This document shows positions 1-29,281 of a stretch of DNA of 29,281 nt, in pieces. Where the stretch lies: the IMG/VR virus record IMGVR_UViG_3300035445_000156, positions 62,001 to 91,281 of that record. One strand, written 5' to 3'. Source of the DNA: an uncultured virus (IMG/VR IMGVR_UViG_3300035445_000156) (Duplodnaviria > Heunggongvirae > Uroviricota > Caudoviricetes). The notes under the pieces are model-generated. The model was not told where the DNA came from, made no database searches, and saw nothing but the letters and a program-made list of their open reading frames with translations. Each line of letters opens with the position of its first letter. Within the stretch, counting starts at the first letter, position 1. Both the position numbers and the translations under genes were made by a program.

Positions 1-1
1 G

Positions 2-118
2 GTGCCGAGGGGCGCGGACGTCGAGCCGCCGCCGGTCCTCTCGGCGGGCAGCGTGCGGGGCGCGCTGGAGGCCCGGGAGCGGGCGAGGCGGCGGGCGGCG
101 GAGAAGGCGAGGGCGTGA
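2..118 (+). CDS. 3' end of a hypothetical gene truncated by the window start
   Basis: Frame from base 2 is open with GC3-rich codons to TGA at 116-118, which overlaps the next start (GTGA). Confidence 0.5.
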   Translation: MPRGADVEPPPVLSAGSVRGALEARERARRRAAEKARA

Positions 119-795
119 TGGAGCGAGAAAGCCAGAAGAAGTTCACGTACGTCGACCTGGTCGACCGGGCGCGCGTGATGATCCTGATGCTCGTCGACGC
201 GGCGGCGTTCGGCGAGTTGGTCGAGGCCGACCTGGTCGGGGACGCGGTGAGGGACGCGATCGCCGAGCTGCGAGACGCGGGCGAGATCGAGCAGGCGTCG
301 GGGCCGAGCGACCGGCAGGCGGGCTACGGTTTCGGGCAGCACCGCGCGACGCGCGCTCGGTGGGCGCGCAGGTTGGCCGAGTACGCGCTGGAGTTCGAGG
401 AGAGCTCGCCGGGGCCGGACGTCGACGCGCTCGCGGAGCGATTCGACGAGTTGCTGGGCGGGCGACCGGTCGCCGGGGGTGAGCGGCACCCGTGCACTCG
501 GCGCGACCGAGACGGGCCGCCTCTACCGCCGACGACCCGCGACAGCGCGCCCGCCGACATCGACCGCGAGCTCGCCGATGAACTCTCGTTGCTCGTGCGC
601 GACTGCTTCTCCCCCGTCAAGGGATGGGATTCGCGGCGCGTGTCGATCCGCGAGAGGGCGATCCACATCTACCGGCGCTTTCGGGCTCTCGGCCGACTCC
701 CTCCCGAGGCGGTCGCGCTGCTCGACTTCGTGCACGCGGAGTTGTTGAAGGAGGCCGTCCCGCCCCGCGGCGGGCAGCCGGTCCCGCACGCGTGA
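115..795 (+). CDS. hypothetical protein
   Basis: 226-aa ORF with GC3-biased codons and GTGA overlaps at both ends. Confidence 0.65.
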   Translation: MMERESQKKFTYVDLVDRARVMILMLVDAAAFGELVEADLVGDAVRDAIAELRDAGEIEQASGPSDRQAGYGFGQHRATRARWARRLAEYALEFEESSPGPDVDALAERFDELLGGRPVAGGERHPCTRRDRDGPPLPPTTRDSAPADIDRELADELSLLVRDCFSPVKGWDSRRVSIRERAIHIYRRFRALGRLPPEAVALLDFVHAELLKEAVPPRGGQPVPHA

Positions 796-1013
796 GGGTC
801 CGCCCCTTCGCCGCGCGCTGCTTCCGGCTCGATCACGTCCAGGCGATCGTCCGGCTGCCGTGCTCGGGCTGCGGCGTGGGGACTGAGGTGCTCGTGCACC
901 TGGCGGACTGCCGGGACGACGACGAGCGGGAGGCGAGGCTGGAGGGGGCATTCGAGAACCCGAGGTGCGCCGCGTGCGCCGGGAGAGGAGCGTTCCGTGA
1001 GGGTCAGGTCTGA
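792..1013 (+). CDS. small putative zinc-ribbon protein
   Basis: GTG at 792 overlaps the upstream stop; the product has CSGC and CAAC pairs. Confidence 0.55.
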   Translation: MRVRPFAARCFRLDHVQAIVRLPCSGCGVGTEVLVHLADCRDDDEREARLEGAFENPRCAACAGRGAFREGQV

Positions 1014-1596
1014 GGTCAGGCGGGCGGCGGCCGTGCCGGTCGTCCCTCCGTCGGAGGTGACGGGGGCGCGGGCCGACCGACTGCTGGAGGTCGCGGGGGT
1101 CAGGGACGAGCACCTCGTCCTGCTCGTGGACGGCGGGGAGGCGCTCGCGGGCGCGTTCCTCCGGGCGCATCGCCTCCGGATCGACCGGCGCCGGAGGAGT
1201 CCCCCGAACACGGGCCCGGGGCTGCACGTCATCGAGACCTCCGAGGGGCCGCGCGCCGCCGTGTGGCGGATGTTCGACGAGGCGTGGCCCCCCGGGGCGA
1301 TGGAGGGGCGCGTGCTCGGCGACCCGCCCGAGCGGTTCCCGGCGGTCGTCTCTGGCGGCTTCGACCGGGTGGTCGTCTGCGCCGGTCACCTCGACCCGGA
1401 GCGGGCCGCGAGGCGGGTCCTCTGCTGCTACTTCCTGCTCGGGCCGGGCGGCCGGCTCGTCGCGTCGCTCGACCGGGTCGCGCTCGACGCGGATGGCGGC
1501 CGGCTCGCGCGCTGGGTCGACATGCAGGGCGGCGAGTACCACGCGCCGGACGGGACGCTCGACTCGCCCGCCCGGGTCGTCGCGGTCGACCGGTGA
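997..1596 (+). CDS. hypothetical protein
   Basis: 199-aa ORF with coding-like codon usage, chained to its neighbours. Confidence 0.6.
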   Translation: MRVRSEVRRAAAVPVVPPSEVTGARADRLLEVAGVRDEHLVLLVDGGEALAGAFLRAHRLRIDRRRRSPPNTGPGLHVIETSEGPRAAVWRMFDEAWPPGAMEGRVLGDPPERFPAVVSGGFDRVVVCAGHLDPERAARRVLCCYFLLGPGGRLVASLDRVALDADGGRLARWVDMQGGEYHAPDGTLDSPARVVAVDR

Positions 1597-1825
1597 TACC
1601 GGGACAGGACGTGCGGCCCCGGGGGTCGTCGAGTACGACGTCCCGGATCGGGACACGGGCGAGCCGACGACGATCCGCTTCATGGCGTGCTTCCCCCTCC
1701 CTGCCGTCGAGGTCGCGGCCGCTCGCCCCGACCTGTTCGTCGCGTTCGTCCGTCGCGCGCTGCACGTCGGCGGGGTCAGGGTCTTCGACCCGCACGCGTG
1801 CGAGCCGGCATCATCCGGGGCATGA
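1593..1825 (+). pseudogene. small hypothetical gene apparently frameshifted near 1617-1625
   Basis: The coupled GTG at 1593 is in a different frame from the coding-like stretch GVVEYDVPDRDTG..., which ends at 1825. One extra base in the CCCC/GGGGG run joins them. Confidence 0.35.
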
Positions 1826-2313
1826 GCGAGGGTGAATCGCGGTTCGTGCGGCTGATCCGGGAGATCCGGGAGACGGACTCGGTCGAGGGCGCGGCGCGGG
1901 AGATCGCGTCGCTGTCGGGGCCGGAGGCGGCCCGACTGACCTGCGACCTGTGCGCGCTGCTGGCCCCGTACCTGGTCGGCAGACTGCACGCGGAGATCGT
2001 CGCGGTCGCGTCGCGGTCGACCGGCGCTCAGGGCCCCGCGACGGACCTGACCCCGCTCTCTCCCTGGACGGCCGTCGACGCGGGTCCGGACAAGCCGGAC
2101 TGCCAGGTCGTCCTCGACGCGCGCGGGCGAGTCGTCGCCCGCGTCTGGCAGGACCACTCGGCGGTCGGGTGCCTGCCCTGGCGCTACCAGGTGTTCGGCC
2201 TCGAGCCCTTCGCCGCGCCCCGAGCGCAGATGGCCCGCGCCGGCGCGACCGAGCTCCTCTCCGGCGCGCTCTCGTGGCTCAAGGGGCGGCCGTTCCCGGA
2301 TGACCGAGCGTAA
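1822..2313 (+). CDS. hypothetical protein
   Basis: ATG at 1822 is preceded by CATCAT-N7 and overlaps the upstream stop; GC3-rich codons. Confidence 0.65.
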   Translation: MSEGESRFVRLIREIRETDSVEGAAREIASLSGPEAARLTCDLCALLAPYLVGRLHAEIVAVASRSTGAQGPATDLTPLSPWTAVDAGPDKPDCQVVLDARGRVVARVWQDHSAVGCLPWRYQVFGLEPFAAPRAQMARAGATELLSGALSWLKGRPFPDDRA

Positions 2314-2406
2314 GGCGCTCGGCAACGCGGTCCCGTACGAGATGGGCCGCGCCCTCGCGAGGACCGTCCGGCGCGCGATCGGGCTGCCGATCGTCTCGAG
2401 GGGCGC

Positions 2407-4290
2407 GTGAGGGTCCGCGAGCAGAGCCCCGACATGGGTCAAGATGACGGAGCCGTATCGCGCGCCGAGTTGGCCAGGGACAGGGCGCTCGTGGACGCCG
2501 TCCTGCGCCGCGCGGCGCTCGCCCGGACGAGCCCGAAGGTCGGCTTCTCGTTCGTCATGCGGGAGGAGCACGGCGAGCGCAGGCGCATCACGACGCTGCC
2601 CCACCAGCGGGTGATGATCGACTTCCTGGCACAGCACGACCGGGCCAACCTGCGCGCCTTCGTCGGCAGCTCCAAGACGTTCGTCCTGACCTACCTCGTC
2701 TTGACCCTGCTCGGCGCCGACCCGACCGCTCGCGGCGCGATCCTGAGCGCGACGCAGGACCAGGCGAAGAAGCCCCTGCGGCTCGTCTCGCAGTTCATCG
2801 AGAACCCCGACAACGCCTTCCCGGAGCTCGCGCTCGTCTACCCGCGCCTCCGGCCGACGCGGCGCAAGAGCGAGCCGTGGACGCAGGCGGAGATCGTGGT
2901 CGACCGGCCGGCGGGCATCCGCGACCCGAGCCTCGTCGCGGTCGGGATGGACACGGGCTCGCTCCCCGGGTCGCGCCTGTCATTCATCGTCCTCGACGAC
3001 GTCCTGAACGAGGCGAACACGCGGACGCCCGAGGCGCGGAAGAAGGTCCTCTCGTTCCTGCTCTCGACCGTGTTCACGCGCGAGGACATCCGGAACACGA
3101 AGATCTGGAACGCGACGCAGCCGTGGCACCCGGAGGACGTGACCTACGTGCTGCAGAAGTCGGGCTGGCCGACGCTGGAGATGGACGTGTGGGGCAACGT
3201 CGGGATCTGGGGCGCGCCCGACTTCGACACGGACGACATCCGGCCGGCGGCGCGGCGCGAGGGCCCGTATCACCGGCTCACCGCGCACGACTCGGCCGAG
3301 CACGGCGCGCCGCTCACGGTCGCCTACCCGGACGGGACGCGCGAGCTCGCGCGCGTCGGGCCGGTCGAGATAACACCGGTGTTATCTCCGGGACAAACCG
3401 CCGCGGGCGCCCGCCTCGAGCACTTCGACCTGGAGGAGGTCGTCCCGCTCTGGCCCGGGAAGTTCGGGCACGCGGAGATCCCGGGCATCCGGCAGAAGTT
3501 CGCGGCGCTGCCCGGCAAGTTCGCGCAGGCGTACGAGATGAACCCGCGCGATGACGAGCAGGCCGCGTGCAAGCAGGCGTGGGTGGACGCCTGCAAGGCG
3601 AACGGGCTCGCCATGGGACACCGGCGGATGGTCTCCCGCTACGACGGGCCGAACCTCACGGTGACGGGCGTCGACCTCGCGGTCGGCAAGAAGGCCGGCA
3701 GCGGCAAGACGAGCCTCTTCACGTACGAACTCCTGCCGACAGGCAAACGGAAGATCCTCAACATCCAGATCGGGCGCTGGTCGGGCCGGGAGATCGTGAC
3801 GCGCGTCCGAAACACGGAGCGCGACTTCAAGTCGATTGAACGGGTCGAATCCAACGCGGCTCAGGACTACCTGCGGCAGTGGGCGCTCGACGAGGAGGAC
3901 CTGCAGCGGGAGGAGCGGCGCGAGGCGCGCCGGCGCGCGGGGCAGGCGGCCAACACCGCTCCCCCCGAGCCCGCGTCGCTCCCGCTCATCCGCGCGCACT
4001 TCACGGGCCGGGAGAAGCACGACCCGACCTACGGCGTGCAGGGCGTCTTCATCGCGATGGAGAACGCGGTCTGGGTCATCCCCTGCGAGGACGACGGCAG
4101 CGTGCAGCCCGAGGTCCAGCAGTGGGTAGAGGACTGCCTCTACTTCCGGCCCGGCGCGCACACGGGCGACGTGCTCATGAGCTGCTGGCTCGCCTGCGAG
4201 CAGGAGCGCGAGGTCACGCGCGGGCGGGGCAGGCCGGACCCGGACGGCGAGCAGCAGCAGAGCGTCGCGGCCGCGCTGCTCTCCCGCTGA
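2407..4290 (+). CDS. terL: terminase large subunit
   Basis: Q-motif-like LPHQ, deviant Walker A (RAFVGSSKT), Walker B (GSRLSFIVLDD), PLWP linker, and RNase H-like nuclease motifs GVDLA, VESNAAQ and HTGDVLMS. An alternative start is ATG 2434. Confidence 0.9.
   Translation: MRVREQSPDMGQDDGAVSRAELARDRALVDAVLRRAALARTSPKVGFSFVMREEHGERRRITTLPHQRVMIDFLAQHDRANLRAFVGSSKTFVLTYLVLTLLGADPTARGAILSATQDQAKKPLRLVSQFIENPDNAFPELALVYPRLRPTRRKSEPWTQAEIVVDRPAGIRDPSLVAVGMDTGSLPGSRLSFIVLDDVLNEANTRTPEARKKVLSFLLSTVFTREDIRNTKIWNATQPWHPEDVTYVLQKSGWPTLEMDVWGNVGIWGAPDFDTDDIRPAARREGPYHRLTAHDSAEHGAPLTVAYPDGTRELARVGPVEITPVLSPGQTAAGARLEHFDLEEVVPLWPGKFGHAEIPGIRQKFAALPGKFAQAYEMNPRDDEQAACKQAWVDACKANGLAMGHRRMVSRYDGPNLTVTGVDLAVGKKAGSGKTSLFTYELLPTGKRKILNIQIGRWSGREIVTRVRNTERDFKSIERVESNAAQDYLRQWALDEEDLQREERREARRRAGQAANTAPPEPASLPLIRAHFTGREKHDPTYGVQGVFIAMENAVWVIPCEDDGSVQPEVQQWVEDCLYFRPGAHTGDVLMSCWLACEQEREVTRGRGRPDPDGEQQQSVAAALLSR
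3367..3399 (+). repeat. 33-bp palindromic dispersed element, copy 1 (inside terL)
   Basis: GAGATAACACCGGTGTTATCTCCGGGACAAACC, read in frame as EITPVLSPGQT. Confidence 0.97.
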
Positions 4291-4559
4291 GCATCATCCG
4301 ACGACGAATGAATCCCTATCGCACATCGCCGTGTCCGATCGAACGACGCGGACATGCACGCGGTCTTGGCTTGTTCGCGCTCTTCTTCGCGGCAATGGGC
4401 GTCCAGATGGTTGACTCCTATCCTGCAGAAGCGTGGACGCTGAGCGGCGGAGCGGGCTGCCTGATCGGGAGCTGCATCAGCGCGGCGTACTTGTGGTTTG
4501 CATGGGTGCTCCTCCGGGGGACGGTGCGATCATGAGCGTCACCTGCTGAGCATCATCCG
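4286..4559 (+). repeat. 15-bp direct repeats GCTGAGCATCATCCG (4286-4300 and 4545-4559) flanking a small gene
   Basis: Exact match read from the sequence. Confidence 0.85.
4308..4535 (+). CDS. small membrane protein (two hydrophobic segments)
   Basis: MNPYR... 75-aa ORF with hydrophobic stretches GLGLFALFFAAMGV and CLIGSCISAAYLWFAWVLL; visibly lower GC. Confidence 0.55.
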   Translation: MNPYRTSPCPIERRGHARGLGLFALFFAAMGVQMVDSYPAEAWTLSGGAGCLIGSCISAAYLWFAWVLLRGTVRS

Positions 4560-4563
4560 GGGC

Positions 4564-5010
4564 ATGCGCGTCCGAGAGGAGAAGTCGATCACGGTGACGA
4601 TGGTGCGACCGAAAGGTAAGGAGCTGCGGATCGAGATCCCGGCGCTCGCCGTCTTCGGCGACTTCGCGGCGACCGAGCGTCTGCGATTGGACGGTGAGAC
4701 CTATTCCGTACTCTCGCGGGAACCGGACGCGCGCGAGTGTCGGATCCTGCCTTCTGGCCGGCGCTCGTCGGTCCCCGAAGGGCATGTCCGGGCGGCGACC
4801 TACGCGGTGACGCACGTGCCGACGGGCCTGCGGGCGATCGACCGGATCCGGACCCGCAAGGCGGCCGTCGAGGCGGCGGAGGCGTGCTCGAAGACGGGCT
4901 TCGACTACTCGCTCCGGGACGACCCGAACCGGAGCGACGAGTGGTCCTCGATGGTCGCGGCGATCGTCGCGGTCAAGCGCGACCTCGAGGCGCGGCGGGC
5001 GACGTTCTGA
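4564..5010 (+). CDS. hypothetical protein
   Basis: ATG 4564 follows CATCAT-N7; contains a YAVTHVPTGL motif of the kind seen in small phage proteins. Confidence 0.65.
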   Translation: MRVREEKSITVTMVRPKGKELRIEIPALAVFGDFAATERLRLDGETYSVLSREPDARECRILPSGRRSSVPEGHVRAATYAVTHVPTGLRAIDRIRTRKAAVEAAEACSKTGFDYSLRDDPNRSDEWSSMVAAIVAVKRDLEARRATF

Positions 5011-5013
5011 CCC

Positions 5014-6072
5014 CTAGCGGCGCGCGGCCGCGGCCATCGCCCGCGCCTCCCTGATCCCCGCCTTGAGCGTCGCCCGCGTCACGAAGCCCTCGATCGCGAC
5101 GTCCTGCTCGACCATCGTCTGCGCGACCGCGCCCCGGATGCCGGTGAGGACGCAGCGCGCCCCGAGCAGCGCGAGGACCCGCGCGAGCTTGACGAAGGCG
5201 TCGACGACGCCGCTGTCCATGACGGGCACGCCGGTCACGTCGACGATGACGACCTCGACGCCCCTCGCCGTCACGGTCGCCGACGCCTGCTCGACTATCT
5301 GCAGCGACCGGGCGCTGTCGAACACGCCGACGATCGGGAGCAGGAGCACCCCTTCGTCGATCTCGATCGCGGGCGTCGACAGTTCGGCTATCGCCCGCTC
5401 CTGCGCGCGGGTCTTGTCGACCAGCGTCTCGAGCCGTTCGTTCGCCTCGACGAGTTCGGTCTCCCTCGCCGCGAGTCGCTCGTTCGTCTCCTGCAGCTCG
5501 GCGACGAGCGCGAGCAGTCGCTCGTTCGCGACCCTCGACGACTCCGCCTCCCGCTCCGCGCTCTCGGCCGACACGCGCGCATCTTCCGCCAGTCGCTCGG
5601 CCCGCGCGGTCTGCTCCCGCAGCTCGACTCCCTGCCGGCCGAGCGCGAGCAGGTCCGGCCGGCGCTTGTGCAGCACGTAGGCGGTCGCGACCGAGACCGC
5701 GCCCCCCGCCGCGTAGAGCTTCACCGCGAGCCAGTAGTAGGGCCAGTAGAGCAGCAGGACGCTCGCGGCGTGCGTCGCGCCGCAGAGGACGATGAACAGG
5801 CCGAAGAGGGTCAGGAGCCGGCCGCCGGGCCGCACGGCAAGCCCGAGATAGACCGCGACGAGCACCACCGGGATCCACGTGTAGGCGGCGGAGAAGGAGC
5901 CGTTCCAGAGGACCCACAATCCCCGGAGCGACTCGTCCTCGGTCGTGCGCAGGCACTCGACGCGCTCGAACCACGGGAACGCGAACCACGTCCAGAGCAC
6001 GAGGGCGGAGAGGACGACCGAGCCGGCGATCTCGAGGCCGAGGGTCGCCGCGGGACGGATGCGCTGCTTCAT
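5014..6072 (-). CDS. membrane sensor: ethylene-receptor-like TM domain + coiled coil + RsbR-like STAS domain
   Basis: TM helices carry AYTWIP, FIVLCGATH and YWL...VSVATA; a heptad-rich linker follows; the C-terminus has ELSTPAIEI...LLPIVGVFDSAR...VDVTGVPVMDS...LLGARCVLTGI, typical of RsbR/STAS. Confidence 0.9.
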   Translation of the reverse strand: MKQRIRPAATLGLEIAGSVVLSALVLWTWFAFPWFERVECLRTTEDESLRGLWVLWNGSFSAAYTWIPVVLVAVYLGLAVRPGGRLLTLFGLFIVLCGATHAASVLLLYWPYYWLAVKLYAAGGAVSVATAYVLHKRRPDLLALGRQGVELREQTARAERLAEDARVSAESAEREAESSRVANERLLALVAELQETNERLAARETELVEANERLETLVDKTRAQERAIAELSTPAIEIDEGVLLLPIVGVFDSARSLQIVEQASATVTARGVEVVIVDVTGVPVMDSGVVDAFVKLARVLALLGARCVLTGIRGAVAQTMVEQDVAIEGFVTRATLKAGIREARAMAAAARR

Positions 6073-6092
6073 GGCCGCGCATCATCCGGCGT

Positions 6093-6653
6093 ATGAGCCA
6101 ACGACCGATCGACCCGGAAGCAGAAGGATTCATCGATTCGATACCGGCGGAGACGGCGAGATACGTGTCCGCGGCGAAGAAGATCGATCTGACGTGCGGG
6201 GGCTTGCTCCTGCAGGACTCCCGGGAGCTCCTCCGCGGGGACGCGGGCGGCGAGATAACACCGGTGTTATCTCCGGGACAAACCGAACGGCCGAACGATC
6301 TGCTCGGCAAAACGGTCCTGCACGGACCGAGCGGTGTCGTCGGATCCGTACGTCGGATCTACGGGCCGGGCGAGTACCTGGTCAAGCCGAAAGGCGTCGA
6401 GACGAGCGGCCGGCCGGTGAGCGAGTCGGTCGTCGAGCTCGAGGACGGCAACGCCTTCCTCTTCCGGTCGGGCGCGTTCACGGTGCTGGAGGCGCCGGAG
6501 CTGCGACTCTGGAAGCTCGCCGGCCTGGCAGTCCGGGAGGCAGCGGAGAACATTGTCGGGGCCGGCGCCGCCTTCAGGGTCACCCCCGAGACGACGACCG
6601 CGATCTTGAAGGCGGCGCTCTCCGCGCAGCTCCGGACTCTCTCGCTCGACTGA
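6093..6653 (+). CDS. hypothetical protein
   Basis: ATG follows CATCAT-N7; 186-aa ORF containing element copy 2 in frame. Confidence 0.65.
   Translation: MSQRPIDPEAEGFIDSIPAETARYVSAAKKIDLTCGGLLLQDSRELLRGDAGGEITPVLSPGQTERPNDLLGKTVLHGPSGVVGSVRRIYGPGEYLVKPKGVETSGRPVSESVVELEDGNAFLFRSGAFTVLEAPELRLWKLAGLAVREAAENIVGAGAAFRVTPETTTAILKAALSAQLRTLSLD
6252..6284 (+). repeat. 33-bp palindromic dispersed element, copy 2
   Basis: Identical to copy 1. Confidence 0.97.
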
Positions 6654-6681
6654 GGCGTTCGGGCGCTGATACCGTCCCGCC

Positions 6682-8304
6682 ATGGCGGGATCCGGCGACC
6701 GGGTGATGGTGCTGAACACGCGCGAGCGGCTGGTCAGCACGGACCACAACAGGCTGCAGCAGTTCAAGGGGGCGGACACCGCGAGCGTGCTCGCGCGGCT
6801 CCTGCTCTCCTCCGACGACGAGGACATCGGTTCCGGCGAGGAGGCGCTCGTCTCGAGCGTGACCGACCCGCTCACGGCGGCGGTCCTCGACGGGATCCGG
6901 TTCATGCCGCTGAACGGCACGGTCGACGCGCTCGTGTCCTCGGGCGTCGTCGCGCTGGCCGACCCGGACGGCGCCCCCTCCGCGGACGACGTGCCGTGGA
7001 AGTGGGTCGTCGACCCCGGGATCACCGCGACCGGGACGCTCGTCATGACGCCCGGCGCGGGCGCGACCCGGGTAGACGTGGTCGAGTTCTCCCGCACGGT
7101 CGAGGACCAGGAGTTCGACAACCGGGACGTCTTCGACCCGAGCACCGGCCTGTTCACGCCGGTCAACGTCGTCAAGGTCCGGCGCGGCCGGCTCGCCTAC
7201 CGGATCAGGACGGGCACGCCGGCCGCAGGCTTCCCGGGCACGGCGTCGGGGTGGTGCCCGATCGCGGTCTGCTCGGTCCCCGCCGCCGCCGCGAGCTGGG
7301 ACGTCGTCCAGATCTGGGACGTGCGCCCCCTCGCGCGCGACCGGGTGAACTCGCCCTTCGCCTCGAGCGCGCGCTGGGCGCGCCGGCGCTCGGGCCACCT
7401 GTCGACCGACATCAGCGTGCCGCTGAACGTCAAGGTCTCGGGCAAGGTCGACACGAGCCTCGGGCCGTGGCGCGCGGGCGGGCGGGTCGGCGTGACCGCG
7501 CTCGGGGCGGAGCCGACCGGGTTCTTCGACGTCCGGTCGCCCGCGAACCAGGAGGTCGGCTTCACGGGGTTCGGCGCGAACGGGCCGAACGGCTACTACT
7601 CCGTCTACTTCGTCTTCCCCTTCGGCCTGCCGCGGTGGATGCGCTACTCGGACTTCACCTCGGGCGCCCGGGTGCCGGTCGGCACGCGCGGGATCATGAG
7701 CGTGTCGATGAGCCTGCCGAACTTCAACGGCCGGCCGGTAGCAGCGGTCACGACGCCCGCCTCGACGGGACTGCTCGACCCCGGGACGAACGTGTACGCG
7801 ACGCTCGCCTGGACCGCGAGGACGGCGGTCGGCGTCCCGTTCGGCGTCGTCGAGGACGGCGACTGGACGAGTCAGGTCAACTTCAACCTGCCCCCTGTCG
7901 CACCGTCGACCGTCTCCGACCCGTCCTACATCGAGTGGACGGTCACGACGACGAACGACTTCCCCGGCAACGCCCGGGCGGTACACCTCTACTTGTCGGC
8001 CGACTTCACGGTCGTCGCCGCGGCGGATAAGGCGGCCGGGCTGATCACGGTCTCGGAGGTGGGCGACGGCAGGACGCCCCTCGCGGGCGCCGTCCTGAAC
8101 GCCTCGTTCACGCCGCTCGTGACGGGCGTGAACCAGTCGACGGTGATCTCGGTCATGATCCCGTTGACTTTCGCGACGGTCGCGGGGAACGAGTTCGCGG
8201 GCGGCAACCGGACCTACCTGGTCCGGTGGCAGTATCTCGGCGCGGTCGGCACGACGAGCGCGAACCAAGGGCTGCTCGTGCTGGCGTGGCGGCTCGGCCC
8301 GTGA
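6682..8304 (+). CDS. putative virion structural protein (tail fibre/baseplate-like)
   Basis: 540-aa ORF rich in G/T/S/V/P with beta-rich character; TACCGT-N6 before the ATG. The function is an inference. Confidence 0.5.
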   Translation: MAGSGDRVMVLNTRERLVSTDHNRLQQFKGADTASVLARLLLSSDDEDIGSGEEALVSSVTDPLTAAVLDGIRFMPLNGTVDALVSSGVVALADPDGAPSADDVPWKWVVDPGITATGTLVMTPGAGATRVDVVEFSRTVEDQEFDNRDVFDPSTGLFTPVNVVKVRRGRLAYRIRTGTPAAGFPGTASGWCPIAVCSVPAAAASWDVVQIWDVRPLARDRVNSPFASSARWARRRSGHLSTDISVPLNVKVSGKVDTSLGPWRAGGRVGVTALGAEPTGFFDVRSPANQEVGFTGFGANGPNGYYSVYFVFPFGLPRWMRYSDFTSGARVPVGTRGIMSVSMSLPNFNGRPVAAVTTPASTGLLDPGTNVYATLAWTARTAVGVPFGVVEDGDWTSQVNFNLPPVAPSTVSDPSYIEWTVTTTNDFPGNARAVHLYLSADFTVVAAADKAAGLITVSEVGDGRTPLAGAVLNASFTPLVTGVNQSTVISVMIPLTFATVAGNEFAGGNRTYLVRWQYLGAVGTTSANQGLLVLAWRLGP

Positions 8305-9599
8305 CCCTCGCCTCCCTCTTTGCCGCGCACGACGTTCGGCAGGAAGACGTTGCAGCCGCGGCGGGTGTAGACCCGCGCCTCTTCGACCGCATCGACGCCG
8401 GCCTGCAGCCGATCCCCGCCGACGTCGCCGCGTCGGTCGCCCTGTCCCTCTCCGTCTCCCCCGCCGAGGTCTACCGGGAGGCCGGCGAGTGGACGCTCGA
8501 CGTGTCCGCCGCCTCCAAGAGGCCGGTGCCGGTCGACCCCGACCTCTACGGCGGGCGGGTCGACTACGCGCCGCTCTCCCCGCTGTCGACCGCGCCGATC
8601 GTCCCCCCGCCCGCTCCCCCGTCGGGCTGGGTCGTCTACGACCGGGCCGTCAACGACAGCGTGCTCGTGCGGTTCCACCGCGACTCGGGCGCGCTCCTGT
8701 CCGCGACGCCGCTCTCCGGGGTCCTGATCGGCGCGCGCTCCGTGCTCGACCTGGCGGCCGGCGGCGGGGAGCTCTTCGCGGTCGCCTCCGCGGGCAACGG
8801 GGCGGCCTATCGGGTCGACGCGAAGACGGCGGCGGTCGAGGCGCGGAGCGCGCTCTCCTACGCTGGCGCGCGGGCGATCGAGCACGAGCCGGTCACCGGC
8901 ACGCTCTGGGTCGCGGACACGGCGGCCGAGCGGCTGCGTCGGCTCAGGCTCGACGACATGGAGCCGGCCGCGAGCCTGACGCTCACCGACTCGGGGACGG
9001 ACTACGACCCGGCCGACCTCGTCGCGCTCGGGGGCTACCTCTACGTGCTCGCGACCGACCCGAGCGGGGACGCCTTCGTCTGGCAGGTCGACCCGGTGAC
9101 GGACTCGGTCGTCGCGCAGAGCGGGCTCCTGCCGGACGCGGCGTGCCTCGCGGCGAGCACGGCGGAGCAGACCGGCGCGCCGTTCCTGTGGGTCGTCACG
9201 TCGACCTCGATCGTCCACCGCCTCGACCCGACGACGCTCGCGGGCGGGAACGCGTCGATCCCGGGCGCGCCGCTGGAGAACCCGTCGGCCGTCGTGTTCT
9301 TCTCCTCGCGCCTGTGGGTCTCGGAGCGGACGGTCGTCGGGGACGACCCGAAGTGGTCCGCCGTCGAGCTCGCCGGCTTCACGGTCACCGCGACCCAGAC
9401 CTACCCCGCGAGCCCCGTGACCGGGCTAGGGCGCATGGCGACCGACGGCGTGTTCGCGTGGGCGCCGCACGCGGGGAGCCTGCTCGTCCCCGACGGCCTG
9501 GAACGGCTCAACCCGAACGACTACGCGAGCGTGCTCTCCGCGCGGCCGGCGTCCCCCGCTGACGCGGCGCGCGTCCCGTCGGCGATGCTCTTCCTCTGA
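8301..9599 (+). CDS. XRE-like HTH fused to a beta-propeller-like domain
   Basis: GTG 8301 is coupled to the upstream stop. The N-terminus VRQEDVAAAAGVDPRLFDRIDAG is HTH-like; repeated blade-like units follow (AYRVD, LWVAD, VWQVDP, LWVV...VHRLDP, LWVSE). Confidence 0.6.
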   Translation: MTLASLFAAHDVRQEDVAAAAGVDPRLFDRIDAGLQPIPADVAASVALSLSVSPAEVYREAGEWTLDVSAASKRPVPVDPDLYGGRVDYAPLSPLSTAPIVPPPAPPSGWVVYDRAVNDSVLVRFHRDSGALLSATPLSGVLIGARSVLDLAAGGGELFAVASAGNGAAYRVDAKTAAVEARSALSYAGARAIEHEPVTGTLWVADTAAERLRRLRLDDMEPAASLTLTDSGTDYDPADLVALGGYLYVLATDPSGDAFVWQVDPVTDSVVAQSGLLPDAACLAASTAEQTGAPFLWVVTSTSIVHRLDPTTLAGGNASIPGAPLENPSAVVFFSSRLWVSERTVVGDDPKWSAVELAGFTVTATQTYPASPVTGLGRMATDGVFAWAPHAGSLLVPDGLERLNPNDYASVLSARPASPADAARVPSAMLFL

Positions 9600-9617
9600 G
9601 CGAATAGTCTTCCCCGC

Positions 9618-9953
9618 ATGCCCGACCCGACGCGAGTTCCCGCCGGCGCGCTCACCCCGATCGAGCTCGTCTACGTGCTCCGGAGCGAGACGGTCGACCT
9701 GAGCAAGGCGACGAGCGCGCGGTTCGTGCTGCGCCGGAACCGCGGGCAGGCGGCAGACGAGTCATGGACCGCGACGATCCGGAGCAAGTCGCCGCGGTGC
9801 CTCACGCTCGCGCGCCCGTTCGAGGCGGGCGACGTGCCGGTGCCGGACGACATCGTGTTCGAGCCGCGCGTCCTGACCTCGCTCGGGCCCGGCGAGGTCG
9901 TCGGCCGGACCCGGACGCTCGTCGTCTTCGATCACCCCGCGGTGCATCGGTGA
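9618..9953 (+). CDS. small beta-sandwich protein, BppU-N-like
   Basis: TAGTCT-N7 before the ATG; VDLSKATSARFVLR and FEAGDVPVP resemble phage baseplate-upper N-terminal domains. Confidence 0.45.
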   Translation: MPDPTRVPAGALTPIELVYVLRSETVDLSKATSARFVLRRNRGQAADESWTATIRSKSPRCLTLARPFEAGDVPVPDDIVFEPRVLTSLGPGEVVGRTRTLVVFDHPAVHR

Positions 9954-9962
9954 TTCGTGTTT

Positions 9963-10051
9963 GAGGGTGAGGCGTCCGAGTCGCCCGCATTCGATGGCGA
10001 GGTCATCGAGCCGGTCTCGGAGGGCGAGGCGTCCGAGTCGCCCTCCTTCGA
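9963..10051 (+). repeat. imperfect 32-bp direct repeat with 57-bp period (EGEASESPxFD twice)
   Basis: 9963-9994 versus 10020-10051, three mismatches. Confidence 0.85.
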
Positions 10052-10084
10052 CTCGGCATGATTCGCCCGCGAAGGGAGCAGATA

Positions 10085-10672
10085 ATGCAGACGAAGAGAG
10101 TCGTCGTGTGGGACCCGAGTCTCGGCCCGGAACGACTGCCGGACGGCTACGTGGTCCAGGGGCCGCGCGCCGCGCTCGCCCTGGAGAGCCGGGGGATCGT
10201 CCTCCTCCCCGCGGACGCGGAGCTGCTCGACCGGCCGCCGAACGGGATCTCCGGCTGGGCGAAGCGGTCCTTCGGCGCGGGCCTGCCGACCGGCAACGAC
10301 GGCGCGAGCGTGATCGGCCGGAGGTTTGCCCCGGTCACCTTCTGGGTTGACCGGGACCGCGGCAGCCTGCTGCACTGGGCAGTCCGGGTCGTCGTCGCGC
10401 TGCGGAGATCAGGCAGCGCCGACGAGCTGAGCGGGACCTTCCGGCTCTCCGCCGACCCGGGGCAGGCGGGCTGCGCGGCGGGCGGGCTCGGGTCGGAGGG
10501 CGCGTCGGTCGACGTCGCCGCGCTCGGCCCGGCGGACCGGTGGGGCGGCTGGACGGTCGCCGGCAGGCAGTCGCTCGCGTCGTTCTCGGGCGGCCTGTTC
10601 GGGCTCTCCCTCTACGGGACGGCTCGCGGGATCGCGGTCGCGTGGGTCGCCGTCTCGCAGGCGCGCGAGTGA
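10085..10672 (+). CDS. hypothetical protein, possibly structural
   Basis: ATG 10085 is preceded by the SD-like GAAGGGAG. Confidence 0.6.
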   Translation: MQTKRVVVWDPSLGPERLPDGYVVQGPRAALALESRGIVLLPADAELLDRPPNGISGWAKRSFGAGLPTGNDGASVIGRRFAPVTFWVDRDRGSLLHWAVRVVVALRRSGSADELSGTFRLSADPGQAGCAAGGLGSEGASVDVAALGPADRWGGWTVAGRQSLASFSGGLFGLSLYGTARGIAVAWVAVSQARE

Positions 10673-10694
10673 TTCTCGGGGCATCCTGTCCCCC

Positions 10695-11357
10695 ATGACG
10701 ATCAAGATCGAAGAGGCGGGACGGCAGGCGCGCCGCGAGGCGTTCGCCGCCCTATTGCTGTGGTGCGCGGGTCTCGCCGCCTATGCTGGCTGCGGCCCGG
10801 GCGCCGGAGCTCAGGTCGACGGGCCGACCGACCCGCCGCCGTCGAACCCGACCGGGTTCGGGACCGCGGACTGCGTCCCGTACACGTGCGAGTACTTGCG
10901 CGCGGCTTGCGGCAGGCCGGGCGACGGCTGCGGGGGCGAGCCGCTCGACTGCGGCGAGTGCCCCGCCGGCTCCGCCTGCGAGCACCCGCCGGACCTGGGC
11001 GCCGCGTTCTCGGCCGGCGAGTCGCTCGCTTGGTGTTCGCCGGGCACGAGCGCCGCGTCCCTCGTCGGTCCGCCAGACGTTCGTCTCTCCGACTGGTGCG
11101 CGGACAACGGCGTCGAGTGCGGCCCGGTCATCGACGCGCAGGGCGACGTGACCGACTGCGGGGCGTGCGCCCCGGGCTTCGCCTGCGGCAACTGGCCCGG
11201 CCGCTGCTGCGGCGAGCGCTCGGCGGCGGAGAGCGCGGTCGCGTGCGCGGACTCGTCCCTGCCGCGGCTCATCTCGTGGTGCTACGCGCAGCCGGAACCC
11301 GGCTGCGTCGAGACCCCCCTGCCCGGCGACAGCATCGGCGCGTGGTGCTGTCCCTGA
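10695..11357 (+). CDS. Cys-rich putative lipoprotein of myxobacterial type
   Basis: Signal-like hydrophobic stretch with lipobox-like YAGC; repeated CG...D..G...DCG.C..G.AC units. Confidence 0.7.
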   Translation: MTIKIEEAGRQARREAFAALLLWCAGLAAYAGCGPGAGAQVDGPTDPPPSNPTGFGTADCVPYTCEYLRAACGRPGDGCGGEPLDCGECPAGSACEHPPDLGAAFSAGESLAWCSPGTSAASLVGPPDVRLSDWCADNGVECGPVIDAQGDVTDCGACAPGFACGNWPGRCCGERSAAESAVACADSSLPRLISWCYAQPEPGCVETPLPGDSIGAWCCP

Positions 11358-11376
11358 GCGGGCTAGCCTCGCGGGC

Positions 11377-11709
11377 ATGCTCGTCAACAGACTGATTTCC
11401 GGCTCGGCCGCTCTCCTGCGATGGGCGGCCGAGGTCCTGGAGAGCCGGATCGGAGATAACACCGGTGTTATCTCCGGGACAAGCCAGGAAGCGGAGAACG
11501 ACTACGTCCCCGCGCAGGACCCGGTGACGCCCGAGGCCCGCGCGCTGCTGCGCGGCGAGTGCGCGCACGGGATGACGAAGGACTGCGCGACGTGCTCGTA
11601 CGAGGGGAAGCACGGGCCGGGCGCCCAGTCCCCGCCGCCCCCTGACGACGCGGTCCCGGCAGACAGGTACTTCTCCGCGAAGCCGGCCCGCAGGGTGTTC
11701 CGGCCGTGA
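11377..11709 (+). CDS. hypothetical protein with CxHG...CxxC motif
   Basis: TAGCCT-N7 before the ATG; the stop overlaps the portal start. Confidence 0.6.
   Translation: MLVNRLISGSAALLRWAAEVLESRIGDNTGVISGTSQEAENDYVPAQDPVTPEARALLRGECAHGMTKDCATCSYEGKHGPGAQSPPPPDDAVPADRYFSAKPARRVFRP
11453..11485 (+). repeat. 33-bp palindromic dispersed element, copy 3
   Basis: The palindrome is intact and extends to 26 bp (11451-11476); the tail variant is CGGGACAAGCC; read as DNTGVISGTS. Confidence 0.95.
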
Positions 11710-13517
11710 GCGCCCTCGCGCGCGTCCTGTCGGTCGTCGCTCCCGGGCCCGCGATGGGCGCCGCGAGGGCGGGCCCCTCCCCGACGTTCCCGCGCGGCGC
11801 GACGGTCCTCCCCTCCTCGTTCGGCGTGGACCCGGCGATGCTCGGGCAGGGCTTCCGCGCGGCCGAGTTCTTCCACTCGCCGCGATCGAAGGAGCTCGCG
11901 TTCCGGGAGTCCTTCTTCCGGTGCGAGCAGCACGACCGGAAGATCTACGACTTCGACGGGCGCGTGATCCGGCCCGGGTCGCTCTCGACGCAGCCGTTCA
12001 TCGGCAAGAGCCTGCCGACCTTCTACGTCCCGCTCGACGACCGGCGCCCCTCCGACCCGCAGCGGCTCGCCCGGAAGATCACGCGCGACTTCACCGCGAT
12101 GCTCTACGGCGAGGGCACGGCCCCGCGCGTCGTCGTGCGCGGCGACCCGAAGACGGAGGACTTCGCGCTCGCGCTCGCGGAGGCGCAGGGGCTGACGAGC
12201 GTCATGGCGCGCGCGCGGAACATCGGCGGCGCGACGGGCACGGCGGTCGTCTCGTGGCGCTTCGTCGCCGGCAGGCCGCAGGCGACGCCGCACCGGCCGC
12301 AGTTCGTGCACGTGCACGAGTGGGAGGACCGGGGCCGGCACGTCGTCCGGCACGCGACGCAGCTCTACCAGGTAAGCCGCGCGGTGTGCGACCCGGGCGG
12401 CGGCAAGCCCCGGGCGGCGCTCTTCTGGTACCGGCGCGACTGGACGCCGGAGGCCGACGTCTTCTTCTACGAGGCGCCGGTCGGGAAGGACGACCCGCTC
12501 TGGGTGGTCGACGAGGAGCAGACGCACGAGCACGGCGACGGCTTCGCGCACCTGGTCTGGGTGCCGAACGTCGCGGACACGGACGAGACGGCCGTCGACG
12601 GGCTGCCCGACTACGACGGGCTCTACGAGAACCTGCTCTCGCTCGACAAGGTCGCGAGCGTCACGACGCGCGGCGCGACGGTGAACCTCGACCCGACGCT
12701 CAAGCTCCGGATGGACCCGGAGGTGGTCCAGCGCTTCGGGGTGAAGAAGGGCAGCGACAACGCGATCGTCACGGGCAAGGACGGGGACGCCGACTACATG
12801 GAGCTGTCGGGCTCGTCGATCGAGGTCGGGCACCGGCTCACCGCCGAGCGCCGGCAGCACGCCCTGGAGATCTCCGGCTGCGTCTCGCCGGACCCGAACG
12901 TCGTCGCGGCCGCCGGCACGAGCGGCCTGGCGATCCGGCTCCTCTACCGGCCGATGACGAGCGCCTGCAACGACATGCGCGTCGCGTACGGCGCGGGGCA
13001 GGTGCGCCTGCTCGAGCAGCAGCTCGCGAGCGCGCGGCGGGTCTACGGCAGGCGGGGCGCGGAGGTGGACGACGAGGGGCGGCTCCGGCCGGCGCGCGAG
13101 TTCGTCGACCTGCCCTACCGCGTCGACACGGAGGACGTGCTCGACCCGGAGACGGGCGAGCCGACGGGCGAGACGACGACCACGCTCGTCGAACGCGAGC
13201 CGGGAGAGGGCGGGCAGGTCGCGCTCGTGTGGCCCGACTACTTCGAGCGGACGCCCGCGGAGAAGCAGGTCGAGCTCGCCGCGATCCAGGCGGCGGCCGG
13301 CGGCAAGGCGCTGATCAGCCACGAGACGGCGGTCGAGATGGCCTGCGACGTGCTCGGGGTCGACCCGAAGCGCGAGTGGGGGCGGGTCGTCGAGGAGCAG
13401 CGGCGCGCGAGTGAGCGAGAGGCAGAGATGACCCCCGGGATCGGCGGGGGAGTGTCGGCGGAGGACGAGCTGCCGCTCGGAGCGGAACCGGACGCGCCCG
13501 CATCATCGGGCGCATGA
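11706..13517 (+). CDS. portal protein
   Basis: 603 aa, located upstream of the minor head and capsid genes; SPP1-like portal features (HEHGDGFAHLVWVPN, TSGLAIRLLYRP, VALVWPDYF, ISHETAVE, acidic tail). Confidence 0.85.
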   Translation: MSALARVLSVVAPGPAMGAARAGPSPTFPRGATVLPSSFGVDPAMLGQGFRAAEFFHSPRSKELAFRESFFRCEQHDRKIYDFDGRVIRPGSLSTQPFIGKSLPTFYVPLDDRRPSDPQRLARKITRDFTAMLYGEGTAPRVVVRGDPKTEDFALALAEAQGLTSVMARARNIGGATGTAVVSWRFVAGRPQATPHRPQFVHVHEWEDRGRHVVRHATQLYQVSRAVCDPGGGKPRAALFWYRRDWTPEADVFFYEAPVGKDDPLWVVDEEQTHEHGDGFAHLVWVPNVADTDETAVDGLPDYDGLYENLLSLDKVASVTTRGATVNLDPTLKLRMDPEVVQRFGVKKGSDNAIVTGKDGDADYMELSGSSIEVGHRLTAERRQHALEISGCVSPDPNVVAAAGTSGLAIRLLYRPMTSACNDMRVAYGAGQVRLLEQQLASARRVYGRRGAEVDDEGRLRPAREFVDLPYRVDTEDVLDPETGEPTGETTTTLVEREPGEGGQVALVWPDYFERTPAEKQVELAAIQAAAGGKALISHETAVEMACDVLGVDPKREWGRVVEEQRRASEREAEMTPGIGGGVSAEDELPLGAEPDAPASSGA

Positions 13518-13795
13518 ACGGGACGACATCGATCGACGAAGCATCGCCCCCCGCGGTCGGGATTAAACTCAGGGAATCCGCGCTCTTCCTGAGCGACGCG
13601 CAGCACAGGCGGGCGAGAGCCGCGTTCCGACGCTTCTGGGTCGAGAGCGGGTCGCAGACAAACGCCGCGCGACTGCTCGGCGTCTCGCAGCAGCAGTTCT
13701 CGGCCGTCTTCACGGGACGGGTGAGCCTCGGGATGGTCGCCCTCCTGTCGGTGCGGCTCGGCGTCCTCGTGCGGGACATCATCAGCGATCGATGA
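13514..13795 (+). CDS. XRE/Cro-like helix-turn-helix protein
   Basis: SQTNAARLLGVSQQQFSAVFTG motif; CATCAT-N7 before the ATG. Confidence 0.75.
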   Translation: MNGTTSIDEASPPAVGIKLRESALFLSDAQHRRARAAFRRFWVESGSQTNAARLLGVSQQQFSAVFTGRVSLGMVALLSVRLGVLVRDIISDR

Positions 13796-14190
13796 AGCTC
13801 GTCGTCGTCGAGAGCCCGTACGCGGGCGATACGCCGGAGCAGGTCGAGCGGCACGTCGAGTACGCCCGGGAGGCGATGACCGACTCGTTCCTGCGCGGCG
13901 AGGCGCCGTTCCTGAGTCACCTGCTCTACCCGCGGGTGCTCGACGACTCGAACCCGAAGCAGCGCGAGGCGGGGATCGCGGCCGGGCTCGCGTGGGGCGA
14001 CCGGGCCGAGCTGCGCGTCGTCTACTGCGACCTCGGGGTCTCGTCGGGGATGAAGCGAGGGATCGATCGGGCGCGGCAGATCGGACAGCCCGTCGAATAC
14101 CGGAGTACCCGGGGAAACGACTACGTCGCGATCGACGAGGCGGAGAACGAACTGCTGCGCGTCATCGAGGCGCCAGACTCGTCCGGGTGA
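13792..14190 (+). CDS. nucleoside 2-deoxyribosyltransferase-like (DUF4406-like) phage protein
   Basis: VVESPYAG...APFLSHLLYP..LDD....R..GI..G..W...VY.DLGVSSGM pattern. Confidence 0.7.
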   Translation: MKLVVVESPYAGDTPEQVERHVEYAREAMTDSFLRGEAPFLSHLLYPRVLDDSNPKQREAGIAAGLAWGDRAELRVVYCDLGVSSGMKRGIDRARQIGQPVEYRSTRGNDYVAIDEAENELLRVIEAPDSSG

Positions 14191-15182
14191 AGCGACCGTC
14201 GCCCGCCGATGTCCTGAAGACGAACCAGAAGCGCGCGCTCGCGCTGGCGGAGAGGACCGGGCCCGCCCGCGTCCGGCGGATGCTCCTCCGCGCGCAGGCC
14301 GACCTCGTGCGTCGGCTGCGGGAGACCGAGGGGCTTGCCGCGCCGGGGGAGGAGCCCTTCACGCAGGCGCGGCTCCGGGTCACGCTCGAGCAGGTCCGCG
14401 CCGTGCTGCGCGACCTGCTGCCGGGAATGCGCGGGGCGATCGTCGACGCCTCCCGCGAGGCGGCCGAGCGCCGCGCGCAGGACACGCTCCGGTACCTGAA
14501 CCGGGCAGAGAAGCGCTTCACGGGGATCGCGGGGCCGCTGCCGATCGACGAGGCGGGGATGCTCGACGCGGCGGCGCGGGGGACCGAGGCGAGCGTGCTC
14601 CGCCGGATCGCCTCCGACCCGGCGCACCCGGGCAGGCCGGGCGTGCTCGACCGGTACGGGGAGAGCGTGGTCGGGGACTTCGAGGAGCGACTGCAGACCC
14701 GGTTCCTCGCGCGGCAGTCGTGGGGCGAGGTGCGGGACGCGGTCGTCGGCGCGAGCGACTTCCTGCAGGCGAAACCCGCGCACTGGGCGGAGCGGATCGT
14801 CCGGACCGAGCTCATGGGCGCGCAGAATCGGGCCGGGTGGGAGTCGATCCGGTTCGCGCAACGCGAGCTCGGGGACGTCGTGAAGGTCGTCTCGTGCGTC
14901 TTCGACTCGCGGACGGGCGCGGACAGCTACGCGGTGCACGGGCAGATACGCCGACCGGAGGAGGCGTTCGCGTCCTGGTTCGGGCTGTTCCAGCACCCGC
15001 CCGACCGGCCGAACGACCGGGGGGTCGTCGTGCCGCACCGGGTCGCGTGGCCGATTCCGCCCGAGCTCCAGCCGAGGAGCGACGGGGAGGTCGCCACGCG
15101 CTGGTCGGCCGAGGGCCGGAAGGGGAGCCCGCCCGCGCGGCCGAAGATGACGACCGTCGACCGGCGCATCTTCGGGAAATGA
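14187..15182 (+). CDS. minor head/head morphogenesis protein (Mu gpF/SPP1 gp7-like)
   Basis: AERIVRTE, DSRT...VHGQ and HPPDRPNDR motifs; GTG 14187 is coupled to the upstream stop. Confidence 0.85.
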   Translation: MKRPSPADVLKTNQKRALALAERTGPARVRRMLLRAQADLVRRLRETEGLAAPGEEPFTQARLRVTLEQVRAVLRDLLPGMRGAIVDASREAAERRAQDTLRYLNRAEKRFTGIAGPLPIDEAGMLDAAARGTEASVLRRIASDPAHPGRPGVLDRYGESVVGDFEERLQTRFLARQSWGEVRDAVVGASDFLQAKPAHWAERIVRTELMGAQNRAGWESIRFAQRELGDVVKVVSCVFDSRTGADSYAVHGQIRRPEEAFASWFGLFQHPPDRPNDRGVVVPHRVAWPIPPELQPRSDGEVATRWSAEGRKGSPPARPKMTTVDRRIFGK

Positions 15183-15285
15183 ACACGCGACTGTCGACGG
15201 GTCAGAAGCCACGCACTTGTGAGACAAACGATCTCGTGTTGCGGTCACCGTCGCCGACTACGCATCATCGGCGCCGGAGGGCGAG

Positions 15286-15765
15286 ATGGTCAACGAGGTC
15301 AACAGGGTCAACAAGGTTCTATGTCGTGTCGTGTCTGTCGGGTACGAACTCGAGCCCGGGCAGGCGCGGTTCGATAACGACGGCGACGAGCACCTCTATC
15401 GGGTGCGACTCCTCGCGGACGCGGACGACCCCGAGGGCGCGGACGTCTCGATCCTCATCGGGGAGGAGTCGTTGCCCGCGTTTCCGCTGGGTGGGCGCGT
15501 TTGCGTGACGGTCGAGCCGCTCGACGAGGCGAATCCGGTCGAGCGGGAGAAGGTCAAGTTCCGTCGCGCGAGAGAGGAAGCGGACGAGCGGGAATCCGCC
15601 CGCGTCGACGCCGCCTATAAGGCATGGCGCGAGATCGGCCGGCCGCCCGGGGGTCCCGAGGCACGCGATCTGCTCGGGCTCCTGCGCGACCCGGAGAACG
15701 AGGTGCTCCTCCTCTCCGCGTTTCACCTGGCCGAGGAGACGGCGGGCGGCAGGCCGATCGGCTGA
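15286..15765 (+). CDS. hypothetical protein
   Basis: CATCAT at 15263 and SD GGAGG before the ATG. Confidence 0.6.
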   Translation: MVNEVNRVNKVLCRVVSVGYELEPGQARFDNDGDEHLYRVRLLADADDPEGADVSILIGEESLPAFPLGGRVCVTVEPLDEANPVEREKVKFRRAREEADERESARVDAAYKAWREIGRPPGGPEARDLLGLLRDPENEVLLLSAFHLAEETAGGRPIG

Positions 15766-15771
15766 ATTCCG

Positions 15772-16548
15772 ATGCGCGTCCGGGAGGAGAAGACGCGGGA
15801 GGAGATCCTTGCGGAAGTGATCGACCGCTGCTCGCGTCCTCGCGAGGGCGTGACGTGCGCCCGGTGCGGGCAGAAGACGGCGACGATCTACCCGTGGCCC
15901 GAGCCGACCGGCACGTGCGTCTGCCCGTGCGTGACGCCCGCGTGGTTCATTGACTTCGTCAAGTTCTCGTCCGACCCGGCACGGATGGCCGAGGAGAGGG
16001 CGCGCAAGAAGGCTGAGCGGAGACGGAGACCGATAGGCAAGGAGGCACTCGCGATCTCCGTCACCGCCGGGACCCGCACGCCGAAGATGACTCGGTCGAG
16101 CTCTGACGGTCGACTTCGGGCTGCCGCGATGGATGCGCCAAGCATCCGACTTCACCCGCCGGAAGAGCCGACGTTGCCGGCGCCGCTCGGCGCGTTCACG
16201 AGTCCGGGCGGTCGCGCGTTCGATGTCTCGCCGGGCACGCGCTCGGAGCGGTGGGCGGGCGATTCGCTCTGGTCGGAGTGCTGGCCTATCTGTCACGGCG
16301 GCGTCGTTGCCGGCAAGCTCTTCCGGGACCTCAATTACGGCAAGACGTCGGCCGGGGAACCGCGCTGGCACGCGACGATCCGTGAGCTGTACTGGGACAC
16401 GGCGAACGGTCTCGGCAGGCTCGACCTCGGGCGGGGTATCGGCTACGACGTAGCCGCGTTCGACACGGCCGGGGAAGCGGTCGCGGCGTGGGCCCGCAGC
16501 GCGGACCAGATCCTCGACCGGGCCGAGAGCCTCGTCGCGCCGGGCTGA
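15772..16548 (+). CDS. hypothetical protein with N-terminal Cys cluster
   Basis: 258 aa with CARC...CVCPC; appears to have two modules. Confidence 0.6.
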   Translation: MRVREEKTREEILAEVIDRCSRPREGVTCARCGQKTATIYPWPEPTGTCVCPCVTPAWFIDFVKFSSDPARMAEERARKKAERRRRPIGKEALAISVTAGTRTPKMTRSSSDGRLRAAAMDAPSIRLHPPEEPTLPAPLGAFTSPGGRAFDVSPGTRSERWAGDSLWSECWPICHGGVVAGKLFRDLNYGKTSAGEPRWHATIRELYWDTANGLGRLDLGRGIGYDVAAFDTAGEAVAAWARSADQILDRAESLVAPG

Positions 16549-16582
16549 CAGACTCCCGCGACACGACCCCGGGAGAGGTCAG

Positions 16583-16615
16583 GAAGCGCTCGGTGTGGCC
16601 AGCACCGGGCGCTTC
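16583..16615. terminator. stem-loop between convergent genes
   Basis: GAAGCGCTCGGTG-N7-CACCGGGCGCTTC, a 13-bp stem with one G-U pair. Confidence 0.6.
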
Positions 16616-16620
16616 GGCTT

Positions 16621-17202
16621 TCATGCCGCGGTCCGAACTAGGTGCGGGTTCAGTGCCCGCAGTTGAACCATGAACGCCGGGTCAGGCTCCGTGAGGTGGT
16701 AGCAGCCGCCGATCAGATGGCCCCACTCTCCTGGCTTGCTGCGTGGGGTGAGCTCCGTCGCTTGTGCCAGCGGCCCGCAAACCATGTGCGTGACGGTCCC
16801 GGGCTCGACTGCATCGACCGTGTGAAATACATCGGCAGGCAGCTTGTATGTCGTGCCCGCGCCATAAGTCACGACCTCTCGCGACCACTCGAGCGCCAAC
16901 CAGCCGAAACGCCAGAGCGTCATCGTCAGAGCGCCGGCCAGGATCGTGCTCTCGAAGTCCCAAGGGTGGTTATGCGGGTGGCGCCTCGGGTCCGGCCCGT
17001 GCCACCAGTTGATCTTCTCTGTGCGCCCAGGCGATCGGAAGATGACGAGCTCTGTCTTGTAGGCGCCGCCGTGTCCGTCTGGGATGTGCAGCGGGGGCGC
17101 GGTCAGATGTGCATGGGCCAACGCGAGCCCGGCAGTCGTTTTCCGCTCGGGCGTCTCCGTCACCTCGTACACACCGCCGCCGATATGCTTCTCTTCCCTC
17201 AT
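16621..17202 (-). CDS. cupin-fold protein
   Basis: HPHNHPWDFESTILAG and YKLPADVFHTV cupin-type motifs; ATG 17202 overlaps the upstream stop. Confidence 0.7.
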   Translation of the reverse strand: MREEKHIGGGVYEVTETPERKTTAGLALAHAHLTAPPLHIPDGHGGAYKTELVIFRSPGRTEKINWWHGPDPRRHPHNHPWDFESTILAGALTMTLWRFGWLALEWSREVVTYGAGTTYKLPADVFHTVDAVEPGTVTHMVCGPLAQATELTPRSKPGEWGHLIGGCYHLTEPDPAFMVQLRALNPHLVRTAA

Positions 17203-17615
17203 GCCGCATTCTCCTTGCCGCAGCTCTCGTCCTCGCAGCCCCATGCGCCGCACCGCTTGCAGACATCCGGATCTTCCGGAGCCTTGCAGCGGCAGCATGC
17301 TTTGCCGTCCCACCAGCAGGAGCAGTGCCCGTCATCATCGGCTGGGCAGACCTGCATTGCCTCAAATTCGGCCTCGGTTCTCTCGGTCGTCATTCGCCCT
17401 TCCTCCAATCGGCGGTGAGTTCGTACGTCGTGCCCGCGCCATAAGTCACGACCTCTCGCGACCACTCGAGCGCCAACCAGCCGAAACGCCAGAGCGTCAT
17501 CGTCAGAGCGCCGGCCAGGATCGTGCTCTCGAAGTCCCAAGGGTGGTTATGCGGGTGGCGCCTCGGGTCCGGCCCGTGCCACCAGTTGATCTTCTCTGTG
17601 CGCCCAGGCGATCGG
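16850..17615 (+). repeat. exact 189-bp direct duplication (16850-17038 and 17427-17615)
   Basis: Aligned by eye over the full length. Confidence 0.93.
17199..17393 (-). CDS. small Cys-rich protein
   Basis: 64 aa with 10 Cys; strong SD GGAGG upstream. Confidence 0.6.
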   Translation of the reverse strand: MTTERTEAEFEAMQVCPADDDGHCSCWWDGKACCRCKAPEDPDVCKRCGAWGCEDESCGKENAA

Positions 17616-18152
17616 GCTCCTTTCCGCCAGGCGCCTCTTCGCCCGGCGGATGATGCTCTGCAGATCGACCTCGAAGCTCACGATGAGCGCGAGGAATTCG
17701 CGGGGCGCCCGGCGGCGCAGCATGTGCGGGATGAATTCGCTCGGCTTCACCCACCTCGACACGGCGGCGGCTGCGATCCGAGCGAGCCGGATCGCAAAGT
17801 CGTACTTGCCAGCGTCAAAGCAGCACTGCGCCGCCCAGCGGCAGACGATCGCCACCTCGGTCGGCTCACCGGGGAGCAGCGCGGCCATGAGGGCGGCTTT
17901 CATCGCCGCAGTCGCCGCGAGGTCGACGAGGATGCTTGCCGCCATCGGTTTCGCGGCCATGGCGAGGCCATATAGGTGGCGCGACGAGTCCACGAGGCGC
18001 CACCGCTCCAGGTCCCATTCCTCGCGCGACAGAATCGGCGGCGTCGCGGTAGCTTGGTAGACCACCCCTTCGGCGACGGGCGCGGCGGCAACGGCGTCTC
18101 CGTCGGCGCCGGCAACGACTTGGATCTCATTGCGGATCCGCTCGTCGCTCAT
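17547..18152 (-). CDS. hypothetical, apparently chimeric protein
   Basis: GC3-rich codons from ATG 18152; contains a 57-bp copy of another gene and terminates inside the 189-bp duplicate. Confidence 0.5.
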   Translation of the reverse strand: MSDERIRNEIQVVAGADGDAVAAAPVAEGVVYQATATPPILSREEWDLERWRLVDSSRHLYGLAMAAKPMAASILVDLAATAAMKAALMAALLPGEPTEVAIVCRWAAQCCFDAGKYDFAIRLARIAAAAVSRWVKPSEFIPHMLRRRAPREFLALIVSFEVDLQSIIRRAKRRLAERSPIAWAHREDQLVARAGPEAPPA

Positions 18153-18234
18153 CCCGAGGTCGAGCGCACGAGGGCGATGCGGACGAGCGAGCGGGCCGAG
18201 AGCCTCGTCGCGCCGGGCTGACATACTCCGGGGC

Positions 18235-18513
18235 ATGGCTCCCCCGTTCAAGCTGAACCCCGCGCCGCGAGACTCCGGGATCGTCCGCCTGCCGGACGGG
18301 AAGTTCGCCGCCCGGGTCGTCCCCCTCTCGCCCCCCGAGGTCGTCCGCCGGTCGTCCGACCGCGGGGTCGACGTGCGCGAAGTCATCGAGGAGAACAGGG
18401 CGACCGAGCACGACCGACCGGTCGGCTCGCCGCCCACGTCCTCCGAGATCCCGTGGGGGCCCGCTGGCCCGTTCAACGACGCCGGCAAACCCCCCTTCCG
18501 CCTGAAGCCCTGA
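18235..18513 (+). CDS. small Pro-rich protein ending GKPPFRLKP
   Basis: CATACT-N7 before the ATG; GC3-rich codons. Confidence 0.65.
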   Translation: MAPPFKLNPAPRDSGIVRLPDGKFAARVVPLSPPEVVRRSSDRGVDVREVIEENRATEHDRPVGSPPTSSEIPWGPAGPFNDAGKPPFRLKP

Positions 18514-18516
18514 GCC

Positions 18517-18855
18517 GTGGACGCCGCGCAGGCGGTCCTCGTCGTGGTCGCGCCGGTGGGCGCGGCGATCGTCGCGTTCGCGAAGATCCTGCTCGACCGA
18601 CACCTGCGCGTGCTCGACCAGATCGCCGGGACGATCGCGGCGGAGATGCGCGCGGAGCGCGAGTCGCGGGAGGCGTCGCTCCGGCTGCTCGCCGAGTCGA
18701 TCGAGTCCTTCCGCGCGGCGACGAGCAAGGACTTCGATGAGTTGAAGTCCCTCGTCCGGGAGCAACAGATCTCCGACCTCGTCCGGGCGGTCCGGGACAG
18801 GCTCGACACGATCCCGGACGACCACGGACCGCGCCGTCGCCGCCCCCCGGAATGA
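18517..18855 (+). CDS. single-TM coiled-coil protein (possibly holin-like)
   Basis: N-terminal hydrophobic helix, amphipathic coil and basic tail; the holin role is speculative. Confidence 0.5.
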   Translation: MDAAQAVLVVVAPVGAAIVAFAKILLDRHLRVLDQIAGTIAAEMRAERESREASLRLLAESIESFRAATSKDFDELKSLVREQQISDLVRAVRDRLDTIPDDHGPRRRRPPE

Positions 18856-18871
18856 CTGCATCCTCTGTCCC

Positions 18872-19087
18872 GTGAACGACCGGATCGTCGAGGCGCTGGA
18901 GGAGCTGTTGCGGATGGCCAGGCGCGGCGAGGTCGACCTGCTCGCGTTCGGCGTCAAGCACCGCGGCGGCGACGTTCACGGCACGCTCTGGTCGTCCGTG
19001 CTGCCCGGCGACTCCCCCGCGCCCGCCGAACACCGGGAGGCGCTCGCGGGCGTGATCGAGTCCGTCTGCCGGGTGCTCCGGGAGTAG
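18872..19087 (+). CDS. hypothetical protein
   Basis: CATCCT-N7 before the GTG; LEELLRMARRGEV motif. Confidence 0.6.
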   Translation: MNDRIVEALEELLRMARRGEVDLLAFGVKHRGGDVHGTLWSSVLPGDSPAPAEHREALAGVIESVCRVLRE

Positions 19088-19098
19088 TCTCTCGGCCC

Positions 19099-19416
19099 AT
19101 GGCGAGCCCCACTTCGAGCGGCACAGGCAAGGTCTCCCCCTTCGGCGACGGGCGCGGCGGCAACGGCGTCTCCGTCGGCGCCGGCAACGACTTCGTCACG
19201 AACCCACGCGGCACGTCTGCGCCCGGGCCGACCCCGCGCGACCTCACGCGCCCGGTCCACCCGAACGTCCAGAAGTCGGGCGGCGACCCCGCGCTCGACG
19301 GCGGGAGCGTGCCCGACGGCGGGCCGCTCCCGTTCAAGGCGCCGACGGAGAAGTACGGCAACCCGCTCGGCGCGGGCACGCCCGGCAAGCCCCCGCCCTT
19401 CCGCCTGAAGGGCTGA
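19099..19416 (+). CDS. small Gly/Pro-rich protein ending GKPPPFRLKG
   Basis: TAGTCT-N8 before the ATG; GC3-rich codons. Confidence 0.7.
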   Translation: MASPTSSGTGKVSPFGDGRGGNGVSVGAGNDFVTNPRGTSAPGPTPRDLTRPVHPNVQKSGGDPALDGGSVPDGGPLPFKAPTEKYGNPLGAGTPGKPPPFRLKG

Positions 19417-19438
19417 TCGGCCGCGCATCATCCGCGGC

Positions 19439-19737
19439 ATGCAGAGCAAGAACGACCCCATCCTCGACGCGCAGCAGATCTGCGCCGGGCGCGTGATGAC
19501 CCGGGAGGCCTCCCCGAGTTCGAGCGCCTCGGGTGGCACGTGGGCATGCTCGACTCCGTGCTCCGGATGGCGACCGGCGTGTTCGTCACGGAGGCGGACG
19601 GGTGCTACCTCGCCGTCGAGACGGGGCGACGTGAAGGGACAGAGCGAGTCGTCGCGGCGGAGATCGGCGAGGCGATCGCCGCCGGGACGAAGGTCAAGGA
19701 CGCCTACGAGCGCGCCCGGAAGATCTTGAGGGGCTGA
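19439..19737 (+). pseudogene. hypothetical gene with an apparent single-base frameshift near 19509
   Basis: MQSKNDP...MTREA joins LPEFERLGWHVGMLD...ILRG if one C is added. Confidence 0.5.
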
Positions 19738-19756
19738 CGCGCGCTACCGTCCGCGC

Positions 19757-20176
19757 ATGGCAGGCGGACAGGTCACGTTCGACGGCTCGCTCCACGCGGG
19801 CCCCTCGGTCGTCTCGGAGACGATCTTCCCGAGCAGCTCGGCCGACGCCCACGTCGGCCTGCTCCCGTGCAAGAAGCCGTACACGGTCGCGACGGGCCTG
19901 CTCAGCTACCCGCTCGCGAGCCCGAGCGCGTTCGTGACCCTCTCCGGGGTATCCCCCTCGCTCGCGGGCGCGGTCTCTCGCGCGACGTTCTTCTACTTCC
20001 GCTGCGAGAGCGCGATGCGCCTGCGCCTGACGATCGACGGCGCGGCGGACCCGGACTACACGAGCGTGCTCGACGTGCGCGGGATCCTCGCGCTCGAGTT
20101 CCCGGACGAGAACGCGCTCCTGCTCGTCGAGGCCGAGGGCGAGGGGACGATCGAGTACTTCGCCTCTGGGACCTGA
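19757..20176 (+). CDS. hypothetical, probably virion-associated protein
   Basis: TACCGT-N6 before the ATG; beta-rich 139 aa within the head cluster. Confidence 0.6.
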   Translation: MAGGQVTFDGSLHAGPSVVSETIFPSSSADAHVGLLPCKKPYTVATGLLSYPLASPSAFVTLSGVSPSLAGAVSRATFFYFRCESAMRLRLTIDGAADPDYTSVLDVRGILALEFPDENALLLVEAEGEGTIEYFASGT

Positions 20177-20330
20177 TGGGTCTGGACCCGGGGAGTCGAA
20201 CGCCCGGCGAGTGACGTCTCCAGCGACGCCCCCGTGCAGCCATGGCCTACCGGCCGCCCAGTCGGCAGGATGATGCGCTTATCCTCGCTCCTCGCGTCCG
20301 CCTCCTGCGAGACGCGAGGAGGCAAGCCCC

Positions 20331-20996
20331 GTGAAGCTCGACGAACATCTCTCGAAGGCGGACCCGAACGTCCTCGCCGACATCTTCCGCAAGATCAACC
20401 TCGCGCAGGTCCTGCGCGGGCAGGTCCCGCAGTTCCTCCGGCGCAAGGTCCCGGCGGCCGGCGTCCAGCTCGCGACGCTCGAGACGCTCGTGCTCGCCGA
20501 CAACGCGAAGGCGTCGGTCGTCATCCGCGCGACCGTCCGGGCGGGCGGCGTGACCGGCGAGCTCGACCCGCAGACGTACGGGACGACTCCCGCGACAACG
20601 CAGATCGCAGTCGCCCCGAACGGGGACATCGTCGTGCTCGCCGCCGACGCGATCACGGACATCGACGTGCACTACCTGCCCGAGCGCGGGGACGTCTACG
20701 AGACGACGATGCCCGTCATCTCCGACGTGCTCACCCCCTCGACCACATTCACTGCCTCGCCGCGCGGCATCGTGCTGCTCCTCGAGGCGGAGGCGGTCGA
20801 GGCGACGAGCACGGGGGACAAGGTCGTCCTCGTGCCCGGGTCGGTGCCGGCAGCGGGTCAGGCGGCCCTCACGGACGACGAGAAGCTCTCGGTCACGTTC
20901 GCCGCGGCCGACGCGGTGACGCGCGCCCGGGTCAAGTTCCTGCTCGTCGCGCTGCAGGACCTCGACGCGCTGCTCGAGTCGGAGGCGACCGTCTGA
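20331..20996 (+). CDS. putative head decoration/structural protein
   Basis: SD GAGGAGG; A/T/V-rich 221 aa upstream of the scaffold and capsid genes. Confidence 0.55.
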   Translation: MKLDEHLSKADPNVLADIFRKINLAQVLRGQVPQFLRRKVPAAGVQLATLETLVLADNAKASVVIRATVRAGGVTGELDPQTYGTTPATTQIAVAPNGDIVVLAADAITDIDVHYLPERGDVYETTMPVISDVLTPSTTFTASPRGIVLLLEAEAVEATSTGDKVVLVPGSVPAAGQAALTDDEKLSVTFAAADAVTRARVKFLLVALQDLDALLESEATV

Positions 20997-21027
20997 GATA
21001 ACACCGGTGTTATCTCCGGGACAAACC
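20995..21027 (+). repeat. 33-bp palindromic dispersed element, copy 4
   Basis: Identical to copy 1; overlaps the TGA stop and abuts the scaffold gene's SD. Confidence 0.97.
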
Positions 21028-21044
21028 AGAAAGGGAGAAGGGCG

Positions 21045-21959
21045 ATGACGACAGCAGCAGCAGAGGCGGCGGGGGCGAACCCCGCGGGGAACGAACAGCA
21101 GGCGCCGGTCACGGGTTTCCGGGGGAGCTCGACCGGCGCGTCGCTCGCGAGGCCGGCGGAGCCCGCCGCGACGGAGGAGCGACCGCGCAACCCGGTCCCG
21201 GCAGCCGCGCTCGGGGATGAAGGGCTCAGGTCGAAGCTCCGGCGAACAGAAGAGGCCGCCCGGAGGAAGCTCCTGTCCGACCTCGGGGTCGACGACCCGA
21301 ACACGTTCAAGACGCGCATCGAGCAGGAGCGCGCGGAGCTCGCGCGGCTGAAGAAGGCCGAGGAGGACGCGAAGCGGTCGCAGATGACGGAGGTCGAGCG
21401 GTACCGGGCCGACCTCGAGGCCGCGCGAGCCGAGACGGCGAAGCGGGACGCCCGGATCGCCGAGCTGGAGGAGACGATCTACGCGGGGCAGGGCGACGCG
21501 ATGGCCAGGGCCGCGGCCGCGCCGCACGTCGACCCGGAGTTCGCTGACTACGCGCTCGTGCTCCTGAAGCGGAGCCTGCACGGGATGAGCGACGAGCAGA
21601 TCGCAGAGGCGACGACCGAGGGGGCGATGCGCCGCTTCTTCCGGCGCCTCGTCGCCGAGCGGCCGAAGCTCGCGCGCGCGGCCGAGCCGGAGGCGCCGAC
21701 GAACCCGCCGCGGTCAGTCGCCGCGGCCGCGCCCCGCAGGCCGGCGCAGCAGCCGGTCCCGAAGCGGCAGGTCGCGCCCCCGAGCGCTCTCCGCCGAGCG
21801 GCGGGCGCCCCGGCGCAGCGCCCGGCTCCCTCGCCGGCCAAGCAGGACGCGAGGGGCGGCGAGCTCAACGGCAAGACGGTCAAGCCGGGACAGCCCAACA
21901 GCATGACGAAGGCCGAGCTCGGGCACTACCTCGCGCAGACCGGCCGCAAGATGTACTGA
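21045..21959 (+). CDS. capsid scaffolding protein
   Basis: Charged coiled coil (LKKAEEDAKRSQMTEVERYRADLE) and Pro/Ala-rich tail, directly upstream of the capsid gene. Confidence 0.75.
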   Translation: MTTAAAEAAGANPAGNEQQAPVTGFRGSSTGASLARPAEPAATEERPRNPVPAAALGDEGLRSKLRRTEEAARRKLLSDLGVDDPNTFKTRIEQERAELARLKKAEEDAKRSQMTEVERYRADLEAARAETAKRDARIAELEETIYAGQGDAMARAAAAPHVDPEFADYALVLLKRSLHGMSDEQIAEATTEGAMRRFFRRLVAERPKLARAAEPEAPTNPPRSVAAAAPRRPAQQPVPKRQVAPPSALRRAAGAPAQRPAPSPAKQDARGGELNGKTVKPGQPNSMTKAELGHYLAQTGRKMY

Positions 21960-22170
21960 GCCGGTGGTACGAGGAGTTGCACCGGCCGTTCTCGATCACG
22001 CCCGGCGACGTGCGCCGGCTCTTCTGACTCCCGCGCGCGTGTTACTCCTGTCCGGGATCTAGGTCTCGACGCGACTCCACACGCGGGCACGCCCGGCGGT
22101 CATCCAGGGTGGTCAATCCGGCGTCGCAGGGGCCCGAAGCGCAACCCCTCGCGAAGGAAAGCCCGCACCA

Positions 22171-23571
22171 ATGACCGTCTCATCCCTGTTCTTGGGACTG
22201 CCGCCGTCCCTCTTGTCGCTCGTCCAGGAGGGCCTGATCGAGCGCGCGTTCCACGACGGCCTCTTCCCCGCCCTCCAGTACCGATCGGAGGCGATGGAGG
22301 AGGAGTGGGAGGCGAACACCGGCACCGAGATCTTCATGACCCGGCCCGGCCTGCTCGACCCGATCGTCAAGCCGCTCGTCGCCGACGCCGACCCGGTCCC
22401 GCAGGTCGTGCCCTACGAGCAGTGGGTCGCGATCCTCCGCCGCTACGCCGGGACGATCGACACGCACATGCCGTCATCCGCGGTCGCGTCCGCGAACTTG
22501 TTCATGCGGAACATCCACCAGCTCGGCCTGCAGGCGGGGCAGTCGCTCAACCGCATCCCGCGCAACGAGATGTTCAAGGCGTACACGAGCGGTCAGACGC
22601 TCACGATCGCCGCCGCGCTCGCGGGCGACACGACGATCCGCGTCGCGGCCCTCAACGGCTTCACCGACGTCATCGTCCGCGGCCTCAACGTCCGGCCGTC
22701 GGTCGTCTCCCCGACGATCCCGCTGCCGGTCCAGATCTCGGGCGTAACCGGGACGCGGAACGTGATCGCGTTCTTCCCGGACAACCCGGACGACCCGTTC
22801 GGCCCCGGCACGCTGCAGCTCTCGGCCGCGCTCGGGGTCGGCGTCGCCGCCCGCACGCCGGTGATCAGCGCCTACGCGCCGCGGATCATCCGCTCCGGCG
22901 GCGGCCTCTCGGTCGACGCGATCGGCACCTCCGACATCCTCACGCTGCAGGACGTGATCCGCGCCGTCTCCCGGCTGCGGAAGAACAACGTCTCGCCGCA
23001 CGAGGACGGCTACTACCACTGCCATATCCCGACCGACGGCAACGAGCAGGTGTTCGCCGACCCCGCCTTCCAGCGGCTCAACACTGCCCTGCCGGACCAC
23101 GTGTACTACCGGGAGGCGTTCCTCGGGACGATCGCGGGCTGCGCGTTTTTCTTGAACAACGAGTCGCCCGACTTCTCGAACTCGGGCGCGCGCACGGCGA
23201 CCGGGACGAACGCGACCTACTCGGAGGACATCGGCGCCGAGACCGTGAACGACTCGGGCGTGCCGGTCGCGCGCACGGTCATCACGGGCCGGGGCGTGAT
23301 CTACGAGAAGCGCCTCGACGAGGAGAAGAACTACGTCTCCGAGGCCGGGATCACCGGCAAGACGGGCGAGTTCCAGACGGTCAACGCGGGCATCGAGGTC
23401 GAGACGCGCGGCATCCGGCTGATCCTCCGCTCCCCGCAGAACCGCCTGCAGGACAAGGTCGCCGCGACGTGGTCCATCACGACCGCGTTCCCGGTCCCGA
23501 GCGACGCCTCGTCCGGCCTGGCCGAGCGATTCAAGCGCGCCATCACGATCGAGCACGCCTTCGAGGCGTGA
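22171..23571 (+). CDS. major capsid protein
   Basis: 466 aa after the scaffold gene, with strong codon bias; LTLQDVIRAVSRLRKNNV-P..DGYYHCHI and LGTIAGCAF resemble HK97-fold capsid motifs. Confidence 0.85.
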   Translation: MTVSSLFLGLPPSLLSLVQEGLIERAFHDGLFPALQYRSEAMEEEWEANTGTEIFMTRPGLLDPIVKPLVADADPVPQVVPYEQWVAILRRYAGTIDTHMPSSAVASANLFMRNIHQLGLQAGQSLNRIPRNEMFKAYTSGQTLTIAAALAGDTTIRVAALNGFTDVIVRGLNVRPSVVSPTIPLPVQISGVTGTRNVIAFFPDNPDDPFGPGTLQLSAALGVGVAARTPVISAYAPRIIRSGGGLSVDAIGTSDILTLQDVIRAVSRLRKNNVSPHEDGYYHCHIPTDGNEQVFADPAFQRLNTALPDHVYYREAFLGTIAGCAFFLNNESPDFSNSGARTATGTNATYSEDIGAETVNDSGVPVARTVITGRGVIYEKRLDEEKNYVSEAGITGKTGEFQTVNAGIEVETRGIRLILRSPQNRLQDKVAATWSITTAFPVPSDASSGLAERFKRAITIEHAFEA

Positions 23572-23692
23572 CGTCGTCATCGACGACGAGCGAGGTCATG
23601 CCGCCGACCGTCGTTCTTCCCGGATAGCGCTTCGGTTTCAGCGCGACCGCTCCGACGCCTTCGACGTATCCGCCCTGCGTGAAGATTCCCAT
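23543..23692 (-). CDS. possible small hypothetical protein
   Basis: Minus-strand CATCAT lies 9 nt before ATG 23692; 49 aa filling the intergenic gap. Confidence 0.35.
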   Translation of the reverse strand: MGIFTQGGYVEGVGAVALKPKRYPGRTTVGGMTSLVVDDDVTPRRRARS

Positions 23693-23754
23693 CGTCTCGG
23701 GATGATGCGTTCTTTGTCCGCGCTTATCCTCTCCCCCGGAAGGGAGAGGAATCA

Positions 23755-24375
23755 ATGGCACGCAAGGCAGTCCCCGAAGAGACAGGATCCGACAGGCTCA
23801 TAGGAGCGCCCGACGGCAGGCGCGAGCGGGAACCAGGACGCGAGCACGTCAGCGTGCTCGACCCGACGCCCCCGAGCGCCCTCGCCGGGGACCTGGAGGG
23901 CTTCCGGTACGCGCAGGACAGGGCCTCCGGCGCGCTCGTCCCGCCGCCCCGCCCGAACGCGGTCACCCGGAGCGCGGTCTCGCGGCAGCCGGCGCCCGCC
24001 GCGTCGAGCGAGGACCAGGAGCTCGCGGCGAGCCTGCGGGAGGAGCTCGAGGAGGCAGTGCAGGTGGTCGGCGAGCGGCAGGCCGACCTGCTCGCGGCCA
24101 AGGGCCAGGAGGTCGTCGAGAAGAAGGCGGCCTACGACGAGGCGGTCGAGAAGCGGGACGAGGTCGCCCGCCGGCTCGAGGAGGTCCAGGAGCGCCTGTC
24201 GCCGGACGCGCTCGTCCGCTTCTACGTCGTCGAGGGCGAGAAGGAGAAGCGGGTCGGGGGCGACGTGCTCCGACCCGGCAAGGTCATCGACACGCGCAAC
24301 TACGACCCGAGGGCGCTCCGGCGCGGCGGCGTGCGGCTCAAGGAGATCCGGGCCGAGGAGCGCGACCAGTACTGA
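23755..24375 (+). CDS. hypothetical coiled-coil protein in the head-neck region
   Basis: SD GAGAGGA; central heptad region. Confidence 0.7.
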   Translation: MARKAVPEETGSDRLIGAPDGRREREPGREHVSVLDPTPPSALAGDLEGFRYAQDRASGALVPPPRPNAVTRSAVSRQPAPAASSEDQELAASLREELEEAVQVVGERQADLLAAKGQEVVEKKAAYDEAVEKRDEVARRLEEVQERLSPDALVRFYVVEGEKEKRVGGDVLRPGKVIDTRNYDPRALRRGGVRLKEIRAEERDQY

Positions 24376-24411
24376 GCCTTCTCCATCGCCGTGATCCCGT
24401 AGGCTCGCCCC

Positions 24412-24822
24412 GTGAGCGGCAACGGGATCACGGCGATGGAGAAGGTCGACATCCGCCGGCACATGGGCTACCTGAACGTCTCCGAGGTCCAGACGTTCGT
24501 GCTCGGCACGCCCGCCGCGACCGAGACGCAGTTCCTGATCGAGGGCGCGATGAACCGCGTCCTCGTCGAGGCGGTCCCCCGGCTGCGCGAGTACGTCGCC
24601 GAGTTGAACTCGATCGAGAGAGAGAAGAGCGCCGCCCGGAAGCGGCTGAAGGCGCGGAAGATCGGCAACCTCGAGACGAACCCGGAGGAGCAGCGGGACC
24701 TGGACAGGGAGTACCTCCTCTGGCAGGGCAAGCTCGCGGACCTGCTCGGCTGCCCGCCCAACCCGTTCAGCAAGGCGTTTGACGGCGGCGGCTCGTTCAC
24801 GAACGTGCCGGTCGTGCACTGA
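24412..24822 (+). CDS. putative head-tail adaptor
   Basis: Position after the capsid gene, helical 136 aa, with EKVDIRRHMGY and KIGNLE motifs; TAGGCT-N6 before the GTG. Confidence 0.6.
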   Translation: MSGNGITAMEKVDIRRHMGYLNVSEVQTFVLGTPAATETQFLIEGAMNRVLVEAVPRLREYVAELNSIEREKSAARKRLKARKIGNLETNPEEQRDLDREYLLWQGKLADLLGCPPNPFSKAFDGGGSFTNVPVVH

Positions 24823-24891
24823 TCTCGCATGTGAGGAATGCCCTCCCTCGCGGGTTACCGCCCGGGCCAGGCGTTCGGGGATGATGCTGAC

Positions 24892-25509
24892 ATGACCCGC
24901 CAGGCACTCACCCCGCGACAGGCCGAGGACTCGTTCGCGCACGAGATGGGCGACGTGGCCGACGACATCCGGCAGGACATCGCCGTCGACCTGGGCGCCC
25001 GCCCCCTGCGCGTCTTCCTCGTGTGGGTCGGGACGAGCGGGGAGGAGCGCGGCTCGGGGGAGGAGCGGGAGGTCGCCAGGCGCGAGATCGTCCCGTCCCC
25101 CGCCGTGACGGACCTGTCCGCCGCGCTCCTGAACCCCTTCACCGCCGGCCGCTACCCGGTCGGCACCGTGCGGCTCACGGAGGTGAGCGTGCGACTCACG
25201 CGCGACGAGCTGCGGGGGGAGAGGGTCCCGACAGCGCCCCCGCCGCCGGGAAAGAAGCAGCAGGACGACTACCCGCGGGAGCTCGGGCGGAGGGTCGACC
25301 CGGAGCTCGTCGACTTCTTCTACGAGGTCGTCGACGACGGGCGGGGCGACGACCCGGCGCGTCGGCAGCGCTACCACCTGGCCGCGGAGCCCGACCTGCA
25401 GGCCGAGAACGCGCAGTGGACGGTGCTGCTCGAGCGCGCGCACGAGGACCGCACGCGGCAGGCGCGGAGCCGGCTCGGGGACGACCCGGACCGGCCCGAG
25501 TTCCCCTAG
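24892..25509 (+). CDS. putative head closure/neck protein
   Basis: Synteny; GATGAT-N6 before ATG 24892. Confidence 0.55.
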   Translation: MTRQALTPRQAEDSFAHEMGDVADDIRQDIAVDLGARPLRVFLVWVGTSGEERGSGEEREVARREIVPSPAVTDLSAALLNPFTAGRYPVGTVRLTEVSVRLTRDELRGERVPTAPPPPGKKQQDDYPRELGRRVDPELVDFFYEVVDDGRGDDPARRQRYHLAAEPDLQAENAQWTVLLERAHEDRTRQARSRLGDDPDRPEFP

Positions 25510-25841
25510 GCGTCGAGCGCTTCTCGGACCTTGGACTTCGACCGGACGAGGTGCCCGCGGTCGTCGAGCACGAGCGGCGCGCCGAAGAGCGGCCGGCCGA
25601 CCCACACGGCGTTTCCGTCAGCGCAATCGACCCGCCTGATCTCCTTGAAGCGCGACTGACCCACCCGCTCGATGACCGGGCGCGGTGGCACGTGCTCTCC
25701 CTCGCGCGGCAGCCGCAGGCGTCCGGACGCGAGCCAGTCGGCGACGTATGCGAGGGAGCCGACCGGGTCGTTCCCGTCGCCGACGGGCAGCTCGTGCCCG
25801 AGGCAGTCGGCGACCGAGGCGATAAGGTGGTTGTCGCTCAT
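25506..25841 (-). CDS. hypothetical accessory protein
   Basis: 111-aa minus-strand ORF whose stop overlaps the neighbour's stop at CTAG. Confidence 0.55.
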   Translation of the reverse strand: MSDNHLIASVADCLGHELPVGDGNDPVGSLAYVADWLASGRLRLPREGEHVPPRPVIERVGQSRFKEIRRVDCADGNAVWVGRPLFGAPLVLDDRGHLVRSKSKVREALDA

Positions 25842-25891
25842 GGGTCGAGACTCTAAGACATGATGCCCTATACGTCAAGGAGTTTGTCCGG

Positions 25892-26404
25892 GTGGCCTCG
25901 ATCGACCTGAAGGACGCGGCCGCGGGGGTCGACGAGCTCGGCGAGGAGGTCGAGCGGGCGGCGCTCCGCGGGCTCTACTCGGCGGCCTTGCGCGGCGTGC
26001 AGACGATCCAGACGCTCATCGTCCCGAGCCGGACGCCGCAGCCGGTCGACCGCGGGCTCTTCCGCGCGGGCTGGCGCGCCTACTTGGATATCCCGCACAA
26101 GACGGTGAGCGTCGAGAACAACGAGCCGCACGCCGTCTTCGTCGAGCACGGCGTCGCCGGCTCGCGCGTCCGGGTAGGGCGGCAGATGATCGAGGCGCTC
26201 GCGTCGTGGGTCGCGCGGAAGGGGCTCGCGTCGCAGTCGGAGGCGCGCTCCGTCGCGTGGGCGATCGCGAAGCGCATGCAGGCGCGGGGGATCTTCTGGC
26301 GCGCGGGCGCGCCCGGCTTCCGAATCCTCGAGGAGCTCGTCGAGAAGTACCTGCCGCGTTTCATCGAGGATGAAGTGCAGCGGGAGATCGGGCGGATCAG
26401 GTGA
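25892..26404 (+). CDS. HK97 gp10-like tail completion/neck protein
   Basis: PVDRGLFRAGW and HAVFVEHG motifs; SD AAGGAG. Confidence 0.8.
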   Translation: MASIDLKDAAAGVDELGEEVERAALRGLYSAALRGVQTIQTLIVPSRTPQPVDRGLFRAGWRAYLDIPHKTVSVENNEPHAVFVEHGVAGSRVRVGRQMIEALASWVARKGLASQSEARSVAWAIAKRMQARGIFWRAGAPGFRILEELVEKYLPRFIEDEVQREIGRIR

Positions 26405-26453
26405 ACTACTGAGCGAAATCGAAGGCGCCGCTCGCGCGGATAATGCTCGGGCG

Positions 26454-27131
26454 ATGACACCCGAAGAGCTCGTCACCGGCGCCCTGCCGCTCGAGCCGCT
26501 CCCGACGACCGACGCGCGCTCGGCCGCGCTGTCGCGGCTGAAGCTCTACGTCTCGCTGCTCCGGTTCCGCCGGACGGGCGACAAGGGCGGCGCCCCGGTC
26601 GAGTTCCGCGTCCGGCCGGAGGACGTCCTGACCGAGTGGCCCGACAACAACCACGAGCTGCACCTGCCGAGCGTCGCCTTCCTGCCGGCGCCGGGCGAGC
26701 TGCAGGCGCCCGCGCTCGGGCCGCCGCGCGAGCTCGAGGAGACGGTCGACGAGTTCGGCGAGGGCACCGTGCTCGTCTACGAGAGCGACTACGTCGAGAC
26801 CTTCACTGTCGAGGTGTGGGGGGCGAGCCGGGCGGAACGGCGCGCGCTCGTCGCCGGGCTCAAGGCGGCGCTCGTCGGCGAGGCGAGCCAGGCACTCGCG
26901 GTGGTCCTGCCCGACTACTACGGGCAGGTCGCGACCTTCCTCCTGCTCGGCGCGCAGAACTTCGACGACCCCGACGTCGCGCGCAACCGCAGGCGCGCCG
27001 GCCTGAGCGTGCAGCTCACGGTTCCCGAGGTGCGGCTCGCGCGCTACCCGGTGCTCCGGCCCGCCGAGTCCGTGCTCGTCCTCGAGCCCTCCTACTGCGC
27101 GACCGTCGAGCGGCCGCCCGAGTGCGCCTAG
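26454..27131 (+). CDS. putative tail terminator/completion protein
   Basis: Position before the sheath gene; LPSVAF and TVEVWGASRAER motifs. Confidence 0.6.
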   Translation: MTPEELVTGALPLEPLPTTDARSAALSRLKLYVSLLRFRRTGDKGGAPVEFRVRPEDVLTEWPDNNHELHLPSVAFLPAPGELQAPALGPPRELEETVDEFGEGTVLVYESDYVETFTVEVWGASRAERRALVAGLKAALVGEASQALAVVLPDYYGQVATFLLLGAQNFDDPDVARNRRRAGLSVQLTVPEVRLARYPVLRPAESVLVLEPSYCATVERPPECA

Positions 27132-27289
27132 AAGAGGACCCGCGCCTCGCGTCGGCGGAGCAGGCGCTCGCGCTCGGTCGGGGTCGACGGGTACCGGACG
27201 ATCTCCCGCCCCGCCTTGCACCGGAAGGCTACCGCGCCGACCTCGCCCCTCGCCTTGCGGTTCTGTCGCCTCGTGAGTATTCGCTTCAT
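27128..27289 (-). CDS. small basic protein (53 aa, not in the ORF track)
   Basis: MKRILTRRQNRKARG...EARVLF; minus-strand CATCAT-N7-ATG; the stop overlaps the neighbour's stop at CTAG. Confidence 0.55.
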   Translation of the reverse strand: MKRILTRRQNRKARGEVGAVAFRCKAGREIVRYPSTPTERERLLRRREARVLF

Positions 27290-27307
27290 GACCCGGATGA
27301 TGCGCCG

Positions 27308-27340
27308 GAGATAACACCGGTGTTATCTCAAGGACAAACC
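27308..27340 (+). repeat. 33-bp palindromic dispersed element, copy 5 (intergenic)
   Basis: The palindrome is intact; the tail variant is AAGGACAAACC. Confidence 0.95.
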
Positions 27341-27356
27341 GAGCATCATCGCGCCC

Positions 27357-27593
27357 ATGGCCACGAAGAGAAACCCGGGCAAGTACGACTGCTATGAGAA
27401 CGCCGAGCCGGACGAGCCGCTGTTCGTGCTGCTCGCGTCGTCTCGCGTGTCGCTCCTTGCCATGTGCGCCGCGTTCCTCGGACTCCTCTGGCACGCGCTG
27501 TTCAGGCGACCCTCCGACCCGGCCAAGGTGAGCGAGGCGGCGGACTGCGCGCGGGGGATGCGCGGGTGGCGCGCGACGTACCGCCCCGAGTGA
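27357..27593 (+). CDS. conserved small phage protein (NPGxYDCY...PDEPLFVL)
   Basis: Recognisable motif pattern; CATCAT-N7 before the ATG. Confidence 0.7.
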   Translation: MATKRNPGKYDCYENAEPDEPLFVLLASSRVSLLAMCAAFLGLLWHALFRRPSDPAKVSEAADCARGMRGWRATYRPE

Positions 27594-27703
27594 CGAGGCG
27601 GAGCAGGGGGATGCGGCTCCGGTGCGCCGCGTGCGGGTGGCGCGGGCCCTGCGTATTCTGCGGCTTCTGCGCGCGGTGGTACTGCTCGCTCTGCGCGTGC
27701 TGA
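27590..27703 (+). CDS. possible zinc-finger microprotein
   Basis: GTG is coupled to the upstream stop; CAAC, CVFCGFC and CSLCAC in 37 aa. Confidence 0.45.
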   Translation: MTRRSRGMRLRCAACGWRGPCVFCGFCARWYCSLCAC

Positions 27704-27740
27704 CCGGCGTCCGGCGACCGCGCGGGATACCCTCCCGCGC

Positions 27741-29281
27741 ATGGGCGTAGGGTTCATCCGCAGGTACGGGTTCGACCCCGGAGTCGAGGAGCTCGCCAAG
27801 ATCGAGGGCGTCGCGGTCATCGACCGCGAGCCGCCGCAGATCGTGACGGGGATCGGCACCGGGACGGTGTGCGTCGTGGGCGAGTTCGAGAACGGCCCCT
27901 TCGCGTTCGACGAGTCTCCCGGGGCGAGTCAGGGGCCGGTCGAGGTGTTCGGCTCGGGCGACGTGCTGAGCCGCTTCGGCGACCTCGGCTACGAGTACGC
28001 GGGCGTACCGAGCAACAACCCGTGCGCGCGCTCCCGGCTCGCGGACGGGGCGGTCGTCCCGGAGTACTGGAACGGCAACGGCGCTGTCGCGCTCGCGCGC
28101 AAGGCGTTCCGGCGCCTGCTGCTCGCGCGCGTCGACACGAGCGTCGGCGAGGTGACCTTCACGCGCCTGGCCTCGATCGTCGGCGGCGACGACTTCACGT
28201 TCGACCTGGAACCGGCTCAGGCGCTCGTCTTCGACGTCGGCGCCGGCAACGTGACGGCGACCTTCACGGCCGCGGCGGCGACGCTGAACAGCGCGGCCGG
28301 CACCTACCCGTCGACCTTCGCGGGCGGCGAGTCGATCACGTTCGCGCTCGACGGGACCGAGTACACGGCCGTCTTCCTCGCGGCCGACCAGACGCAGGCG
28401 CAGGTGATCGCCCGGATGAACCTCGCGGCCGGCTACGCCGCGTTCGTGGACGAGGGCGGCGCGGTCACGTCGATCAACGGCCGGATTCGGGGCACGGACG
28501 GGAGCGTGCAGGTCGTCGCCGTGTCTGCGCTCATCGTCACGACGGCGACCGGCTTCGCGGCCGGCGCGGCGGTCCCCGGGACCGGCAACGTCGCGGATAT
28601 TGACGCGGTGACCGTCGCGGAGGCGAACGCGATCGTCAACGCGGCCGACCCCGACACGTTCGTCGACCGCACCTCGTCGGGCAACGCGCGGATCTACACG
28701 GCGCAGCCCACGATCGTCCTCGACGCGACGACCGACGCGGACGCCTTCGGTTTCGCGGAGGGCGTGACCGCGGACGCGGAGGTCGGGACCGCCGGCTCCA
28801 TCCCCGCCGGCACGCGCGTCTCGACGGGCGCGATCGACTTCGTGACGATGCGGGACCTCGCAGTCGCGGCCGACTCGTCGGGGCCCTACGCGGTCAAGGT
28901 CCGGCACGCGCTCGACGACGGGACGGGGCTCGGGGCGGGCGTCGCGACGGTGGACGTCGTCGGCGACTCGACCGGCGCGTTCCCGATCGCGCTCGGCGCC
29001 TTCTCCGTGACGAACCTCCTGCCGATCTCCGCGGCCCTGTCGGAGGCCGCGATCGACGCGCGGTACGTGCAGGCGGTCGGCAAGACGAAGAGCGTCCGCA
29101 ACGTCGGCAAGGAGATCACGATCATCGCGAGCGCCCGGCAGAGCAACGTCGTCCGGAACGAGCTCCGGAGCAACGCGCTCGACGCCTCCGCGAACGGCTG
29201 CTTCGGTCGGGTCGCGACGATCCGCCCGCCGCTCGGGACGACGACGCGCGCGCTCGCGCTCTCGACGACCTCGCAGCCGGG
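27741..29281 (+). CDS. tail sheath protein (truncated by the window end)
   Basis: TACCCT-N7-ATG 27741 with an open frame to the window end. The N-terminus IEGVAVIDREPPQIVTGIGTGTVCVVGEFENGP...PVEV....DVLSRFG is typical of contractile sheath proteins. Confidence 0.85.
   Translation, partial: MGVGFIRRYGFDPGVEELAKIEGVAVIDREPPQIVTGIGTGTVCVVGEFENGPFAFDESPGASQGPVEVFGSGDVLSRFGDLGYEYAGVPSNNPCARSRLADGAVVPEYWNGNGAVALARKAFRRLLLARVDTSVGEVTFTRLASIVGGDDFTFDLEPAQALVFDVGAGNVTATFTAAAATLNSAAGTYPSTFAGGESITFALDGTEYTAVFLAADQTQAQVIARMNLAAGYAAFVDEGGAVTSINGRIRGTDGSVQVVAVSALIVTTATGFAAGAAVPGTGNVADIDAVTVAEANAIVNAADPDTFVDRTSSGNARIYTAQPTIVLDATTDADAFGFAEGVTADAEVGTAGSIPAGTRVSTGAIDFVTMRDLAVAADSSGPYAVKVRHALDDGTGLGAGVATVDVVGDSTGAFPIALGAFSVTNLLPISAALSEAAIDARYVQAVGKTKSVRNVGKEITIIASARQSNVVRNELRSNALDASANGCFGRVATIRPPLGTTTRALALSTTSQP

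What the first reader, a model, noticed from the sequence alone, without database searches (positions are those of the whole stretch)
3367..27340. Five co-oriented copies of a 33-bp palindromic element, several embedded in coding sequence
Seen: GAGATAACACCGGTGTTATCTC (perfect 22-bp palindrome) plus an 11-bp asymmetric tail occurs at 3367, 6252, 11453, 20995 and 27308. The palindrome is invariant, and only the tail varies in copies 3 and 5. The element is 17/33 GC against a much more GC-rich background and forces rare codons (ATA, ACA, TTA). It is read in two different frames (EITPVLSPGQT and DNTGVISGT), so the constraint is on the DNA rather than the peptide. Known analogies are the dispersed inverted-repeat centromere sites of plasmid-prophage N15 and the co-oriented stoperators of mycobacteriophage L5. 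Inference: this is a binding site for a phage-encoded dimeric protein (partitioning, repressor roadblock or packaging), or a frame-preserving micro-insertion element.
Basis: partly seen in the sequence, partly recalled or inferred. Interest (0 to 1): 0.85.

Follow-up and report, generated by a model that had tools for sequence, protein, structure and literature searches.

The report
Private palindrome array of a phage
This uncultivated 91-kb phage repeats one exact 22-letter DNA palindrome 15 times at fairly even intervals, as its relatives do with palindromes of their own, most likely as landing sites for a phage DNA-binding protein whose job is still unknown.

Summary
The five copies are real and exact. 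They belong to 16 exact copies, 15 of them unique, in a complete 91,281-bp phage genome with a 2,887-bp terminal repeat. No copy carries 1-4 mismatches. Only 1 of the 5 window copies lies in a secure gene (TerL). The rest sit at gene borders or in doubtful ORFs.

Ten of 11 whole relatives each carry 12-31 copies of their own 18-30-bp palindrome. These are mostly between genes (150 of 211 copies). Their spacing is more even than chance, and their spelling largely follows phylogeny. They stay in place among close relatives while the flanks diverge. None is found in 185,579 bacterial species genomes.

The best reading is a genome-wide array of docking sites for a sequence-specific phage protein. 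That protein is not identified. ParB_N proteins with a ribbon-helix-helix-like tail are candidates but are not shown to bind.

A clean micro-insertion is not supported: the PolB copy involves no indel. The closest published case is the unexplained 17-bp dyad repeats of Cluster O mycobacteriophages. This scan has already noted the same kind of array on other phage DNA.

The parts
3367..3399 (+). Copy 1: 22-bp palindrome (3367-3388) plus 11-bp tail. It lies inside the large terminase gene and is read as EITPVLSPGQT.
   Evidence: Exact match. TerL assigned by PHROG phrog_38, E 3.6e-35. The site falls in a loop of variable length and is absent from the 77%-identical homologue P0002.
6252..6284 (+). 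Copy 2: palindrome plus tail, between a minus-strand STAS-domain gene (5014-6072) and a conserved small gene whose conserved part starts near 6318. An in-frame GTG sits at 6264-6266 inside the palindrome.
   Evidence: (orthologues align only from the GKTVLH motif onward).
11453..11485 (+). Copy 3: palindrome plus variant tail (one A to G). It lies between a minus-strand ORF (10811-11272) and the 603-aa gene starting at 11706. The overlapping ORF 11377-11709 is doubtful.
   Evidence: coding score 13.4; no homologue; contigs of X1, X2 and X3 break here. The variant strain shows 0 differences in 11457-11485 and 6 in 11491-11513 (Fisher P 0.005).
20995..21027 (+). Copy 4: palindrome plus tail. It overlaps the last two bases of the TGA stop of gene 20331-20996. 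A GGGAG ribosome site and the ATG at 21045 follow.
   Evidence: Contigs of X1 and X2 break here.
27308..27340 (+). Copy 5: palindrome plus tail whose first two bases differ. It is intergenic, 16 bases before the ATG at 27357, and is the right-hand terminal-repeat duplicate of genome position 914.
   Evidence: terminal repeat of 2,887 bp, 0 mismatches.
2407..4290 (+). Large terminase gene that hosts copy 1.
26395..29281 (.). Right copy of the 2,887-bp direct terminal repeat. It holds copy 5.
   Evidence: classes the record as having direct terminal repeats and being 100% complete.
13514..13795 (+). It is a lineage-specific candidate reader of the palindrome and is untested.
   Evidence: Sequence. 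No Pfam hit, no PDB sequence hit, and no homologue in 10 relatives. The helix-turn-helix call rests on my reading of the sequence only.

Best explanation
The 22-bp palindrome is a genome-wide array of docking sites on double-stranded phage DNA for a sequence-specific protein encoded by the phage. The protein is probably two-fold symmetric.

The genome holds 15 unique sites about 5.9 kb apart. Most sit at gene borders, often just upstream of a start codon or between divergent genes. The relatives do the same with palindromes of their own spelling, so reader and sites evolve together within each lineage.

I think the bound protein most likely acts on transcription units across the whole genome. 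It could be an operator, a roadblock, or a clamp-loading point, in the manner of mycobacteriophage stoperators or KorB-OB.

The 11-bp tail (GGACAAACC core) is a separate, oriented add-on found in this lineage only. It is possibly a promoter element for the phage's own sigma factor.

Shown: the array, its exactness, its placement, its even spacing, its conservation in place, its family-wide diversification, and its absence from bacterial genomes.

For: 1. Exactness. There are 16 exact copies and none with 1-4 mismatches in 91 kb. Seven other relatives show the same all-or-nothing spectrum, with 17-29 exact copies each and 0-5 near-misses.

2. Family-wide pattern. Ten of 11 whole records carry 12-31 copies of a private 18-30-bp palindrome. 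Of 80 TerL-flank loci, 22 show a repeated perfect palindrome. Sister phages share palindrome cores (PolB tree).

3. Selection in place.
- At 3 sites shared with an 80-84%-identical relative, all 66 palindrome bases are unchanged. The probability is 2e-6 if they diverged like their flanks.
- A variant strain shows 0 differences in 29 element bases against 6 in the next 23.
- In other lineages, 24 of 26 palindromes lie inside aligned segments of relatives 82-99% identical. At 4 of 4 shared sites between L038 and G009 the arms are kept while the flanks differ.

4. Placement. Of 211 copies in ten genomes, 150 are not inside a called gene, where 8-32% would be expected. The binomial P is at most 8.5e-4 in 9 of 10 genomes. 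In this genome palindromes occupy 4 of 11 divergent gene junctions against 4 of 96 others (P 0.004).

5. Even spacing. The coefficient of variation is 0.43-0.65 against about 0.92 for random placement. P is at most 0.02 in 7 of 8 genomes, and the result holds against random choice among intergenic gaps.

6. Not a host repeat. There are 0 matches in 185,579 species genomes for this palindrome and for one relative's palindrome.

7. Symmetry runs through the centre. In 6 of 10 phages the palindrome has lower GC than the genome. This fits sequence reading better than hairpin stability.

8. Published precedent. Cluster O mycobacteriophages carry 34 invariant 17-bp dyad sites that their authors predict are bound by a dimeric protein (PMC4351075, passages read).
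Against: - No reader is identified. No protein family is present in all palindrome-bearing genomes and absent from the palindrome-free G010.
- The ParB_N family is found in all 11 genomes, G010 included. The structure model of the ParB_N-like protein was too poor to use (pLDDT 55).
- In G009 all 31 copies carry the same asymmetric spelling, with a 25:6 orientation bias (P 0.0009). A symmetric dimer does not predict this. A close relative does mix the two spellings.
- Two copies in this genome share 16 further bases, giving 38 bp of identity in unrelated contexts. The tail is present at three sites here but absent from the same three sites in the close relative. Both facts point to copying, not only to selection.
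- Positions are not conserved between distant relatives. At most 3 of 8 genomes have a palindrome before the same gene family.
- The distance from the palindrome to promoter-like words varies. Most such words occur without a palindrome, for example 12 of 17 in G006. A fixed role in transcription initiation is therefore unlikely.
Confidence: 0.5

Rival explanations
1. The element is a copy-and-paste or recombination element. It would be a tiny palindromic repeat that spreads or is homogenised within the genome and serves as a crossover joint where genes are swapped, like the PeSL cassettes of T4-like phages. Any protein binding would be secondary.
For: - Two copies share 38 bp of identity.
- The tail is present at 9 right-hand sites and 1 left-hand site here, but at 0 of 6 sites in the close relative, including 3 shared sites.
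- In 4 of 6 contigs of that relative, homology to this genome stops within 3 bases of a palindrome edge. Two minus-strand accessory genes of this genome are missing there, right beside the palindrome.
- Three of the relative's 6 sites have no counterpart here.
- All 31 G009 copies share one asymmetric spelling.
- A paralogous tRNA-like element in G009 exists with and without the palindrome.
- HNH genes lie next to palindromes in G004 and G005.
- PeSLs are described as points of exchange (PMC4122927, abstract read).
Against: - In eight other pairs of relatives, 0 of 88 internal alignment ends lie within 6 bases of a palindrome edge, and 24 of 26 palindromes lie inside aligned segments in the pairs of 82% identity or more.
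- Sites are kept in place under constraint.
- The PolB copy involves no indel.
- Random insertion does not predict even spacing.
- No transposase, GIY-YIG or HNH family was found in this genome.
- No conserved target word lies beside the copies.
Confidence: 0.2
2. The element is an RNA-level signal. The transcribed palindrome would fold into a hairpin that stabilises, terminates or marks processing of polycistronic mRNAs at gene borders, possibly read by a phage RNA-binding protein.
For: - Copies sit between a stop codon and the next ribosome site, often 0-25 bases after the stop and 10-45 bases before the start.
- In G005 the ribosome site follows directly.
- Predicted RNA hairpins have energies of -6.8 to -16.3 kcal/mol.
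- G009 copies show an orientation bias.
- In G009 the palindrome occupies the anticodon-arm position of two tRNA-like elements.
Against: - A hairpin needs neither identical sequence in all copies nor a self-complementary loop, yet 9 of 10 lineages keep perfect symmetry through the centre.
- Rare variants are one-sided changes with no compensating change.
- The stems have lower GC than the genome in 6 of 10 phages.
- There is no T-run, and the terminator scan did not call any of the five palindromes.
- Palindromes are enriched at divergent junctions (4 of 11) and absent from convergent ones (0 of 11), the opposite of what a terminator predicts.
- No Rfam family matched.
Confidence: 0.12
3. The palindrome plus tail is a core promoter for the phage-encoded sigma factor. 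The half-site would act as the -35 element and the tail as the -10 element. Being palindromic, it could fire in both directions.
For: - A sigma-70-family gene is core to the clade. Sigma70_r2 hits were found in 7 of 8 orthologues, 4 of them above Pfam's cut-off.
- The tail is oriented with the genes (9 right, 1 left, P 0.02). Its end lies 8-17 bases before the start codon at 6 sites.
- Seventeen bases separate a half-site hexamer from the tail hexamer (my reading).
- Palindromes are enriched at divergent junctions.
- Relatives show -10-like words just after some palindromes.
Against: - Five of 15 copies here lack the tail, and three of those five lie inside or at the start of genes.
- The close relative keeps the palindrome without the tail.
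- The distance from palindrome centre to the -10-like word ranges from about 10 to 23 bases between lineages.
- Most -10-like words occur without a palindrome.
- G010 keeps the sigma gene but has no palindromes.
Confidence: 0.1

Closest known systems
17-bp dyad-symmetric repeats of Cluster O mycobacteriophages (Corndog and relatives; PMC4351075, passages read)
   Same: Tens of copies spread through a phage genome that is not obviously temperate. The inverted arms are invariant, with only a few one-base variants. Many copies are intergenic and some lie in coding sequence. ParB-like domain genes are present. The authors predict a dimeric binding protein, and the function is unknown.
   Different: - Here the palindrome is longer (22 bp; 18-30 bp in relatives) and perfect through the centre. 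Cluster O has 7-bp arms around a variable 3-bp spacer.
- The phage clade is unrelated: there is no DNA match and only weak partial TerL matches in the phage collection.
- Each lineage has a different spelling.
- Spacing is more even than chance.
- The Cluster O authors saw few or no rearrangements at their repeats. Here 4 of 6 sites of one close relative show homology ending at the palindrome.
Stoperators of Cluster A mycobacteriophages (L5, Bxb1; PMC6550527 passages read; PMC9283540 abstract seen in the listing)
   Same: Up to about 30 near-identical sites lie in short intergenic gaps across the genome. The spelling differs between lineages together with the reader protein. Binding stops transcription, which would also make sense of even spacing.
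   Different: - Stoperators are asymmetric, are read by a monomeric repressor, and belong to temperate phages with an immunity repressor.
- Here the sites are palindromic, no repressor or integrase was found, and orientation can be judged only from the tail.
KorB and its OB operators on plasmid RK2, and ParB-parS systems in general (PMC11790492, abstract and passages read)
   Same: Identical short palindromes are scattered over one replicon. A ParB-family protein reads them, loads as a CTP-dependent sliding clamp, and silences promoters at a distance. Loading points at regular intervals would explain even spacing. ParB_N-like genes occur in all 11 genomes of the clade.
   Different: - No ParA/IncC partner was found.
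- The ParB_N-like proteins here are short, match Pfam weakly (15.4 bits in this genome), and seem to end in a ribbon-helix-helix-like tail rather than the ParB helix-turn-helix (my reading).
- The palindrome-free relative G010 keeps such a gene.
PeSL promoter-terminator cassettes of T4-like phages (PMC4122927 abstract read; PMC2839356 seen in the listing)
   Same: Short repeated regulatory motifs lie between genes and mark points where unrelated genes are exchanged between close relatives.
   Different: - PeSLs are composite promoter plus stem-loop motifs clustered in hyperplastic regions. They are not exact palindromes spread evenly over the whole genome.
- Breakpoints at the palindromes were seen in one comparison but in none of eight others.
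REP elements and their RAYT transposases (PMC8266576, abstract seen in the listing)
   Same: Short palindromic repeats lie between genes, are specific to a lineage, and are thought to be spread by a dedicated enzyme.
   Different: - REPs are imperfect, are abundant in bacterial chromosomes, and are tied to a Y1 transposase gene.
- Here there are 0 copies in 185,579 species genomes and no such gene.
Dispersed inverted-repeat centromere sites of plasmid-prophage N15
   Same: A few identical inverted repeats are scattered over a phage genome and are read by a ParB-family protein.
   Different: N15 is a linear plasmid prophage with SopA/SopB and a protelomerase. No such family was found among 106 proteins here, and there are 15 sites rather than a handful.

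Membership tests
Phage-wide invariant dyad repeats (Cluster O type) | Tens of copies of one dyad-symmetric word with invariant arms, spread through the whole phage genome | tested here: met
   16 exact copies (15 unique) between genome positions 914 and 89308, with none at 1-4 mismatches.
Phage-wide invariant dyad repeats (Cluster O type) | 7-bp arms around a variable 3-bp spacer, in the Cluster O spelling, in a Cluster O phage | tested here: not met
   The element is a perfect 22-bp palindrome with a different sequence. There is no DNA match, and TerL matches in the phage collection are partial and at most 34% identical.
Phage-wide invariant dyad repeats (Cluster O type) | Mostly intergenic, with a minority inside genes | tested here: met
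   By my own gene calls, 8 of 15 copies are not inside a called gene, 1 is at a gene edge and 6 are inside ORFs, of which 3 are secure genes (TerL, PolB, SbcC-like).
Stoperators (Cluster A mycobacteriophages) | Asymmetric site in one orientation relative to transcription | tested here: not met
   The core is a perfect palindrome. Only the optional tail is oriented, 9 right and 1 left.
Stoperators (Cluster A mycobacteriophages) | Cognate immunity repressor in a temperate phage (integrase or parABS) | tested here: not met
   No integrase, ParA or repressor family was found among 106 proteins at E 1e-3 (Pfam). Divergent helix-turn-helix proteins could escape this scan.
ParB-parS / KorB-OB | Identical palindromic sites scattered on the replicon | tested here: met
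ParB-parS / KorB-OB | ParB-family protein with the CTPase N-domain and a sequence-specific DNA-binding domain on the same replicon | tested here: inconclusive
   Three ParB-like proteins were found by PHROGs. The Pfam ParB_N match is only 15.4 bits in this genome. There is a weak match to the Noc N-domain (E 0.5). The C-terminal ribbon-helix-helix likeness rests on inspection only. The model was unusable.
ParB-parS / KorB-OB | ParA-type partner ATPase | tested here: not met
   None among 106 proteins.
ParB-parS / KorB-OB | Presence of the protein goes with presence of the sites | tested here: not met
   The family is found in all 11 genomes, including G010, which has no palindrome array.
ParB-parS / KorB-OB | The protein binds the site and loads as a CTP-dependent clamp | not testable with these tools
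   This needs biochemistry.
REP / RAYT | Abundant imperfect palindromes in the host chromosome with a linked Y1 transposase | tested here: not met
   0 matches in 185,579 species genomes, and no Y1 transposase family among 106 proteins.
PeSL-type exchange cassettes | Insertion, deletion or replacement breakpoints between close relatives fall at the repeats | tested here: inconclusive
   4 of 6 contigs of one close relative show a breakpoint at a palindrome. Against this, 0 of 88 alignment ends do so in eight other pairs.
Intrinsic terminator | GC-rich hairpin followed by a T-run | tested here: not met
   The stem is 45% GC with no T-run, and none of the five palindromes was called as a terminator stem.
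Frame-preserving micro-insertion element | The element appears as a clean insertion relative to orthologues | tested here: not met
   PolB shows no gap against G005, G006 and G007. The TerL site is a variable loop where the nearest homologue is 8 residues shorter, not 11. The SbcC-like site lies in a poorly alignable coiled coil.

The most novel reading that the evidence does not exclude
The private palindromes would be loading sites for the clade's universal short ParB_N proteins with ribbon-helix-helix-like tails. From sites placed every 3-6 kb, these proteins would spread as nucleotide-dependent clamps and coat or silence the whole genome of a virulent phage. That would be a KorB-like, genome-wide self-marking or transcription-organising system in a phage with no partition function. 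It would also give a job to the many unexplained ParB-like genes of lytic phages and would explain the Cluster O-type repeats.
Probability: 0.2. Interest if true: 0.85.

Novelty: new variant of a known kind. Interest (0 to 1): 0.62.

Why it matters
Dispersed invariant dyad repeats in a lytic phage have been in print since the Cluster O paper of 2015 (PMC4351075), and their function is still unknown.

Here the same kind of array turns out to be a trait of a whole uncultivated clade of about 90-kb phages. Each lineage spells its own palindrome. The sites are evenly spaced, and they are held in place by selection.

That gives a natural experiment.

Tried and rejected
- **RNA evidence.** No RNA holder was listed among the public runs for this stretch. 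Transcript ends could therefore not be examined.
- **Structure.** The AlphaFold model of the ParB_N-like protein (6-row alignment) had mean pLDDT 55. I ran no fold search on it.
- **Sequence searches for a reader.**
  - No PDB sequence match for the 93-aa helix-turn-helix-like protein.
  - Only an E 0.5 match of the ParB-like protein to Noc.
  - No NusG/RfaH domain in 5 genomes.
  - No GIY-YIG in 5 genomes.
  - HNH in 2 of 5 genomes, not in this one.
- **Phyletic pattern.** No family fits 'present in all palindrome-bearing genomes, absent from G010', by BLAST clustering or by iterated profiles.
- **Regulon idea.** Palindromes do not sit before the same genes in distant relatives; at most 3 of 8 genomes agree.
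- **RNA families and tRNAs.** No Rfam family reached its gathering score in the window. No tRNA was found in the window or in genome positions 1-60,000.
- **Relatives.**
  - No megablast match in the phage collection.
  - No relative found with a single TerL query in viral contigs; the alignment query worked.
  - The exact palindrome is absent from other viral contigs.
  - The six metagenome contigs could not be extended because their records are not held. The TerL-internal site of that relative therefore stays unchecked.
- **CRISPR-repeat-like or decoy reading.** I considered this because of the length and the hairpin-plus-handle shape. There is no array here and no copy in any of 185,579 genomes, so I dropped it without further test.
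- **Trees.** Only the PolB tree and a quick TerL tree are used.

Full report
**Observation**

The 22-bp perfect palindrome occurs exactly five times in the window, at 3367, 6252, 11453, 20995 and 27308. No further site appears at up to three mismatches, and none appeared in 100 shuffles.

An 11-bp tail follows all five copies on the same side. It differs only in copy 3 (one base) and copy 5 (first two bases). The 33-bp unit is 17/33 GC. The window runs at 66-75% GC and the genome at 71%.

**Genome context**

The window is the last 29 kb of a 91,281-bp virus record classed as complete with direct terminal repeats. The repeat is 2,887 bp with no mismatch. Copy 5 is therefore the duplicate of a copy at genome position 914.

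The genome holds 16 exact copies, 15 of them unique, and none with 1-4 mismatches. Nine unique copies carry the tail on the right and one (genome 17762) carries it on the left. Five copies lack it. One decayed copy with a duplicated half-site lies upstream of a small ParB/Srx-like gene at about genome 8955-8995.

Gene calls are my own. They rest on third-position GC for this genome and on a codon-usage model for the relatives.

Pfam and PHROGs on 106 proteins describe a tailed phage with:
- a sheath and a baseplate;
- family-B DNA polymerase, DnaB-like helicase and primase;
- UvsX-like recombinase, SbcCD-like nuclease and a RuvC-like resolvase;
- ThyX, dCTP deaminase and an MT-A70 methylase;
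- three ParB-like proteins.

No integrase, ParA, transposase or RNA polymerase family was found at the thresholds used.

**Coding or not**

Only three copies lie in secure genes:
- TerL (window copy 1, read as EITPVLS);
- PolB (read as DNTGVIS), outside the window;
- an SbcC-like gene (read as DNTGVIS), outside the window.

In PolB the palindrome-coded residues align without a gap to the orthologues of G005, G006 and G007. That copy is therefore not an insertion.

In TerL the site is a loop of very variable length. The 77%-identical homologue P0002 is 8 residues shorter there.

The other window copies sit as follows:
- Copy 2 lies before the conserved part of its gene.
- Copy 3 is in an ORF with a weak coding score and no homologue.
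- Copy 4 overlaps a stop codon.
- Copy 5 is intergenic.

**Not an artefact and not a host repeat**

Contigs of the likely source run and of runs from three other studies cover the region. Contigs of X1 and X2 end at the palindromes at 11453 and 20995, and a further X2 contig and an X3 contig begin inside the 11453 copy, as expected of a repeat longer than the assembler's word.

A variant strain shows no difference in 29 covered bases of the element but 6 in the next 23.

The palindrome is absent from 185,579 bacterial and archaeal species genomes and from other viral contigs. It is present in six contigs of other metagenomes.

**Family-wide pattern**

TerL has no close relative among isolated phages. 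It has hundreds of relatives in metagenomes, many on contigs of about 90 kb. An alignment query brought in 80 loci. Of these, 22 hold a perfect palindrome of 14 bp or more at least twice.

I fetched ten whole or nearly whole relatives. Nine carry a private perfect palindrome of 18-30 bp in 12-29 copies. G009 carries 31 copies of a near-palindrome. G010 carries none.

Near-miss variants are rare in the eight genomes checked. Each has 16-29 exact copies and 0-5 copies with 1-3 mismatches.

Sister phages share palindrome cores: G006 with G007, and G005 with G009. G001, G002 and G003 also share a core. This phage differs from its sister G001.

A second palindrome, that of G007, is also absent from the species genomes.

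**Placement**

Across ten genomes:
- 150 of 211 copies are not fully inside a called gene;
- 25 lie at a gene edge;
- 36 lie deep in genes.

Only 8-32% would be expected outside genes. The binomial P is at most 8.5e-4 in 9 of 10 genomes. The exception is G008, whose gene calls are poor.

Copies typically follow a stop codon by 0-25 bases and precede the next start by 10-45 bases.

In this genome palindromes occupy 4 of 11 divergent junctions, 0 of 11 convergent junctions and 4 of 85 co-directional ones.

Spacing is more even than chance in all eight genomes tested. The coefficient of variation is 0.43-0.65 against about 0.92. P is at most 0.02 in 7 of 8 genomes, both for uniform placement and for random choice among intergenic gaps. 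G002 gives 0.06 and 0.10.

**Stability and turnover**

Distant relatives do not keep palindromes before the same genes. At most 3 of 8 genomes agree.

Close relatives do keep them. In seven pairs of 82-99% identity, 24 of 26 palindromes lie inside aligned segments. Across all nine comparisons run in that call, including one distant pair at 66% identity, none of 88 internal alignment ends lies within 6 bases of a palindrome edge. At 4 of 4 shared sites of L038 and G009 the arms are kept while the flanks differ. One near-central position reads T or C.

The relative of this phage seen in six metagenome contigs is 80-89% identical. It has the identical palindrome at three shared sites. All 66 palindrome bases are unchanged there, with a probability of 2e-6 if they diverged like their flanks. 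It also has the palindrome at three places where this genome has none.

At one of those places the palindrome supplies the last Arg codon and the stop codon of TerL. In 4 of its 6 contigs, homology stops within 3 bases of a palindrome edge. Two minus-strand accessory genes of this genome are missing there, right beside the palindrome. The tail is absent from all six sites.

**Signs of copying or direction**

- Two copies here share 16 further bases.
- All 31 G009 copies share one asymmetric spelling, 25 in one orientation and 6 in the other (P 0.0009).
- G009 has paralogous tRNA-like elements with and without the palindrome.

**Relation to promoters**

A sigma-70-family gene is core to the clade. 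Promoter-like words follow some palindromes in relatives. The distance varies, however, and most such words stand without a palindrome, for example 12 of 17 in G006.

In this genome the tail word occurs 11 times on the plus strand, 9 of them with a palindrome.

The simple promoter and terminator scans did not call any of the five palindromes.

**Candidate readers**

ParB_N-like proteins are found in all 11 genomes by iterated profiles, and in 8 of the 10 genomes searched with Pfam's model. Most end in what looks like a ribbon-helix-helix (my inspection only).

They also occur in the palindrome-free G010. The two copies in this genome have shortened tails. The structure model was unusable.

The 93-aa helix-turn-helix-like protein of the window has no detectable relative.

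No NusG or GIY-YIG family was found. HNH genes occur in 2 of 5 genomes, both next to palindromes.

**Verdict**

The data fit best a genome-wide array of docking sites for a sequence-specific, phage-encoded DNA-binding protein, kept by selection and evolving with its reader. What binding does is not known. I favour a role in organising or insulating transcription units, or in loading a sliding protein, because of three features:
- the sites sit at gene borders;
- they are enriched at divergent junctions;
- they are evenly spaced.

Copying or exchange at the sites plays some part in this lineage but is not general. An RNA hairpin role and a core-promoter role are less likely.

**Comparison with what is known**

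The nearest published case is the unexplained 17-bp dyad repeat array of Cluster O mycobacteriophages (PMC4351075). Stoperators (PMC6550527) and KorB-OB (PMC11790492) are the best mechanistic models. PeSLs (PMC4122927) are the model for exchange.

My literature searches found no description of lineage-private, evenly spaced palindrome arrays across a phage clade. The searches were few and keyword-bound.

Earlier notes of this scan describe the same kind of array in other phage windows. I treated them as leads only. I tested two of their ideas here, an RfaH-like reader and a GIY-YIG partner, and found neither.

Noticed in passing
Locus L137:17068-17136, 18820-18871 and 19316-19384 (G009, about 77.1, 78.8 and 79.3 kb): Three tRNA-like elements give weak tRNA-Sec model hits at 21-25 bits, and ARAGORN does not call them. 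Two carry the phage's palindrome where the anticodon arm would be. The third has nothing there.
   Followed up: partly
Locus L137:18240-18302 (G009): A hammerhead type II ribozyme-like match scores 33.3 bits, below the gathering score of 37 (E 3e-4). It lies between the tRNA-like elements.
   Followed up: no
window 5014-6072, minus strand: A 352-aa protein has an ethylene-receptor-like N-terminal domain (ETR1_N, E 4.8e-15) and a STAS domain (E 7.3e-13). This is an odd cargo for a phage. It has no homologue in the ten relatives, and a palindrome lies at its divergent junction.
   Followed up: no
genome 31121-31816 (locus L006:11121-11813), outside the window: A sigma-70-family factor of about 220 aa is core to the clade, with Sigma70_r2 hits in 7 of 8 orthologues. 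It is followed by a conserved 355-477-aa protein of unknown function.
   Followed up: partly
genome 8955-8995 (locus L005), outside the window: A decayed palindrome copy with one extra base and a tandemly duplicated half-site lies about 20 bases upstream of a 149-aa ParB/Srx-like gene on the minus strand.
   Followed up: partly
window 13792-14190 and genome 55684-57972: A nucleotide-pool gene set is present: DUF7768 / nucleoside 2-deoxyribosyltransferase-like, NDK, dCTP deaminase, ThyX and a dATP/dGTP diphosphohydrolase N-domain protein. This may hint at altered DNA bases.
   Followed up: no
window about 16550-18230: A stretch of about 1.7 kb has no gene called by my model and holds the window's lowest GC (0.66).
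   Followed up: no
G010 (loci L131, L132), about 49.9-53.5 kb in gene orientation: The one relative without palindromes has pairs of an 11-12-base direct repeat just upstream of three genes near TerL, plus single copies near 52.2 kb and 24.8 kb. There are 6 copies in all.
   Followed up: partly
G001 (loci L091), genes at 28607-29710 and 29934-31106: The G001 palindrome is read in one frame as the peptide TDDRSSV three times inside two proteins.
   Followed up: no
genome 734-895 and 48931-49779, minus strand: Two accessory genes of this phage are absent from the 80-89%-identical relative. In both cases the gap ends within 3 bases of a palindrome.
   Followed up: partly

What the first reader, a model, noticed from the sequence alone, without database searches (positions are those of the whole stretch)
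5014..6072. Phage-borne ethylene-receptor-like sensor fused to an RsbR-type STAS domain
Seen: a membrane N-terminus with AYTWIP, FIVLCGATH (5770-5796) and YWL...VSVATA, then a coiled coil and a STAS domain. Known: FIVLCGATH is the helix-II sequence of the Arabidopsis ETR1 ethylene-binding domain containing Cys65/His69, and AYxxIP matches helix I. By my alignment the Asp25 position is Asn and the Lys91 position is not Lys, so the ligand may differ. The STAS domain has Ser (FDSAR, MDSGV) at the positions of the RsbRA phospho-Thr residues. Inference: the phage may insert a copper/gas-sensing subunit into the host stressosome or partner-switching network. No RsbS or RsbT gene is present in this window.
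Basis: partly seen in the sequence, partly recalled or inferred. Interest (0 to 1): 0.8.

Follow-up and report, generated by a model that had tools for sequence, protein, structure and literature searches.

The report
Phage-encoded ethylene-receptor-like membrane sensor
A complete wetland phage genome carries a well-conserved gene for a membrane protein that joins the copper-dependent ethylene-binding domain of plant and bacterial ethylene receptors to the output domain of bacterial stress-sensing complexes, so the phage may read an environmental signal and pass it into its host's stress signalling.

Summary
Window 5014-6072 (-) is a real 352-aa gene (GC3 0.96). It matches Pfam ETR1_N (56 bits, cut-off 27) and STAS (48.7 bits, cut-off 22.6). 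Its STAS domain is closest to stressosome RsbR (PDB E 1e-19 to 1e-20), with Ser at both RsbR phospho-sites. The record is a complete 91-kb phage with terminal repeats. It has no integrase, and no RsbS, RsbT or PP2C gene.

The gene lies antisense beside the large terminase. A second phage contig keeps the same arrangement (81% aa identity, dN/dS 0.32). Close variants occur in wetland and peat runs from four other studies, with 13 synonymous and 3 non-synonymous listed differences.

The Cu ligands Cys and His are kept. The ETR1 Asp25/Lys91 pair is Asn57/Tyr120, a neutral variant that recurs in the family: 6 of 41 members have Asn, and none of those has Lys or Arg.

ETR1_N-STAS is a small family that I did not find in print. 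Forty other clusters carry it, but none of 80 species-representative genome loci does. Phage carriage also appears unreported.

Still inferred: that it signals through a host stressosome or partner-switching kinase, and that the ligand is ethylene. The host is unknown. I rate it a new variant of a known kind, interest about 0.7.

The parts
5014..6072 (-). Sensor gene, 352 aa (P0001): extra TM helix + ETR1_N ethylene-binding domain + coiled coil + RsbR-type STAS
5980..6051 (-). Extra N-terminal transmembrane helix (residues 8-31). The N-terminus has 3 Lys/Arg and so should be cytoplasmic.
   Evidence: model helices; loop charges
5953..5955 (-). Cys40 in the predicted periplasmic loop before helix I. 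Conserved in 39 of 41 family members and inside the predicted dimer interface. Candidate inter-chain disulfide.
5641..5919 (-). ETR1_N (ethylene-binding domain) Pfam match, residues 52-144, three TM helices
5902..5904 (-). Asn57, at the ETR1 Asp25 / AzoEtr1 Asp35 position (40 residues before the Cu-ligand Cys)
5770..5796 (-). Helix II motif FIVLCGATH with Cys97 and His101 (ETR1 Cys65/His69 equivalents). Both are invariant in 41 of 41 family members.
5713..5715 (-). Tyr120, at the ETR1 Lys91 / AzoEtr1 Lys98 position (23 residues after the Cys, as in AzoEtr1). Predicted to touch Asn57 of the other chain.
5377..5640 (-). Cytoplasmic coiled-coil linker (residues 145-232), continuous with TM helix III. 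The predicted dimer shows 3/4-spaced contacts.
5020..5373 (-). RsbR-type STAS domain (residues 234-351)
5314..5316 (-). Ser253, aligned with Listeria RsbR Thr175
5212..5214 (-). Ser287, aligned with Listeria RsbR Thr209
2407..4290 (+). Large terminase subunit, convergent with the sensor. The same pairing is found in the second phage contig L087.
6252..6273 (.). One of 16 exact copies of a 22-bp palindrome (GAGATAACACCGGTGTTATCTC), 180 bp upstream of the sensor start. Probably a phage promoter or operator element for + strand genes. Any role for the sensor gene is unknown.

Best explanation
The gene encodes a dimeric inner-membrane sensor made by an apparently virulent myovirus-like phage. (I call it virulent only because no integrase or serine-recombinase match was found.)

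Anatomy (shown):
- One extra transmembrane helix comes first. It is followed by the three-helix ethylene-binding domain of the ETR1 / SynEtr1 / AzoEtr1 type, with the Cu(I) ligands Cys97 and His101.
- Helix III continues without a break into a roughly 90-residue parallel coiled coil.
- The coiled coil ends in a cytoplasmic RsbR-type STAS domain with Ser at both RsbT phospho-acceptor positions.
- The protein has no enzymatic output domain.

Mechanism (inferred):
- Binding of a small ligand at the copper site changes the packing of helices I-III. By homology the ligand is ethylene or a similar small unsaturated gas.
- The Asn57/Tyr120 pair replaces Asp/Lys, so binding probably has lower affinity and faster release than in plant ETR1.
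- The change travels down the coiled coil and alters how the STAS domain engages a host partner.
- The most likely partners are an RsbT-type kinase together with host RsbS/RsbR STAS proteins. The phage protein would then act as an extra, phage-supplied RsbR paralogue of the host stressosome or of a related partner-switching module.
- This would let the phage tune the host's stress response during infection according to an environmental cue.

The anatomy, the phage location, the conservation and the residue pattern are shown. The ligand, the partner and the physiological effect are inferred.
For: Domains:
- ETR1_N scores 56 bits (cut-off 27) and STAS 48.7 bits (cut-off 22.6).
- By sequence, the STAS domain matches PDB RsbR chains best: 6qcm, 7b0u and 7o0i at E 8e-20 to 3e-18. 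RsbS chains score only 7e-9 to 1e-7.
- By fold, the top matches are all stressosome proteins. Rank 1 is 7b0u at E 2.9e-9.
- The NCBIfam YtvA family matches the STAS part at E 5e-20.
- Ser253 and Ser287 align with RsbR T175 and T209.

Residues:
- Across 41 ETR1_N-STAS proteins, the Tyr64, Cys97 and His101 columns are invariant (41 of 41).
- Columns 57 and 120 covary. With Asp or Glu at 57, 26 of 32 have Lys or Arg at 120. With Asn at 57, 0 of 6 do. One member has a swapped Arg/Glu pair.
- These two positions touch across the predicted dimer.
- The spacing is Cys-40 and Cys+23. This equals the published AzoEtr1 spacing D35/C75/K98.

Dimer model: score 0.67 against a best control of 0.00 (3 controls). 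That mark was reached by 20 of 30 proteins solved as pairs of one chain and by 1 of 23 solved as single chains. The runs agree in at least 85% of contacts, and partner pLDDT is at least 79. No ethylene-binding domain has been solved, so the membrane interface is not recalled from a solved structure.

Function in the phage:
- The record is a complete phage with terminal repeats.
- A second phage contig, L087, keeps the gene convergent with TerL. The sensor is 81% identical and TerL 72%.
- Sensor: dN 0.127, dS 0.399. TerL: dN 0.181, dS 0.400.
- Variants at 95-99% identity occur in wetland and peat runs of 4 other studies. Of the 16 listed differences inside the gene, 13 are synonymous and 3 are not.

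Literature (passages read):
- ETR1 D25N loses detectable high-affinity binding yet still signals ethylene in planta. Asn occurs naturally at this position in 3.67% of ethylene-binding domains (PMC10266040).
- Bacterial AzoEtr1 binds ethylene (PMC11819568).
- The Listeria stressosome is tethered to the membrane through Prli42 (PMC6614362).
Against: - The Asp25/Lys91 pair is lost. ETR1 D25N showed only minimal Cu binding in vitro and no detectable saturable ethylene binding. K91M and K91A retained 6% and 1% of binding and transmitted the signal poorly (PMC10266040). Ethylene sensing may therefore be weak, absent or replaced.
- The phage has no RsbS, RsbT or PP2C, and the host is unknown. Host stressosome genes could not be checked.
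- In 7 of 7 metagenome loci examined, the nearest STAS-only relatives (PAS/GAF-STAS proteins) have no RsbS or RsbT gene among the downstream same-strand ORFs I scanned. This STAS subtype need not work through a classical stressosome.
- The dimer model gives no confident contacts beyond residue 225, so it says nothing about the STAS domains.
- The sigma-70 consensus scan found no promoter upstream of the gene. Its single promoter-like match lies inside the coding sequence.
Confidence: 0.5

Rival explanations
1. Same architecture and output, but the ligand is not ethylene. The Cys/His site would sense Cu(I) itself, redox state or another small molecule. The neutral Asn57/Tyr120 pair would mark a functionally distinct subtype of the domain.
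For: - Asn57 and Tyr120 replace the Asp/Lys pair that ETR1 needs for high-affinity ethylene binding and for signal transmission.
- All 6 of 6 Asn-type family members lack Lys or Arg at position 120, which suggests a coherent subtype rather than decay.
- No member of the ETR1_N-STAS family has been assayed. No paper in the searched library holds both 'ethylene-binding' and 'STAS domain'.
Against: - ETR1 D25N still mediates ethylene responses in planta, and these are blocked by 1-MCP and silver (PMC10266040).
- All other binding-site positions are kept.
- The closest relative, P0002 (61% identical), keeps Asp and Lys. The difference therefore lies within one clade.
Confidence: 0.22
2. A ligand-independent decoy. 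The membrane domain serves only as an anchor and dimeriser. The STAS domain sequesters a host RsbT/RsbW-type kinase at the membrane, shutting down or locking on the host general stress response during infection.
For: - There is no partner gene in the phage.
- The STAS part is the best-conserved part of the clade: 74-90% identity among P0001, P0002, P0022 and L087, and 75-78% to the PAS-containing P0003 and P0004.
- The STAS domains are free in the dimer model.
Against: - The Cu-ligand Cys and His and the other binding-site residues are invariant or nearly so across 41 proteins. A mere anchor would not need this.
- Among close variants, 7 of the 9 listed differences in the membrane part (codons 52-134) are synonymous.
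Confidence: 0.15
3. Passive cargo. A host gene picked up by the phage, with no role for the phage.
For: - The gene is antisense to its neighbours, in a moron-like position.
- The DNA between it and TerL differs between the two phages.
Against: - The gene is kept in the same place in two phages that have diverged to dS 0.40. Its dN/dS is 0.32, lower than TerL's 0.45.
- Listed population variants are 13 synonymous to 3 non-synonymous.
- No close chromosomal homologue was found among the 80 best loci from 185,579 species-representative genomes.
Confidence: 0.05
4. Assembly artefact or host DNA wrongly joined into a viral contig.
For: None found.
Against: - The gene lies between TerL and structural genes in a record with terminal repeats.
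- An independent metagenome contig has the same junction with TerL.
- One contig from another study (X3 record 10) spans the 3' junction of the gene, covering 4655-5260. Another (X3 record 12) runs from 5311 past the start codon to 6087.
Confidence: 0.02

Closest known systems
Ethylene receptors with the ETR1-type binding domain: Arabidopsis ETR1, Synechocystis SynEtr1, Azospirillum AzoEtr1
   Same: - A three-helix membrane domain that matches Pfam ETR1_N.
- Cys and His copper ligands in helix II.
- The positions I recall as the other residues required for ethylene binding (ETR1 Tyr32, Ile35, Pro36, Ile62) are Tyr64, Ile67, Pro68 and Ile94 here.
- A predicted homodimer with a conserved external Cys.
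- An extra N-terminal helix, as in plant subfamily-2 receptors (PMC5285503).
   Different: - The output is a STAS domain reached through a coiled coil. ETR1 uses GAF plus histidine kinase, and AzoEtr1 uses PAS plus histidine kinase.
- Asp25 is Asn and Lys91 is Tyr.
- The gene is carried by a phage.
RsbR-family stressosome proteins (B. subtilis RsbRA and YtvA, Listeria RsbR, Vibrio vulnificus RsbR)
   Same: - A C-terminal STAS domain preceded by a linker helix. It is the best sequence and fold match.
- Hydroxyl residues at both phospho-acceptor sites.
- The gene is unlinked to rsbS/rsbT, as I recall is also true of the Bacillus RsbR paralogues.
- I recall that the Vibrio RsbR has a gas-binding (O2, haem globin) sensor domain, which would be a precedent for gas sensing by a stressosome. 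I did not check this here.
   Different: - The sensor is an integral membrane domain rather than a soluble globin-like or LOV domain.
- The linker is much longer: a single helix of 120 residues.
- The phospho-acceptors are Ser, not Thr.
- It is encoded by a phage, and no RsbS or RsbT partner is known.
Prli42, the membrane mini-protein that tethers the Listeria stressosome (PMC6614362)
   Same: It would link stressosome-type STAS signalling to the membrane.
   Different: Prli42 is a separate small protein that binds the RsbR turret. Here the membrane part and the STAS domain are one polypeptide.
Uncharacterised ETR1_N-STAS and ETR1_N-PAS-STAS proteins from metagenomes (P0002-P0140)
   Same: The same architecture. 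Forty of 40 tested pass both Pfam cut-offs, at 25-64% identity to the phage protein.
   Different: Their origin, cell or phage, is unknown except for L087. Most keep the Asp/Lys pair, and 4 of 40 have a PAS domain inserted.

Membership tests
ETR1-type ethylene-binding domain (Pfam PF25487 ETR1_N) | Profile match above the curated cut-off | tested here: met
   56 bits against a cut-off of 27, E 4.8e-15, residues 52-144 matched to profile positions 5-97. Six-frame search of the genome: 59.9 bits.
ETR1-type ethylene-binding domain (Pfam PF25487 ETR1_N) | Three transmembrane helices, with the third leading into the cytoplasmic part | tested here: met
   Model helices 47-77, 84-109 and 113-232 at pLDDT above 90. 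The loop charges fit a cytoplasmic C-terminus.
ETR1-type ethylene-binding domain (Pfam PF25487 ETR1_N) | Copper ligands Cys65 and His69 in helix II | tested here: met
   Cys97 and His101 lie in FIVLCGATH. Both are invariant in 41 of 41 family members.
ETR1-type ethylene-binding domain (Pfam PF25487 ETR1_N) | Other residues required for ethylene binding in ETR1 (Tyr32, Ile35, Pro36, Ile62). This list is recalled from Wang et al. 2006. The papers I read name only D25 and C65 among the seven. | tested here: met
   Tyr64, Ile67, Pro68 and Ile94 sit at a constant offset of 32 from ETR1 numbering. Family counts: Tyr 41/41, Ile 34/41 (Met 7), Pro 36/41, Ile 36/41 (Val 5).
ETR1-type ethylene-binding domain (Pfam PF25487 ETR1_N) | Asp25, which contributes to copper binding and high-affinity ethylene binding | tested here: not met
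   The position is Asn57. In the family it is Asp 28, Asn 6, Glu 4 and other 3, of 41. Asn is a natural minority state, found in 3.67% of ethylene-binding domains, and ETR1 D25N still signals (PMC10266040).
ETR1-type ethylene-binding domain (Pfam PF25487 ETR1_N) | Lys91 in helix III, paired with Asp25 | tested here: not met
   The position is Tyr120. In the family it is Lys 22 and Arg 4 of 41. A Lys sits two residues earlier, at 118.
ETR1-type ethylene-binding domain (Pfam PF25487 ETR1_N) | Disulfide-linked homodimer | tested here: inconclusive
   The model supports a homodimer: score 0.67, best of 3 controls 0.00. Cys40 is conserved in 39 of 41 members and lies in the interface. No biochemistry was done.
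ETR1-type ethylene-binding domain (Pfam PF25487 ETR1_N) | Saturable Cu(I)-dependent ethylene binding | not testable with these tools
   Needs the expressed protein and binding assays.
RsbR-type stressosome STAS protein | STAS fold at the C-terminus after a linker helix | tested here: met
   Pfam STAS. Model strands and helices at 236-351. Foldseek ranks 1-9 are all stressosome proteins.
RsbR-type stressosome STAS protein | Closer to RsbR than to RsbS, RsbV or SpoIIAA | tested here: met
   RsbR chains score E 8e-20 to 3e-18 and RsbS chains 7e-9 to 1e-7. No RsbV or SpoIIAA chain appears at E up to 0.01. The STAS part matches the YtvA family at E 5e-20, with the whole protein below that model's cut-off.
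RsbR-type stressosome STAS protein | Phosphorylatable residues at the two RsbT target sites (Listeria T175 and T209) | tested here: met
   Ser253 and Ser287 by the HMMER alignment to 7b0u. Family counts: Ser 33 and Thr 4 at the first site, Thr 34 and Ser 7 at the second, of 41.
RsbR-type stressosome STAS protein | RsbS and RsbT encoded alongside or elsewhere in the same genome | tested here: not met
   The whole phage genome has 1 STAS match (this gene), 0 HATPase_c_2 and 0 SpoIIE. The host genome is unknown.
RsbR-type stressosome STAS protein | Assembly with RsbS into a stressosome core and capture of RsbT | not testable with these tools
   The host and its partners are not identified.
Phage auxiliary ('moron'-like) gene | Non-structural gene inserted in a phage module, opposite in orientation and retained by selection | tested here: met
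   It is the only well-supported minus-strand gene between TerL and the head genes. A second phage keeps the synteny. dN/dS is 0.32. No own promoter or terminator was recognised.

The most novel reading that the evidence does not exclude
A virulent wetland phage carries its own receptor for ethylene, or for a related gas. During infection it uses the receptor to couple an environmental cue to the host's stressosome-type stress signalling. The cue might be waterlogging, anoxia, nearness to roots or microbial ethylene production. This would be the first virus-encoded receptor of the plant-hormone ethylene type. It would also be the first case of a virus supplying a sensory subunit to a bacterial stress-signalling hub.
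Probability: 0.25. Interest if true: 0.9.

Novelty: new variant of a known kind. Interest (0 to 1): 0.7.

Why it matters
- Phages are known to carry metabolic and regulatory host-like genes, but I know of very few reports of a phage-encoded membrane receptor for an environmental small molecule. If this sensor works, a phage is adjusting infection to an external chemical cue through the host's own stress-signalling machinery.
- It widens the known outputs of the ethylene-binding domain beyond histidine kinases to a phospho-switch STAS domain.
- It offers a compact 352-aa bacterial-type protein for structural work on this domain. No solved structure of the domain was found.
- The natural Asn/non-Lys subtype bears directly on the published Asp25-Lys91 model of signal transmission in ETR1.

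Tried and rejected
- Isolated phages (INPHARED). There was no DNA match to window 2400-8400. The protein matched only the STAS part, weakly, in 3 unannotated Listeria phage records.
- TerL and major-capsid tblastn gave only distant hits (27-34% identity) to phages of unrelated hosts, so they gave no host clue.
- IMG/VR scans with alignment A1, with TerL, with the two-TerL alignment A3 and with P0028 found no relative. These scans are pattern-based and can miss relatives.
- Host inference failed by every route tried. There are no tRNA genes in the first 64 kb. The NDK homologue search returned no organism names. The profile search with A2 returned no names. Genome handles show no taxonomy. The only hints towards Myxococcota are source names on STAS relatives and Atlas structural neighbours; these are leads, not evidence.
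- No open reading frame with both domains was found in 160 fetched loci, 80 from species genomes and 80 from metagenomes.
- No defence-system match was found for the gene or for its two flanking ORFs.
- The sigma-70 promoter and terminator scan found nothing usable.
- Sequencing runs: no RNA holder is listed, so nothing can be said about expression.
- Earlier findings of this scan: nothing by place or by sequence.
- A Z-genome idea, raised by the MazZ-like gene, was dropped because no PurZ-type match was found.
The contigs that hold P0004 (16 kb), P0130 (27 kb), P0027 (38 kb), P0028 (88.7 kb) and P0026 (105 kb) could not be read.
Full report
**1. What is there**

Window 5014-6072 on the minus strand is a 352-aa open reading frame. 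Its GC content at codon positions 1, 2 and 3 is 0.72, 0.48 and 0.96, the signature of a true gene in this 70% GC sequence. Nearly all other well-supported genes in the window run on the plus strand.

Pfam gives two matches above the curated cut-offs:
- ETR1_N, 'Ethylene receptor 1-like, N-terminal domain': residues 52-144, 56 bits against a cut-off of 27.
- STAS: residues 234-321, 48.7 bits against a cut-off of 22.6.

FIVLCGATH is residues 93-101, window 5770-5796.

An AlphaFold2 model built on 41 family sequences has a mean pLDDT of 91.2. It shows:
- an extra N-terminal helix (8-31);
- the three helices of the binding domain (47-77, 84-109, and one starting at 113);
- the third helix continuing unbroken to residue 232;
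- a STAS fold at 236-351.

Loop charges fit a cytoplasmic N-terminus, an external loop 32-46 and a cytoplasmic STAS domain.

**2. It is a phage gene**

The window is the last 29 kb of a 91,281-bp IMG/VR virus record that is classed as having direct terminal repeats and as 100% complete. The two ends share 2,887 identical bases.

PHROG and Pfam matches across the genome include:
- Structure and packaging: large terminase (window 2407-4290), major head protein, head morphogenesis, neck, tail sheath and baseplate J.
- Replication and repair: family-B DNA polymerase, DnaB helicase, primase, a UvsX-like recombinase, SbcCD and RuvC.
- Nucleotide enzymes.

There is no match to tyrosine integrase or serine recombinase, so the phage looks virulent. 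The genome holds one STAS match (this gene), no HATPase_c_2 (the RsbT/RsbW type) and no SpoIIE/PP2C. No isolated phage resembles it closely.

**3. The gene is kept by selection**

A 3,690-bp metagenome contig, L087, holds the last 159 codons of a homologue. It is 81% identical in protein, and it is convergent with a TerL that is 72% identical to the window's TerL.

By Nei-Gojobori counts:

| Gene | Codons | dN | dS | dN/dS |
|---|---|---|---|---|
| Sensor | 144 | 0.127 | 0.399 | 0.32 |
| TerL | 542 | 0.181 | 0.400 | 0.45 |

The equal dS fits the two genes having diverged together, and the sensor is at least as constrained as the terminase. The DNA between the two genes differs between the phages.

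Two further protein fragments or variants, P0002 and P0022, are 88-90% identical to the L087 copy.

Contigs of public runs from four other studies hold pieces of the gene at mostly 95-99% identity. These are three wetland runs and one peat run; the likely source run was left out. Examples are 777 bases with 24 differences and 324 bases with 3. Of the 16 listed differences inside the gene, 13 are synonymous and 3 are not. The tool did not show 60 further differences for the 2.4-kb stretch.

**4. The sensor domain**

*Spacing argument.* Published equivalences for the Azospirillum receptor are D35, C75, H79 and K98, matching ETR1 D25, C65, H69 and K91 (PMC11819568, passages). In the phage protein the Cys is residue 97 and the His is 101. 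The residue 40 before the Cys is Asn57. The residue 23 after it, the AzoEtr1 spacing, is Tyr120.

*Other binding residues.* I recall that the seven residues required for ethylene binding also include Tyr32, Ile35, Pro36 and Ile62; this part is recalled, not read. Their equivalents here are Tyr64, Ile67, Pro68 and Ile94.

*Family counts.* Across 41 ETR1_N-STAS proteins:

| Column | Counts (of 41) |
|---|---|
| Tyr64 | Tyr 41 |
| Cys97 | Cys 41 |
| His101 | His 41 |
| Asp25 column (Asn57) | Asp 28, Asn 6, Glu 4, other 3 |
| Lys91 column (Tyr120) | Lys 22, Arg 4, other 15 |

*Covariation.* The two columns covary. Of 32 proteins with Asp or Glu, 26 have Lys or Arg. Of 6 with Asn, none does. One protein has the swapped pair Arg/Glu.

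*Predicted contact.* In a homodimer model, residue 57 of one chain touches residue 120 of the other, and Cys97/His101 and Cys40 lie in the interface. Details of that model:
- The score is 0.67 against a best control of 0.00 (3 controls).
- That mark was reached by 20 of 30 proteins solved as pairs of one chain and by 1 of 23 solved as single chains.
- The runs agree in at least 85% of contacts, and partner pLDDT is at least 79.
- No ethylene-binding domain is in the PDB by sequence, so this interface is not recalled from a solved structure.

*What the literature says about this variant.* According to passages of PMC10266040:
- Asp25 is found in 93.55% of binding domains and Asn in 3.67%.
- ETR1 D25N loses detectable copper binding in vitro and detectable ethylene binding. 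It still mediates ethylene responses in planta, and these are blocked by silver and 1-MCP. The authors read this as lower affinity.
- Lys91 is needed to pass the signal to helix III.

The phage protein therefore belongs to a recurring neutral-pair subtype. Its ligand affinity, or even its ligand, may differ from ETR1.

**5. The output domain**

Against PDB sequences, the STAS part with its preceding helix (residues 221-346) matches RsbR of the Listeria and Vibrio stressosomes at E 8e-20 to 3e-18. RsbS chains score 7e-9 to 1e-7. The Foldseek top hits are all stressosome proteins. The NCBIfam YtvA family matches the STAS part at E 5e-20.

In the HMMER alignment, Listeria RsbR T175 and T209 fall on Ser253 and Ser287. 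These are the RsbT target sites, equivalent to B. subtilis T171 and T205 (PMC6614362, passages).

The nearest STAS-only relatives on long metagenome contigs are PAS/GAF-STAS proteins. In 7 of 7 loci examined, no RsbS or RsbT gene was among the downstream same-strand ORFs I scanned. This STAS type is therefore often encoded apart from its partners, and a classical stressosome is not the only possible context.

**6. How common is the architecture**

An exhaustive HMMER search of 1.84 billion cluster representatives gave 10,222 hits at E up to 0.001. Most of these are STAS-only proteins.

- Of the 149 other listed representatives, 36 carry both domains.
- With 4 more from the 90% clusters, 40 of 40 tested pass both Pfam cut-offs. 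Four of the 40 have a PAS domain between the two.
- I dropped two short fragments, P0131 and P0150, before this count.
- None of the 80 best loci from 185,579 species-representative genomes, and none of 80 metagenome loci, has both domains in one reading frame.
- The binding domain alone is widespread in cyanobacteria, Bacteroidota, Planctomycetota and others, at 25-42% identity.

In IMG/VR, a motif scan found one other viral record with an ETR1_N protein: a 56-kb linear record rated 69% complete. The protein is a stand-alone 155-aa form that scores 62.7 bits and also has Asn at the Asp25 column.

In the searched library, no paper holds 'ethylene-binding' together with 'STAS domain', and none holds 'ethylene-binding domain' together with 'phage'.

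**7. Reading**

The shown facts support a phage-made, dimeric membrane sensor with a protein-interaction output. The step from there to 'joins the host stressosome' is inference from the RsbR likeness. The step to 'senses ethylene' is inference from domain homology, tempered by the Asn/Tyr pair.

The habitat fits an ethylene cue, because ethylene builds up in waterlogged soils. That statement is recalled and was not checked here.

The host is unknown. The only hints are source names on STAS relatives and Atlas neighbours, both pointing to Myxococcota.

The rivals are a different ligand, a ligand-independent decoy, passive cargo and an artefact. They are weighed in their own sections; the last two are disfavoured by the conservation data.

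Noticed in passing
window 3367-3388, 6252-6273, 11453-11474, 20995-21016, 27308-27329, and 11 more in the rest of the genome: A 22-bp perfect palindrome (GAGATAACACCGGTGTTATCTC) occurs 16 times without a mismatch in the 91-kb genome, against 0 expected in shuffles of the window. It is usually followed by CGGGACAAACC on the plus strand and lies ahead of plus-strand genes. It looks like a phage-specific promoter or operator. One copy lies inside the TerL reading frame, at a place where the TerL of contig L087 has different residues.
   Followed up: partly
L179:2797-3261 (viral record G006, 56 kb, linear, 69% complete): A second, unrelated, low-GC viral record encodes a stand-alone 155-aa ETR1_N protein (62.7 bits against a cut-off of 27). 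It lies among small co-oriented ORFs with a few PHROG matches and also has Asn at the Asp25 column.
   Followed up: partly
window 6088-6250: One contig of run X3 joins window 6087 to 6251, skipping 163 bases. In that variant the palindrome would lie about 15 bases from the sensor's start codon. It also argues that ORF 6093-6653 (+) is not a conserved gene (table 5; a single contig, depth 6.3).
   Followed up: no
G000:C1 about 31121-31816 (L182:1393-2085, +): A 231-aa ORF between the UvrD-like helicase and the polymerase region has a weak match to sigma-70 region 2: 17-19 bits, below the cut-off of 24. It is possibly a divergent phage sigma factor. Three masked bases (N) lie inside it.
   Followed up: partly
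L086:3643-3969 (G000:C1 57643-57969): A MazZ-like dATP/dGTP diphosphohydrolase domain (103 bits) lies next to NDK and dCTP deaminase genes. No adenylosuccinate-synthetase (PurZ-type) match exists in the genome, so nothing indicates a 2-aminoadenine genome.
   Followed up: yes
INPHARED records OR847461.1, OR846743.1, OR848102.1: Three unannotated 'Listeria phage' records hold RsbR-like STAS coding sequence (29-34% identity to residues 217-337). This could be host DNA in those records or real phage STAS genes.
   Followed up: no
P0028 (contig 88,751 bp) and P0026 (contig 105,495 bp): Two ETR1_N-STAS family members lie on long contigs. One has a length close to this phage's unique length of about 88.4 kb. 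The P0028 contig is not in IMG/VR by the pattern scan. Whether either contig is viral could not be checked.
   Followed up: partly
residues 57-58 of the sensor (window 5899-5904): The Asn at the Asp25 position is followed by Gly. The ETR1 paper cites the Asn-Gly motif as prone to deamidation to Asp, and notes that this is suppressed in helices (PMC10266040). Whether Asn57 could be converted to Asp is open.
   Followed up: no
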